In this document: one piece after another, positions 1 to 64,000 of the stretch
How the letters are laid out: each line of letters begins with the position of its first letter
Position numbering within the stretch: position 1 is the stretch's first letter
Assembly: GCA_963796455.1 (NCBI GenBank)
Contig: CAWCLO010000007.1
Coordinates: 229,859 to 293,858, forward strand
Length of the DNA: 64,000 nt
Reading direction: 5' to 3'
Source of the DNA: Candidatus Sulfomarinibacteraceae bacterium
GTDB taxonomy: Bacteria; Acidobacteriota; Thermoanaerobaculia; Thermoanaerobaculales; Sulfomarinibacteraceae
Made by a program: the position numbers and the translations under genes
The notes under the pieces: generated by a model
What the model was told of the DNA's origin: nothing
Database searches by the model: none
The model's input: only the letters and a program-made list of their open reading frames with translations

Positions 1-767
1 ATCGGGCACCAGGCCGGAAAACGCAGGGTTCCGCGGAACATGACGTCGCGCGGGTCGATGCCGTAGGTCTCGGTGTAGGGCATGGAGTCGCGATTGGGGT
101 AGCCCTGAAGATCGGTCGGCACACCGTCGATCGCCACCTGCACCGGCCAGACATGGTCGAAAAGCTCCGGTCCTGCGACGTCGACGACCTTTCCATCCCG
201 GCGGTAGCGCGCGGTGTTGAGCCCGGCCAACAGCACGCCCCGCGGGCTCCACGAGAACTTGTAGCCATAAGGGTTGTCGTTGGCCTCAGGGGCCGGCAAC
301 CCGCCGCAATAGGACTGGAATGTCGTGATTTTACCGCCCTCGGCGTGGACCCTGTCGATCACCTGCATCGCCGTCATGTGGTCGATGCCGGGGTCGACAC
401 CGAGCTCGTTGATGAGAATGACGCCCTTTTCCTTGGCCTCCGCGTCGAGTGCCTGCATCTCTTCCTTGACATAGGAAGTGGTGACCATGTGGCGACCCTG
501 GTTGATGCATGCGCGCGCGACCTGCGGGTGGAACTGCCAGGGCAGCAGGCTGACCGCAACATCGTGCTCGGCAATGATCTCTTCGAGACGATCGGGCTCG
601 ACGGTGATGTCGTAGGCCATCGGTGTTCCCTTGGGGTGACCGTCGAGGATTTCCTCGGCCTTGCTCACCGTCCGGCTGGCGACGGTGACTTCAAATCCCT
701 GATCCAACAAATAGCGAACGTGGGCCCTCACGACCAGGCCCGCGCCAAAAACAACGACTTTCTTCAT
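1..767 (-). CDS. Saccharopine dehydrogenase family protein (Lys9-like), runs off the window start; absent from the ORF track
   Basis: Manual translation from ATG 767 (RBS AAGGAG): MKKVVVFGAGLV Rossmann start, VSLLP, MVTTSY, ELGVDPGIDHM, SYCGGLPAPEANDNPYGYKFSWSPRG, YPNRDS, RGTLRF. Confidence 0.9.
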   Translation of the reverse strand, partial: MKKVVVFGAGLVVRAHVRYLLDQGFEVTVASRTVSKAEEILDGHPKGTPMAYDITVEPDRLEEIIAEHDVAVSLLPWQFHPQVARACINQGRHMVTTSYVKEEMQALDAEAKEKGVILINELGVDPGIDHMTAMQVIDRVHAEGGKITTFQSYCGGLPAPEANDNPYGYKFSWSPRGVLLAGLNTARYRRDGKVVDVAGPELFDHVWPVQVAIDGVPTDLQGYPNRDSMPYTETYGIDPRDVMFRGTLRFPAWCP

Positions 768-810
768 GATTGCTCCTTCGCAGCCGCGCAGCAGCGCGGA
801 ATTTCAGTTC

Positions 811-1791
811 TCAGGCTCCAAGAGTCGCCACCATCACCGCTTTGATGGTGTGGAGGCGATTTTCGGCCTGGTCAAAAACGCGGGATTGTTTGCCTTCGAA
901 GACTGCATCCTCGACCTCTTGAATCAACGGGTATTTCTTTGACACCTCGGTGAGCAAATTGTGGAACGCGGGCAGACAATGCAGGAATATGGTGCCCGGC
1001 TTCCCGCTCAGAGCCATCATGGCTTCGGTGATCTTGTAGGGACCGAGCACACGAATGCGTTCCGCAATCATGTCTTCCTCGCCCATCGACGCCCAGACGT
1101 CGGCATAGATGGCGTCGGCGCCGTTGACTCCCTCCTCGATGGAGTCCGTCACGATCAACGAGCCGCCGGTCGAGCTGGCAATCTCGTTGACCGCCGCCAC
1201 CAGATCAGCATCCGGCTGCAACGATTCAGGCGAAACGACTCGACAGTTCATTCCGAGCTTGGCGCAGCCGACCATCGTCGAGTTGGCCACGTTGTTCCGC
1301 CCATCACCGACATAGGCCAGGGTCCGTCCCTCGAGGTCGCCAAACTCCTCGTCGATCGTCAGGACATCGGCGAGAAACTGGGTCGGGTGCCAATCATCGG
1401 TGAGGCCGTTCCACACCGGCACACCTGCGTACTCGGCAAGTGTCTCCACCGTTTGGTGTTGGAACCCACGAAATTCGATACCATCGAACATCCGGCCGAG
1501 CACCCGGGCGGTGTCGGCAACCGTTTCTTTCTTGCCAAACTGAATGTCACCCTTGCCGAGGTACTCGGGGTGGGCGCCCTCATCGATGCACGCGACGGTG
1601 AACGCGCAGCGGGTCCGGGTGGAAGGCTTTTCGAAGAGCAGCGCGATATTCAGACCGTCAAGGGCCCGCTCGCGAATGCCGGCCTTTTTCTTGGCCTTGA
1701 GTTCGGCCGAAAGACGCAATAATTCGCGGATCTCGTTGGGAGAAAAGTCGAGCAGTTTGAGGAATGAACGACCCTGTAAGTCGACTGCCAT
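811..1791 (-). CDS. argF: Ornithine carbamoyltransferase
   Basis: KPSTRTR, HPTQ, GDGRNN, SMG and HCLPAFH motifs; likely start ATG 1791. Confidence 0.92.
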
Positions 1792-1976
1792 CGAGGCCTC
1801 CAATTCGGAAGTCACGCCGGTGGCAAAGATGTCACCACCGGCGCGGCTGCATGGTACTCCGAGTAACCATATTTGCCAAGGGCTGGCTCAGCCAGGAACG
1901 GAAGGAGGCCGAGGCCAAGGATCTCTACCGGCCCGAGTCTGGTTTTTCCGGCATTTCGCTCGACCGTCCGACAAAT

Positions 1977-3497
1977 TTATAAAAATGGAGGACGGGCGCA
2001 AAAGCTTTGTTCGGATTGTCCGGCAGGGATCGTCTCGAAGTAGAGCGCCCGGTCCGGGAATCGACCGGCGAGGCGCAGCCAATTGTGGGGCATCGCGTTC
2101 ACCACGACCACATCCCTATGCTTCCCCTCAACCCACTGGAAATACCAAATGAGGCTCGAATTCTCCCAGGTCGAAAAAACCACAGCATCGCTTTCGATGT
2201 TTGTCAGAAGTCTTTCAGTCTCGAGGACGTAGATCTCGGTCCCATGCTTGTCGAGCGAAACGAAATGTGTCACGAGCTGGCCCAGCGCTACAGCAGAAAG
2301 CAACACCACGACGAGTACGCGGCCTCTGAAAGACCGCGTGATTCGCGCCAGAACGAATGCCATGCCGAGCGCCAACACGAGGTAGAGGTGGATCAGGAAA
2401 ACCGGTTCGAAAAACTTGGTATAGGTCGCGAAATACAGAATATTCATCAGCGCCGTCGCTGCGACAAACACAAAAAACGGTCTCTGCTCCGATTTCGACT
2501 TCCAACCCGCGCCGCAGCTGATCACGCCTGCGGCACCAATCACCAACAGAGCGGGGTTTTCGGTCCAGGCGGTTCGAAGGACGTGGGCTATGCCCGACAG
2601 CCATTTCAGTGACAACAGGCTGTCGCCGATCCCGGAAACCGCACCGTATTGCTGAGCCAAAACAATCCACAGCACCCGGGAGAGCGGGTCGGAAAAACGT
2701 GGATCGGAGATTTCGACCGCGTATTGGTTGATGTAATTGATCGCGTTCGGGCGATCAAAAAAGAACAACAACCCGATCACGCCCGCACCCGCAGCATAGC
2801 TCGAAATGATCGACACAACTGACAGAAGGGGCCGGCGGGGGGCCGAGGATCGGATCGTCATGACGGTCCAGACCACAAGTCCCGGGACCATGAGAATTGA
2901 AGTCATGTGGTTACCGAGGGCAACTCCTGCCAGCGCCCAGACAAGACAGAGCCGGAACATGGACGGCCGCTCCGGGAAACCAACCAGCAGCCACATGATC
3001 GCAACCAGCATCAGTCCATGCAGCGTGTAGACCTCGGCAAATGTCGAATAGTTCCAGATCGAAGGCGTCAGCCCCACCAGGACGAGGACCGCCGCCGAGA
3101 TCAGCGCGGACACTCGCAGTTTCCTCGAGATCACCGCCAGCAATGCCAGGGACGCCAGACAGCAGGCGGCGCTGAAAAGATTGAGGGTGGTGGCCGCGGG
3201 AACAAAGAAAAACAACCACGACATCAGCTTGCCAATGACGATGTACAGAGGATATCCGGTGGGATGAGCGAGGCCGAGGCTCACGGAGGCACTGACGAAC
3301 TCGGCAGAATCGCCGGGGATCACCATCGGTGCTCGCGTCAGCCAGTAGACGATGGCGAGAACACCCAGGGCGACCGCCGGCGGCTTGAGGCTGTGCCAGC
3401 CACTATCTCCCTGGATGACCTCCATATCGCGATTCTTTGCCGCTGAGGTCATGGCGGCGTCAGCCCCGCCGCCGCTGGTCTGTTCGTCAGCTTCCAT
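1977..3497 (-). CDS. DUF2723/TMEM260-like membrane glycosyltransferase
   Basis: GDSAEF, AHPTGYPLY, AEVYTL, GNH motifs and many TM segments; the last codons may be frameshifted in a T-run. Confidence 0.8.
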   Translation of the reverse strand: MEADEQTSGGGADAAMTSAAKNRDMEVIQGDSGWHSLKPPAVALGVLAIVYWLTRAPMVIPGDSAEFVSASVSLGLAHPTGYPLYIVIGKLMSWLFFFVPAATTLNLFSAACCLASLALLAVISRKLRVSALISAAVLVLVGLTPSIWNYSTFAEVYTLHGLMLVAIMWLLVGFPERPSMFRLCLVWALAGVALGNHMTSILMVPGLVVWTVMTIRSSAPRRPLLSVVSIISSYAAGAGVIGLLFFFDRPNAINYINQYAVEISDPRFSDPLSRVLWIVLAQQYGAVSGIGDSLLSLKWLSGIAHVLRTAWTENPALLVIGAAGVISCGAGWKSKSEQRPFFVFVAATALMNILYFATYTKFFEPVFLIHLYLVLALGMAFVLARITRSFRGRVLVVVLLSAVALGQLVTHFVSLDKHGTEIYVLETERLLTNIESDAVVFSTWENSSLIWYFQWVEGKHRDVVVVNAMPHNWLRLAGRFPDRALYFETIPAGQSEQSFCARPPFL

Positions 3498-3613
3498 CCG
3501 CTTTCAGTCTACTGCACGTGGGAATCGACTCCCCTCTCGCAGCGCAACTCGGGACGCAAGAGAAATCTGTTACGGATCGGTCCGATTCGGCGACCCGATG
3601 ACGCGGGGGAGTC

Positions 3614-3883
3614 TCAGGCTTTCGTCGTGAACCAGATGGTCGGCCGACCCTGGACGCCGGCTGCCATCATGACTTCCGTAAGCCGGGGGTTGTTCATAAA
3701 GGCCTTGGCCGCACCCATGCTTTCAAAATGATGATAGAGGGTCACATTGTTCGGGCTGTCCTCGGTCTGATAGACCCCGTGCCCGGTCACTCCCATCGTT
3801 GATCTCTCGTCATCAAAATCGTCGTAGGCCCGTTTCCACGTCGCAAAATCCGCCACATCGTGCCGTACAAACAGCGTTGCCAT
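3614..3883 (-). CDS. Small dimeric alpha-beta barrel (cyclase/ABM-like) protein
   Basis: LFVRHDVADFATWKRAYD...MMAAGVQGRP; RBS GGAGG. Confidence 0.7.
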   Translation of the reverse strand: MATLFVRHDVADFATWKRAYDDFDDERSTMGVTGHGVYQTEDSPNNVTLYHHFESMGAAKAFMNNPRLTEVMMAAGVQGRPTIWFTTKA

Positions 3884-4028
3884 CAGCTGACCTCCCTTTG
3901 GTCGTACTCGTCAATCTGCCGGTTCTTATCGATTCACAATAGGCTTGGAGATTTCCAGAGTCAAGAAAGGGTCTCAGACTCTGTATAATACGAATACTCG
4001 ACAGCCCAGACAATAAGGAGGATCGGAC

Positions 4029-4679
4029 ATGCGCCTCCAATCATTCGTGACTCTGTTGATCGTGGCCATGACAGCAGTTTTGCCGGCCCATGCTCAGGAG
4101 ATCGGTCAATGCCTGACGGCCGACGAAGTCGAACTGGGCGCTCTGATCAACCAGTACCGCGAGGACAACGCTCTCCTCCCGGTGCCGGTTTCGATATCGC
4201 TCACCACCGTCGCACAGTGGCACGTGTGGGATCTTGTGAACAACAACCCGGTCGGCGGTGACTGCAACCTGCACAGTTGGTCCGATTATGGAACGCTGTG
4301 GAATGCCCTTTGCTACACCTCCGATCATGCCCAGGCCTCCGGTATGTGGAGCAAGCCATCGGAGATCACGGGCGGTCTGTACTCGGCCAACGGATACGAG
4401 ATCGCGGCGTCTTCGGGCGGTATCATCACACCATTGGGCGCTCTTAACGCCTGGAAGAACAGCCCCGGGCACAATGACGTCATCCTCAACCAGGGGATTT
4501 GGGCATCGCGAAACCCGTGGCCGGCCATGGGAATCGGCATGCTCGACGGATACGCAGTTGTCTGGTTCGGTGATTCGGCAGATCCCGCCGGCACCATTGC
4601 CGAGTGCGCCGCCGCATTTTTCAGCGACGGATTTGAAAACGGCGACACCGAGAGTTGGTCGGCCACAGTTTCCGATTGA
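4029..4679 (+). CDS. Secreted CAP (SCP)-domain protein with C-terminal FSDGFENGD tail
   Basis: Signal peptide, INQYR, WKNSPGHN; RBS AAGGAGG. Confidence 0.8.
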   Translation: MRLQSFVTLLIVAMTAVLPAHAQEIGQCLTADEVELGALINQYREDNALLPVPVSISLTTVAQWHVWDLVNNNPVGGDCNLHSWSDYGTLWNALCYTSDHAQASGMWSKPSEITGGLYSANGYEIAASSGGIITPLGALNAWKNSPGHNDVILNQGIWASRNPWPAMGIGMLDGYAVVWFGDSADPAGTIAECAAAFFSDGFENGDTESWSATVSD

Positions 4680-4838
4680 CCGACAGTCAGATTTCGTGCC
4701 ACGCGCGGCAGAAGTTTGACCGTACCTCCTACTCGGAGAGTCGTGCCGTGACCAGCCCGCAGGAGGTGGTCTCGCGGCCTCGGACGCGGACGCGGGCGCG
4801 GGAATCGAGTAGAATCGCGGGTCGATGTATGGAGGCCC

Positions 4839-7013
4839 GTGATGTCCCTTGAATCAATCAAGAATCGCGCCGCCGAGGCGCTCGCTGCGGCGCTCGAGGC
4901 CGAGTTCGGCCATCGCCCGGATGGGGTGGCGCTCGAGGTGCCGCCGCGGCGTGAGCTTGGCGATCTCGCCTGGCCCGGGGCGCTCCCTCTGGCCCGAGTG
5001 CTCAAAACCAATCCCCGCCAGATTGCTGAAAAGGTGGCGGAAAAGGCCGAGTGGCCAGAGGATATCGAAAGGGTCGAGATCGCGGGACCGGGTTTCCTCA
5101 ATCTCTATCTGGTGCGCAACCGTTTGCTCATGGATCTTCTGAAACACGATCACGATGAACAACAATCGTCATCGATCAAGACAATCGTCGAACACACAGC
5201 CATCAACCCCAACAAGGCGGCCCACATCGGCCATCTCCGCAACTGCGTTCTGGGGGACATCCTGGGGCGGAGTCTCCGCAGCCTCGGTTCCGAGGTCGAG
5301 ATCCAGAACTACATCGACGACACCGGTGTACAGGTTGCGGACGTCGTGGTTGGCGTGCTGTACCTGCCGGAAACCGAGCTTGCGGGTTGCCTGGGGATCG
5401 AGCCGTGCCGCCGCGACGAGCTCATCGAAAATGTTGTCGAACGGCTGCCGGGTCATGTGATTCCTCCCCCATCCACCACCGATTTCGACGATCTCTGTTG
5501 GGAGATCTACCCCCGTGTCACCGCCAGATACCCGGAGGACGAGGCATTGGCGGAGCGACGCGCCGAGGTCCTCCACCACATTGAAGCTGGGTCCGAAGGT
5601 CTCGAACTCGATCAGGCCCTCCAGTTGCTGCACGGATCGGTGGTCGCCGGAGACGAATTCAACGGACGTGCTGTCGCACGTCTCGCCGAGGCAGTGGCCG
5701 ACGGCAATGTGCGCTGTCACCAGGCCACTACCGCCCGGCTCGGCATCGCCTATGACCTGCTGACCCACGAATCGGACATTCTCCACCTGGGGTTCTGGCA
5801 GCGGGCCTTCGAGATCCTGCGCGACGCCGAGGCCATCCGACTCGAAGACGCCGGCAAGAACTCCGGTTGCTGGGTGATGTCCCTCGCCTCAAGCCCCGAG
5901 TTCGCCGACATGGACGACCCCGACAAAATTCTGGTGCGCTCGAACGGCACCGTGACCTACACCGGCAAGGACATCGCCTACCAGCTGTGGAAGCTCGGGC
6001 TCCTGGTCGAGGCCGACGGCACGAAACACGATTTTGGCTACCGGACATTCGCCGATTGGGGCCAACCGGGTCCGGCCGCGCCGGTTGAGTACGGAGCCGG
6101 CACCAATGATCTTGTCCGAACCACCTCCGATTCTTCCGAGATCGTCCCGGGCCATGCCTTTGGCAGCGGCAACAGGGTCTACAACGTCATCGATGTTCGC
6201 CAGTCCTATCCGCAGAAGGTGGTCAAGGAGGCGGTGCGGGTCCTCGGCCATCCCGACGCCGCGGACAACTCAATCCACTTTTCCTACGAGATGGTGGCAT
6301 TGACTCCGGCCGCCGTCCGGGTCATCGAGGAACGCACCGGGTCCTCCTTCGGTCTCAGCGACGACGAGATGAAAAAATCCTATATCGAGATGTCCGGCCG
6401 CCGCGGAATCGGCGTCAAGGCCGACGAGTTCCTCGATGTCCTGACCGACGCCGCCGAAGACGCCATCGTGCAACGGATGGACGGCACTGGAGCTCCGGCT
6501 GACGTCGCAGACCGGTCGCGGACCATCGCCGTCGGCGCGTTGCGCTATCTCATGGCCCGCCAGTCACGCAACCGGGTCCTCGCCTTCGACTTTGACGAGG
6601 CGCTCGCCTTCGAGGGCGATACCGGGCCCTATCTCCAATACTCGGCGGTGCGGGCGAAGAAAGTCTTTCAAAAGTTGCAGGATCGCCGTGGTGAGGGGCG
6701 GCTTCTACCCGAGGAGGTCGAGGGGCTTTCGGGGGCCGGGATCGCCGACGATCTCTGGGGTCTCGTGCTGCAGTGCGCCCAGCGGCGTGAGGTGGTGGCC
6801 CAGGCGGTTTCGAATCTCGAGTTCTCGATACTCGCGCAGCACGTCCACGATCTCGCGCAACTCTTCCACCGCCTCTACCACGCCCATCCGGTGGTGCCCG
6901 AGGACGACGAAGATGTTCGCCGCATGCGCCGCGCGGTATTCACCCTCTTCAACGACGAGATGGGAATCTTGCTGGAAGATCTTCTGGGAATACCGATTCC
7001 CGAAGAAATGTAG
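4839..7013 (+). CDS. argS: Arginine--tRNA ligase
   Basis: AGPGFLN, NPNKAAHIGHLRN (HIGH), MSGRRG, GDTGPYLQY, C-terminal IPEEM. Confidence 0.95.
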   Translation: MMSLESIKNRAAEALAAALEAEFGHRPDGVALEVPPRRELGDLAWPGALPLARVLKTNPRQIAEKVAEKAEWPEDIERVEIAGPGFLNLYLVRNRLLMDLLKHDHDEQQSSSIKTIVEHTAINPNKAAHIGHLRNCVLGDILGRSLRSLGSEVEIQNYIDDTGVQVADVVVGVLYLPETELAGCLGIEPCRRDELIENVVERLPGHVIPPPSTTDFDDLCWEIYPRVTARYPEDEALAERRAEVLHHIEAGSEGLELDQALQLLHGSVVAGDEFNGRAVARLAEAVADGNVRCHQATTARLGIAYDLLTHESDILHLGFWQRAFEILRDAEAIRLEDAGKNSGCWVMSLASSPEFADMDDPDKILVRSNGTVTYTGKDIAYQLWKLGLLVEADGTKHDFGYRTFADWGQPGPAAPVEYGAGTNDLVRTTSDSSEIVPGHAFGSGNRVYNVIDVRQSYPQKVVKEAVRVLGHPDAADNSIHFSYEMVALTPAAVRVIEERTGSSFGLSDDEMKKSYIEMSGRRGIGVKADEFLDVLTDAAEDAIVQRMDGTGAPADVADRSRTIAVGALRYLMARQSRNRVLAFDFDEALAFEGDTGPYLQYSAVRAKKVFQKLQDRRGEGRLLPEEVEGLSGAGIADDLWGLVLQCAQRREVVAQAVSNLEFSILAQHVHDLAQLFHRLYHAHPVVPEDDEDVRRMRRAVFTLFNDEMGILLEDLLGIPIPEEM

Positions 7014-7087
7014 ACGAGGAATGAGGAATTGAGAGTTCGAAGTTCGGAGTTCGGAGTGCGACGAGCCTGCATTTTTTTGGGGAATTT

Positions 7088-7576
7088 ATGACTGACGAAA
7101 AACGAACGGCCAGATATCAGCGCATCGCCGACCAGCTTGGTGAGCTGATCGCCAAGACGGATGACCGGACGGCTCATTGCGCCACCGCCGCCGCCCTGCT
7201 CCACCACAAGATCCCCGGGGTCTCGTGGACCGGCTTTTATTTCATCAAGGACGGCGAGTTGGTGGTCGATGCCTACCAGGGCCCGGTGGCATGTCTGGTT
7301 TTGAATCGTCACGAGGGTGTGTGTTGGGCCGCCATCGACAGCAACGTCACCCAACTTGTCGCCGATGTACACGCCGTCGAGAGCCACATCGCGTGCGACG
7401 CCAATACCCGCTCCGAGGTCGTTGTGCCGATCCACGACAAGGACGGATCGCCGATCGGGGTCCTCGACATCGACTCGCACAATACAGCCCATTTTTCGGA
7501 GACTGATGCCGCCGGTTACGAGGTGATCGTGAATCTCCTCGAAAACCGATGGAATACTCCGTCGCCGGGCGCGTAA
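7088..7576 (+). CDS. GAF-domain protein, free methionine-R-sulfoxide reductase (MsrC/YebR-like)
   Basis: SWTGFY, YQGPVAC, GVCW, HIACD, SEVVVP, GVLDIDS. Confidence 0.85.
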   Translation: MTDEKRTARYQRIADQLGELIAKTDDRTAHCATAAALLHHKIPGVSWTGFYFIKDGELVVDAYQGPVACLVLNRHEGVCWAAIDSNVTQLVADVHAVESHIACDANTRSEVVVPIHDKDGSPIGVLDIDSHNTAHFSETDAAGYEVIVNLLENRWNTPSPGA

Positions 7577-7596
7577 GGGAGGGCGTGAGCATTGCC

Positions 7597-8223
7597 ATGA
7601 CGAATCCGCAAGGCCTCCCACCAGCGGCGGCGATCCCAGCGCCCACCGAGGCGCAAACTGTGGTCCTCGCGCAAAAGGGCGAGACCGCGGCCCTGGATGA
7701 ACTTGCACGAAGCTGTCGCAAGCAAGCCTATGTCTTTGCATTGCAGCTGATCGGCAACCCCGATGAGGCCCTCGACGTCGCTCAGGACGCAATGGTCCGC
7801 TTCTTCCGCTCACTCGATCGTTTCGACGCCACGCGGCCGGTGCGCCCGTGGTTACTCAGGATCGTGCGGAATCTGGTCCGCGACCGCGCGCGCAGGATGC
7901 GGGTCCGACGGACCGAGTCATTGGAACCTGCCAGTGACGATGCGATTCGTTTCGACCCACGAGATTCCGGTCCGGATCCGGAGATCATGGCCGCACGCCA
8001 CCAGTTACAGGCAGCGGTGTGGCGATACGTGCAAGAACTACCGCCGCGATATCGCGAGGTTCTGGTTCTCCGCGACTACCAGGATCTCAGCTACGCTGAG
8101 ATCGCGACGACTTTGAGAATTCCACGAGGAACGGTGATGTCTCGGTTGCACAGGGCGCGGCGTCTTCTCCGCGAGGCGCTGCAGGGACACGAGTTATTCA
8201 CCGGGGAGGTCAGAGATGACTGA
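7597..8223 (+). CDS. ECF RNA polymerase sigma-70 factor
   Basis: DVAQD and WLLRIVRN (region 2); LSYAEIA...GTVMSRLHRAR (region 4). Confidence 0.92.
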   Translation: MTNPQGLPPAAAIPAPTEAQTVVLAQKGETAALDELARSCRKQAYVFALQLIGNPDEALDVAQDAMVRFFRSLDRFDATRPVRPWLLRIVRNLVRDRARRMRVRRTESLEPASDDAIRFDPRDSGPDPEIMAARHQLQAAVWRYVQELPPRYREVLVLRDYQDLSYAEIATTLRIPRGTVMSRLHRARRLLREALQGHELFTGEVRDD

Positions 8224-8659
8224 CCGATGCCCCAAAGAGTTCGACGAGACCCTGATTTCAGGGCACATCGACGGCGAGCTCACGCAGGCCACGGAGCAGA
8301 AGGTCCGCATCCACATCGATGATTGTGACCACTGCCGCGGGCTCTTCGATGAGCTCTCGACCATGAGGGAGGCCACGATGTCTACCGCTTTCAGGATTCC
8401 GGACGACAGCCAGTGGGATGAGCGCCCGAGGAGCGGAGCGAGCTTTGCTGCCCGAAACCTGGGCTGGGCTATCGGGATCCTCTGGGCGGTTTTCTTTTCG
8501 GGCTTTGCTCTGTGGCAGATTTGGCACGGGTCTGAGAACCTGGTCGAACGATTGCTCGTTTTCGGCGGGCTCAGTGCCTTTGTTTTGCTTTTTGTCTCGG
8601 TCCTTCTCGATAGGATCCAAGTGGCGAAGACAGATCCCTACCGGGAGGTTGAGAAATGA
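8216..8659 (+). CDS. Zinc-binding (zf-HC2) membrane anti-sigma factor
   Basis: HIDDCDHC, two TM helices, overlaps the sigma stop. Confidence 0.88.
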   Translation: MTDRCPKEFDETLISGHIDGELTQATEQKVRIHIDDCDHCRGLFDELSTMREATMSTAFRIPDDSQWDERPRSGASFAARNLGWAIGILWAVFFSGFALWQIWHGSENLVERLLVFGGLSAFVLLFVSVLLDRIQVAKTDPYREVEK

Positions 8660-8976
8660 TTGTCGTTTCCGACAACAGCATCGCCGGCAAAAAGGTGGTT
8701 CGGACCCTCGGGTTGGTGCGAGGCAACACGATTCGCGCCCGTCACCTCGGCAAAGACATACTGGCGGTCATGCGCAATATCGTCGGCGGTGAGGTCTCGG
8801 AGTACACCAAGATGATGGCCGAAGCCCGCGAACAGGCCCTTGATCGGATGGTGGAAGAGGCCGAGGAACTGGGAGCCAACGCGGTCATCGGCACCCGTTT
8901 CATGACCTCGATGCTCATGCAGGGAGCAGCCGAACTCCTGGCCTACGGCACCGCCGTCATCATCGAAGACGAGTGA
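8656..8976 (+). CDS. YbjQ/UPF0145 family protein
   Basis: LGLVRGN, IVGGE, AREQALDRM, GANAVIG, AYGTAV. Confidence 0.9.
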   Translation: MIVVSDNSIAGKKVVRTLGLVRGNTIRARHLGKDILAVMRNIVGGEVSEYTKMMAEAREQALDRMVEEAEELGANAVIGTRFMTSMLMQGAAELLAYGTAVIIEDE

Positions 8977-9016
8977 CTCTGCGAACTCTCCGGACTCAAC
9001 GACAAACGTCTTTCGT

Positions 9017-9553
9017 TTAGAAAGTCCAGACGACCCCGGCGTTCGCGCCAAAGCCCCCGAGATCCATATTGCCGATTATCCGGTCCCCACCCGAGGCGTA
9101 GACCACATCGGCCGTGCCATAGCGGTAGATCGCTTCAACAAAAAAACTGGTTCTTTTCTGGCCGAAACTGATACCAAAAAGTCCGTACGCCCCAAATTCT
9201 TTGGAGATGCTGGCATCGTTGAGATTTGCCCAGAAATAGGTGATGCCGGCGCCAACGTACGGTTTCACCTTGCCTGTAGTGTTGAACAGGTAGCGTGCGC
9301 CGAGGTCCGTCGGGATGACCTGGAGGTCATCCACGAAGCCGCCAATCGTATTGACATCGCCGGACGTGGGATACCACGTCCAGGTGAGATCACCGACCCA
9401 GTGCTCACCCCCGATGGTGAGGCGCATGCCGATACCCGGCTCGTTCGCATCGTCACTCAACTGGGCGTATGACCCGAAAAGACTGTAACCGCCACCGGCC
9501 CAAACCGGGGTCGCCAGAATGCAGATTCCGAGCACCAGAAGAACCTTGCGCAT
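9017..9553 (-). CDS. Outer-membrane beta-barrel protein (OmpW/OmpA-like)
   Basis: Signal peptide, KPYVGAG, terminal WTF. Confidence 0.8.
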   Translation of the reverse strand: MRKVLLVLGICILATPVWAGGGYSLFGSYAQLSDDANEPGIGMRLTIGGEHWVGDLTWTWYPTSGDVNTIGGFVDDLQVIPTDLGARYLFNTTGKVKPYVGAGITYFWANLNDASISKEFGAYGLFGISFGQKRTSFFVEAIYRYGTADVVYASGGDRIIGNMDLGGFGANAGVVWTF

Positions 9554-9691
9554 GTATACCTCCGCCTACGCAACAAAAAATTAGATCGCAACTTTCGCGC
9601 TCTCTCTTAAATATTGTATTACATAAGCTTTTCGGCGGCTGGTCGGAGTGGGGTTCCACGACCGGCAACGACCGTTTTGACGCTCGAGGCT

Positions 9692-10138
9692 CTAGTCCTC
9701 GACCTTCGTCCAGGTCACCGCCCGATAGAGGTTGCTGCTTTCAATGGTCCGGACTTTTTCAAGCTCGGCCCAGATCTCCTGCCATTCCTCGGCAGTATTG
9801 ATCTCGCCGGCCAACTCACCCATCCGGCCCAGAGCCTTTTCGTAGCCCGCGAGAGTTTCGACGGACCACCACACCACGACGTCTCCGTCTCCGGCCTTTC
9901 CGGTTGTTTTCATCATGACGCCGTAATCGAGGATCAGACCCTCCGCCTTGACCGCTTCGAGCAAGACGACATAGCCCTTTCCGAGGTAGTCGAGGAAGGT
10001 CGCGTCCCCGTAGGTAGCCAGTTCAAAGACATCGACATTGACCCAGGGTCCGTCGTCGGCTTCGAATTCGGCAGCAACGGCAAAGGGGGCGATCGCAAGC
10101 GTGCACAGCAGAATGGCGACTCGAAGAACTGGCTTCAT
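9692..10138 (-). CDS. Secreted hypothetical protein
   Basis: ATG 10138 with RBS GAGGAGG; signal peptide ending AVAA. Confidence 0.7.
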   Translation of the reverse strand: MKPVLRVAILLCTLAIAPFAVAAEFEADDGPWVNVDVFELATYGDATFLDYLGKGYVVLLEAVKAEGLILDYGVMMKTTGKAGDGDVVVWWSVETLAGYEKALGRMGELAGEINTAEEWQEIWAELEKVRTIESSNLYRAVTWTKVED

Positions 10139-10263
10139 GGGGTTCCTCCTCGGTATTTTTCCTGGTGATTCCACTATGCAGAGCAGTGTTGAGGAAGTCA
10201 AGGATGCGTTCGTCTTCGGAGATGCAGATACAGAATGCAGGATGCCGGATTCTGGATGTGGGT

Positions 10264-10789
10264 TCACTCTTGTCCAAGACAGTGTCTCGGACAGCGTTCA
10301 GGAACGGCCCTGAAGGTGGGCCAAGGCCCACCTTCAGAGTTGTGTCCCGCTGGCTGGATCACCCAGCCCAGGCGGGAAGTATCGGACAGCGATCAGGGGC
10401 AGCGGCAGCGAACAGTCGCCAGCGGCAGTGTTCAGTCATCAGCGTCAGCGATCAGCGGCCGGGACAGTGAACAGCACTCATTTCTTCGAGGATCCGGCCT
10501 TGGTGGTGCGGCCGTCTCGGCCGCACGGTGGGCAGGCAAGACGCCGACACCACAGCGGCTGTTCCTTCTGTTGAACGACCCGGAGGTGGCCACGCCGTCA
10601 CTGCACCTGATTGCTGCCGCTGAACTCTGATCACTGTTCGCTGAACCTGGACACTGTCGCTGCCGCTGCAATTCGGGAGCGGGATCGGGTACGTGCCAAT
10701 CGCGAACCGATAATGCCTAAAACCAACCCGAAGACCTTCTATTGTCCTGGATGCGATTTCACGTGAAGATTTGTTTTCGACAGCAGCAA
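10264..10789 (-). mobile_element. TIR element copy E1 (REP-doublet cargo, diverged, double right end)
   Basis: TCACTCTTGTCCAAGACAG at 10264; alternative end at 10359; REP doublet 10503-10554; core CCGAATTGCAGCGGCAGCGACAGTGTCCAG on the minus strand; decayed left end about 10771-10789. Confidence 0.8.
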
Positions 10790-10804
10790 AACTGGATGCT
10801 GGAT

Positions 10805-11707
10805 TCAAAAACCCCACGGGAGTGTCCCCGTGTAACCCGAGCGGGTGTCCACGGTATAGCCCTCGACCTTGACCTCGATGGTCCGCCATTTATCGGTCCC
10901 CACGCCTGAGGCCTCAAAGGTGAGGATGTATCGAGAGGACAGTTCTCTGACCAACTCGTCGACGATCTCCGGCATAACCTCCGCCTTTGGGATGCGCCGG
11001 TAATGGCCTCCGGAAGCCTCTGCGATCATCGTCAGGATCTCCTCGTACGAAGGCCCATCGGATTCCATGGAAGGAGGTGGCGGTTCCACACCGAGCACAT
11101 AGATCGGTGTTTCGAGACGCCGGACCACATCCATTGCCTGTTCAGGGCTCATCTGCGAGGCATTGTCGACACCATCCGTGAGGAGGATGGCGGCACGTCG
11201 GTGATGGCGAGCCTTCTCGAGCATCTCGGGCACCCGACGCGCCATATCGTAGATTGCCGTGGTGCTCCACGGTTTGAGCGTCTCGAGAACCCGCGGCAGC
11301 AGATACCAACCCATACCAAAGGGGAATTTTTCGAGCACACGGTCGTCACCAAAGGTCCACAGAGCCAACTGATCTTCGGGCCGGCGGCGCTCCAGGAATG
11401 CAGAGATCAACTGTTTGCTTCCCGACAGCTTGCGACCCGACATTGAACCAGAGGTATCGAGGATAAAGCCGAGACTGATCGGCAGATCTGTTTCAAGATT
11501 CAAATCCTGGATCCGGACCTTGAGCCCATCGACATAGAGTTCGAATTTTTGCCGGGAGATACCGGTGACCACACGACCCTTGGCGTTTCGGACCGTCACC
11601 GGAACAACCACGGCATTGATGTCGACCTGACCCTGGTATTGAGCCTCGACGCCGCTCGCGACGCCGACGACGGCGATCGCGCAAAAAAGAAGGGCCCGCC
11701 GCATCAA
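10805..11707 (-). CDS. VWA-domain protein (acidobacterial VWFA type)
   Basis: MIDAS DTSGS, TAIYD, LLTDGVDNAS; signal peptide. Confidence 0.88.
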   Translation of the reverse strand: MMRRALLFCAIAVVGVASGVEAQYQGQVDINAVVVPVTVRNAKGRVVTGISRQKFELYVDGLKVRIQDLNLETDLPISLGFILDTSGSMSGRKLSGSKQLISAFLERRRPEDQLALWTFGDDRVLEKFPFGMGWYLLPRVLETLKPWSTTAIYDMARRVPEMLEKARHHRRAAILLTDGVDNASQMSPEQAMDVVRRLETPIYVLGVEPPPPSMESDGPSYEEILTMIAEASGGHYRRIPKAEVMPEIVDELVRELSSRYILTFEASGVGTDKWRTIEVKVEGYTVDTRSGYTGTLPWGF

Positions 11708-12036
11708 TTCTCGGGTTCGCCCGACTCGAGGAGGTCGGCACGGACATCGCGCCCGGTTGCCCTGCGGATTCGGTCGCCGATGCCTTCGATCGCCGGACCG
11801 CTTTCATCGAGGTCAATCCTCAGGACGCGGTGGATGGGAACAAAGAAGGTCGTCGGAGCGATCATCGCTTCCGAAGCAGTGCGAAGCTGGCGCAACCAGT
11901 CGTCGACCGCACCGAGCTCGAGGCCGCGCAGGACCAGCCCCACGGCGTCAAGCCGGACCACGACCCCCCACATTTTTTCCTTGGGGCTGCCGCAGTGAAG
12001 AATCACCAGGGAACCGTCACCTATGCCGTCCACCAT
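11704..12036 (-). CDS. Conserved hypothetical protein
   Basis: Coupled ORF within the operon (PKEKMWG...FFVPIHRVLRIDLDE). Confidence 0.7.
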   Translation of the reverse strand: MVDGIGDGSLVILHCGSPKEKMWGVVVRLDAVGLVLRGLELGAVDDWLRQLRTASEAMIAPTTFFVPIHRVLRIDLDESGPAIEGIGDRIRRATGRDVRADLLESGEPEN

Positions 12037-12045
12037 TCGAGCCTA

Positions 12046-12462
12046 CTACACCGAGATCTCGCCACCATCCGCCGGTTGCGAGAGCTCGAGCAAAACCCCG
12101 CCGGTCGACTTGGGATGGACAAAACAGACCAGGCAGTCGTGGGCTCCACGCTGCGGTTCTTCGGACAATAGGCGATAGCCGCGCGCCGTCAACTCCGCCA
12201 TCGCAGCCCGGATATCAGGAACCCGGAGGCAAACATGATGCAACCCGGGGCCTCTCCGTTCAAGGTGGCGCGCAATCGGTGAGGAAGCATCGATCGGCTC
12301 GAGCAACTCGATACGGCTGTCGCCGACCGGGAGGAAGGCCACCCGGACGCCCTGTTCGATGACTTCCTCGGTCCCCTCGACCTCGAGGCCGAGAGCCTCG
12401 TAGATGCCAAGTCGCTCCTCGATGGAATCGACGGCGATCCCGAGATGATCCAAAACCGTCAT
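12046..12462 (-). CDS. mce: Methylmalonyl-CoA epimerase (VOC family)
   Basis: [38 protein letters not shown] overlap with the upstream gene. Confidence 0.9.
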
Positions 12463-13616
12463 GGTGAGGACTCGAGGGCCTTGAGAAGCTCGCGAGCAAT
12501 GACCATCCGCTGGATCTCCGAGGTCCCCTCGCCGATCGTGCACAGCTTGGCATCCCGCCACGCCCGTTCGACCGGGTAGTCCTTGGTGTAGCCATAGCCG
12601 CCGTGAATCTGGATCGCTTCTTCGGCGACGGCGACGGCAACCTCGGAGGCGAAGACCTTGGCCATCGCTGACTCACGGGTGACTCTCAAACCAGCGTCCT
12701 TCATGGCAGCAGAACGTTGAGTCAGCAAACGCGCAGCATCGACGGAGGTCGCCATATCGGCGAGTTTTGCCTGGATCAGCTGGAAAGCGCTGATCGGCTT
12801 GCCGAACTGCTCCCTGGTGGATGCGTAACCGAGCGCCGCATCGAGAGCGCCGCGGGCAATGCCAAGAGACAAGGCGGCGATCGAGATTCGCCCACCATCG
12901 AGGACCTTCATCGCCTGGGTGAAGCCTTCCCCCTCGTTACCGAGCAGGAAACCAGCCGGAATCCGACAGTCCTCGAGCATCAGCGAGGAAGTATCCGACG
13001 CCCGCATGCCGAGCTTGTTCTCCTTCTTTCCGGCTTCAACACCCTTTCGATCAAAAGGAACAAAAAAGGCGGAGATTCCATGGTGAGCGCCCTCTTTCGA
13101 AGTCCGCGCCACCAGAACCGCCGCATCTCCGACACTGGCGTGTGTGATAAATGTCTTGGAACCGTTCAAGACCCATTCGTCTCCGTCACGGACGGCGGTG
13201 GTCCGGGTCCCTCCGGCGTCCGAGCCCGCCTGCGATTCGGTCAGTCCCCAGGCGCCGATCCACTCGCCCGAAGCCAGTTTCGGGAGGTAAGTGTTTCTGA
13301 GTTCATCCGACCCGAATAGATAAAGATGATTCGTACACAGGGAGTTGTGTGCGGCAACCGAGAGACCGATCCCACCATCGGCGGCCCCGATCTCCTCGAG
13401 AATGGCCGCATACTCCACGTAGCCCAGTCCGGCACCGCCGAATTCCTCCGGAATCACGACTCCGAGAAGGCCGAGCTCGCCGAGCTGGCTGAAGAGCTGG
13501 CGCGGAAAATGTTGGTTTTCGTCCCATTCGAGGGCGTGGGGAGCGATCTCTTTTTGCGCGAAATCGCGCACCATGTCCCGAATCGCGATCTGGTCATCTG
13601 ACAGCTGAAAATCCAC
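12459..13616 (-). CDS. Acyl-CoA dehydrogenase
   Basis: [44 protein letters not shown]. Confidence 0.95.
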
Positions 13617-13664
13617 TCATCCACCCCCTTGTCGATCAACACACCCAATCAGTCGAGCACCGAT

Positions 13665-15866
13665 TCACCTGCCGACTGCGCTTCCAGGCCAGCGCACAAC
13701 CTGAATGCCCGAATAATAGTGTTTGAGAATCCTCTCGAAATCCATCCCGACGCGCGCGAGACCGTAGGCACCGTGCTGGCACAAACCCACACCGTGCCCC
13801 CATCCGCGGCCCAGAAAATGAACCCGGCGTTCGCCGTCGGCCCCGGTTCTCAGGTGCATCGCGAAGAAAGTCTCCGGAAGTTCGAGCGCTTGTCGGACCT
13901 CGAAACCCGACCATTCGCGGGTTGTTCCATCCCGGGCGACCGCAGCCAACCCGATGACTCTTCCGGATGGTGAGCGCCGGGTCACGGTCAGTCGTTCGAG
14001 GGCCGTCATTCCAAGCACCTCTTCGATCTCCGACCAGCTCTTGTCGCGAACCCACTCGCGCCACGCCGATCGCCGGTCGGCTTCGCCGCCACCCTCGGAT
14101 CGAACGATGGCCAAGGCCGACACTCGTTCTCCCAGCCGAATTCGCTCGAGAACGGTTCCTGGAGACACCTCGGCGCTTCGCACACTCCGATACGCTCCAG
14201 CCCACCTTTCCCACAACGGAAGCATAGACGGCAGCGGCATCGAGTGTTTGGCGCGCCTGGGGAATATCCCAACACCGTCCGGTCGAGGCACCGCCTCACC
14301 CGTGTCGCGCACTACATCGCCGCGCAGTTCGAGAACCGTGAGCGCCGCCGCGGCCGCCCAATCCGAGCTCAGACCGGCAGACGGCGGGTCGAGGGGCGCG
14401 AGAAAAAGATCGGCCAGAAAGAGCAGTCTTTCGAGACCATTCGAAGACGGGGCGATACCGGACGGAGGATCGATGCCGGCAGCCTTCAGGAGCGCAGCAG
14501 AAAAGGTTTCGCCGTCGAGCGAGGTCGGCGTCCCAATGCTTGCTCCGAAACGAGACTGGAGTCGGGCCAGAATCTCTCCGGGACCGGAATTCGGTGCGAG
14601 AGCGAGAATCTGGAACGCAACCGCAGCCGAATAAGCCGTTTGATCGATCCAACCCGTTTCCGCCGACGCGCCGGCCATTTTCATCGGCCGATCCCAAGCG
14701 CACGACACGCCCCTCAAGTAGGGTCGGACGCGGCCCGGAAAGAGCACCTCCACATCCTCCGTATGCCCGCCACAGGTCGAGGTGTACATGGCATCGATGG
14801 GCTCACCTTCATAAACCGCCACCAGACCGGCACTCTCGCGGATGGCGCGGTTTGAAAGGGAGTGTTCGACATCAAAACCTTTATAGACCTGGCAGGTCGG
14901 GGTATCGCAGAGATCCCAGCCTTCATCGGCGTGATCGCCGAGATGGGCCACTGCGTAGGTTCTCGCGGCAACCGTCTGAGCCTTGAGGGCATTGAGTTCA
15001 GGAAACTGCGACGGGCCCATCTCGGCCGGAACCACACCCTTCAGATAGCTTTCGAGATTGAGTTCGTTGATGACCAATGCCTCGCCACCCATCGCCCGGG
15101 CCAGCAATCGTCCGCGGTATCGACGGGAACCGACGGCAACCGGCCAATCGCCCGCAGGGTCCATCAGGATCTCACCGGCGCTGGTCACCGCTGCGCCGTT
15201 TGCGCCGGCGATCCGCACTTCGCCACTGCGTGGGATCGGTCGGACGGCGTCGAAGCCGAGGGCCTCGAGCTCTCGTTCGGGATCAGAGGGCTCGCTGCCG
15301 AGCCATCCCACCAGAAGCCTGGTCAGACCATCCCGAATGGTCTCCTCTCGGATCTCGACAGACGATCCGAATTTTCGCTGCAGCCGCTGCCGCGCGGCGG
15401 CGACATTTGCCGGATCGCCCCACGCACCGAGTTGCCACCAGCGCGAACCGGCGGTATCCACCGTCACAGTGATCGGTCCCCATAACCAGGCGGCACGACC
15501 ATCAAAACTGAGGCGATACGCCCTTCCGGGTTGAGGCAGGCGAATCTGGGAGGATGAACGCTGGAGCAGGACGCGAATCAATGGCGGCTCAACGTCCTGA
15601 ATCCGCAGAATAGCCGGCGGCGGTACCGTTGGCACCGCGGTCGGCACGGGGGTCGCAGTCGGCACCGGCGTCGGCGTCCCCACGACTTCAGCCGTCGGGG
15701 CCGGAGTGGCGCTCGGTGGCCGCTGAATCGTCTGTGGCGCGCTGGCACAGCCCGCGGCCACCGCCAGGATACCGACGAGCACCACCCTCACAAGCGAATT
15801 CCCCCTTCGCGAGACGCGAGCCGCTGGGCGCGGTAGTCGAGTCCCCGGAGTTCGAGGCGCCGGCAC
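13665..15866 (-). CDS. SpoIID/LytB-domain lipoprotein (peptidoglycan hydrolase)
   Basis: Lipobox AAGC, YLKGVVPAEM, ALKAQTVAARTYA, CQVY, GWGHGVGLCQHGA. Confidence 0.9.
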   Translation of the reverse strand: MPAPRTPGTRLPRPAARVSRRGNSLVRVVLVGILAVAAGCASAPQTIQRPPSATPAPTAEVVGTPTPVPTATPVPTAVPTVPPPAILRIQDVEPPLIRVLLQRSSSQIRLPQPGRAYRLSFDGRAAWLWGPITVTVDTAGSRWWQLGAWGDPANVAAARQRLQRKFGSSVEIREETIRDGLTRLLVGWLGSEPSDPERELEALGFDAVRPIPRSGEVRIAGANGAAVTSAGEILMDPAGDWPVAVGSRRYRGRLLARAMGGEALVINELNLESYLKGVVPAEMGPSQFPELNALKAQTVAARTYAVAHLGDHADEGWDLCDTPTCQVYKGFDVEHSLSNRAIRESAGLVAVYEGEPIDAMYTSTCGGHTEDVEVLFPGRVRPYLRGVSCAWDRPMKMAGASAETGWIDQTAYSAAVAFQILALAPNSGPGEILARLQSRFGASIGTPTSLDGETFSAALLKAAGIDPPSGIAPSSNGLERLLFLADLFLAPLDPPSAGLSSDWAAAAALTVLELRGDVVRDTGEAVPRPDGVGIFPRRAKHSMPLPSMLPLWERWAGAYRSVRSAEVSPGTVLERIRLGERVSALAIVRSEGGGEADRRSAWREWVRDKSWSEIEEVLGMTALERLTVTRRSPSGRVIGLAAVARDGTTREWSGFEVRQALELPETFFAMHLRTGADGERRVHFLGRGWGHGVGLCQHGAYGLARVGMDFERILKHYYSGIQVVRWPGSAVGR

Positions 15867-16555
15867 ATTTCATAGAGCCTCGATCGGATCCTCTGCGATA
15901 CCCGGTCGGTCAACGACTCCTCGGCCGAAGCTTTGGGAAAATCCGAAAAATTGGTCGTGTAGATCGTCAGTTTGCCCTCGAGATAGCGCGTGTTGACCAG
16001 ATAGTAGAGAAGATCCATGACCCACGGCGTCGACTTTCCCGCTCCGAGTTCGTCGAGCACGAGGAGATCCGCGTCGATCAGTGGTCGCAGGATCTTGCGG
16101 CTCGACCCCGAGCCGTCAAAGGTCATCTGGATCTCGAGGATCAATGAGGTGAAATCGGCAAATCGTCCCCGGATCGCCGGGGTCTTTTCGCGCATTATCT
16201 GTTGCATCGCCGCCACCGCGAGGTGGGTCTTGCCCGTACCGACCGGCCCCATGAGGAGGAGGCCCTTGTCGGTGGCTGGAAAGAGATCGACGAATTCCTG
16301 AACCGAACGAACCGCCTTTGCGAGGGTCGGATCATCCGGGTTCCAAAGTTCGAAGTCCGCAAGCGTGCAATGTTGGTAGCGGGCTGGAATCTCGGCCTGT
16401 TGGAGATAACGTTCCCGCAATGCCCCGGCGGCGCACCCGCATCTCTTGACCAACTCGACGCCGTTTTCCTCCACCAGAATCCACCCGGTGCCGCCGCACT
16501 TCGAACAGGTCTCGGTCGTCTCAGCGCTCTCGGAGGTTTTTCCAGTTTCGGCCAT
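15788..16555 (-). CDS. DnaC/IstB-like ATP-binding protein
   Basis: CxxC...CxC zinc region, GPVGTGKTHLA, LLVLDELG, TTN, RIRSRLYEMC; start ATG 16555. Confidence 0.85.
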   Translation of the reverse strand: MAETGKTSESAETTETCSKCGGTGWILVEENGVELVKRCGCAAGALRERYLQQAEIPARYQHCTLADFELWNPDDPTLAKAVRSVQEFVDLFPATDKGLLLMGPVGTGKTHLAVAAMQQIMREKTPAIRGRFADFTSLILEIQMTFDGSGSSRKILRPLIDADLLVLDELGAGKSTPWVMDLLYYLVNTRYLEGKLTIYTTNFSDFPKASAEESLTDRVSQRIRSRLYEMCRRLELRGLDYRAQRLASREGGIRL

Positions 16556-16754
16556 CGGCACAGTATAGCCGCACCCTGTGTCCATCTCTTGGTTCGATTC
16601 GCTATCGCTATCGGGATCGCTATCGCTATCGATGGGCCTCTTTGGATCCAGCCTTTCGTTTTTCGACGGTTGATGCCAGATGCATCTCTTGGGGCAGTCA
16701 GTTCTCAATCTTTAACGCAGAGACGCCAAGGCGCAGAGTCGCAGAGACATCGCA

Positions 16755-17570
<816 letters not shown>

Positions 17571-17655
17571 TCCAGCATCCGGGATCCAGCATCCTGCATG
17601 CCTCGCCCTGCATCGAGTATCGTGTAATTGACAAACAACCGACCCGAGGTGATGT

Positions 17656-18258
17656 ATGGAAGCCGTCAAGGATGAATTGCTGGAATTCTGGTTCGGAAAT
17701 GACCCCGACGACGCGGTGGTGGCCGAGCAAAAGGCTGGACTTTGGTGGGGCCACCAACCCGGTACCGATGAGGAGATTCAGCGTCGTTTCGGCACCGCCG
17801 CCGCGGCTGCCGCGGTCGATTATCTCGATCACTGGAGTGGTTCGCCACGCGGCAGACTTGCCTTGATTCTGCTTCTCGACCAGGTCCCGCGCTCGATCCA
17901 CCGCGGAATGCCGGAAGCTTTCGCCACCGATTTCAAGGCTCGGGAGGTTGCCGTGCAGGGCCTCCAGAGCGGCGCCGACAAGTTGTTGCGGCCGATCGAA
18001 CGACTCTTCTTCTATCTGCCGTTTGAACACTCGGAAGAACTGGCCGACCAGGAACGAAGTATGGAGCTTTTTCGCCAGCTTGCCACCGAGGTTCCGGAGC
18101 AACATCGGGTCACCTTTGCCGCCTTTGTCGATTATGCGGTGAGGCACCACGCTGTCATCGCTCGTTTTGACCGCTTCCCCCACCGCAATATGGTTCTCGG
18201 CCGCGAGTCGACGCCCGAAGAGTTGGAATTTTTGGAGCAACCGGGGTCGTCGTTCTGA
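17656..18258 (+). CDS. DUF924 family protein
   Basis: LEFWF, LALILLLDQVPR, FFYLPFEHSE, FPHRN..LGR.STPEE. Confidence 0.9.
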   Translation: MEAVKDELLEFWFGNDPDDAVVAEQKAGLWWGHQPGTDEEIQRRFGTAAAAAAVDYLDHWSGSPRGRLALILLLDQVPRSIHRGMPEAFATDFKAREVAVQGLQSGADKLLRPIERLFFYLPFEHSEELADQERSMELFRQLATEVPEQHRVTFAAFVDYAVRHHAVIARFDRFPHRNMVLGRESTPEELEFLEQPGSSF

Positions 18259-18335
18259 GAAAGGGAGAAGGGCAGGACCGCACGGTTGCTCGATACTCGA
18301 TACTCGATACTCGATACTCGATGCTGGATGCTGGA

Positions 18336-19122
18336 TCACTCTTGTCCAAGACAGGGTCTCAGACAGCGACCAGGGACGGGGAACGGCGGACAGCGTCAGG
18401 AAACAGTAGTCAGCTGTCAGCGGCAGCGGCAGAAACCAGCGCCAGCGACAGTGGTCAGCGGCAGCGAATAGCACTTACATTTTCAAGTTCTAAAGCCGCC
18501 ACGTCATGGCACGGACCTGATCGAAGGCGTTCATCGCTTCACTGGCTCCGTTGGGGCTGATCGCCCCCGCATGGGCGAGGAGCTGCAAGTGGCTGTCGAC
18601 CTCTTTCGCCGAGGCGTAGGCGATTCTCCAATGGTTCAACCGGTCTCTACCGAAACAGCCGTGGCCTTCAGCCAGGTTCGCAGGGACTGAACTCGACGAT
18701 CGGATCACCTGATCGGCTATGGACTTCAGCGGAGCTGGAACCCTCATCACAAGCTTGATCGCTATTCCTGCTGCTTCGAGGGCTTTCGAGTGGGCAACGA
18801 GGTTGGTGTTCGTGGCGGCTTTGGACATGGTCACCTCCGGGTCGTTCATGCCCATTCCCACAAGCCGGTGTGGTGGCCGATGTCAAGGATGCCCTGCACC
18901 CTGCCTGTCCTTGACATCGGCCGCCCACCGGCTACCCCTTCTGTTGAACGACCCGGAGGTGGCCACGTCGTCGCCTGTACTCCTGACCGCTGCCGCTGGA
19001 CACTGATTGCTGATCTCTGTCGCTGACGCCGCCTCCTGTCGCTGTCCCTGCACCCTGGACACTGTCGCTGACGCTGGGCACTGTCGCTGCCGCTGCAATT
19101 CGGGATCGGGATCGGGATCGGG
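18336..19122 (-). mobile_element. TIR element copy E3 (four-helix-bundle cargo; left part lost at the CCCGAT array)
   Basis: TGCTGGA|TCACTCTTGTCCAAGACAG end, ORF, identical hairpin leader, conserved core. Confidence 0.85.
18490..18828 (-). CDS. Four-helix-bundle protein copy B (TAG five codons before the ancestral TAA at 18475)
   Basis: Near-identical to copy A. Confidence 0.85.
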   Translation of the reverse strand: MSKAATNTNLVAHSKALEAAGIAIKLVMRVPAPLKSIADQVIRSSSSVPANLAEGHGCFGRDRLNHWRIAYASAKEVDSHLQLLAHAGAISPNGASEAMNAFDQVRAMTWRL

Positions 19123-19193
19123 AAAACAGTGCGGTCAGCTCTATTCGCGATAATGAGCGCCGAATTTCTCATTCCTAGTTCATAATTCTGAAG

Positions 19194-20414
19194 ATGCGAG
19201 TCCTTCACGTCCTCTCCCAGCGGCCGTCCCTGACCGGCAGCGGCATCACCCTCGATGCGCTCGTCCGGCATGCCGCCGCGAAAGGCTGGGATCAACGGGT
19301 CGTGGTAGGCACACCGGCCGGTGATCCAAGGCCGCCAGTCGGCGGACTTGAGGGTCCCTTCATCGATCCTCTTGTGTTCGGTTCGCCGCCACTGGATTTC
19401 GAGCTACCCGGGATGAGCGATGTCATGCCCTATCCGAGCTCCCGGTTTTCAGAACTCCGGCCGACCCAGATCGACGCTTACCGAGAAGCGTGGACCAAAC
19501 ATCTCGAGCATGTGGTCGAAGACTTCGAGCCCGACATCATCCACAGCCATCACATCTGGCTGATGTCCGCTCTGGTCAAGGACGTCGCCACCGGTATCCC
19601 GGTCCTCACCCACTGCCACGCCACCGGTTTACGGCAAATGGAGCTTTGTCCTCATCTAGCCGACGATGTGCGCCGGGGGTGTTCGCGCAACGAGGCTTTC
19701 GCCGTTCTCCACCGCGGCCACGCGTCGGAACTCGAGACCCGACTCGGAATTCCCGGCCATAAAATTCATCGGGTTGGTGCCGGCTATCGCGACGATCTCT
19801 TTCACACCCACGATCGAGCACAGGAAGAGAATCCGGCGCTCCTGTTTATCGGGAAATTCAGCCGGTCAAAGGGCCTTCCCGAACTCCTGGACGCCTTCGA
19901 TCGAGTTCGGACGCACCGACCGGAGCTTCGGCTCCACGTCGCCGGAGGGGGCTCCGGCAACGAAGCGGACGAGTTGCGAGCGAGAATGGAGCGGATGGCT
20001 CCATCGGTTGAAATGCACGGCCGGTTGCCGCAATCGGCAGTCGCGGATCTGGCCCGGCGAGCAACGGTGTGCGTCCTCCCATCCTTTTACGAAGGACTTC
20101 CTCTCGTTCTGGTTGAGGCGCTGGCCTGCGGATGTCATCTCGTGGCGACCAATTTGCAGGGCATCCGCGAGGAGCTGGCGCCCCGGCTCGGCGATGCCCT
20201 GACTCTGGTTCCGTCGCCACGAATGATTTCTATCGACCGACCCGACCCCGGCTCCCTGCCGGTCTTTGTCGATGATCTCGCGACTGCAATCGATCAAAGC
20301 CTCGACAAGGCACCGATCGGCGACCCGAAAGCCTCTCTTCCAGAAGCCCTCGAGACCTTCTCCTGGACCGCTGTTTTCGAGCGGGTGGAACGGATCTGGC
20401 AGGGCCTTCTCTGA
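19194..20414 (+). CDS. Glycosyltransferase family 4
   Basis: HSHHIW, FIGKFSRSKG, LPSFYEGLPLVLVEALACG. Confidence 0.9.
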   Translation: MRVLHVLSQRPSLTGSGITLDALVRHAAAKGWDQRVVVGTPAGDPRPPVGGLEGPFIDPLVFGSPPLDFELPGMSDVMPYPSSRFSELRPTQIDAYREAWTKHLEHVVEDFEPDIIHSHHIWLMSALVKDVATGIPVLTHCHATGLRQMELCPHLADDVRRGCSRNEAFAVLHRGHASELETRLGIPGHKIHRVGAGYRDDLFHTHDRAQEENPALLFIGKFSRSKGLPELLDAFDRVRTHRPELRLHVAGGGSGNEADELRARMERMAPSVEMHGRLPQSAVADLARRATVCVLPSFYEGLPLVLVEALACGCHLVATNLQGIREELAPRLGDALTLVPSPRMISIDRPDPGSLPVFVDDLATAIDQSLDKAPIGDPKASLPEALETFSWTAVFERVERIWQGLL

Positions 20415-20416
20415 TC

Positions 20417-20764
20417 TCAGACCAGTTCGAGCACCCGTTCCGTGGGCCGCCCGAGGACCGCCCGTTTCCCCGTAATGGCGATCGGCCGCTCGATCAGCCG
20501 TGGGTGCTCCACCATCGCCCGAATCAGTTCGTCGCGATCGAGCGTGGTGTCGGCGAGACCGAGTTCCGTGTATTCCTTCTCGCGCTTGCGCATGAGTTCG
20601 CGAGGTTCCATTCCGAGCATTTTCAAGACGCCCTCGAGTTCCCCAGCCGTCGGGGGTTGCTTGAGATACTCGACGATTTCGAAGTCGATTCCTTTGTCAC
20701 GAAGCAGGCTGACCGCCTGCCTGGATTTGCTTCAACGGGGGTTGTGCCAGATGACCAGTGGCAT
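20417..20764 (-). CDS. arsC: Glutaredoxin-type arsenate reductase (ArsC family), probable selenoprotein, 115 aa
   Basis: RBS AAGGAGGA; MPLVIWHNPR-TGA(20732-20734)-SKSRQA...EYLKQPPT...HPRLIERPI...LGRP, continuous in frame. Confidence 0.85.
20702..20722 (-). promoter_or_regulatory. Candidate bacterial SECIS hairpin
   Basis: AGGCAGGC-GGUCA-GCCUGCUU; the loop starts with G 17 nt after the UGA. Confidence 0.7.
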
Positions 20765-20837
20765 GGATATTCCTCCTTGGCAGCGATCATAGCCCGGACG
20801 GATGCTGGATGCTCGATGCTGGATACTTGACGCTGGA

Positions 20838-21701
20838 TCACTGCTGTCCAAAACAGATCGTCACCTGAAGTTACCCACCTGACAACACGTGGTTTACGGG
20901 TTGGTTTTTGGCATATCCGGTTCGCGGTTGGCACGTACCCGTTCCCGATCCCGAATTGCAGCGGCAGCGACAGTGTCCAGCGTCAGCGACAGACAACAGC
21001 GAACAGGGACAGCGGTCAGTGTTCAGCGCCAGAGAGCAGCGGCAGCGGTCAGGAGTACAGGCGACGAAGTGGCCACCATCGGGTCGTTCAACAGAAGAGG
21101 TAGCCGGTGGGCGGCCGATGTCAAGGACAGGCAGGGTGCAGGGCATCCTTGACATCGGCCACCACACCGGCTTGTGGGTATGGGCATGAACGACCCGGAG
21201 GTGACCATGTCCTCAGCCGCCACGAACACCAAACTCGTTGCCCACTCGAAAGCACTCGAAGCCGCAGGAATCGCGATCAAGCTCGTGATGAGGGTTCCAG
21301 CTCCTCTGAAGTCGATAGCCGATCAGGTGATCCGGTCGGCAAGTTCGGTCCCTGCGAACCTGGCAGAAGGGCACGGCCGGTTTGGTAGAGACCGGTCGAA
21401 CCACTGGAGGATCGCCTACGCCTCGGCCAAAGAGGTCGACAGCCACTTGCAGCTTCTCGCTCACGCCGGGGCGATCAGCCCGAACAGAGCCAGTGAAGCG
21501 ATGAAGGCCTTTGATCAGGTGCGTGCAATGACTTGGAGATTGCTCAACCCGAAGTCTTGATTTCAGGGCCCCATGCCAGTCAAACGTGACGCTGACTCCT
21601 GTTCGCTGACGCTGAACACTGATTGCTGTTCCCTGTCCCTGACGCTGATCGCTGTCGCCGTCCCTGAACGCCAGCCGAGACTCTGTCTTGGACAAGAGTG
21701 A
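20838..21701 (+). mobile_element. TIR element copy E4, complete, four-helix-bundle cargo, 7-bp flanking duplication CGCTGGA
   Basis: CGCTGGA|TCACTGCTGTCCAAAACAG ... CTGTCTTGGACAAGAGTGA|CGCTGGA. Confidence 0.9.
21207..21560 (+). CDS. Four-helix-bundle protein copy C, 117 aa
   Basis: About 10 aa differences from copy A; most nucleotide differences are synonymous. Confidence 0.88.
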   Translation: MSSAATNTKLVAHSKALEAAGIAIKLVMRVPAPLKSIADQVIRSASSVPANLAEGHGRFGRDRSNHWRIAYASAKEVDSHLQLLAHAGAISPNRASEAMKAFDQVRAMTWRLLNPKS

Positions 21702-21750
21702 CGCTGGATGCTGGAACCTCCGCGGCGTAGCCGGAGGGAAAAGCCTGAGA

Positions 21751-21960
21751 AACCGCAGATCACGCAGATCAACGCAGATTGACCCTCGCAATGGCCGTCG
21801 TGGCAAACACCATTGCCCACAGAACACACAGAAAAGCATGGAATAAGGCGCAAAGAACGCAAAGATGCCATGAACCTGAAGAAAAGAACCTCGACCGTCG
21901 CAAAAGTAAAACTTAGCGTCGCCTTTGCGCTTTTTGCGTTCTTAGCGTTTTTAGCGTTGC
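21751..21960. repeat. Cluster of short tandem and inverted repeats (CGCAGAT, CACAGAA, CGCAAAG / CTTTGCG)
   Basis: AACCGCAGATCACGCAGATCAACGCAGAT; CGCAAAGAACGCAAAG inverted against CTTTGCGCTTTTTGCGTTCTTAGCG. Confidence 0.75.
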
Positions 21961-22044
21961 AAAACGGCGCCTTTACAGCAACCGCCATTCCTCAGGTGCC
22001 GCCGGCCCGGACGCGGCTCAGACCGGCGGATCCAGTATCCAGAA

Positions 22045-22502
22045 TCACAGCTGTCCAAAACAAATCGTCATTTGAAGTTTTCCACCTGACAGCACCTGGT
22101 TTACGGGTTGGTTTTTACCGTATCCGGTTCGCGGTTGGCCCGTACCCGATTCCGATCCCGAGCCCGAATTGCAGCGGCAGCGACAGTGTCCAGCGACAGG
22201 GACAGGGAGCAGCGACCGGGTTCAGCGATCAGTGTTCAGCGGCAGCGATCAGGAGTCCAAGCGACGAAGTGGCCTCCTCCGGGTGGTTTTACAGAAGGAA
22301 CAGCGGTTGTGGTGTAGGCGTCTCGCCTGCACACCGCGCGGCCGAGACGGCCGCACCACAAAGGCCGGAGCCCGAAGAAGTGAATGCTGTTCGCTGTCCC
22401 GGCCGCTGATCACTGACGCTGATGACTGATTGCTGCCGCTGACTCCTGATCTCTGTCGCTGTCCCTGTTCGCTATCCGAGAACCTGTCTTGGACAAGAGT
22501 GA
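22045..22502 (+). mobile_element. TIR element copy E5, complete, REP-doublet cargo, 7-bp flanking duplication TCCAGAA
   Basis: TCCAGAA|TCACAGCTGTCCAAAACAA ... CTGTCTTGGACAAGAGTGA|TCCAGAA; REP doublet 22308-22360. Confidence 0.9.
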
Positions 22503-22525
22503 TCCAGAATCTAGTATCCAGCATC

Positions 22526-22559
22526 AAAAAACGCCCCCGCTCAAATGAGCGGCGGCGTT
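22526..22559 (-). terminator. Intrinsic terminator of the BlaI/M56-M23 operon
   Basis: AACGCCGCCGCTCA-TT-TGAGCGGGGGCGTT followed by a T run on the minus strand. Confidence 0.75.
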
Positions 22560-22583
22560 CCTGGTTCCAAATTCAGACGTCCT

Positions 22584-24080
22584 TCAGCGTTTCCAATCTT
22601 CGACGAAGTCGGCTGGATTCCGGTTTTCGCCGTCGTCTCGGACCTCGAAGTGAAGGTGCGGGCCGGTGCTTTTGCCGGTCGATCCCACCGTGGCAATGAC
22701 CTCCCTTTGCGAAACCCGTTGCCCGGCATCTACCGCCAGTGATCCGAGATGGGAGTACATGGTCGTGAGACCCTGGCCGTGGTCGATAATGATCACCGTC
22801 CCCGCCGCCGGCGATTCTTCATAGGCTTCGGTGGCCACCCTGATCACGCCGCCGGCCGGCGCCACCACCGGTGTACCGGTCTTTGCACCGATATCGATGC
22901 CGCGGTGAAAAACACCCTCCTTGCCTGTGAATGGATCACGCTTCCCCGGACCAAAGGTCTGGGTTACCCGTCCATCGGGCAACGGATTGATCATTGTCAT
23001 CTGATTCTTCAACTGCGCCGGGCTCGATGTCTGCATCCCCTGCTCGCCATCATCCGGTGCGACCGTCGCACCACCTTGACCCAGTGGCAACAAAAAGACT
23101 CCCAAAACGAAGGCTCCCAGTACTGCCGCAACAACCCGCGGCCGGCCGCCTTCGCGATCGAGGATTTTTTGAATTCGCACTCCGATTCTCCTTTTCTTGG
23201 CACTCATGGTTGGGGCTCCCGCTCCCTGCAGGTCGAGCCGAAGCACGTTGAGGAGGCCTCCGACATAGTCGCGGGCAGCAAGGCGCCCGGCGGCCACCGC
23301 CGTCGCATCCGCCAGCTGCTCGCGTTCTTCGCTGAGTCTCGCTCCGCTGATCCAGACCAGCGGATGGAAAAAGTAGACCGAATGGATCAGGTGTTGCAGA
23401 CCGAGCCACAGTGCGTCCAGCCTCGCAACATGAGCCATCTCGTGGGCGATCACCGGTTCCAGGCAACTCGAATCGGCCAGAACGGATTGTGGCAGGAAGA
23501 TCACGGGTCGAATCACGCCGGTTGTAAAGGGACTGGTTCGAGCGTTGGAGGAAAGGACTCTCACCCTTCGCCGGATCCGCAAGCGATCCCGCCACGAAGC
23601 GGCCAGCGCATCGATTTCTGGATCCTTCACCTCGACGGCGGCTCGGAGAATCGTGGAGAAGGCGGTTTTGCGCCTGCGATAGACGGAGAAGGTGGTCAAC
23701 GCACCAACCACCCACACGATAAAAATGCCCACCGCCCTGTTCTGAGAGGCCCCCGAAGGCCCGATCAGAAAAGCCTCGCCGCCGCCTGTGGCTGCCAATG
23801 CCCCGTTGGGAGGAGCCTCGACCTGATGCGCACCGACGGAAAAATTCGATACTGAAACCGCGCCCAGGAGGCGACCGGCGCTTAACGGATGATTCAGCCC
23901 CGGCGGCAACAGCAGCCGGAGAAAGATCAACGACCACATCGCCACGTGAAAGGCCGGTCCGATCCGCCGGCCGCAGCGCGCCATGATCACCACGAAGACA
24001 AAGACCGGGATCACCAGGAGACTGTCCCGGACCAGCAGATCGGCCCAGGCGGATGCAAGATCGAGAAACATCGAGCTCAC
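22584..24080 (-). CDS. BlaR1-like peptidase M56 fused to a peptidase M23 domain
   Basis: AHEMAH, YFFHPLVW, EQLAD (M56); HRGID, YSHL, VGSTGKSTGPHLHFEV (M23). Confidence 0.9.
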   Translation of the reverse strand: MSSMFLDLASAWADLLVRDSLLVIPVFVFVVIMARCGRRIGPAFHVAMWSLIFLRLLLPPGLNHPLSAGRLLGAVSVSNFSVGAHQVEAPPNGALAATGGGEAFLIGPSGASQNRAVGIFIVWVVGALTTFSVYRRRKTAFSTILRAAVEVKDPEIDALAASWRDRLRIRRRVRVLSSNARTSPFTTGVIRPVIFLPQSVLADSSCLEPVIAHEMAHVARLDALWLGLQHLIHSVYFFHPLVWISGARLSEEREQLADATAVAAGRLAARDYVGGLLNVLRLDLQGAGAPTMSAKKRRIGVRIQKILDREGGRPRVVAAVLGAFVLGVFLLPLGQGGATVAPDDGEQGMQTSSPAQLKNQMTMINPLPDGRVTQTFGPGKRDPFTGKEGVFHRGIDIGAKTGTPVVAPAGGVIRVATEAYEESPAAGTVIIIDHGQGLTTMYSHLGSLAVDAGQRVSQREVIATVGSTGKSTGPHLHFEVRDDGENRNPADFVEDWKR

Positions 24081-24478
24081 GATTCCGCCCCTTCGCCCGT
24101 CGATTCGCCGAGCAACTGCCGAAGCTCTTCGATTTCTTCGGCGCTCAGGTTGCCGCTCTCGGCAAAGAGAGACACCACCGGGACATGAGAGCTTTCCAAG
24201 ACCTGGTGGGCAAAATCGCGAACCAACCGGGCCAGACCGGATGCTCGGGATACCGAGGGCCGATACACATGAAGCCCGTGATACGAGCTCTTGCCGACCA
24301 GACCCTTGCGGACCATTCTGTCAATGGTTGTTCTGGTGGTGGAATAGGCCCAGTCCTGGCTCTCTCCCACATGCTGGTGCACCTCGCGAGCACTCAATCC
24401 GTCGGCGTCCCACAATACCTTCATGACCTCGAGTTCGGCCGGGGTGAGTTGGGGAAGGTCTGGGGTTGTGGCGCTCAT
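24077..24478 (-). CDS. BlaI/MecI/CopY family repressor
   Basis: LTPAELEVMKVLW, WAYSTTRT...RMVRKGLV, LSAEEIEEL. Confidence 0.92.
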   Translation of the reverse strand: MSATTPDLPQLTPAELEVMKVLWDADGLSAREVHQHVGESQDWAYSTTRTTIDRMVRKGLVGKSSYHGLHVYRPSVSRASGLARLVRDFAHQVLESSHVPVVSLFAESGNLSAEEIEELRQLLGESTGEGAES

Positions 24479-24496
24479 CGGTCCTCCCGATTCATG

Positions 24497-24550
24497 ATGC
24501 TACATCTGTAGCATATTCGCTACACTATAGCGAGAAATCAGGATTGTCAA
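24497..24550 (-). promoter_or_regulatory. Sigma70-like promoter with BlaI-type operator(s)
   Basis: TTGACA-17-TAGTGT; inverted repeat ATGCTACA-TC-TGTAGCAT (TACA-NN-TGTA) at 24497-24514; weaker second site 24518-24532. Confidence 0.8.
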
Positions 24551-24708
24551 GGCTTGAGGCTATGGGGCTATGGGGCTGTGAGGCTATGAGGCTTGAGGCT
24601 ATGAGGCTCCAAAGGACCGGATGTTTATCTGAGGATGTCACGGCCTGAGGCATGGGATCGGTGAGTAATCACGAACTCATAACTCCGAACTCCGAACTCC
24701 GAATTCTT
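24551..24708. repeat. Heptamer/octamer short tandem repeats (GGCTATG/GGCTTGA; AACTCCG)
   Basis: Directly visible arrays. Confidence 0.8.
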
Positions 24709-25683
24709 TCAGAGCCCCAACTCATCAAAGGCGACATAGCCGGCCGTCACCTCGGCGCGGGCATCGGCGAGAGCAGTCCCCGCTCCCTCGAGTGTTTCTT
24801 CAGAAAGACCGTCGCTCAGGATGACATCAACAACCCCGGAACCGAGATCGAAGGCAAATATTTTGGATGAAAAGGCGCCATCGCGCACTTCACGGGCCAC
24901 CCGCACCATCGCCTCGGCCACATCAATCTCGACGGCCGCAACAATCAGATCGGGATTGGAGGACATCAACCCGCGATCGGTCGCCACCAGTTTCAGCCCG
25001 GCGCTGCGAGCGGCGGCAAGAATCTCGGGGTCGGCAAAGTCGGTCGCGTAGAGCGCGACCTCGACCCCGGCCGCCGCAAGGCTCGCTGCGCCATCCACTC
25101 CGTGCACGGTGATGACCTCGGTTCGATTCCGGTGGGCGTGGAACCCGGCTGCAAAACCTTCTTCGAGCGCTTCGAGCCAGGCCTGGCCTTCACCCCTCAA
25201 CACACCCGCGCGTTTGCCGGACGCCACAACTCCGGCCACCGCACCCGCCAGATACCCGGCCTCCTCAGGAAGAAACTGGATACCGGCCAGGTTGCCGCCC
25301 CGGACCCGGCCGGGCAGCAGCACGAAGATAGTCCCCGGGAAGGCCGCCGCCTCGGTGTAGAGGCTTTTTTCGAAAAGGGATCCGGTACAAAAAACGAGAT
25401 CCGCCGGTTCCCGGCCGACCGCGAGCAAACGGGCTCGAGCGTCATTCGAATCAATCACCCGAAAGGCCTCGACATCTGCTCCGAGTTCCTCCCCGATACG
25501 GACGAGTCCCATTTGTGCAGCCCGATCCCAGCGACCTGCTAAGTCTTCACTGCTGATCGTCCGCACCGTGAAGCCGTTTATCGCGGTCTGCTCTCTCCGA
25601 TCACAGGTTGCCATCAGGAGAGCCAATAACAAGGCGACGAGAACAACGGTGATCCCCGGTTTTCGCATAGCTCCGTTCATCAT
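24709..25683 (-). CDS. BMP/PnrA family substrate-binding lipoprotein
   Basis: Lipobox-like Cys, EEAGYLAGAVAG, GFAAG, FDLGSGVV. Confidence 0.8.
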   Translation of the reverse strand: MMNGAMRKPGITVVLVALLLALLMATCDRREQTAINGFTVRTISSEDLAGRWDRAAQMGLVRIGEELGADVEAFRVIDSNDARARLLAVGREPADLVFCTGSLFEKSLYTEAAAFPGTIFVLLPGRVRGGNLAGIQFLPEEAGYLAGAVAGVVASGKRAGVLRGEGQAWLEALEEGFAAGFHAHRNRTEVITVHGVDGAASLAAAGVEVALYATDFADPEILAAARSAGLKLVATDRGLMSSNPDLIVAAVEIDVAEAMVRVAREVRDGAFSSKIFAFDLGSGVVDVILSDGLSEETLEGAGTALADARAEVTAGYVAFDELGL

Positions 25684-25699
25684 ACGCTAATATCATCCA

Positions 25700-26458
25700 A
25701 TGGATCTCCTCCAACTGGTTGCAGAGCTCGACGATCTCCTCGATTCGGAAGGCACGGCCGATTATTGCCCCAACGGTCTGCAGGTCGAAGGAGCGCCAAC
25801 GATCCGCCGAATCGTGACCGCGGTGTCAGCTTCAAGGGAGCTTTTTCACCACGCCATCGAGGAAGACGCGGATGCGATCATCGTCCACCACGGCGTTCTC
25901 TGGAACGGATCAGAAGCACCCCGCATCATTGGTTCGTTTCGCGAACGGCTCCGGCTACTGCTCGAAAACCGAATCTCGCTCATCGCCTATCACCTGCCCC
26001 TCGATCGCCATCTTGAACTCGGCAATGCGGCCCAGCTCGCGCGGAGGATCGGCCTCTCGGAGCTCGAGCCATTCGGGATTCACAACGGCGCGCCGACCGG
26101 AGTCTGCGGCGTTTTCCCGGAACCGATCGAGGCGGAGGAATTCGTGGCTGCGATCGGTGAAGCTTGCGTGCGCGATCCACAGTATTTCCCTGGCGGTGAG
26201 CGAACGGTTTCGTCGGTGGGGATCGTGACCGGTGGCGCTCAGAAAGAGTTCCACCAGGCGGTCGCTGCAGGCCTCGATGCCTATGTGACCGGGGAAGCGA
26301 CCGAGTGGGTCATGCACCAGGCAGCAGAGGACGGCGTTCACTATGTAGCCGCCGGCCATTATGCCACCGAGACCTTTGGTGTCAGGGCCCTCGGCCGTTG
26401 GATCGCCGAACGCCACGGCCTCGATGTCGACTTTGTCGACCTCCCGAATCCCGTTTGA
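25700..26458 (+). CDS. Nif3-like dinuclear metal centre protein (YbgI)
   Basis: DYCPNGLQVEG, IVHHG, YHLPLDRH, GHYATETFG, PNPV. Confidence 0.93.
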   Translation: MDLLQLVAELDDLLDSEGTADYCPNGLQVEGAPTIRRIVTAVSASRELFHHAIEEDADAIIVHHGVLWNGSEAPRIIGSFRERLRLLLENRISLIAYHLPLDRHLELGNAAQLARRIGLSELEPFGIHNGAPTGVCGVFPEPIEAEEFVAAIGEACVRDPQYFPGGERTVSSVGIVTGGAQKEFHQAVAAGLDAYVTGEATEWVMHQAAEDGVHYVAAGHYATETFGVRALGRWIAERHGLDVDFVDLPNPV

Positions 26459-26584
26459 CGAATTCGCAGTTCGGAAATCGGATTTCCCAGCCATTCAACA
26501 TGAACAGACCAGACTCGGTCGGCTCGACGACCGTCTGAATTCAGAACTCCGAACTCAGAACTCCGAATTCGTTACACTCCAGGC

Positions 26585-27424
26585 ATGACTGAAACCGAAA
26601 TCGCTCCCACTCCAAGGAATTCCTACTCCTTTTCTCGTATCAAGAGCTTTCGCCAGTGCCCGGCGAGATATCGTTTTCGCTATTTGCAGGGCCTCAAGGA
26701 GGCATTCCGCTCGATCGAGTCCTATCTCGGCAACTCGGTCCACGACGTGCTCGAATGGCTCTACGGAGAACGTATGAAGGGGTCGAGCCCCGATCTGGAA
26801 TCGACACTCCAGAAATTTGCACAGCAATGGTCAGAAGAGATGGATGACAGCATCGTCATCATCCGGGTCGACGAAACCGAGCAGACCTATGTCCAGCTCG
26901 GCCGCTCCATGCTCGAACAGTTTCACCGCGAGACCTTTGCCCGCGACCGCAGTCGGACCGTCTCTTTGGAGCAACGTGTCAGCGTCAAAATCGCAGACGA
27001 CATCGTCTTCAGCGGTTTTGCAGATCGCGTCGGACGAACTGAAAAGGGCCGACTGTTCGTCATCGACTACAAAACTTCTCGCAGCGAGGGCGACAGCTCC
27101 GAGTTCTCCGAGGGCCTGCAGGCCCCTCTTTACGCCGCCAGCGTTCTCCGGCACCACGGTGAGGACGAAGCACTGGCGGGCTATCACTATCTGCGTCACG
27201 GGACCACCCGGTGGCAACATGTGGACCCCGACCGAGCGCAGTTTCTCCTCGATCGTTTCGAACAGCTGGTGCGTGAAACGGAGGCCGCCACCGAATTTCC
27301 CGCCCGGCCTGGGATCCTTTGTGCATGGTGTGGATTCAACGCCGAATGCCGTGACGCCGAGGTGTCGCCCCGTTTCGCGGGCGGCCTGGAATTTGCGGAG
27401 AAATCGGGCCGAAGGCTCCTCTGA
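26585..27424 (+). CDS. PD-(D/E)XK nuclease (RecB-like, putative Fe-S)
   Basis: SFSRI..F.QCP, GFADRV, IDYKT, Q..LY, CAWC...C. Confidence 0.88.
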   Translation: MTETEIAPTPRNSYSFSRIKSFRQCPARYRFRYLQGLKEAFRSIESYLGNSVHDVLEWLYGERMKGSSPDLESTLQKFAQQWSEEMDDSIVIIRVDETEQTYVQLGRSMLEQFHRETFARDRSRTVSLEQRVSVKIADDIVFSGFADRVGRTEKGRLFVIDYKTSRSEGDSSEFSEGLQAPLYAASVLRHHGEDEALAGYHYLRHGTTRWQHVDPDRAQFLLDRFEQLVRETEAATEFPARPGILCAWCGFNAECRDAEVSPRFAGGLEFAEKSGRRLL

Positions 27425-27537
27425 GCGTTGCACGATTCTCATTTCAGACTCGATACAAACAGGACGCAATCTCGATAACAATCACCTCCATCGAAATTCG
27501 TTATATGATGGTCAAAACCTCGGACTTGGAGGACGAT

Positions 27538-28113
27538 ATGGCATTCGAGCTGCCGAATCTTCCGTATGGCGATGATGCTCTGACGCCCCACCTTTCGTCG
27601 GAGACCCTCGCCTACCACCACGGCAAACATCACCGAGCTTATGTCGACAACCTCAACAAGCTCGTGGAGGGCACGCCTCGGGCCGACATGTCCCTGGAGG
27701 AGATCATCCGCGAGGCGGATGGGGCCGTCTTCAATAACGCGGCACAGGTCTGGAATCACAGCTTCTATTGGTCCTGTATGGGCCCGGAGGCGGGCGGTGA
27801 GCCCTCGGCGCCCCTGGCGCCGAGAATCAACTACGCTTTTGGAGATTTCGACAGCTTTAAGAAAAAATTTACCGAATCCGCGCTCGGCCATTTCGGTTCA
27901 GGCTGGGCGTGGTTGGTCTCCGAACCATCCGGTCGGCTCACCATTCTGACCACCGCCAACGCCGACAACCCCATCCGTCTCGGAAGCACTCCTCTGCTGA
28001 CCTGCGATGTTTGGGAGCATGCCTATTACATCGACTACCGCAACTCACGACCGCAATATCTCGAACATTTCTGGGAACTGGTGAATTGGGGATTCGTCGC
28101 GTCGAATCTATGA
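27538..28113 (+). CDS. sodB: Superoxide dismutase (Fe/Mn family, Fe-type residues)
   Basis: HHGKHH, NNAAQVWNH, FGSGWAW, DVWEHAYY. Confidence 0.93.
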   Translation: MAFELPNLPYGDDALTPHLSSETLAYHHGKHHRAYVDNLNKLVEGTPRADMSLEEIIREADGAVFNNAAQVWNHSFYWSCMGPEAGGEPSAPLAPRINYAFGDFDSFKKKFTESALGHFGSGWAWLVSEPSGRLTILTTANADNPIRLGSTPLLTCDVWEHAYYIDYRNSRPQYLEHFWELVNWGFVASNL

Positions 28114-28962
28114 TCCGCTGACCCACTCGCGGTAGGCTCGATGGCCAGCGGCCATGATCTCCGGCGCCCGGTGAAAATCGAGCCAGGCAAACGACCCCAC
28201 ATCGGGCTGAATCGCCGACCCGGCGCCCTCGGCAGAGACCGAGAGGTTGTACTGCATCATGTGCATCGACCTCATCAGCACATTGAGCCGATTTGGAAAT
28301 TGTCGTCTGCGCCGCCACCAGGCCTTTCCGCGACGCGGGATGATTCCATCGACTCCTGCCAGAATCGGAGCGGGGGCGGTCGCCTCGATAAGCCGCGCAA
28401 CGACCCGACTTCCCTGTCCGGCCTTGGGCGGTTGCAGGACATTGACCGAAAGTACCGGTTCATCGGCAAGGCGGCCTGCAACCTTCGAGGGAACCGGAGT
28501 CACCATCGCACCATCGACGAGGGTCCGACCTTCAATCACCACAGGCGGCAGGATTCCCGGGATAGCGGATGACGCACGAACTGCTTCAGCTAACGGCCCC
28601 TGCCGCACGACCACCTCAGAACCGCTCTCAAGATCGCAGCAGACGGCGGCATAAGGCAGATCGAGGTCTTCGATCGACTCGCTGCCCAGGGTTTCAGTCA
28701 GCAGATCGGAAAAGGCCCCGCCGTTGACCGATCGCAGCATGATTCGGGCCAGACTCGACCACTCGACTGCGGTGAAAAATGCTTCCATCTCCACCGCCTT
28801 CATGCCGCGGGCAAAAAGCGCCCCCACGATCGACCCCATCGATGTGCCGGCAATCGCTGCGACCTCGATGCCGTCTTCCTCGAGACCGCGCAAGACGCCG
28901 ACATGGGCCAGGCCTTTGGCGGCACCACCTCCGAGAGCGAGGGAGACTCGCGATTCGATCAT
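28108..28962 (-). CDS. Patatin-like phospholipase
   Basis: GGGAAKG, GTSMG, ASSAIPG, DGA. Confidence 0.9.
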   Translation of the reverse strand: MIESRVSLALGGGAAKGLAHVGVLRGLEEDGIEVAAIAGTSMGSIVGALFARGMKAVEMEAFFTAVEWSSLARIMLRSVNGGAFSDLLTETLGSESIEDLDLPYAAVCCDLESGSEVVVRQGPLAEAVRASSAIPGILPPVVIEGRTLVDGAMVTPVPSKVAGRLADEPVLSVNVLQPPKAGQGSRVVARLIEATAPAPILAGVDGIIPRRGKAWWRRRRQFPNRLNVLMRSMHMMQYNLSVSAEGAGSAIQPDVGSFAWLDFHRAPEIMAAGHRAYREWVSGS

Positions 28963-29109
28963 TGGCGAAGTGTAGCGCAGGGCTCGCCCGGAACGGGGAA
29001 TGGAGGCAGGGGAGAAAGGGAGATCGGTCAGTCGCTCGAAGCTCGATGCTGGATGCTCGATACTCGATACTCGATGCTGGATGCTGGATGCTGGATTCAG
29101 GATGCTGGA

Positions 29110-29501
29110 TCACTCTTGTCCAAGACAGGTTCTCGGATAACGAACAGGGACAGCGACAGAGATCAGGAGTCAGCGGCAGCAATCAGTCATCAGCGTCAGT
29201 GATCAGCGGCCGGGACAGCGAACAGCATTCACTTCTTCGGGCTCCGGCCTTTGTGGTGCGGCCGTCTCGGCCGCACGGTGTGCAGGCGAGACGCCTACAC
29301 CACAACGGCTGTTCCTTCTGTTGAACCACCCGGAGGAGGCCACTTCGTCGCCAGGACTCCTGATCGCTGCCGCTGCAATTCGGGATCGGGATCGGAATCG
29401 GGTACGGGCCAACCGCGAACCGGATATGCCAAAAACCAACCCGTAAACCACGTGTTTCAGTTGGCTAACTTCAGGTGGCGATCTGTTTTGGACAGCAGTG
29501 A
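29110..29501 (-). mobile_element. TIR element copy E6 (REP-doublet cargo, both termini present)
   Basis: TGCTGGA|TCACTCTTGTCCAAGACAG ... CTGTTTTGGACAGCAGTGA|TGGAGGA; REP doublet 29252-29304. Confidence 0.88.
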
Positions 29502-29624
29502 TGGAGGATGCTGGATGCTCTATCCCGATCCAGGGCCCGTTGCCGTTTCCTTTACCGCTACCGAACGGGCGAAAGCGAAAACTACTCGCTACTGCTTTCG
29601 CACGTATCCGAATGTCGCCTCCCG

Positions 29625-29745
29625 ATGTCATCCTGAGCGCAGCCCCTTCGGCGCGCAGTCGAAGGATCTGCGTCTCGGGATCTTTGTTTCCCATCTCATA
29701 GATCCTTCGACTTCGCCCCTGTTGGGGCTCCGCTCAGGAAGACAT
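29625..29745. repeat. Palindromic REP-like element TGTCATCCTGAGCG...GAAGGATCT / AGATCCTTCG...CGCTCAGGAAGACA
   Basis: Long imperfect inverted repeat. Confidence 0.8.
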
Positions 29746-29949
29746 ATTGAAAGCCAGTTCCGATCCCGTTTCCGTTTCCGAAAGCGAGAACGAGCCTTTA
29801 CATGGCAGAGGGGCGAAGCAACGTTCGCTATCGCTATCGGAATCGCTATCGCTATCGAACGGCTGTTGTGGATACGAATCCGGAACTGGCGACAGGGGGG
29901 CGGGCAGAACCGTACCGGAAGCGTCGTTCGTGATAAGGGCAGCAGTCTC

Positions 29950-30084
29950 CTCTGCTCCTCTCTCCTCTGCTCCTCTGCTCCTCTGCTCCTCTGCTCCTCT
30001 GCTCCTCTGCTCCTCTGCTCCTCTGCTCCTCTGCTCCTCTGCTCCTCTGCTCCTCTGCTCCTCTGCTCCTCTGCTCCTCTGCTC
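29950..30084. repeat. Octamer microsatellite (CTCTGCTC), about 17 units
   Basis: 15 perfect units at 29965-30084, preceded by one 7-nt unit and one perfect unit. Confidence 0.97.
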
Positions 30085-30090
30085 AATGTC

Positions 30091-30121
30091 AAAAAAAGCC
30101 CCGGGGGACAACCCCCGGGGC
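30091..30121 (-). terminator. Intrinsic terminator of hsp20
   Basis: GCCCCGGGGG-TTGT-CCCCCGGGGC-TTTTTTT. Confidence 0.9.
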
Positions 30122-30154
30122 ACCGAATTCCGTTGCTGATGAGAATAATCCGGC

Positions 30155-30619
30155 TTAATTGTTCTCGACCGTGATCTTGACCGAGCGGGGCTTCGACTCC
30201 TCTTTCTTCGGCAGAGTGAGGGTCATCTCGCCATTTTTGAATCGTGCCTCGATCTTTTCGATGTCGACGGTGTTTGACAGCGAGAAGCTGCGTTCGAATG
30301 CGCCATAGACGCGCTCCACTCGATGATAGGTCTCACCTTCGGCAGCCTCTTCGAGTTTGCGTTCGCCGCGAATGGTCAGCGTTCCCTCTTCAACCGTGAC
30401 CTCCACGTCCTCGGCGCTCAAACCGGGCAGATCGGCGGCAATGATCATCGCGTCCTCTTTCTCGAGAACATTGATGGCGGGGACCCAGGCTCCCCGCAGG
30501 GGCCGATCTTCCGTCGTGTTCCTCATGCCGCGTCCCAGGAACTCGTCAAACAAGCGCTCCATCCTTTGGTTGAGGGTCGCATTTTCAATACCGGGATTCC
30601 ATCGTGTCAACATAACCAT
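30155..30619 (-). CDS. Hsp20/alpha-crystallin small heat-shock protein
   Basis: WVPAINV, ADLPG, ERVYGAFERSFSL, ARFKNG...LPK. Confidence 0.95.
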   Translation of the reverse strand: MVMLTRWNPGIENATLNQRMERLFDEFLGRGMRNTTEDRPLRGAWVPAINVLEKEDAMIIAADLPGLSAEDVEVTVEEGTLTIRGERKLEEAAEGETYHRVERVYGAFERSFSLSNTVDIEKIEARFKNGEMTLTLPKKEESKPRSVKITVENN

Positions 30620-30663
30620 TTTGAACCTCCATTGCGCTCGTACGCGCTCATCGTTCGATGAAC

Positions 30664-30692
30664 AATATAGAATCTTAGTTACTAATTGTCAA
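30664..30692 (-). promoter_or_regulatory. Sigma70-like promoter of hsp20
   Basis: TTGACA-17 nt-TATATT. Confidence 0.75.
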
Positions 30693-30877
30693 GTATTGGC
30701 GAGAAGAATTTCATTTAAATTAGTGAAACTCACTAAGATTTATTACAAGACACTCAAAAAAAATGACTTTCCCCTACTCTTAACCATCATTGAATTCTCC
30801 AGGAAGACGGTGGCGTAACCATTTTCCGGGTGATTTTCGCCCTGATTCGGGTTAGACTTCCGACTCCGTTGTTTCAA

Positions 30878-32101
30878 ATGGCATTGTTGAGGTCCTTCAT
30901 CACCGTCTACACCTCAGCCTTCGCGGGTATCCCGCGTGAGGTGTGGCTGCTTTCGGGCGCCCTGCTCGTCAACCGCGCCGGGACGATGGTCCTCCCCTTT
31001 CTGAGTCTGTATCTGACCGCTGACATCGGTCTCACCGCGGTGCGCGCCGGCCAGATCATCGGCTGCTTCGGTCTCGGATCGATGCTCGGCTCCTACGCCG
31101 GCGGGTGGTTGTCGGATCGCTTCAGCCCGCTCAGGATTCAACAGCACTCGCTCCTCGTCAGCGGCTGCGGATTCCTGCTTTTTATCCGTCTCGACAGTTT
31201 CGTTGAGCTCGCGGCCGGCATCTTCATACTCGCGGCGGTCTCCGACGCCTTCAGACCGGCTCTCATGGTGTCGGTCGCCCACTTCAGTCCGGCCGGGGTC
31301 AACAAACGCGCCTTCGCGTTGATCCGTTTGGCTGCCAATGTCGGGATGGCCACCGGGCCGGCAATCGCGGGTCTCCTCGCCCACTACGGCTATGCCTGGT
31401 TGTTCGTCGGTGACGCCATCACCTGCTGGCTGGCGGCACTGATGCTGTGGCTGACCCTCGGGGCGACTGATGGTCCGCATCAGACCAGATCGGATGCAGG
31501 AGGCCACGCCGGCACCTCGCCCTGGAGGGACGGGCCGTATCTGTTCTTCCTCTTGCTGATCGTGATCCTGGGAATGGCCTTTTTTCAGGTCTGGACAACC
31601 ATGCCCCTGTATCTGCGTTCCTTCTACGGCGCATCCGAGCGAGCCATCGGCATATTGCTGTCGATCAACGCATTGGTCATCGTGCTCGCCGAAATGTTGG
31701 TGATCCGAGCCGTCGAGAGATTCGACGCCATGCGAACAATTGCGGCAGGCGCGTTCCTCGTGGGGGCGGGGCTGTCACTGCTGCCGTTTGGGCCTCCCTA
31801 CCTGGTGGCCGTCCTCGCCATCGTCGTGCTGACGTTTGGTGAAATGCTCGCCCTGCCGATCACAAATGCCATCGTCGCCGACCGGGCCGGTCGCGCCCAG
31901 ATGGGGCAATATATGGGTCTGTTCACCCTGGCGTTTTCCACGGCATTCGTGATCGGGCCGATCGTTGGAACCGCGGTCTACCAGCACCTCGGACCGGAAA
32001 CCCTGTGGTACGGCCTCGGCTGCACCGGAATCGGGCTCGCCATCGGTTTTGTTGTCCTGCGGCGATTCCTGCAAATCCCCAGTCAAGGATCTTCACCTTA
32101 A
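30878..32101 (+). CDS. MFS transporter
   Basis: About 12 TM segments, GGWLSDRF motif A. Confidence 0.9.
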   Translation: MALLRSFITVYTSAFAGIPREVWLLSGALLVNRAGTMVLPFLSLYLTADIGLTAVRAGQIIGCFGLGSMLGSYAGGWLSDRFSPLRIQQHSLLVSGCGFLLFIRLDSFVELAAGIFILAAVSDAFRPALMVSVAHFSPAGVNKRAFALIRLAANVGMATGPAIAGLLAHYGYAWLFVGDAITCWLAALMLWLTLGATDGPHQTRSDAGGHAGTSPWRDGPYLFFLLLIVILGMAFFQVWTTMPLYLRSFYGASERAIGILLSINALVIVLAEMLVIRAVERFDAMRTIAAGAFLVGAGLSLLPFGPPYLVAVLAIVVLTFGEMLALPITNAIVADRAGRAQMGQYMGLFTLAFSTAFVIGPIVGTAVYQHLGPETLWYGLGCTGIGLAIGFVVLRRFLQIPSQGSSP

Positions 32102-32226
32102 GTCTTTCGATCTCAACCACAACGCGCGTCGAGAGGCCGGCGGTGAAAGACCGGCGGACCACGCTCCGGAGAGTCGAGGCCCCGCGCTCCGGCATCTCGA
32201 CCTTTTCCCTGCTATATTGATGGGCT

Positions 32227-34959
32227 ATGACGTCGGATTCCTCCCCCGGCCGGAAGAAAAACTCCCGGTCGAATCTCTTCGAGATCCACACCGGCGAAGT
32301 CCTCGGGAAATTGCCGCGGGGTATCGCTGAGCGCGGCTATCATCTGTACCAGGATCGACGGGTGGCAAAAATCACCTGGACCGGTGCCGATCTCGAATCC
32401 GAGCTGGTGTCCCCGGCGTGCGTGGTTCAGATCTCCGATGTCGGCTGCAACGTTTTTCCCTCGAGTTCCTGCTCGGTGTGCGGCGATCAGGACATTCCCT
32501 GCCACCACGCGACGGCGACCATGCTGCAGTGGCTCGATATCCGATCGACGATGCAGCGCCTCGGGCCCGGAGCGATGTGGCGGGCGAACTCTCGCCACCC
32601 CTTCATCTCCCCTGGCCGGTCGGCCGCGGAACGAGTCGATCTCAGCCATCTGACGGGCAATGACCTGAGGTCGGCCCTCGAGCTGCAACTCTCCTTGCAG
32701 AAAACCGGCACCGCCCACGCGAGCATCGAGGCCAACGAAGTCGAAATCCGTATCGCTCTTCCTTCGGGTGATACCAGACTCGTATTCTTCACCGCATCAA
32801 ACCTCCCGGGCGCGCTACCCATGCTGCGATCGCTGCCGACCATCAAACTCGAGGGCGAGCTTGCCGAACTCGAACTTTCGGAGGCTCGTCTCCACCCGGT
32901 CCTGCTGTCCACCTGGAATGACCAGGGCATCATCCTCGAACCCGGCTACCGTCTCGGCAGCGGCCAGGTATTCACCGCCGAAAGCCTGGAGGGCAAAATC
33001 CACGGGCGTTGGGCACGCATCGGCAGCCACCTGTGCCGGCTCCTCGACCCCGCGACGCCTCTGGTTCCTTTTCACCGCCAGGGTCACCGAGTACTCAAGG
33101 GCAAAGAGGCCCTTCGATTCCTCAATCTCGACCACCCGCAGCTCCGGCAACACCCCTGGTACCACCCGCAGGATCATCTGGCGACCTTCCGCCAGCCCCA
33201 GATACCGACTCCCATCTCCTTCGAGGCGGAACTGACACCCAACGAGAAGGTGCGCCTGCGGCCCAGGTACACGGTCGAAGAGACCAAAATCAGTTGGCCG
33301 GAGGCGCTCGCCCTGCTCGAGAGCGGGTTTACCCGAATCGGCGAGACCATCGTCCGCGCCCCCGAAATCAAACCGCTCGAGGACCTCGGTTTCAAGATGC
33401 CCCGTCGCCGTCGTGATCTCGGCGTCCTCGGTTCAAGGGTCGCCTTCATTCGCCTCGTAGCCGAGACCGGATTGCCGGTCACCGGCCCGAACAAGGACCT
33501 CGCAGAACTGGCGGCAGTCCTGCAGGGTCGCTCCGGCCAGGATGTGGTCCGTCCTCCCGGCCTGCGCTCCCAGCTGCGGCCGTATCAGGCGGACGGGGTG
33601 GCGTGGTTGTGGAGTCGTTATCTGGTAGGTGTCGGAGCCCTTCTTGCGGATGACATGGGTCTCGGCAAGACCCACCAGGTGATGGGGCTTCTTTGTCTTC
33701 TTGCCGACCGCGATCCCAAAGCGCAAACATTGGTTGTCTGTCCACGTGGAGTGCTCGAACACTGGTACACCCTCCTCGGACGCTTCGCTCCGGGGCTCCC
33801 AGTACGCCTTTTCCACGGTCCCTCGCGTTCTCTTGAAGGTTTTGACAAAGGGGGTCTGGTTCTCACCACCTACGACATTCTTTTCAGATCAACCGAGGAG
33901 CTGATGGAACGGGAATGGGCGATCACCGTCTTCGACGAGGCCCAGCGGATCAAAAACCCCCGCACCAAGGCCGCTCGGGCGGCCCGTAAGATCCCGGCTT
34001 CCTTCCGCCTCGCACTCACCGGAACGCCCCTCGAAAACCGGCTCCTCGAACTCTGGTCGGTGGTCGATCTGATCGTTCCGGGATACCTCGGGTCGGAGCG
34101 TGAGTTCCGCGCCAATCACCGCGATCCCTCCCATCATCAACTTCACCTTCTCAGGCAGCGGCTCGGGGTGCTCACCCTCCGCCGCGTCAAAGATCAGGTA
34201 CTGGAGGATCTCCCCGAGAAGGTCGAAGACATTCGTTATTGCCATCTCCTGCCCGCTCAACGCACCCTCTACCGCCGCATTCACGCCCACCAGTCGCAGG
34301 AGATCGTTCGCATGCTCAAAGAAGAAGCGGATGAGATCCCCTACATGCACATCTTCGCCCTCCTCACAAAGCTCAAACAGATCTGCGACCACCCGGATCT
34401 GGTCAAGGATGGAGGGGCCACCGGCGGAGACTCGGCAAAAATCGAGGTCTTCGACGAGATCCTCGACGAGGCCCTCGACGGCGGTCTTCAGGTCGTGGTC
34501 TTCTCTCAGTATGTGAAGATGATCGATATCCTCACCCAGCACCTGGAGAAGCGCAAAATCAAACACCTGGTCCTGACCGGCGAGACCCGCGATCGCGGCC
34601 GAATCGTTCGCAGATTCAACTCCGAGCAACACGAAAAGGTGCTGCTCGCAAGCCTGCTCGCAGGGGGTGTGGGGATCGATCTCACCGGAGCATCGGTCGT
34701 CCTCCACTACGATCGATGGTGGAACCCGGCCAAAGAAAACCAGGCCACCGACCGTGTCCACCGGATCGGTCAGCGGCGTTTTGTCCAGGTCTTCAAACTC
34801 ATCACCCGGAATACGATCGAAGAACGGATCGATGAGTTGATTCGGCAAAAAATCGATTTAATGGAACGAGTGGTCGCACCGACGGAAGATGTCATCGGCA
34901 CCCTCAACCGTTCTGAAATCGTCGATCTCTTGGGTCTCGATCTGCCGAAGAAAAAATAG
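32227..34959 (+). CDS. SWIM-zinc-finger SNF2 family helicase
   Basis: C..C....PCHH; LRPYQ, LADDMGLGKT, DEAQ, TGTPLEN, WWNPA.ENQATDRVHRIGQ. Confidence 0.92.
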   Translation: MTSDSSPGRKKNSRSNLFEIHTGEVLGKLPRGIAERGYHLYQDRRVAKITWTGADLESELVSPACVVQISDVGCNVFPSSSCSVCGDQDIPCHHATATMLQWLDIRSTMQRLGPGAMWRANSRHPFISPGRSAAERVDLSHLTGNDLRSALELQLSLQKTGTAHASIEANEVEIRIALPSGDTRLVFFTASNLPGALPMLRSLPTIKLEGELAELELSEARLHPVLLSTWNDQGIILEPGYRLGSGQVFTAESLEGKIHGRWARIGSHLCRLLDPATPLVPFHRQGHRVLKGKEALRFLNLDHPQLRQHPWYHPQDHLATFRQPQIPTPISFEAELTPNEKVRLRPRYTVEETKISWPEALALLESGFTRIGETIVRAPEIKPLEDLGFKMPRRRRDLGVLGSRVAFIRLVAETGLPVTGPNKDLAELAAVLQGRSGQDVVRPPGLRSQLRPYQADGVAWLWSRYLVGVGALLADDMGLGKTHQVMGLLCLLADRDPKAQTLVVCPRGVLEHWYTLLGRFAPGLPVRLFHGPSRSLEGFDKGGLVLTTYDILFRSTEELMEREWAITVFDEAQRIKNPRTKAARAARKIPASFRLALTGTPLENRLLELWSVVDLIVPGYLGSEREFRANHRDPSHHQLHLLRQRLGVLTLRRVKDQVLEDLPEKVEDIRYCHLLPAQRTLYRRIHAHQSQEIVRMLKEEADEIPYMHIFALLTKLKQICDHPDLVKDGGATGGDSAKIEVFDEILDEALDGGLQVVVFSQYVKMIDILTQHLEKRKIKHLVLTGETRDRGRIVRRFNSEQHEKVLLASLLAGGVGIDLTGASVVLHYDRWWNPAKENQATDRVHRIGQRRFVQVFKLITRNTIEERIDELIRQKIDLMERVVAPTEDVIGTLNRSEIVDLLGLDLPKKK

Positions 34960-35124
34960 CATCTGCTGCAAACACGCTTCTGGATGCTAGATGCTAGATG
35001 CGGCAAGCTCGTCGATTCGTCCCCAAGCCTGTACAGAGTTACACCGGAACTGATGGTGATTTGCGCTTGAGGGGATTTTTCAGAAGACGGACTAAATCGG
35101 GCATCGAGCATCCTGTCTCCAGCA

Positions 35125-35576
35125 TCACTGTTGTCCAAAACAGATCGTCATGAAGTTTCCCACCTGACAACACGTGGTTTACGGGTTGGTTTTTGGCATC
35201 TCCAGTTCGCGGTTGCCCCGTGCCCGCGTCCGCGTCCGCGTCCGTGCCCGAATTGCAGCGGCAGCGACAGTGTCCAGGGGCAGCGACAGGGATCAGCGAT
35301 CAGAGGCAGAGATCAGGGGCAGCAATCAGGTGCAGTGATGGCGTGATCACCTCCGGGTCGTTCAACAGAAGGAACAGCCGTTGTCGTGTCGGCGTCTCGC
35401 CTGCCCACCGTGCGGCCGAGACGGCCGCACCACCAAGGCCGGAGCCCAAAAGAATGAGTGCCGTTCACTGTCCCGGCCGCTGATCGCTGACGCGGATGAC
35501 TGAACACTGCCGCTGACTCCTGTTGGCTGTCGCTGTCCCTGATCGCTGCGCAACACTTCCTACCTGGGCCGAGTGA
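35125..35576 (+). mobile_element. TIR element copy E7 (REP-doublet cargo, alternative right end)
   Basis: TCCAGCA|TCACTGTTGTCCAAAACAG ... CCTGGGCCGAGTGA|TCCAGTA; REP doublet 35382-35433. Confidence 0.85.
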
Positions 35577-35687
35577 TCCAGTATCCAGCATCCTGCATCC
35601 ATCCGCATCCTGCATCGAATATCTTGGTCCCCGCGTGACAAGCGGGCGAGTTCTCGCGACAATGGTTGCCGATCATGGAGGTCCGAT

Positions 35688-35876
35688 ATGAGCGAACCAG
35701 ATTTTGTCATCTGCCTCGAGTGTGAGAGCCCGGCCTACGTCTTCGTGTGGGACGGCCAGAAGATCACTGAAGCCACGTGCACGACCTGCGGCAACGAAAA
35801 AGCCTCTCTCTTCACCACCGACGAAGCCTACGGAGAAGACATGGCCTCGGACAATCGTAATTACGGGTCCGAGTAG
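35688..35876 (+). CDS. Small zinc-ribbon protein
   Basis: CLEC...CTTC; RBS GGAGG. Confidence 0.7.
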   Translation: MSEPDFVICLECESPAYVFVWDGQKITEATCTTCGNEKASLFTTDEAYGEDMASDNRNYGSE

Positions 35877-35884
35877 CGGCATCC

Positions 35885-38518
35885 ATGGCGACAATTTCAT
35901 TTCTCTGGCACCTCCACCAACCCTCCTACCGAACGGCCGACGGTGTTTCCCATGCTCCCTGGGCCATGCTCCACGCAGGCGGGGCCTATACAACGCTTGC
36001 CAAGGCCGTGGAGAGCACCGGCGGTGCCGGACACGTCATCAACATCGTCCCGACCCTGCTCGAACAACTCGTCGCATATGCAGCCGGCACGGTGTCTGAC
36101 CCGGTCATCAACGCGATCACAACCCCGGTCGGCGAACTCACACCCGATCAGCGAAACACGCTGGCATCGTGGGCCTTTCACGTCAATCCCCGCCAGTTCG
36201 CCCGCTACCCACGCTTGGCCGAGCTCGAAAAGATGCGATCCTTCAAGCAGGACGCCCCTCCGACGAAGGCGAAATTTTCCAACGCCGAACTGCGCGATCT
36301 CCAGGTCCTCTTCGTGCTCGCCCAAGCCGGTGAACAGGCATGGACAGACGATCGTCTGGCACCGCTCCACGCCAAGGCCCGCGAATTCAACCAGGGCGAC
36401 CACGACATCCTTGCCACCTGGTTGTCGAGTCAAGCAACGGAACTGATCGAACTGTGGCTCCGCATCGCTGATTTTTCGGACGTCGAAATCGCAACCAGCC
36501 CCTTTGCGCACCCGATCATGCCTCTCCTCATCGACAGCAACATCGTCGCCGAGAGCTGGGCCCCTCATCCAGCGCCCCGGGTGCCTCGATTTCGCCATCC
36601 TGAAGACGCCAGTTGGCAGCTCGAGACCGGCATCGAATTCATGGCGGAGCAGGGATTTGAAACCTTCGGGTGCTGGCCGCCCGAAGGTTCGGTCTCGGAC
36701 GCCGCCGTCGAGCTCTACGGCAAGGCCGGCGTTCGCTGGCTGGTGACCGATGAGGGAATTCTCGAACGCAGTCTCGACAAACCGCTCCGCGAAGGTGAGA
36801 ACACGGCACCAGAGCTCTATCGACCGTGGAAACTCGCTTCCAGCCAACCCACGCTCTTCTTTCGCGACCGCCACGTCTCGGATGCCATCGGCTTCCAATA
36901 CGGACGATGGGAGGACGAAAGCCAGGCCGCCGAGGATCTGGTTCGCAAACTTGATCATATCGCCAGCGATCTCCCCGACGAGGCCACCATCACCATCGCC
37001 CTCGACGGTGAGAACCCGTGGCTCTACTATCCGCAGGGCGGCGGCAAATTTCTCCGCGAACTGATGCATCGAATCAACGACGGCGGCAGCCGGCTACGGC
37101 CCTCCACCCTCGCCCGCGCCGCCGAAACCAGCCGCCCCGAAACCCTGGATCGCCTGCACCCAGGTTCCTGGATCAACTCGATCTTTGCGACCTGGATCGG
37201 GCACCCTGAAAAGACCGCCGCATGGGAGATGCTCACAACCGTCCGGGAGGCACTCTCCGCGGGCGAAACCGAGCACCCGAGCTCGCTGCTCCTCGCCGAA
37301 GCGTCAGACTGGTTCTGGTGGCTCGGAGACGACAACCCGACCGAGCTCGCGCCCCTCTACGACGAGATCTTTCGGCGGCACCTGGCGGACGCATGTGCCC
37401 AGGCCAAAATTCCAGCGCCAGTGGATCTCGATCGCCCGCTCAAGACCGGTTCCGAGGTGAAGCGACCCGATGCTCAGCCTTCAGAGCTTCGTCACTGCGC
37501 CGTCAAGCAGACATGGACCATCATCGCACCCGGTCGAAAACAAAGAAACGGTGTCCCGCATCCCTCGGGTTCCCGCGTCGAGGTTGCCCCGGAAGACGAC
37601 CCTTTTGCCCCCGGCAACGAACACCTCACAGCAGCCGAAATACTGCGGCTACCATCGAGTTCCGGAGATGTGCCATGGAAGGTTCGGGTCTTTGCCAATG
37701 CTTTCCCAGCCCTCCGGGTCGAGGGAGAGGTCGAACGCCAGGCGGTCGGGCTCAACGATACGGTCAGCGGGGTCGGCGCCCACGAAGTGATCGTCGAAAC
37801 GCCTTCATCCGATCTTGAACTCGCCGATCTCGAGATCGACGATATCGCCCTTGTCTTCTCTGCATTCAAGGCGAGACTCGAGGATCTTCGCCGCGATCCC
37901 CGGTTGCGATATGTCTTGATCTTCAAGAACAAGGGAAAACGAGCCGGATCGTCGGTCGCCCACGCCCATTCCCAACTCATCGCCACCCCGAACATACCGA
38001 CCGCGGTGATCAGCGAGTTGAGTTCGTGTCGCGAGCATTTCAGCCGCCACGAACGTTGCCTCTTCTGCGACCTGATCCGCCAGGAGACCCGACTCGAAGA
38101 GCGCATCTGCATCGAGAACGACCACTTTCTGGCGATGGCGCCCTTTGCCGCCGCATCACCCTTTGAGACGTGGATCCTGCCAAAGAAACACTGCCACGAT
38201 TTTTCTCGCACCACGTCAAACGATTTCATCCAGTTGGCCGAGATCACCCGCGATCTTCTGCGCCGAGTGAATTTGATGCTCGACGATCCGCCCTACAATC
38301 TGGTGCTCCACACCGCCCCCAACCCCCACCCTCGACCCGGGCGGCCGGACTATTGGTCGACCATCGAGCACGACTACCACTGGCACATCGAGTTCGCCCC
38401 TCGCAGCAATCGGATGGCCGGTTTCGAATGGGGATCGGGTTACAGCATCAATCCCGTTCCGCCGGAGGAATCCGCGAGGCTGATCAGGGAGGCAGACGGC
38501 GCAACGAAGCAGGTTTGA
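35885..38518 (+). CDS. Glycoside hydrolase family 57 fused to a GalT-type (HIT) nucleotidyltransferase
   Basis: WHLHQP, HPIMPL, WPPEG, LDGEN, SDWFWW; then HEVIVE, FKNKG..AGSS.AHAHSQ, CLFCD, YHWHIE, AGFEWGSG, PPEESA. Confidence 0.88.
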   Translation: MATISFLWHLHQPSYRTADGVSHAPWAMLHAGGAYTTLAKAVESTGGAGHVINIVPTLLEQLVAYAAGTVSDPVINAITTPVGELTPDQRNTLASWAFHVNPRQFARYPRLAELEKMRSFKQDAPPTKAKFSNAELRDLQVLFVLAQAGEQAWTDDRLAPLHAKAREFNQGDHDILATWLSSQATELIELWLRIADFSDVEIATSPFAHPIMPLLIDSNIVAESWAPHPAPRVPRFRHPEDASWQLETGIEFMAEQGFETFGCWPPEGSVSDAAVELYGKAGVRWLVTDEGILERSLDKPLREGENTAPELYRPWKLASSQPTLFFRDRHVSDAIGFQYGRWEDESQAAEDLVRKLDHIASDLPDEATITIALDGENPWLYYPQGGGKFLRELMHRINDGGSRLRPSTLARAAETSRPETLDRLHPGSWINSIFATWIGHPEKTAAWEMLTTVREALSAGETEHPSSLLLAEASDWFWWLGDDNPTELAPLYDEIFRRHLADACAQAKIPAPVDLDRPLKTGSEVKRPDAQPSELRHCAVKQTWTIIAPGRKQRNGVPHPSGSRVEVAPEDDPFAPGNEHLTAAEILRLPSSSGDVPWKVRVFANAFPALRVEGEVERQAVGLNDTVSGVGAHEVIVETPSSDLELADLEIDDIALVFSAFKARLEDLRRDPRLRYVLIFKNKGKRAGSSVAHAHSQLIATPNIPTAVISELSSCREHFSRHERCLFCDLIRQETRLEERICIENDHFLAMAPFAAASPFETWILPKKHCHDFSRTTSNDFIQLAEITRDLLRRVNLMLDDPPYNLVLHTAPNPHPRPGRPDYWSTIEHDYHWHIEFAPRSNRMAGFEWGSGYSINPVPPEESARLIREADGATKQV

Positions 38519-38850
38519 GTTTTGAGTTATGAGTTTTGAGGTCGGCCTCTTGCAGCAATCGCAGATTACCAGCGAAAAAGGAGGTCCTGGAAGCTGGCGG
38601 GACATCAACGCCCTTGCGAACGACGGAGGGCTGCCGGGTCGCGTTGATCTGTCAGGTCCGGGCACTCAAGCTGTCGCCCCTTCAGGGCTGGATATTGGGA
38701 GAGGCCCGGTATGGGGCGGTTCGCGTGTCTGCTCTCTTATCTGCGCTCATCTGCGTGATCTGCGGTTTCTCCGACTTGCGTTGTCACCGAGCACCCAACT
38801 CGTGCCCGTCGCCGTATTCATGCCCTGAGCTCCAACTCAAACCTCAAAAC

Positions 38851-39513
38851 TCAACTCTCAAAACTTATTGGCTTGAGCACCGCGCGGACCGGGGCGGCTT
38901 CGGCGCCCTCGAGCAGAATGGGCAGGGCGATCATCTCGTAGAATCCCGCTTCTGCACCCCCGAGCCACAGCCCCTCGATCCAGGTCATACCGAGTTCGAG
39001 CAGCGCATGATGGGCCGGCAGATCTTCGGAGTCGTAGACATCGACTGAGGGGGTATCGATTCCGACGGTTTCCACACCCCGATCGGCCAACCAGTGCACC
39101 AACTCCGCAGATAAACCGGTAAACCCCTCCTCCATCGACCCGTCAATTGGATAACTGTCGGTGCGAACCAGGACCCTTGGAGCGGCCGGAACCCAGTTCT
39201 TCGGCAACGCGGCAGGGTTCAGTGCCGCGATCCCGATCGACACCCGCACGACTTCGGCGCGACCGACGCAGTGATTGATCGGGACACCATCGACTCCCGA
39301 TGCCGCTTGATCAAGGTGGAGCGGCGCATCGAGGTGGGTGCCGACGTGGCAGGTTGTGGTGATGGAACTCAAGACAAAACCGGATTCACGTCGTTGGCGA
39401 AGCTCAAAATCCTGATCGCCTGGCCACACCGGAATTCCGGGATGGAGCGGTCGGCTGGCCTCGATCCAGTTGTTTCCCGACTCCGCAAATGAATCGTCAG
39501 CCCTCGTCATCAT
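38851..39513 (-). CDS. Cyclase family / kynurenine formamidase-like protein
   Basis: PVWPGD, HVGTHLDAPLH, GIDTPSVD, EAAPVRAVL. Confidence 0.88.
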   Translation of the reverse strand: MMTRADDSFAESGNNWIEASRPLHPGIPVWPGDQDFELRQRRESGFVLSSITTTCHVGTHLDAPLHLDQAASGVDGVPINHCVGRAEVVRVSIGIAALNPAALPKNWVPAAPRVLVRTDSYPIDGSMEEGFTGLSAELVHWLADRGVETVGIDTPSVDVYDSEDLPAHHALLELGMTWIEGLWLGGAEAGFYEMIALPILLEGAEAAPVRAVLKPISFES

Positions 39514-39952
39514 CCCCGCGTTTCCGCGCCTCGAGTTCGGTCTCGACCAATGCCGCGGCTCTGATGTGTCTCTGGACAAGGGAGACCAACGCCTGCTGAT
39601 CGACGATCGGCTTGGCCACGTAGTCGTTGGCGCTCGAGGAAAACAACAGACGTTCGCGATCGCCCTTCATGGCGTGCGCGGTGAGGAGAATCACCGGAAG
39701 GTTGAGGCCCCTCGGAAGATCTCGTATCCGGCGGGTGAGCTCGACACCGTCGACGCGCTCGTCGGCAACTCGGGTGTGGCCGAGCGAGACGTCCATCAAG
39801 ACCGCGGCGACGGGTTCGTCACGTACGACCCGCATGACCTCGTCACCGTCATCGGTCGCAATCACCCGGTAACCCCCAACGGTACTGAGAATCGCGTCAA
39901 CCAGGACCGCGTTTGCGGGGTCGTCTTCCACCACGAGGATCAATTCAGCCAC
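39497..39952 (-). CDS. Single-domain response regulator (CheY/DivK-like)
   Basis: ILVVEDD, VLMD, DGVEL, LTAHAMKGD, YVAKP. Confidence 0.9.
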   Translation of the reverse strand: MAELILVVEDDPANAVLVDAILSTVGGYRVIATDDGDEVMRVVRDEPVAAVLMDVSLGHTRVADERVDGVELTRRIRDLPRGLNLPVILLTAHAMKGDRERLLFSSSANDYVAKPIVDQQALVSLVQRHIRAAALVETELEARKRGDDDEG

Positions 39953-40255
39953 GAAGTCTCCTGTAACGAGGGTATCCCGAACGGGGTTGGAGGTCTATAG
40001 GCTATAGGCTATGAGGCTATGGGCTATGGGCTATGAGCTTTGGAAAATACGTGGTGAGGGTTTTTTTGTTCCACTCACCATTTTAGACCTGTGAACCGGC
40101 GGTTCATCCATCAATCGTCTTTCGCATCCGCGTCAATCTGCGTGATCTGCGGGCAGTCGTCCGATCCACATCCATACCCGAAGTCTGAAGCATCACTGGC
40201 TGTTCGGTTTTCGCCCTCTGCTACAGGCCGAAGCCTATAGCCTATAGCCCATAGC

Positions 40256-41974
40256 TTATTGCTCCCTGCGTAGAAACTCTTCGATGTCCCCACAATTTAC
40301 GAGATCAGCGGCGGTGGCGCCTGCCTTGCGTGCCATTTCAAGACCCCATTTCACGTCGTCGAGACCGTCGATCGAATGGGCATCCGGGTTGACCACCAGT
40401 TTGATACCGAGTTCGAGGGCCCGCCGCGCCCACCGCCAATCGAGATCGAGCCGATAGGGGCTGGCGTTGATCTCAACCGCCACACCTGTCTCCGCACAGG
40501 CCTCCAGAATTGACTCGAGATCGACGTCGAAGGACGGTCGGGCCAGCAGCAAGCGGCCGGTTGGATGACCAAGCACCCGACATGAAGGATGCCGCACCGC
40601 CGTCGCGATTCTCTTGGTCTGGTCTTCACGGGTCAAACGAAAACCCGAGTGGACCGAAGCCACCACATATTCGAGACCGGCTTCGCAGCCCTCCGGGATG
40701 TCGAGTGCGCCATCCAAAAGGATGTCCGCCTCGATGCCCTTGATGATCCGGACTGCGGAGTTTCGCTGGTTGAAATCATCGATTCGCCGCCATTGGTCGC
40801 GGAGCCTTTCAGCGTCCAGTCCGTTGGCGTAGGTGGCAACCGGCGAATGATCCGCCACACCGAAATAGGCCCATCCTCTTTCACCGGCCGCCGCCGCCAT
40901 GTCGACAACCGAAGCAGAACCGTCGGAATCGATGCTGTGATTGTGGAGCGCTCCGATAAAGTCGGCCTCCGACACGATCTCCGGCAGCGCATTCCGAGCC
41001 GCCCTTTCGACGTCGTCTGCGAGTTCCCGCATCGAGGGTGGGATCCAGCTACAGCCGAAAGCCTCGAAGAGCTGTTCTTCGGTTGCGAGTTCGAGCCGTG
41101 CGCCGTCGCGCCACAGACCATCTTTCTGGAGATCAAGTCCGTGCGTACGGGCACGACCCTTGAGTGCCGCAAGATGTTCGTCGGACCCGGTGGTCCACAA
41201 CAATGTGGAAGCGGCCATGGATGGAGGCACCACAAAGATCGAGACATCGATCCCGTCATCCGTTGTGGCGCCCCATTCACCAGAATCGACCCGATGGCTA
41301 TTTGCGATCCGTGATTCAATGGCGTTCCCGGCCGTCGCCTCATCTGATGACACGACCACGAGATCGAGACCTCCGACGGTCTCACAGCTGCGGCGAATCT
41401 CACCGGAAAAAATGACTCGATCAATGGAGGGTTCACCAGATATCGCAGCCTCGACCGCTACCGCCATCGCCTGGGCCTCGTTGATGAGTCGCCGCTCCAT
41501 TGACCGTCTTTGAAACCGGATGGCATCGAGCAGTCTGCTCTGGGTCTTTTCGCCAAAACCAGGCAGTTCGACGAGCCGGTTTTCGCGGCACGCGTACTCC
41601 AGCTCTCCGAGGCTCTGCAAGCCGAGATCTTTCCAGACCGCCTGAACCTTTTTTGGTCCCAGCCCGGAGACACTCAGCATGTCGCGGACTCCAGCAGGTA
41701 TTTCCTGTTCCAACTCGGAAACGACCTCCGGGATCCGATCAGATGCCAGATCTGCCAGGACACCGGCCGTGCCTTTCCCGATTCCCTTGAGTTGGAGGAT
41801 CTCACCGTTTGCAATCATCTCTTCGAGATCGCCTTCGATCCTCTCCACAACCCGTGAGGCATTGGTGAAAGCCCGGACCCGGTGGATGTTGTCGCCCCGG
41901 ACCTCCAGGAGGCCGGCGATCCGACGAAGGGTGCGCGCGGCGGTTTTGCGATTGAGCGTCATTTTCTTCCCCAA
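40256..41974 (-). CDS. polX: DNA polymerase X / PHP-domain protein
   Basis: HhH motifs GIGKG, GLGPKK, GFGEKT; TGSDEH; PHP motifs HNHS..SDG, DHS, GHPTGR, PDAH. Confidence 0.9.
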   Translation of the reverse strand: MGKKMTLNRKTAARTLRRIAGLLEVRGDNIHRVRAFTNASRVVERIEGDLEEMIANGEILQLKGIGKGTAGVLADLASDRIPEVVSELEQEIPAGVRDMLSVSGLGPKKVQAVWKDLGLQSLGELEYACRENRLVELPGFGEKTQSRLLDAIRFQRRSMERRLINEAQAMAVAVEAAISGEPSIDRVIFSGEIRRSCETVGGLDLVVVSSDEATAGNAIESRIANSHRVDSGEWGATTDDGIDVSIFVVPPSMAASTLLWTTGSDEHLAALKGRARTHGLDLQKDGLWRDGARLELATEEQLFEAFGCSWIPPSMRELADDVERAARNALPEIVSEADFIGALHNHSIDSDGSASVVDMAAAAGERGWAYFGVADHSPVATYANGLDAERLRDQWRRIDDFNQRNSAVRIIKGIEADILLDGALDIPEGCEAGLEYVVASVHSGFRLTREDQTKRIATAVRHPSCRVLGHPTGRLLLARPSFDVDLESILEACAETGVAVEINASPYRLDLDWRWARRALELGIKLVVNPDAHSIDGLDDVKWGLEMARKAGATAADLVNCGDIEEFLRREQ

Positions 41975-42049
41975 ACTACATTATTGCGCGAGATATGGGT
42001 CCCGATCACCGCGTTTTCGACCCCGTCATGATATATTTTTCCAAGTCCT

Positions 42050-43780
42050 ATGGGCTTTGCAGCACGATTCCGATCCAGCCTGACCTACCCCATCGCAGCA
42101 ACCCTGGTCCTCGTGACCGTGGTGCCGATGGTGCTGGTCGGACTGTTGCTGACAAGCTACAACCGCACCCACCTCGAGACCGTCGAAAAAAGATACCTCG
42201 GCCGCCAGGCTGTCAGCCTGGCCAACGAGATTTCGCTCTTCATGGATGGACACCGGACCCAGTTGGAGAGTACCGCACGTGCTCTCGGCACAGGACGGAG
42301 CATCAATTTCGATTCATCCGAAGCGCTGCTGCAGGGTATCGGCAGCCAACCGGGGTCGGCATTCGTCTATTTGCAGATCCTACCCTTCGCCGCAACCGGG
42401 GCCCAGGCGAAATCTCCGCAACTCAGTCCTGCCTCCTTCGAAATCGTCGATGCGGAGGTTCGTAGCGCGCACGATAAAGCTCTCAAGGGCGAACGCACCG
42501 AAAGCCTGGTCCTCGATCTTCCCGACGGCGACGCGGCCAAAGCTGTTTTCGCCTTTCCTTTGCGCTCACGCAGTCAGGAAATCTGGGGTTCGCTGATCGG
42601 AGTTGTGGATACGCTGGCGCTGCGGCAGAAGATCTCGTCAAATGTCTATGCGGGACTGTTGGTGAGCGTGATTGACGAACGCGGGCGGGTGTTGATTTCG
42701 TCGGAAGAATCTTTTCGCCGAACAACGCTCAGCGGCTCGCCGCTGGTGCAGGGCTTTCTGAACAGCCCGCAGCGGATCACTCTGGCTTATGACCACCCGA
42801 TCGATCCAGATCACGAAGAGGTCCTCGGGTCGGTGGCGCCGGTACGGGGTTTCGACTGGGGCGTGGTGATTGAACGGCCAACCTCCGCCGCCTACGCTCC
42901 GGTTCGAGTTCAACGCAGGCGGACCCTGGGTCTGAGTGCCCTGGCCGCGATGGCCGCTCTCGGAATCGGCTATGTGCTTAGCCGGCGCCTCACCATTCCG
43001 ATCAAGAACCTCGCCACGACATCCTCGGAAATCGCCCAGGGCAACCTCGCCGTCCGCGCCACGATACGGGGCGAGGACGAGGTGGCCCAACTCGGCAGCA
43101 ATTTCAACAACATGGCCGGGAACATCGAGGCCCTGGTTCGACGGCTGAAGCAGGCGCTGCGGCAGAATCAGGAACTCTTCCTCGAGACCATCAAAACCCT
43201 TGCCGCTGCGATTGACGCCAAGGACCCGTACACCCGCGGCCACTCGGAACGGGTGAGTTCGTTTTCGATGGCGATCTCCCGCCACCTGAACATGAATCAG
43301 GAGGAGGTCTTCCGGGTCCACATCGCCGCCATCCTTCACGATGTCGGCAAACTCGGAATTCGCGACGGAATCCTCAACAAACCAGGCGGTCTCTCTGACG
43401 ACGAATTCGAAGTCATGCGCCAACATCCATCCATCGGCGCACAGATCATGAGCCCGATTCGTATGCTCAAGGACATCATCCCCGGAATTCGGAACCACCA
43501 CGAAACCTGGGATGGCACCGGCTACCCGGACAAGCTCAAGGGTGAGGAAATTCCCATGGTCGCCCGCATCATCGGTGTCGCCGACACCTTTGACGCGATG
43601 ACCACCACCCGTCCTTACCAGAAGGCCATGACCCTCGACTATGTTCTTGCCAAGATGCGTTCGATGTCGGGATCACGATTTGATCCCACGGTGATCGAGG
43701 CCTTCGTGGCAGCGGTCGAGGCGGGCGACATCAGCCCGTCATCACAAGAAACAGAGACAGTTTCGTCGGAGGTCTCATGA
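42050..43780 (+). CDS. Membrane HD-GYP phosphodiesterase with Cache-like and HAMP domains
   Basis: KDPYTRGHSERV, LHDVGK, HHETWDGTGYP. Confidence 0.92.
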   Translation: MGFAARFRSSLTYPIAATLVLVTVVPMVLVGLLLTSYNRTHLETVEKRYLGRQAVSLANEISLFMDGHRTQLESTARALGTGRSINFDSSEALLQGIGSQPGSAFVYLQILPFAATGAQAKSPQLSPASFEIVDAEVRSAHDKALKGERTESLVLDLPDGDAAKAVFAFPLRSRSQEIWGSLIGVVDTLALRQKISSNVYAGLLVSVIDERGRVLISSEESFRRTTLSGSPLVQGFLNSPQRITLAYDHPIDPDHEEVLGSVAPVRGFDWGVVIERPTSAAYAPVRVQRRRTLGLSALAAMAALGIGYVLSRRLTIPIKNLATTSSEIAQGNLAVRATIRGEDEVAQLGSNFNNMAGNIEALVRRLKQALRQNQELFLETIKTLAAAIDAKDPYTRGHSERVSSFSMAISRHLNMNQEEVFRVHIAAILHDVGKLGIRDGILNKPGGLSDDEFEVMRQHPSIGAQIMSPIRMLKDIIPGIRNHHETWDGTGYPDKLKGEEIPMVARIIGVADTFDAMTTTRPYQKAMTLDYVLAKMRSMSGSRFDPTVIEAFVAAVEAGDISPSSQETETVSSEVS

Positions 43781-44580
43781 AACGGCTGATTGTTCTGCTC
43801 GTGGGTTTGTTCATTGCATTCGGCCCGGCGCTGGCCACCGCAGGTGGTGAAGCCGCGACAACGGCCGGCAAGAAGAAAAAGAAACAAAAACAGGAAGAAA
43901 CCATTACCGATCCTCTCTATGCTCTGACTCTGATGCGACAGGGATCGGTCATGATTCAGCAGGATCGCGTCGAGGAGGCATTGCAACAGTTTCTCGAGGC
44001 CGACAAACTCGCCCCCGGCAACGCCACCGTCTACAACATGATCGGGCTCTGTCACATGCGATTGGGAGATTTCGACAAGGCGTTGACCGCCTTCGATCAG
44101 GCCATCCGTCTCATCCCCGGTTTCACCAACGCACGAAATAACCGCGGCGCCATCTATCTGGAGATGAAGCAGTACCACATGGCCGAGGTGGATTTTGTCG
44201 CGGTACTCGGCGATTCGACCTATCCCTATCGCAAACAGGTCTTCTATAACCTCGGCATGACCTACCTGGAACGCGACCAGTTCGGTGCGGCGGCGGAGAA
44301 TTTCCGCCGTGCGATCATCCTGCCGGACCCGGTATTCGAGGCCTACCTGAGATTGTCGGAAATTGCCCAGCGACACGGAGAACTGGACTCATCACTGGAT
44401 TTGCTCGAGGAAGCGCGATTCAATTTCCCCGACCGCCTCGAAGTTTCTCTCGAACTCGGGAAACTCCTCTTGATCATGGATCGGGAAGACGAAGCGCGTC
44501 CCTTTCTCGAACAGGTGGTCACAGACGCACCGGGATCCGATTCTGCCGCCACCGCGAGGTCGCTTCTCGGCATCAGCTGA
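43777..44580 (+). CDS. Secreted TPR protein (PilF/PilW-like)
   Basis: Signal peptide and TPR repeats. Confidence 0.8.
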   Translation: MKRLIVLLVGLFIAFGPALATAGGEAATTAGKKKKKQKQEETITDPLYALTLMRQGSVMIQQDRVEEALQQFLEADKLAPGNATVYNMIGLCHMRLGDFDKALTAFDQAIRLIPGFTNARNNRGAIYLEMKQYHMAEVDFVAVLGDSTYPYRKQVFYNLGMTYLERDQFGAAAENFRRAIILPDPVFEAYLRLSEIAQRHGELDSSLDLLEEARFNFPDRLEVSLELGKLLLIMDREDEARPFLEQVVTDAPGSDSAATARSLLGIS

Positions 44581-44627
44581 TTTGCTCCGTCGGATTTGGA
44601 GTGTAGTATCGGGGCGGGGTGCACTGA

Positions 44628-44990
44628 ATGCCGTTCAACTATCTGTTGACCAATCTTCTGGTTGATGTTCCGGCTGCCGTCGGTGCGATATTCGTGGACC
44701 CCGAAGGCGAGGCGGTGGACTGGGTCACCCGCCACTCGGACCCTTTTGATCTCAAGGTGGAAGGCGCATACCACAGCATTTTCATGCGCCAACTCGCCAC
44801 TCTGACCGAGAATGTCGAGGTCGGCCCGATCGACAGCTACATCCTCGAAGGCAGCGAATTGACCACGTTGACGCACGCCCTCCCCGACGGCTACTATGTG
44901 GTGCTTGTCGTCGATCGGAGCGGCTCATATGGTCAAGCACTGCATCGCCTCCGCCATACCGCCGAGGTGATCGCGCGGGAGATCGTCTGA
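44628..44990 (+). CDS. Roadblock/LC7 (MglB-like) protein
   Basis: GAIFVDPEGEAV, YYVVLVV, GQAL..LR. Confidence 0.75.
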   Translation: MPFNYLLTNLLVDVPAAVGAIFVDPEGEAVDWVTRHSDPFDLKVEGAYHSIFMRQLATLTENVEVGPIDSYILEGSELTTLTHALPDGYYVVLVVDRSGSYGQALHRLRHTAEVIAREIV

Positions 44991-45044
44991 ACGACTCCAC
45001 CACAGCGAGCCGATTTGATGTGTCGAGGCTGAGTTGATGGGGGT

Positions 45045-46004
45045 GTGATGGCTCGATCGTTCCTTGGAAAACTTAAACGCGGTCTCTTCATGACCCACAC
45101 CGAATTTCTGGAAAAGACCGGTGAAGCGCTGCGTCGCACCGGTCCCATCGAACCGGCGGTTCTCGACCGCCTTGAAGACGCGCTCATCGCCTCGGACGCC
45201 GGGGTCGAACTCTCGCTACGGCTGGTGGATTCGCTGCGAGCCGATGTTCGGGCCAACCGGATCACCACCAGCGACGAACTCCGCCCGGCAATCCGTACCC
45301 AACTCCTGGAGGTTCTCAATCGAGCAGAAGAGAACACAGCGGCACCTCTTGTGACCGACCGGCCGATGGTCACGCTGCTTGTAGGAGTCAACGGCACCGG
45401 GAAAACAACCACCGCCGCAAAGCTCGCCAAGCGCAAACTCGAGGAAGACACCTCGGTCATCCTCGCGGCAGCCGACACCTTTCGCGCTGCGGCCGTCGAA
45501 CAGCTTCAGGTCTGGGCCGACCGGGTTGGAGTTCCGGTGGTGCACCAGCAACAGGGCGCCGACCCGGCGGCGGTGGTTTTTGACGCGATCTCCGCCGCAC
45601 GATCGCGAAATATCGATCTGGTCCTCGTCGACACCGCCGGCCGCCTCCACACCCACGCAAATTTGATGAACGAATTGGAGAAGGTCAAAAAAGTGGCGGG
45701 CCGTGAGGTGCCGGGAGCGCCCCACGAAGTCCTCCTGGTGCTCGACGCCACCACCGGTTCCAACGGCATCGAGCAGGCGCAAAGGTTCGGAGCGGTCGCC
45801 GGCGTCACCGGTGTGGTGCTGACCAAGCTCGACGGGACCGCCAAGGGCGGTGTGATCCTCGCCATTGCAGATTCGCTCAAGCTCCCTGTACGATGGGTGG
45901 GTGTCGGTGAAGATGCCGACGATCTCCTGCCCTTCGTTGCGGAGGACTTCGTCGATTCGTTGCTCGAACTCGATACCGAGGATGGCGAAGGGGATTCTGT
46001 ATAG
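45045..46004 (+). CDS. ftsY: SRP receptor FtsY
   Basis: GVNGTGKTTT, DTFRAAA, DTAGR, TKLDGTAKGG. Confidence 0.96.
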   Translation: MMARSFLGKLKRGLFMTHTEFLEKTGEALRRTGPIEPAVLDRLEDALIASDAGVELSLRLVDSLRADVRANRITTSDELRPAIRTQLLEVLNRAEENTAAPLVTDRPMVTLLVGVNGTGKTTTAAKLAKRKLEEDTSVILAAADTFRAAAVEQLQVWADRVGVPVVHQQQGADPAAVVFDAISAARSRNIDLVLVDTAGRLHTHANLMNELEKVKKVAGREVPGAPHEVLLVLDATTGSNGIEQAQRFGAVAGVTGVVLTKLDGTAKGGVILAIADSLKLPVRWVGVGEDADDLLPFVAEDFVDSLLELDTEDGEGDSV

Positions 46005-46136
46005 GCTATGTACAACGAGCGGGTGAACTGAATGAGAAGACCAGGACCGGGTGCACCACAACAGGGAGATTCCGTTGATCAGGTCTCTGCACGTGCAGGC
46101 GCCGACCGCCACGGCGATCGTCTTCGTGGATCGTCG

Positions 46137-47252
46137 ATGGACGGCCGGTGGATGGCCAGGGCGCTCGAACTCGCGGCGCTGGGCCGTTTCGGAACTTCTC
46201 CCAACCCCATGGTCGGTGCGGTCGTGCTCGATGCCGACGGATCGAGCGCCGGCGAGGGCTTTCACGCCAAATTTGGTGGGCCACACGCTGAAATTGCCGC
46301 CCTTGCGAATGCCGGAGCCAGGGCACACGGCGGAACCCTCTATGTAACGCTCGAGCCCTGCTCCCACCACGGCAAGACACCCCCATGCGTCGACGCGATC
46401 CTGGCCGCAGGCATCAGCAGGGTGGTCGTTGCGCTCCCCGACCCGACGCCAACCGCCGGCGGCGGAAGCGATCGTCTCCGCGCCGAGGGGGTCGAAGTCA
46501 ATGAGGGCATCGGAGCGGAACAATCACGCAGCCTCAACCGGCGCTGGTTGCACTGGGCGCGTTTTCATCGGCCCTGGGTGACCCTCAAAGCGGCGGTGTC
46601 TTTGGATGGGAAAGTCGCGACCCGCGAGGGCGATTCCATGTGGATCACCGGCAAAGAAGCTCGCACCCGGGGGCTCGAGCTCCGCGAGGAACACGACGCC
46701 ATCCTGGTCGGGGTCGAAACGATTCTTGCCGACAATCCGAGGCTCACCCGTAGACTCGGCCTCAACCCCGCCCAGGGTTGGCGTCGAATCATCCTCGACT
46801 CAAAGCTCCGAACACCTTCCGAGACGATCATCGTGCAGACCGAACCCGAAACCACCCTGATCGCACACACCGTCGAGGCCCCCGTCGAAGACCGGCGACG
46901 GCTCCGCGAAGCGGGTGTCGGAATGGTCGAAATCCGAGCCGGAGATGACGGCCGGGTGGATATCGAGGCCCTGCTCGACGAGCTCGGCAGACGCGAAGTG
47001 GCGGCTCTCCTGGTCGAAGGCGGCCCGACGGTCCATGGCTCATTCAACGATGCCGAACTGGTCGACGAGGTCGCACTCTTCATTGCCCCCATCATCATAG
47101 GGGGCCCCGCCCCTTCGGCGGTGGCAGGACGGGGAATCGCCGCCCTCGAATCGAGCCAGAAACTGCACTTCGAAGCCGTCGAACGCCATGGCAACGATTT
47201 TGAACTTCGAGCGGTTCGACGTGAGGAGACGGATGTTCACGGGTCTGATTGA
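46137..47252 (+). CDS. ribD: Riboflavin biosynthesis deaminase/reductase (start uncertain, 46032 possible)
   Basis: PNPMVG, HAE, TLEPCSHHGKTPPC, SLDGK, VEGG. Confidence 0.94.
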   Translation: MDGRWMARALELAALGRFGTSPNPMVGAVVLDADGSSAGEGFHAKFGGPHAEIAALANAGARAHGGTLYVTLEPCSHHGKTPPCVDAILAAGISRVVVALPDPTPTAGGGSDRLRAEGVEVNEGIGAEQSRSLNRRWLHWARFHRPWVTLKAAVSLDGKVATREGDSMWITGKEARTRGLELREEHDAILVGVETILADNPRLTRRLGLNPAQGWRRIILDSKLRTPSETIIVQTEPETTLIAHTVEAPVEDRRRLREAGVGMVEIRAGDDGRVDIEALLDELGRREVAALLVEGGPTVHGSFNDAELVDEVALFIAPIIIGGPAPSAVAGRGIAALESSQKLHFEAVERHGNDFELRAVRREETDVHGSD

Positions 47253-47868
47253 AACGGTCGGTACCGTAGCCGCGCTGCACCGCAGCGGCGCCGGCGGTCA
47301 ACTGCGGATCGAGGTCCGCTGGCCTGATGACGAGACTCCAAAAAACGGCGACAGCATCGCGATCAATGGCGTCTGCCTCACGGCCATCGATCCAACCGCC
47401 ACGGCATTCGCAGCCGATCTCTCACCCGAGACCCTTGATCGCACCCTGCTCGGAGCATTGGGAGCCGGCAGCCCGGTCAACCTCGAGCGGGCACTCAAGC
47501 TCGGTGACCGGCTCGGTGGCCATATCGTTCAGGGCCACGTGGACACGGTGATCCGGCTGATGAACATCCGGCCCGAAGGAGGTTTTCAACGGTGGCGCAT
47601 GGAGCTCCCTCGAGCCCACGCCGGAGAGGTGGCGAACAAAGGAAGCATCACCCTCAATGGTGTTTCCCTGACCGTGGCGGCACTTGATACCGATTGGTTC
47701 GAGGTCGCACTGATCCCGGCGACTCTTGACGCGACGGTCCTCGGCGGCATGAGCTCAGGCTCGCGTCTTCACCTTGAAACCGATGTCCTGGCCAAATACG
47801 TGGCGCGCCAGACCGGGTCCAAAACCGCCTCGTCCATCGAGGAGATCTTCGGTGGTGGTGGTGCGTAG
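47233..47868 (+). CDS. ribE: Riboflavin synthase alpha chain
   Basis: MFTGLIE, GDSIAINGVCLT, GGHIVQGHVD, GVSLT. Confidence 0.95.
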   Translation: MFTGLIETVGTVAALHRSGAGGQLRIEVRWPDDETPKNGDSIAINGVCLTAIDPTATAFAADLSPETLDRTLLGALGAGSPVNLERALKLGDRLGGHIVQGHVDTVIRLMNIRPEGGFQRWRMELPRAHAGEVANKGSITLNGVSLTVAALDTDWFEVALIPATLDATVLGGMSSGSRLHLETDVLAKYVARQTGSKTASSIEEIFGGGGA

Positions 47869-48871
47869 AATCGAACCTGCCTACCCGGACCTCTTCCCCG
47901 TGACCCATGTCCTGCGACCTGGATATCTTCCCGGACAGCGGGTCGCCCTCGACCCGATCAAACTGGGGGTCGTGTGGGAGGACGCTCCGGCAAGAATACT
48001 CCCGGCTGAGGGCTCGGTGCCGCGCGATCCGGTCCGGGCCATCATCTTCGCCAGGGTCGCCGCAGAACGAAAAGACATATTTCATCGCCTGCTCGAGCGC
48101 GGCAGTTACGCGATGGTGGTGCTGGACGATCCCGAAATCACCCCGTCTGATCTCGGTCTCGATGCCTTTGCGGGCCACCCGAGTGTCACCATGTTGCTGC
48201 CGATTCTGCCCTACCCATTGAGCGACGGCCTGCAACTCCCCGAAGCCTGGAGTGAGGCCGCCTGGGGTGCGGTGCTCGGTCTCTTCCCATTTCCCGGGGC
48301 CGGACCCGAGGTCGAGCGCCGGATCGAACAACTCAAAATGGCCGGCGCTCGTTTCGCCGTCACAGCGCCGCTGTTGTTGACCCCGAAGGACCGCCACCGC
48401 ATCCTCGACGGCTGCGAGGGCACCGGCGTCGAGGAAGAACTCGAAAACTCGCTCTTCCACGCCGACGTCAGTCGCGGCCTGCACGCCCTCGAGCGCACCG
48501 CGGGCGTGACCCTGCACTCGGTGGGCATGGATCCCTTCGTGCCCTGTCTGGTCCCCGCGGGACAGGACGCCAATGCCGTTCGGACCGCCGCCGTTCTGCG
48601 CCTCTGGGCACGACGCCTCGACCAGTGCCACGAAGAAAGCTCCTGGGGATGGCGACTGCGCCGTGCCGCCACCGCTCTCGACCGTCTGAGCAATGACCCC
48701 GCCACCCTGGCCATGGAGGACAATCTGCGGATCATCCCCGGTTTCGATCCCTGGGTCGAGAGCTTCACCCGCGCCGTCTGGTATGGCGGCGAGCCCCTCG
48801 ATTCTGCCTGGCACCTGTGGTCCGGTGTCGACGGCCAACCGAAGAAGAAGAGGCGGAAAACGGATTCTTAG
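47861..48871 (+). CDS. Hypothetical protein, possibly a degenerate SplB-like barrel with a helix-hairpin-helix tail
   Basis: GTG overlapping the ribE stop; long ORF with host-like codon use. Confidence 0.6.
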   Translation: MRRIEPAYPDLFPVTHVLRPGYLPGQRVALDPIKLGVVWEDAPARILPAEGSVPRDPVRAIIFARVAAERKDIFHRLLERGSYAMVVLDDPEITPSDLGLDAFAGHPSVTMLLPILPYPLSDGLQLPEAWSEAAWGAVLGLFPFPGAGPEVERRIEQLKMAGARFAVTAPLLLTPKDRHRILDGCEGTGVEEELENSLFHADVSRGLHALERTAGVTLHSVGMDPFVPCLVPAGQDANAVRTAAVLRLWARRLDQCHEESSWGWRLRRAATALDRLSNDPATLAMEDNLRIIPGFDPWVESFTRAVWYGGEPLDSAWHLWSGVDGQPKKKRRKTDS

Positions 48872-49011
48872 GATCCGGAGTACTCGTTGCCGCCATCATG
48901 CATCAGAAGCCAGATCCTCTCATCGATCTCAAGCCTCAAGCCCCAGGCCCCATGTCCATTCGGGAACAGACGCCGTCTTCAGATGGTTGCAATCCGAAAG
49001 GAGAATTTTCC

Positions 49012-49218
49012 ATGTCAGACAAGGTGTTCAAAAAGATCTCGGTGACCGGGTGTTCAACCGATAGTTTCGAGAGAGCCTGCGAGGTCGCTCTCGAAAAGGC
49101 ATCCGAAAGCCTGCGCGGCGTGTCGTGGTTCGAAGTCAAAGAATTCCGCGGCGGCATGGGCGCCGACGGCAAAGTCGAGTGGCAGGCCACCATCGAGGTC
49201 GCGTTCAAGGTTGATTAG
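49012..49218 (+). CDS. Dodecin (flavin-binding)
   Basis: VFKKISVTG.S..S...A...A...LRGVSWFEVKE.RG...WQ....VAFK; RBS AGGAG. Confidence 0.9.
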   Translation: MSDKVFKKISVTGCSTDSFERACEVALEKASESLRGVSWFEVKEFRGGMGADGKVEWQATIEVAFKVD

Positions 49219-49353
49219 TTTCCGCATCCGAGTCCGGAACGACCAGCGGTCTCTTCGAAGCTGAATGCACCACGGGCGGCCCTATCGGACACGGAAGGGA
49301 ACGCGGGTTCGACTTGCTAGACCCCGCTTTTCAAGGTATCATCCGCCGCGCGT

Positions 49354-49429
49354 GGGGCCGTAGCTCAGTTGGGAGAGCGCAGCGTTCGCAATGCTGAGGT
49401 CGTGGGTTCGATCCCCATCGGCTCCACCA
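49354..49429 (+). tRNA. tRNA-Ala (anticodon CGC)
   Basis: GGGGCCG...CGGCTCCACCA with G3:U70 pair, TAGCTCAGTTGG, anticodon arm CAGCG-TTCGCAA-TGCTG, GGTTCGATCC. Confidence 0.96.
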
Positions 49430-49440
49430 GGCTTCGTTCT

Positions 49441-49783
49441 CGGCCCTTGGACGAGAACGAAGCCTGTCACGGCGCAGCTCCGAGCGAAGCCGGACCGTCC
49501 CGGATCCAACCTGCAGGCCGAAAACTACGCCCTGGCAAGCCAACCTTCCGCCTCGGCCCTTGGACGAGAATGAAGCCTGTCACGGCGCAGCTCCGAGCGA
49601 AGCCGGACCGTCCCGGATCCAACCTGCAGGCCGAAAACTACGCCCTGGCAAGCCAACCTTCCGCCTCGGCCCTTGGACGAGAACGAAGCCTGTCACGGCG
49701 CAGCTCCGAGCGAAGCCGGACCGTCCCGGATCCAACCTGCAGGCCGAAAACTACGCCCTGGCAAGCCAACCTTCCGCCTCGGC
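49441..49783 (+). repeat. 113-bp tandem repeat, 3 copies
   Basis: Units start at 49441, 49554 and 49667; only one C/T difference seen. Confidence 0.95.
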
Positions 49784-50042
49784 GCGACGTTCGGTTTCGA
49801 CCAATGCCTTGGCCAATGCCTGGCTACCGCGACCTTCACCGATGAAATCGACGAAGTTGGCCTGCCGCCGCTCCTCTGCCTCAGCCTCGGTCTCCTTGAG
49901 CCGAGTCGTCTCCGGAACATGAGCGTAGAGCTTGTGCACTTCCTCCTCAACCCGCTCGAGGACGTAGTTGATTTGCTCGGCCGATGAGATCTGCTCCTGC
50001 ACAGCCTCGGTAATGACCTTCTCGACCAGGCGCCGCCGAACG
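49784..50042 (-). pseudogene. Internal fragment resembling the coiled-coil region of a large serine recombinase
   Basis: VRRRLVEKVITEAVQEQI...RQANFVDFIGEGRGSQALAKALVETERR; truncated on both sides; lies next to a tRNA. Confidence 0.55.
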
Positions 50043-51705
50043 AGGGATAGGAGTTTCCTTTCGTTCAGCGCCAGCCTGGCTCGGGGTTGAGGCGCTTATT
50101 CGGGGCCCAAGATGGACTCGCATGTTCCGAGCGGTTTCCTGAAACGGCAGAAACCGGCGGTCGGGAGAGCGCGTCCCGGGGCAACGCGCTTCGAACCTCG
50201 GCCCCCCGTCCGACCGCCGCCTCGATGACCACACTCTGCACGGGCGGCCGCGGCCGTGATGGAGTCAGGAGGTGGTGGGGAGGGTCGCCGCGCCCGGCGG
50301 GCCGCGAGGGGATCGCGCCCCCGCTTTCGCGAGATGCCTCAGGATCGCGTCGACCACGTCGTGCTCGGTGATGAACGCGATCACCTTCATCTCTGAACCG
50401 CAGGACGGGCACACCAGCGGGTCGACCTCGTAGATCCGCTTGATCAGCTGTGCCCAGCTTCGCCTGAGGGCGCGGGCGGCGCGGGCCTCGGCACGAGCCG
50501 CACGGGAGGCCGGGCCGGCGCCGCGCACACAACTTCCCCATTCTCAGCCTCAGCCTTCCGGCGCTTGCCCCGCGACACGTTGGAGTACGAGAGGGTGCGG
50601 GGGGTGCATGATGACGCGAGAAACTCGGCCGGATCGAGGCCTCGGCAGCGGCGGAGGGGCGAGTCGTGGTCGGAAGGCACACACTCCCACCATGCACGCG
50701 CTCGAGGCTGACGGGGCTGCAGATTGCGTCAGACGAATCACCGCCGGCTGATCCTCGGGCTCCACCCGAACCCGGTTGTGCACCGAAAACCCGGTGTGTC
50801 GCCACGACAGTAGGAGCTCGTTCCGCTCGTCTGAGAGCAACCCCTCATCCTGCAGCAAGCGCATCACCTTGTGCCGGTAGAGCAGCTCCGCTGAGTGCTC
50901 ATCGACGACGAAGGCGACCGGGATCCATTTACCATCCTGCATCCAGCCGCCGCGCGACACGATCGCGTGCACATGTGGGTGCCAATTGGCCAGGTCGCCA
51001 GCGGTCTGGACGACCGCGACCATCCCCGGCCGCATCCCCTCGTCGCCGGTCGCCACACACATCAGCTCCATCACCGTCTCCCAGGCCGCCTGCGCGAGTC
51101 CTCCGAGGAGCGCCCGGTGGTGCAGGAAGTACGGCCGCAGCATCTTCGGCATCACGAAGACCCACTGCGCATGCCCCACCCTCTCGAGGACCTCCTCCGC
51201 CAGCAGCGCCGCCGTCGCCGCTGAACGCTTGGCCGCGCATGACGGGCACAGCTCTCGGGTCTTGCACGAGAATGCGAGCAGGTACTCCTCGGCGCAGTCG
51301 GGGCACCGGATCCGAGCGAAGCCGTTCTCTAAAAGCCCGCAGTCCAGGTACCGCCGCACTTGCTCGTCGACGAAGCCGCGCCAGAATCCGCACCGCCGCT
51401 CGAAGCGCTCCTCCCACTGCCCCCTCACCTCGTCGAAGTGGGTCTCGAAGAGCCGGTAGAGGGGAGTCGCACGCGGATTCCGGGCCCGGTAGCGGGCCGC
51501 GCAGCTTTGAGCCACAGTGACGCTCGACGTCTCCTGCAGCGTGGACGGGCTGCCTCAGCGTGACCCGAACGGCCCCTACAGTCAAGGCGACCGTCGTGCA
51601 AAGATACATTTTGTTTGTTTCAAATGTCATTTCTCGGGCAGAATTCGACGCGGCTTAACGGATCATCCTCGGGACCCGGTACGGTGAGACGGAAGGCGCC
51701 CGAAA
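50043..51705 (-). mobile_element. IS91/ISCR-like element copy 1, transposase disrupted at about 50590-50750
   Basis: Same ends as copy 2 (AGGGATAGGAGTTTCC...; ...GGAAGGCGCCCGAAA); transposase split between ORFs 50550-51515 and 50265-50528. Confidence 0.88.
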
Positions 51706-52316
51706 GTCGCGGTGTACGAGGTTATCCCTGGCTTGTTGTCGGTCGGGAGGTGAGGGTAGACTTCCCGTTCCGCACCGATGTGAGCCGCGTTGTAGCGAAC
51801 CATGAGGATGTCGATCGGGGTATCGGACATGGCCGCCACTTTGCCGTGAGTCTTGCGGTTGTGTCCCGACATGGCGAGGAAGCGAACCTTGCCCTGCTCC
51901 TTGAGCCTGGTGGCAGCATCGAGCACCCGACGTCCCGGGTAGCGGTTGAACCAGCCGAGGATGAGCACATCGGCGTGGTCCATACCGAGCTTGTTCAGAC
52001 CCCGCTCGTGAGCCTTTTCGATGAAGAGTCCGCTGTGGTCGTAAGTCTGCATGACGATGATCATCTCGTCACGGTGATTCGGTGCCAGCGAGCGTATCGC
52101 CTCGGTCATTCCCCCTCGCCGAGAAAGGCTCCAGTAAAGGTAGTTGATGCCGTACTCGTGGAAGGCCTTTTCAACCGCAGCCGCAGGCACGCCGTAACCG
52201 GAGCCGATCCCAAGCCTGCTGACCTCGAGGCCGGTGCGGCCGAGGATTGTTCGATCGCGAAACGTCTGGTTGCTCAATGCTCGCCTCCAGCCTCCGTGGC
52301 CTCTCCGCCCTGCCAA
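51706..52316 (-). pseudogene. Aldo/keto reductase, 3'-truncated by IS91 copy 1
   Basis: LGRTGLEVSRLGIG, KEQGKVRFLA.SGH, MVRYNAAH; the frame enters the IS after YTAT. Confidence 0.8.
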
Positions 52317-52517
52317 CGAAAAAACAGCTCCTCACGCAGGCTCTCCTGGGATGTGGAGTCTGGCAAAATCGCTATGCGGAAACCACGTTCCACATTGTGA
52401 CATAGCAAGGTTTCCACTGATTACCACCAAGAAACCACACCCACCACGCTGGTTCAAAAATGATGAATTTGTCAGTGGCATTCTTGTAAGAAACGGCCTA
52501 CGAAATCGACCTCTCCG

Positions 52518-53523
52518 TCAGGGCAGCGGAAGACCCGGCACCCCCACGCCGATCTTCATCACTGAAGGACCTGCCCCTCCATTCTGGAGAAAGGCGAAAT
52601 TGGTGAAGTAGATGCTCTTGCGGTTGCCTTTGCCAGTGCCGAACGCGAGGCTTGCCGGCTCGTCGAGGCCGTCGGCAGCGGTCGCCAAGACATCAATGCT
52701 GTCTCCGTCGAAAGAGATGCGAATGAGCATGTCGGAACTTGTGACGGCGTAGATGTCGCCATGGACGTCCAGAGCGATCCCGTCTGTCGGATAGAGGATG
52801 GGGTCTTCGACGACCACCTCCAGTGCCCCGGCAGTGCCATCTCTGAGCACCGGGATGCGAACGATTCGCGCCCCCTCCGTATTCGCAACCAGAACCTCCC
52901 CCTGTCGGTAGACGATTCCGTTCGCTCCGAGCGGGAGGCCCAGACCAAGCGACCCGTCGCCTTGCAGCAGGGCATCCTGAACCCAGACCTCCGCCATCCC
53001 GTGCGGCGGTATCCGCCAGACCGCCCCCATAATCAGATCGGTGACGTAAAGGTTGCCCACTTTGTCGAAGGCAAGGGCATTCGGGAATAGGATCTGATCG
53101 GTACCTGGTAACCGGTTCTGCGTAATAGCCGTCCCGGCTGATGCGCCATACGCCATGGGTTCCGGGATTGCCCGACATCAGACACGCATAGACATTACCC
53201 GGAGCGTCAACCGCGAGGCCTATGGCGCCGACCGCCGGAGGAATGATGACCGGATCCAGCGTAGCGAATACCGACTCGCTCCCGTCGGGCGCGATCTTCC
53301 GAATCTGCCCGAGGGGTGCCAGGGTGACGAAGAGGTTCCCGACCTTGTCTACGGCTATGCCCTCGGGTAACTCTCCGATCGCAGGATCGTACAGCACCAC
53401 AGTCTCCAACTGCCCGAAGGGCAGAGGCTTGGCCGTGGCCACGTCGGAGCCAAGTGAGAACAAGAGAGAAATACACAGCCCGATGAGGGGCCAGGCGGTT
53501 CGATTATTGACGACTGACATCAT
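52518..53523 (-). pseudogene. Secreted SMP-30/gluconolactonase-like beta-propeller, one frameshift near 53113
   Basis: PEGIAVDK.GNLFV, PNALAFD, ANGI, DGIALD repeats split over two frames; removing one C gives YAERLPGTDQ. Confidence 0.8.
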
Positions 53524-54031
53524 GATTCTCCTCTTTGGTTATCTCAAACCCGGATACGGTGTCCAGACAAACGTGACATCTCCTCCTTCCTCGCGGCCCA
53601 CAATTCTCGTTCGGCAAACGAGGCCAACAAATGATGTGCTAGGTACAGTAGTTTCAACATGGGTCCGACATGAATGGGTGTCAAGAGGGCATGTTTGTTA
53701 TGGGTGCCATATGGGTGCACACTGCGCATGAACTCATTCTGAAACGCCGCGGCCTTGCCTTTCGAAGCTGAAGCAATCTGCTCTCGAGGGCCTTGCGGCT
53801 GAAAACCAGGAGGCGAGGCCTTGAAATCGCGCCGCAGGCCCTCGAGCTTTTCATGGGTGCAAAAAAAAGATTTCGGGCTCTCGTTTGAAGCGGAAAACCA
53901 AAAGGAACTTACGTGAGGCCCAAGTTCCTTTAGCGGACATTCGGGGACATGGAACTTATATTCGCTAAAGGACATGCCAATCCGGAGAGCCCTTTAAGCG
54001 CTCGCCAAGAGCGATATGAATCGGGGACAGG

Positions 54032-54760
54032 ATGTTGTCAAGACTGAAATCGTTGTTCAACCGAGGGCGCCGGCATTCCGAGTTTGGGTCGCCTCTGTTC
54101 GACGACGAGATACTGAAATGCCTTCAATCGCCGGAGGATCCACACGACGTCGAGGCTTGGGATCGATACTCCGTCACACAAGCACAGTTCGGTTTTGCTC
54201 CTGGGCTATACGACATGATGATTGACGATCGTGACCTGGTTCGCGTGATGAATGAAGAAGGCATGTGCAACGTACTCTGCGCAGGGTGTGGAGTGTCCAG
54301 AGAGCCTCGAGTTCTGGCGGAAGCTGGCTTTCAAGTTGGCGCTCTGGATATCTCGCCTCGAGCAATTGACATCACCCGGGCACTCGATTTCTCGTCGGAG
54401 GTCTTCGAGGAGTTTTGTGAAACGGATATGCGGCAGGAAGGTGGTCGAATCGAGCACGTGGTCGGCGACATCTTCGACGAAGAGATCTGCCCTAGTCCCT
54501 TCGATGTCATCGTTGAACGTCGAACGGCGCAACTCTTTTCAGGTGAAGAACTTCAACGCGTCATGAGGGCGCTTACAAGTCGTCTTTCCACAAGCGGGAT
54601 CTTCGTCAGTCACTGTCATGACGGCGGTTGGAGACCGCCGGAGATGCCCAGGCACTTCACGCAAACGTGGTTTGAAGAGAACGGGTGGACCATCTGGTTC
54701 GGCGCACCCCGTAAAAAAGCCTTGGAGCGGGTAGCGTGGTTGTTTATCACCACCGGGTGA
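54032..54760 (+). CDS. Class I SAM-dependent methyltransferase
   Basis: VLCAGCG, ALDISPRAI, VGDIF, FDVIV. Confidence 0.8.
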   Translation: MLSRLKSLFNRGRRHSEFGSPLFDDEILKCLQSPEDPHDVEAWDRYSVTQAQFGFAPGLYDMMIDDRDLVRVMNEEGMCNVLCAGCGVSREPRVLAEAGFQVGALDISPRAIDITRALDFSSEVFEEFCETDMRQEGGRIEHVVGDIFDEEICPSPFDVIVERRTAQLFSGEELQRVMRALTSRLSTSGIFVSHCHDGGWRPPEMPRHFTQTWFEENGWTIWFGAPRKKALERVAWLFITTG

Positions 54761-54889
54761 CTCCACATGAGTGCCACGTTCATATCTGCTAATCTGTCGC
54801 CCGGACCTAATCTGGGTACAAATGTATAAATGTGAATGTGGCACCCTACACCGGCGTGAGAGATTGGAGATATCTCGTCCCCGTCGTCC

Positions 54890-55222
54890 GCTCACGGGTG
54901 CATTCATTCCAGCCCTAACCTTGGCCGTACCCTGCACGACTGGCGGCCAAGAAATTTTCAGCGACGGTTTTGAATCCGGCGACACAACGCGGTGGTCAAT
55001 TCAAATTCCGATTCCCGACCCCGTGGACGGCACCTACCAGCTCGCCGTGTATGACAGTTTTGCCTTCGCCTCGGGCGGGAATCTCGTAATTGCTAGTGGC
55101 AAGGTCATCGCCGTCAACGGTACCTACTTCAACTTCGAAAAGGTCGATGCCGGCGGTGCACCACAATGCGCAGTTTTTTTCCTGTGGGGGGGTGGGCTCG
55201 ACCCGACCAACGTGAAAGACTT
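54890..55222 (+). pseudogene. Fragment of a secreted protein with IFSDGFESGD motif, cut by IS91 copy 2
   Basis: Hydrophobic stretch then QEIFSDGFESGDTTRWS; the frame runs into the IS end. Confidence 0.5.
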
Positions 55223-56949
55223 AGGGATAGGAGTTTCCTTTCGTTCAGCGCCAGCCTGGCACGGGGTTGAGGCGCTTATTCGGGGCCCAAGATGGGCTCG
55301 CATGCCCCGAGCGGTCTCCGATACGGCAGAAACCGGCGTTTGGGAGAGCGCGTCCCGGCACAACGCGCTCCGAACCCCTGCTCCGCGACCGACCGCCGCC
55401 TCGATGACCACACTCTGCACGGGCGGCCGCGGCCGTGATGGAGTCAGGAGGTGGTGGGGAGGGTCGCCGCGCCCGGCGGGCCGCGAGGGGATCGCGCCCC
55501 CGCTTTCGCGAGATGCCTCAGGATCGCGTCGACCACGTCGTGCTCGGTGATGAACGCGATCACCTTCATCTCTGAACCGCAGGACGGGCACACCAGCGGG
55601 TCGACCTCGTAGATCCGCTTGATCAGCTGTGCCCAGCTTCGCCTGAGCGCGCGGGCGTTGCGGGCCTCGGCACGAGCCGCACGGGAGGCCGGGCCGGCGC
55701 CCGCACCCCCAACCTCCCCATTCTCAGCCTCAGCCTTCCGGCGCTTGCCCCGCGACACGTTGGAGTACCACCCGTAGTACCGCACCAGGTGCCGCCGCGG
55801 CTGCGGGATGTGCATGATGACGCGGGCCAAAAACTCGGCCGGATCGAAGGCCTCGGCAGCATCGCCGGCCGGCAGGGTGCGACCGTCGTGGCCTCCTTTC
55901 GCCCGATAGTGCACCACACCCTCCCCACCCCACTGCACCCGCTCGAGGCTGATCGGCGGCCGCATGATGTAGCGGGCGAGACGCTCCACCGCCGGCTGAT
56001 CCTCGGGCTCCACCCGAACCCGGTTGTGCACCGAAAACCCGGTGTGTCGCCACGACAGTAGGAGCTCGGTCCGCTCGTCTGAGAGCAACCCCTCATCCTG
56101 CAGCAAGCGCATCACCTTGTGCCGGTAGAGCAGCTCCGCTGAGTGCTCATCGACGAAGGCGACCGGGATCCACTCACCATCCTGCATCCAGCCGCCGCGC
56201 GACACGATCGCGTGCACATGTGGGTGCCAATTGGCCAGGTCGCCCGCGGTCTGGACCACGGCGACCATCCCCGGCCGCATCCCCTCGTCGCCGGCCGCCG
56301 CACACATCAGCTCCAGCACCGTCTCCCAGGCCGCCTGCGCGAGCCCTCCGAGGAGCGCCCGGTGGTGCAGGAAGTACGGCCGCAACATCTTCGGCATCAC
56401 GAACACCCACTGCGCATGCCCCACCCCCTCGAAGACCTCCTCCGCCAGCAACGCGGCCGTCGCCGCTGAACGCTTGGCCGCGCATGACGGGCACAGCTCC
56501 CGTGTCTTGCACGAGAACGCGAGCAGGTACTCCTCGGCGCAGTCGGGACACCGGATCCGAGCGAAGCCGTTCTCGAAAAGCCCACAGTCCAGGTACCGCC
56601 GCACCTGCTCATCGACGAAGCCCCGCCAGAATCCGCACCGCCGCTCGAAGCGCTCCTCCCACTGCCCCCTCACCTCATCGAAGTGGGTCTCGAAGAGCCG
56701 GTAGAGGGGAGTCGCACGCGGATTCCGGGCCCGGTAGCGGGCCGCGCAGCTTTGAGCCACAGTGACGCTCGACGTCTCCTGCAGCGTGGACAGGCTGCCT
56801 CAGCGTGACCCGAACGGCCCCTACAGTCAAGGCGACCGTCGTGCAAAGACACATTTTGTTTGTTTCAAATGTCATTTTCCGGGCAAAATTCGACGCGGCT
56901 GAACGGATCATCCTCGGGACCCGGCACGGTGAAACGGAAGGCGCCCGAA
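55223..56949 (-). mobile_element. IS91/ISCR-like element copy 2 (intact)
   Basis: oriIS-like end GGAAACTCCTATCCC downstream of the transposase; boundaries defined by identity with copy 1. Confidence 0.9.
55444..56760 (-). CDS. IS91-family HUH (rolling-circle) transposase with N-terminal zinc-binding domain
   Basis: CG...CPDC...FSCKTRELCPSC, WHPHVH (HUH), GFSVH, LARYIMR, VRYYGWYSN, C-terminal CPSCG. Confidence 0.93.
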   Translation of the reverse strand: MAQSCAARYRARNPRATPLYRLFETHFDEVRGQWEERFERRCGFWRGFVDEQVRRYLDCGLFENGFARIRCPDCAEEYLLAFSCKTRELCPSCAAKRSAATAALLAEEVFEGVGHAQWVFVMPKMLRPYFLHHRALLGGLAQAAWETVLELMCAAAGDEGMRPGMVAVVQTAGDLANWHPHVHAIVSRGGWMQDGEWIPVAFVDEHSAELLYRHKVMRLLQDEGLLSDERTELLLSWRHTGFSVHNRVRVEPEDQPAVERLARYIMRPPISLERVQWGGEGVVHYRAKGGHDGRTLPAGDAAEAFDPAEFLARVIMHIPQPRRHLVRYYGWYSNVSRGKRRKAEAENGEVGGAGAGPASRAARAEARNARALRRSWAQLIKRIYEVDPLVCPSCGSEMKVIAFITEHDVVDAILRHLAKAGARSPRGPPGAATLPTTS

Positions 56950-56992
56950 AAGAACCTCCTTCCCCTGAACAGACTCTTTAGAAATACAATTC

Positions 56993-59458
56993 TTGCAAAA
57001 CATCGCAAAAACTCTTATTTTGGAGAAGAAACGTAACAAGCGAGCAGGACGTTTCCTGCTCGGCACCCTGCCGGTGCCGGAGCATTTTCTACCGGCTGGA
57101 GGTGAGGCGAAGGGCGTGTCCGACAACCTCGGTTTCGAAAGCCTCGCGCTCTCTCCGGGTGGAAGCGTGCTCTTTACCGCCACCGAAAATGCCCTCCTCC
57201 AGGACGGTCCGACCGCCGATCTCGACACGGGAAGCCCTTCGCGGTTGCTCGTCTTCGATCTCGAACGCGGCGCTCCGATGGCCGAGTACCTGTATGTCGT
57301 CGAATCCGTTCCCGACGAACCGCAACCCGACGGCGCCTTCCGGATGAACGGTATCTCCGAGATTCTGGCGCTCGACGACCACCGTTTGCTGGTGCTCGAA
57401 CGCTCGTTCTCGGCCGGTGTGGGCAACCGCGGCCGGCTGTATCTCGTGGACCTGCAAGGCGCAACCGATATCCACGAAGTCGACTCTCTCCGAGACCACG
57501 AAGGAACAGCCCCTCGAGCGTTGACGAAAAGACTGGTCGCAGATCTCGCCGATCTCGGGGTCGACCCCGACAACCTGGAGGCGATGGCTTTCGGGCCGGT
57601 CCTTCCTGACGGCCGCCGGTTGCTGGTCATGATGGCGGACAACAACTTCCAGCCGTCGGTTCAGGACAACCAGGTGCTGGCGTTCGCGATATCGGGTGCG
57701 CCGCCGGCGAAGGTGGATGTGCCGAGCCCGACAATTGGTGAGATCCAGGGGGCGGGTCATTTTTCGCCCTACGTCGGCCGGTGCGTTGCGGGCGTCGAGG
57801 GTGTTGTCACGGCGATCCTCGGCCAGAAGAATGGGCAGGCGTTCTGGATGCAGAATATGGCGGGCGATGGGGACCCCGCGACCTCAGATGGTGTGCTGGT
57901 GACCGCGCTCGCCGGGACCGCCGAGGTCGCCGTCGGTGATGTGACTGCCGTCGACGGTCGGGTCGAGGAGCGCTCGTGGGGCCTCGAGCTCCCCGTGACC
58001 AGAATTTTCGCCTCCCGCCTCGAGATCGCCGGCTCCGATCATCCTCTGCCCGACGCCGTCGTGATCGGTGAGGGTGGCCGATGGATTCCACGTGGCGAAG
58101 TGGCGTCGCGGCGTTTGGCCGAGTTCGATCCGTCTCGCTTTGCCGCAGACGCCTTTGAATCCCTCGAGGGGATGCGGGTGCGGGTCCGGGACCCGGTGGT
58201 CGTCGGCCCGACCACTCGGCACGGCGAGATTGTCGTGGTCGGTGATGGAGGCAAAGGCTCGGCCCCCTGGACGGCGGCGGGCGGTCTCAGGCTGACCCAC
58301 TGCAATGTCCATCCGGAGAGGGTCGTGATCGACGACGCAATGGTGCGAAACCCGCCTCCGGTGGTCGCTGGGGACCATCTCGAGCGGCCGGTCGAGGGGA
58401 TCCTCCACTACACCTACGGCAGCTACAAGCTGCTCAACACTCGGCCTCTTCCGAAGGTCGTTCGAGGAGGGGGCGAGGATCGGCCGACCGAGCTGACGGG
58501 TGATGAGACTCGCCTCACGATGGCGACGTTCAACCTGGAGAATCTTTGGGCGGGCTCGCCAAGCGAGAAATTCGATCGCCTCGCGAAGGTGGTTGTCGAA
58601 GGTCTTTTCAGCCCCGACGTCCTCGCCGTCCAGGAAGTGCAGGACGACACCGGGCCCACCAACGACGGTACGGTTTCGGCGGATCTGACCCTGGGGCGCC
58701 TGGTGGATGCGATCGCAAAGGCGGGCGGCGTTCAATACCAGTGGCGGTCCGTCGACCCGGTCGACAACGCGGACGGGGGCCAACCCGGCGCCAACATCCG
58801 AACGGCCCTGTTGTTCAACCCCGTTCGGGTCGAGTTCACCGATCGTGCCGAGTGCGGTCCCGGGTCGGCCGCCGTCGCCGGCGTGGTCGTGACCTGCAGC
58901 CCCGGCCTGGTGGATCCGACGAACCAGTCCTTTGCCGCCGGCAGCAGTGGCGGCGGGGGCAGCCGCAAACCGCTGGTAGCGGAGTTTGCATTCAACGGGA
59001 GGCGTGTGGTCGTGATCAACCTGCACCTCTCTTCCAAGGGTGGCGACGACCCGATCTTCGGTCGTCGTCAACCGCCGCAGACCGGGTCGACCGCGCACCG
59101 CACCGCCCAGGCCGAGACGGTCGCGGCCTTTGTCCGACAGATTCTCGACGCCGATCCGGAGGCCGGGGTGGTCGTGCTCGGCGACTTCAACGATTTTGAA
59201 AACACGCAACCGCTCTGGGCCCTCGAGGCGGCGGGTCTCGTCGATCTGGTCCGGAACGCTCCGGCAGAAGAGCGTTACACCTTCGTGTATCTTGGAAACT
59301 CACAGGTCCTCGATCAAGTAATGGTCAGCCATTCGCTGGCTGAGGCTGCCGAGATCGACATCGTCCACGTCAACGCCGACTTCCCGGCAGCCGAACGTGC
59401 CAGCGACCACGATCCCATCGTTGTGCGCCTGGCGTTTGAAAAAGCCTCTTCGCCGTAG
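56993..59458 (+). CDS. Phytase-like esterase (partial) + OB-fold + endonuclease/exonuclease/phosphatase protein; probably 5'-truncated
   Basis: NLGFESL, LLVLERSF, DNLEAM, DNNF; TIGEIQG; TFNLENL, VQEVQD, GDFND, SDHDP; no signal peptide and an AT-rich first 50 nt. Confidence 0.8.
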   Translation: MQNIAKTLILEKKRNKRAGRFLLGTLPVPEHFLPAGGEAKGVSDNLGFESLALSPGGSVLFTATENALLQDGPTADLDTGSPSRLLVFDLERGAPMAEYLYVVESVPDEPQPDGAFRMNGISEILALDDHRLLVLERSFSAGVGNRGRLYLVDLQGATDIHEVDSLRDHEGTAPRALTKRLVADLADLGVDPDNLEAMAFGPVLPDGRRLLVMMADNNFQPSVQDNQVLAFAISGAPPAKVDVPSPTIGEIQGAGHFSPYVGRCVAGVEGVVTAILGQKNGQAFWMQNMAGDGDPATSDGVLVTALAGTAEVAVGDVTAVDGRVEERSWGLELPVTRIFASRLEIAGSDHPLPDAVVIGEGGRWIPRGEVASRRLAEFDPSRFAADAFESLEGMRVRVRDPVVVGPTTRHGEIVVVGDGGKGSAPWTAAGGLRLTHCNVHPERVVIDDAMVRNPPPVVAGDHLERPVEGILHYTYGSYKLLNTRPLPKVVRGGGEDRPTELTGDETRLTMATFNLENLWAGSPSEKFDRLAKVVVEGLFSPDVLAVQEVQDDTGPTNDGTVSADLTLGRLVDAIAKAGGVQYQWRSVDPVDNADGGQPGANIRTALLFNPVRVEFTDRAECGPGSAAVAGVVVTCSPGLVDPTNQSFAAGSSGGGGSRKPLVAEFAFNGRRVVVINLHLSSKGGDDPIFGRRQPPQTGSTAHRTAQAETVAAFVRQILDADPEAGVVVLGDFNDFENTQPLWALEAAGLVDLVRNAPAEERYTFVYLGNSQVLDQVMVSHSLAEAAEIDIVHVNADFPAAERASDHDPIVVRLAFEKASSP

Positions 59459-59546
59459 GTTGACTTTCCTCACGCGCTTCCTGAGAGGAGCCCAGACACC
59501 TTTACGCAGCACCCATGAAGCCTCCCTCACAAATCGACAAGTGCGA

Positions 59547-59593
59547 AAGTGATAGAAATATCACTTGACAATGAGACTTCATTTCAGCATCCT
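59547..59593 (+). promoter_or_regulatory. Putative promoter with operator-like palindrome
   Basis: AAGTGATA-GAAA-TATCACTT overlapping TTGACA-17-CATCCT. Confidence 0.45.
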
Positions 59594-59889
59594 ATGAATA
59601 CTAGGTTTTCCAATAACAAAAATGTGTGAGAGAAAGTGGCGTTTCCAGCCTCTGACTGACGCCTGTTGGACGCGGATCTTGAACCTCCACGGAGTGACTG
59701 CCTGGGGCTTTCACTCAGGAGAGAGTTGGAAACAATGCACTTTGGTCCCATTTCACCATTCCGAATCCTGTCGGTCCTCGGTGTGACGGCTATTTTGGGT
59801 TTCAGCGCTCAAATCGGCCAACTCAAACCTGGGCGAATTCCTATGACGGCAGCGGGACTTGCGGTCGCTATGGAGGCACCCAGAATATC

Positions 59890-60881
59890 TTGCAGACTGG
59901 CGACGGCGGATTCATTTCTTGGGGAGTCATCGGCGACGCCGGGTATCCGTGTTATTCGTTCGACTATCGCCTGATCAAGGTTGATGCGTCCGGAGTTGTG
60001 GAATGGAGCAAGCTCTACCTCAAGTCCTCGTCGAGTGACGCTAAGGCAGGCGGCATGTTGGAGACGAGCGACGGCGGATACCTGCTCTCCGGCACCGTTG
60101 ATTCTGCCGGGACCGGAGACGGCGCCTGTTCCTCCAACAACGTTGGCCTGATCAAGGTCGACGCGAATGGCACCGTGCAGTGGCAGCGCAGTTACGGTCT
60201 TGGAGCGATTCTAAACCCATCCTGCAAGGACAATTTGGAGTACGGGGGCGGGCTCGCGGAGGCTGGCGACGGTGGCTATTTGGTGCTCGGTCAGCGTGAA
60301 ACCAAACCGCTTGCCAACCCCCCGGTGGGCCAGGAGTCGCAGAGCTCAGATCTTTGGCTGGTCAAGGTCGATTCAGTTGGCGACGTGCTGTGGCAGAAGA
60401 GCTATGGCGGGGCCGCGCGCGAATGGCTTCCATACCCGAACCTAATCGATGTATTCGATGGCGGAGACATCGTGATTGCCGGCCAGACGGATTCTTTCGG
60501 GCCCAATCTGGGAGCAGCACCAACGGGACCAACAGCAGCGCCGAGTTCTTCACCATCGATCTGGACAACGGCGAATACACCATGATCTGTGACGACCCAG
60601 ATGCGATTCCCGAGTGCATGCACAGTCTGCAGCTCGCTTTCGGCTCGGATGGCACGCTTTACGCGCACAGCGCCGGTACCGGCGTGTTCTACGAAGTTGA
60701 CCTGTCGACCGGATCTGGAACTCCACTGGGCACGGTCACCGGATCGGCCAGAGGATTATTCACGGACCTCGCGTCCGGTGAGCTCTGCATCCTCCGGACC
60801 GAAACCGCCTGGGGCGACGGGACAGAATTCCCGGGCAATAGCTGGGCGACGTGGTTCGAGTGCGACAACTGCGACGACTGA
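59890..60881 (+). pseudogene. Fragmented or chimeric secreted beta-propeller repeat protein(s)
   Basis: DGGY...LIKVDA.G.V.W.KSYG repeats in one frame, an unrelated C-terminus in another; no clear start. Confidence 0.6.
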
Positions 60882-60906
60882 GCCCGAGACCGAACGACGA
60901 TTAACG

Positions 60907-60935
60907 AAGGGGCGGCTTCAGCCGCCCCTTTTTTT
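60907..60935 (+). terminator. Intrinsic terminator
   Basis: AAGGGGCGGC-TTCA-GCCGCCCCTT-TTTTT. Confidence 0.88.
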
Positions 60936-61040
60936 CATCATGGGTGCCCATTAGAAGGCGCGTGTCAAGTAGGTAGTGCTTTCCCGGAGCCGGGTCCGTT
61001 GGTTTGGCACAAGCCCATGGGTGCCACATGGGTGCCACGT

Positions 61041-62417
61041 GAGCCTCTTGCAAAATTCATGAGGGAACAGGGAAGCGGTGCCAGGAAAAGTGCGCGAAGA
61101 AGGGTCGAACGGCTCGGTTGACGAAGCGTCTATTCGAATATGGTGGCGATCGCGGGAGACACCTGCAGCCGCCTGCGCGAGAAGGTCAAGTGATTGGAGT
61201 CAGATTGGTGGTCGGCTAGTTTGCGAGGGCCAGTATTCGGTCGGCGGTGAGCGCCAGAACTCCGAACATCAGATGAGCCATGACCCGCGTCGATCCCCTC
61301 ACTCTCACGGATCGAGCTCCGAAGCTCTCTTTGAGACGACCGAAACCCTGTTCGGCAAGGGTGCGGATTCTGAGGCGTTCTGTGCGATACACCGGATGGT
61401 CTGGGCGAGAGTCGAAATCACCTCTTCGCACCATTTCGATAATTGGAACGTGGCCAAGAGATTCGGAGTGTTCTTTGATCTGTCGAGAGTCGTAGGCGGA
61501 GTCCATCAGGTCATAAAGGCTCTGGACTCGCTGCGATGTCAGGCTCGCCAAGGGCACAGCTACTTGGCTGTCGTGGAGCGAGGCCGAGGTGATCAGGCAC
61601 GTGATCGGAATACCGCAGTCAGACCAGTCGACGTGAAGCTTGTATCCGGGCCAGAAGTACTTGTGGCCTCTTGAGTTAATCTTGCATCCCCAGGTGCTTT
61701 TCTTGGGCAACTCTGCGACCATTTCTTCTACGGCTATGCCACTGAGCTGGCGGGAAATCCGTTTACTGGGTTTCTTGCGCTTGCGCTTCTCGCCCTTCTT
61801 TCGAGCGGGAGGCCTCTCAGGCGCTTCGACTGCCGTCGAATCACGGCAGACGTGGCCAACGAGGCGCTCGTCAAAGATCTCCTTCACCAACGACTCATGA
61901 ATCCGCTGACCCAGATCAGCGTCGGCAAACTCGCCAAAGGCGCGCGAGAAAGTGGACTCTCCAGGAACATCATGAAGATGAGACCAACCACAGATTCTCC
62001 TGAGCATCGGACTACCAGCCAACGCCTGCAGGAGGCTCCTGGTCGACGTCAAGCCAAGTACCGACTTGGCTACGAACGCCCGGGCGATAGGACGTCGATC
62101 ATCGAGCGGCCTCCCAACAAGGCCAGCATGACGCACACTCACCAACCGCTCGATTTGGACAACCTCCAGGATCGCCACCAGCCTTTTCTCAGCAGGGGTC
62201 AGCCTGCCCAGAATCACCTCGAGAGCCGGGAAAAGGTCCATTTGGATATGACGGAGGTAATGAGATAATGATCGCACTGGGCCAGGCTCCTTTCATGCGC
62301 TTCGCAACCACATGATAACAAGGAGTTTCGGCCCTTTTAAATTGCCTCAAAACGTAGTCAATGCGATGCTCACGCGCCAGCATTCACATTGGCAGACATG
62401 AATTTTGCAAGAGGCTC
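61041..62417 (-). mobile_element. DDE insertion sequence (IS4/IS5-superfamily-like), 1377 bp
   Basis: Perfect 21-bp TIR GAGCCTCTTGCAAAATTCATG; ACGT on both sides. Confidence 0.93.
61216..62277 (-). CDS. DDE transposase
   Basis: GRP, VPGESTFSR, DSTAV, GYKLH, HDSQ, DSAYD, R...EQGFGRLK. Confidence 0.9.
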   Translation of the reverse strand: MRSLSHYLRHIQMDLFPALEVILGRLTPAEKRLVAILEVVQIERLVSVRHAGLVGRPLDDRRPIARAFVAKSVLGLTSTRSLLQALAGSPMLRRICGWSHLHDVPGESTFSRAFGEFADADLGQRIHESLVKEIFDERLVGHVCRDSTAVEAPERPPARKKGEKRKRKKPSKRISRQLSGIAVEEMVAELPKKSTWGCKINSRGHKYFWPGYKLHVDWSDCGIPITCLITSASLHDSQVAVPLASLTSQRVQSLYDLMDSAYDSRQIKEHSESLGHVPIIEMVRRGDFDSRPDHPVYRTERLRIRTLAEQGFGRLKESFGARSVRVRGSTRVMAHLMFGVLALTADRILALAN

Positions 62418-62460
62418 ACGTATCACTTTTTGACTTGACGACTCGGATCCGAATGGGTGC

Positions 62461-63999
62461 CACCCATTAGAAGGCATGTGTCAAGTAGGCAGGGCGATCC
62501 CGAGCGGGGGCCGCAGCTACCCGATCAAGTCTCGTTCTATTTGATTTCATCTGACGACCTTTCCACGCGGCCGGACTCTCGTTGATTGAAGTGTCGGTCT
62601 GAGACCGCACCAGCCACCCATCAGGATCAAGGCGATGAGGATCTCGGTGTGAGTTCCTCTGCCCCTGGCGCCATCCGGCGCCCCAGAAAGTCCTCGAGCT
62701 CAGCCGACCGAGTCCAAAAAGAAGGGATGTCACTGTCTTTGGGCTGTCGTAAGGGACGCCATCACCTCTTGGCTCACGGCCGACGCGCAGTCTGATCTCC
62801 AGATGATGTGCGCCGGGGCAGGTCCACTCACACTTTTATGGTTTCTCCAGCACCTGATCGGGCTCCTACCCCGGCGCATCTGATTATCCGAATGCCTTTT
62901 CCGGATCGAATGGGACCTGGTCCTTCATCACGTAGTAGGCCGCTCTTGCGAGCTTGTGTGCCACCGTCCTGATGGCGACGATGCCATTGGTCTTCGACAT
63001 CTTCCGCTGAAAGCACTTCTTGGCTTCTGGGTGGTAACGCACCGCGAAATGGGCCGCTTCTGAAAACGCCCACGACAGATAGGGGTTTCCGTTTCGTGGG
63101 TTGCCGGATCCCTTGCGCTTGCCGGCGCTGAGTCTGGTTGATTTGACCAGCCGGCAGTACGAAGCGAAGTTTCCCAACTTTCCGAAAACGAGCGATTTCA
63201 CCGACCTCGTACATCACCGTGAGACCGAGGATCTTTCCGATTCCCCATACCGTCAGCAAAGGAGCAAACTGGTCTCTCAGCCTCGCTTGTCTTAGCGCTT
63301 CTTTCTCGAGGATCCGGATCTGGTCATTCACGGCGTTCATCGGCTCGAGCAAACAGGTGATTCCCAAGGCTTCGATCTCGTCATCCAGATATGATTTGAT
63401 CTCCTCGGCCGTCCACTGCCTGATCTCGTTCGAGGTGGTTCGCCTCCCGGTGCGGCACTCAAAGGCTCCGCGCATCGCCAGCAGAAACGATGTCCGTTTT
63501 CTCACCAGGAAGGCGCGTCTCCTCAGCAGATCCCGCACCGATCTTTCCTGCTTTGGACAGATCCAGCCTTCAGGCAGGATCCCGAGCGATAGCAAATGCG
63601 CTAACCACCGCGCATCGTGCCGGTCATCGGTGTACTTCAATCCCTCCCACTGTTTGACCGCCCAGGTGTTGACCAGGTGCATCTTGTACCCGGCTTCACT
63701 CAGCCCGTCCACCAGCCAGTACCAGTTGTAGGTCGACTCGACGGCGATCCCTTCCAGGTCCTCACGATATGGTTCGAGGACCTGGAGCAGGGTTGGCAAA
63801 TCGTTGCCCACCTTCGACTCGTGGACGACCTTCAGCCCTTCGTCCAGGATTGCTAGCCAGCAGTCCCTTGAGTGGAGATCGATCCCGCAGTACAGTGCCA
63901 TTGGCTCCTCCTTCTCCCGCTGCTATACACAGCGAGGTGTTTCCCAACGACGAGCTTAACGGCTCGTCGAAGGGGGAGCCTTCTAGAGGATTCTCACCC
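62461..63999 (-). mobile_element. IS110-family (IS1111-type) element with long downstream non-coding region
   Basis: Subterminal IR TAGAAGGC/GCCTTCTA (62468-62475, 63978-63985); CACCC at both ends; about 420-bp non-coding region 3' of the transposase. Confidence 0.82.
62884..63901 (-). pseudogene. IS110-family recombinase with one frameshift near 63172
   Basis: GIDLH, VESTYNW, TDDRHDA (DEDD); GIGKI; C-terminus ASYCRLV...SAGK...GNPYL...AHKLAR in the +1 frame. Confidence 0.88.
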
Positions 64000-64000
64000 T

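Follow-up and report, generated by a model that had tools for sequence, protein, structure and literature searches.

The window analysed here, a stretch of 64,000 nucleotides from the genome of a Candidatus Sulfomarinibacteraceae bacterium, contains seven related intergenic repeats (E1 to E7), some of which encode a small four-helix-bundle protein. The question raised by this locus is what moves these elements and what the protein contributes to their spread. A preceding sequence-only reading saw in them a new class of elements, mobilised in trans or by a mechanism involving the protein itself. Our analysis suggests another division of roles. The copies are probably cassettes that possess the ends of IS4-family insertion sequences but no transposase, are likely moved in trans, and carry a separable passenger module that is under selection.

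All seven copies are located where they had been placed and match the common core at 19/19 positions. The architecture ascribed to them is not complete in every copy; both termini are well kept in three of the seven (E4, E5, and E6). Copy E1 (10265..10788, reverse strand) is gene-less and contains two REP-like hairpins; its left terminus is degenerate (15/19) and its flanks agree at 4/9 positions. E6 (29111..29500, reverse strand) and E7 (35126..35575, forward strand) are also gene-less and have flank repeats of 7/9 each; E6 retains both ends, and the decayed right end of E7 gave no match of at least 13/19. E5 (22046..22501, forward strand), another gene-less copy, retains both ends and a perfect 9-bp duplication, ATCCAGAAT. 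Its REP-doublet cargo (22307..22361, forward strand) resembles repeats located beside a Y1 (RAYT-like) gene on contig C1. REP-like hairpins replace the ORF in all four of these copies, and we take the cargo of the short copies to be REP doublets of RAYT transposases. E2 (16755..17569, forward strand) is truncated on the left, begins at the GGTTT box, and keeps the right terminus and an intact ORF (17117-17470). E3 (18337..19122, reverse strand) has neither the left terminus nor the GGTTT box, and its ORF (18828-18490) contains a premature TAG codon. The 117-aa four-helix-bundle cargo described earlier was confirmed as a member of PF05635/TIGR02436, but it occurs only in E2, E3, and E4, and is cut to 112 aa in E3.

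Several other features adjoin these copies. E2 and E3 flank a DUF924 gene in inverted orientation, and the outer ends are missing in both (15788-20414). Within the same interval, the DUF924 gene and a glycosyltransferase gene are each inverted relative to the congeners, in which GT4, DUF924, and an IstB-like gene are co-oriented; a link between these inversions and the elements around DUF924 is possible. Short palindromic repeats of other families (CGCAGAT- and CGCAAAG-type) adjoin cassettes at 16715-16748 and 21754-21958, and many loose read ends accumulate at position 21747. The window also contains a 113-bp unit repeated 3.1 times with 99% identity (49439-49783).

Copy E4 (20839..21700, forward strand; 862 bp) is a complete IS4-ended cassette with an intact four-helix-bundle module, and copies 98-99% identical to it are present on two other contigs. 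The perfect (9/9) target duplication ACGCTGGAT flanks it on the left (20830..20838) and on the right (21701..21709), in both cases on the forward strand. The left IS4-type terminal inverted repeat of 17 bp (20839..20855, forward strand) is identical to those of six IS4 elements (17/17, with 16 of these bases matching by construction of the search). The right one, also of 17 bp (21684..21700, reverse strand), was not part of the search pattern and matches six IS4 elements at 13-16 of 17 positions. According to the terminus profile, the remainder of the IS4-derived left end, including the GGTTT box, occupies 20856..20930 (boundary approximate; forward strand), and a similar subterminal motif is found at equal distance in the loci L014, L040, and L086. 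Further inward, all on the forward strand, follow the part of the inner module that comprises the hexamer array, the core, and the left CAGCG-rich arm (approximately 20936..21073), a leader hairpin (21074..21209), the ORF of 117 aa (21207..21560), and a right arm complementary to the left one (approximately 21590..21683). The fold of the whole element, with these arms around the ORF, has a z-score of -8.6. Positions 20910-20920, at the start of the inner module, read GGCATATCCGG and agree in 9 of 11 bases with GGCTCATCCGG, the ISL3-type end; this weak match, which has no partner on the right side, is perhaps a decayed ISL3 end within the IS4 shell.

The search for the termini that had been recommended with the original description revealed a genome-wide family. 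Namely, 245 matches of at least 16 bits were obtained in the genome versus none in the reversed genome, and at least one element part was present at 226 loci. Paired termini define 67 elements shorter than 1 kb (332-889 bp), and 105 termini have no partner. The paired elements contain either the PF05635 module or REP cargo or lack both, and none encodes a transposase; genome-wide, 65 full-length and 24 partial ORFs were counted.

Identity between the two flanks of an element is high over nine positions (-8..0), including the T and the A with which the elements were initially thought to begin and end. Because flank identity spans nine positions, we define the element as CACTGCTGTCC...GGACAAGAGTG with a 9-bp target duplication. 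The boundaries given previously were one base off at each end, and a duplication of 7 bp was rejected; the perfect repeats of E4 and E5 and the near matches of E6 and E7 remain valid. Duplications of 9 bp are perfect in 21 of the 67 paired elements and match at 8/9 or better in 37, and the duplicated target is symmetric, with a consensus of about ATSCWGSAT. In the congener G006, which has the youngest copies, perfect 9-mers likewise flank 12 of the 26 two-ended copies. The proposed comparison of flanking 7-mers gave a result above chance as well: the two flanks have the same 7-bp core in 24 of 67 elements (shuffled mean 2.5, maximum 9; 5000 shuffles). On the other side of the balance, 25 of 67 match at no more than 5/7 positions. 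A base-level empty site was not found in the four read runs of short contigs.

A rival explanation treats the flank matches as an artefact of heptamer arrays, into which the copies inserted or between which they recombined, with gene conversion as the sole means of spread. Neighbouring array units are indeed identical in 11/67 and 16/67 cases, so that arrays explain part of the flank identity, and mosaicism among the copies is strong. However, 12 of 20 non-array sites retain a match of at least 6/7, unique perfect 9-mers flank copies in G006 and in other records, and in 19 congeners the gene is missing from all 20 loci orthologous to that of DUF924, one of them having an IS4 end. We consider the artefact very unlikely. 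A 7-base array containing AT provides AT-N5-AT once every 7 bases, which may account for insertion into GATGCTG-type arrays. The arrays were also considered as excision footprints, and this was rejected as a period of 7 is incompatible with a duplication of 9 bp.

When species genomes were scanned with the left 16-mer, 119 stretches were obtained, 80 of them with flanks. An inverted partner was located 1344-1411 bp away in eight stretches, three of which have perfect 9-bp duplications. All six ORFs scanned belong to NF033592 (240-266 bits; cut-off 115) with the domains DUF4372 and DDE_Tnp_1, and the YREK motif is present in these partner enzymes. The earlier reading had named a match of the termini to a known IS as grounds for its own refutation, and the IS4 family provides this match. 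Table 1 of PMC2266710 lists for IS4Sa an end pattern of CA------T and a duplication of 8-10 bp; the ends, size, and duplication of the cassettes fit IS4Sa, the subgroup being judged by these three features alone.

Transposases of the DUF4372/IS4 type were not found in this genome, the assembly of which is 90.5% complete, nor in G006. One of 25 genomes, that of the congener G017, contains such a gene; its IS4 element has the same left end as the cassettes and sits in heptamer arrays, and that genome has a single match to the end pattern. A larger copy with the same ends, the search for which had been advised, was not found here and exists elsewhere in the form of the IS4 elements of 1344-1411 bp. 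Three terminus pairs spaced 3.7-4.8 kb apart were considered as longer autonomous copies and rejected, as no IS4 gene that could fill them was found in the genome. The DDE gene of the window (61216-62277) was dismissed as a mobiliser since the ends of its element differ. It belongs to a complete IS (61041-62417) that has a DUF772+DDE_Tnp_1 transposase on the reverse strand and ends GAGCCTCTTGCAAAA, and whose 4-bp duplication is ACGT; an IS110 gene follows (62828-63901). The earlier view of the copies as mobile, transposase-free elements mobilised in trans is supported by their IS4-matching ends and 9-bp duplications. Excision and insertion of the cassettes would likely be carried out in trans by an IS4 DDE transposase of the DUF4372 type, which is presumably absent from, or was missed in, this assembly; their own protein would not be the mover.

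The four-helix-bundle gene is unneeded for cassette spread. Of the 67 paired elements, 32 have no ORF and six more only a piece of it. A deletion of the hairpin and the start is common to nine loci, where microhomology is present and recurrence is possible. An allele with a lost start and a stop was found in four of nine copies fetched from G149 (L413, L417, L418, and L419) and flagged in nine of 30 scored, and this dead allele multiplied among near-identical intact copies. Since gene-less and gene-dead copies have multiplied, and since the module occurs within ISL3 ends or without ends (see below), the protein does not serve as the transposase. The opposite proposal, of a new class of TIR elements moved by the four-helix-bundle protein itself with 7-bp duplications, could draw on the lack of a cognate transposase in this assembly and on the conservation of the sole ORF. 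It is contradicted by the 9-bp duplication, by ends equal to those of IS4 elements, by the same gene within ISL3 ends with 8-bp duplications, and by the occurrence of the same IS4 ends mostly on short elements of ~310-390 bp in G008, G012, G033, and G034. As far as the TIR shell is concerned, both the new class and a mechanism using the protein are largely refuted and scarcely credible.

The passenger ORF was assigned to PF05635 with 52-57 bits (cut-off 33.8) and to TIGR02436 with 53-59 bits (cut-off 24); it also matched the structure 2GSC (E 3e-4). Its leader forms a pair of nested stems (z -7.75), the outer of which pairs with the Shine-Dalgarno/start region and buries the ribosome-binding site. 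Compensatory changes were recorded at 27 of 39 pairs in 21 leaders from 17 genomes, which are related sequences and not independent. The GTCAAGGG/CCCTTGAC core is almost invariant in these otherwise covarying stems. Distinct G-U and A-C mismatches in the stems were about equally common (15 versus 21, no difference), so that the hairpin may act either as RNA or as DNA. A search of Rfam gave nothing close to a gathering score. All four of the other, unrelated PF05635 genes of this genome also lie within inverted short-repeat arms. Stand-alone arrays of 7 or 8 bases, some of them inverted pairs, were observed in the window at 38514-38865, 39995-40259, 24550-24703, and 29947-30084; they use words that form the arms of these other genes. 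Full cassettes are co-oriented with the upstream gene in 30 of 57 cases, i.e. without bias, which lends no support to a dependence on read-through from host genes. The downstream gene shares their orientation in only 18 of 57, with an uncorrected p of 0.0075 in a set of eight tests.

The function of the passenger may be approached by analogy. Pentamers of Avd, the accessory protein of diversity-generating retroelements, bind an RNA stem-loop (available text of bioRxiv 10.1101/2023.10.23.563531), PF05635 proteins are described as homologous to Avd (available text of PMC10053308), and the ORF of rRNA intervening sequences is reported to be poorly translated (available text of PMC4990558). Because of these three precedents, we tentatively suggest as the most likely role, with slightly less than even confidence, that the passenger is an Avd-like RNA-binding pentamer, that the leader hairpin restrains its translation, and that the pentamer binds this same hairpin.

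Among 25 genomes of the genus, 18 contain close homologues, and copy numbers range from 0 to 76; at the level of the class, homologues were detected in 18 out of 151 genomes, which belong to two families. GGYTCATCCGG ends with 8-bp duplications enclose this set of arms, leader, and ORF in five genomes (G005, G008, G014, G017, and G149). These are the ends of elements bearing ISL3 transposases in G008 and G017 (L376 and L377), and in G149 the hexamer array and the core are also inside them. An intact ISL3 element of G017 (L377:948-3186) adjoins an ISL3-ended cassette missing its other end. IS1595 was rejected as the partner of the GGYTCATCCGG shell (none of five genomes), and a metagenome scan for this shell returned 120 stretches with two short paired elements and no transposase. 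Other copies have no shell. In G004, which has 36 copies, neither end was present in 21 of 30 examined, and the copies are 23% apart. The genomes G165 and G087 contain at least 30 and 22 copies, respectively, and no recognisable ends were found in the copies inspected in these genomes and in G097. The shell-less copies of G165, G087, and G097 (L424-L432 and L436) often lie in hexamer arrays that keep one direction across the copy, in contrast to the inverted arms of the cassettes in the window.

In a tree of 69 sequences, built with recombination ignored, the IS4-shelled ORFs and one ISL3-shelled copy form a group with a support of 100, nested in a clade with a support of 98 that comprises ISL3-shelled copies and some without a shell. 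The interior of the cassette, consisting of arms, leader hairpin, and ORF, is a separable module. The hairpin and ORF appear to be older than their IS4 shell, and the module appears to have moved into it from an ISL3 shell.

Codon analysis was performed on the 58 of 65 full-length copies that are in frame (one with an early stop and two with GTG starts); six frameshifted copies and one with a divergent block were left out. Variants shared by at least two copies gave an omega of 0.15 (0.11-0.21; 56 non-synonymous and 133 synonymous), versus 0.63 (0.43-0.95; 69 and 40) for private variants (p 1.7e-8). Depending on how indels were treated, the private omega took values from 0.47 to 0.83; the value of 0.83, obtained with 52 of 65 copies taken as intact, is inflated because compensating gaps were misaligned. 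Shared variants number 0.095 per site in the leader stems and 1.58 per synonymous site; 68 of 72 rows entered this count, four being left out for poor alignment. Private non-synonymous and stem changes occur at about half the synonymous rate. Assembly error is an unlikely source of the private class because seven contigs with unique flanks from read run X1 differ from the window at one position in ~2,200 bases. The same contrast was obtained in G004 (0.48 private versus 0.20 shared). It was not seen in G006, G008, and G014, where private omega is 0.11-0.25; the sets from these genomes are small and favour the copies with the best scores. The ORF is thus under purifying selection across dozens of copies. 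The copies are ~10% apart and mosaic (four-gamete violations 33-49%, r2 0.02-0.06), probably as a result of gene conversion. The initial interest in this gene therefore proved justified for a selected module of hairpin and ORF that recurs in other shells, and misplaced for a mover.

What keeps the passenger intact is a separate matter. According to the reading preferred here, selection would act on those alleles that seed or convert other copies, and inserted copies would slowly decay. It is also conceivable, though rather unlikely, that the module is a selfish RNA-protein unit, in which the pentamer binds its own leader and biases copying or conversion towards intact alleles, and which, besides spreading in some lineages without IS ends, acquired ISL3 ends first and IS4 ends later. 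The stricter form of this idea, which we rate a shade lower, is that the protein promotes copying or conversion of its own hairpin with a preference in cis, the IS ends being later vehicles. A selfish unit would agree with the multiple copies without recognised ends in G004, G165, and G087, several of them in direct hexamer arrays, with the much stronger purging of shared than of private variants in this genome (G000) and in G004, with the invariant core amid covarying leader stems, and with the placement of all four other PF05635 genes in inverted short-repeat arms. Yet dead alleles have multiplied, reverse transcriptases were not found in the genome (no RVT_1 match at 90.5% completeness), and the shell-less copies of G004 are old and may have lost their ends. 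The four-helix-bundle fold is not known to have a catalytic motif. If true, the selfish module would be a free-living source of the ORFs of rRNA intervening sequences and of the Avd proteins of diversity-generating retroelements.

Selection on each copy at the level of the host, with the cassette as a mere vehicle, is improbable to a similar degree. The protein would be useful, or mutant subunits of a homopentamer or derepression would be harmful, and null alleles would be tolerated where missense alleles and broken stems are not. This explanation accounts for the spread of null alleles alongside the depletion of missense changes, for the reduced rate of private non-synonymous and stem changes, and for the low private omega in G006, G008, and G014. 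With ~58 redundant copies, however, the benefit of any one copy would be small, the upstream gene is not co-oriented, and copy number varies from 0 to 76 within the genus. The reading of IS4-ended cassettes moved in trans with a selected passenger remains the likely one.

The family to which the passenger belongs is very large and is not known to have a role outside diversity-generating retroelements. The system described here offers a defined cis-element that covaries, natural alleles by the dozen on which selection can be measured, dead-allele controls, and candidate transposases. Two old questions thereby become testable in a laboratory host, namely what PF05635-type proteins bind and how genes of the intervening-sequence type travel.

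Comparison with known systems places the two parts of the cassette differently. The 23S rRNA intervening sequences (S23p), as presented in the available text of PMC4990558, also have a PF05635 ORF within long complementary arms and a weak or blocked translation start; in contrast to them, the cassettes are intergenic and have IS ends and duplications. An intervening sequence proper was rejected, as the 23S gene (C10:140644-143654) is full-length (3011 bp) and uninterrupted, and no element part maps there. With the Avd proteins, the passenger shares a homologous fold, and stem-loop binding by Avd, as given in the available text of PMC10053308 and bioRxiv 10.1101/2023.10.23.563531, is a precedent for binding of the hairpin; a diversity-generating retroelement was rejected, since a reverse transcriptase was not found in the genome. 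The cargo of the short copies resembles the repeats flanking the Y1 gene (Y1_Tnp match) on C1, but unlike RAYT REP doublets the cassette doublets ride within IS4 ends.

The shell is closest to the IS4 family (NF033592, DUF4372+DDE_Tnp_1), with which it shares the 17-bp ends (13-16/17 on the right) and the 9-bp duplication; unlike IS4 elements, the cassettes contain neither a transposase nor a remnant of one. The second shell found in relatives is ISL3-derived, its ends and 8-bp duplication being common with autonomous ISL3 elements. Passenger genes are known in IS4-family elements (accessible part of PMC2266710). Passenger-bearing cassettes are represented by MIC231 of the IS231 subgroup in the same source, and MITEs are treated in the accessible part of PMC9330008. 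As far as these texts go, our elements resemble mobile insertion cassettes in their IS4-type ends, duplication of ~9 bp, lack of a transposase, passenger gene, and gene-less derivatives. They differ from MIC231, as portrayed there, in that the ends fit IS4Sa and not IS231, in the ~200 loci per genome, and in a passenger for which no function is known, which follows a hairpin leader and is also met within ISL3 ends. A description of such a cassette was not found in the literature searched, with most subscription papers beyond its reach. On the features tested, the cassette is an IS4-derived mobile insertion cassette. The vehicle is ordinary; the unusual part is the passenger module.
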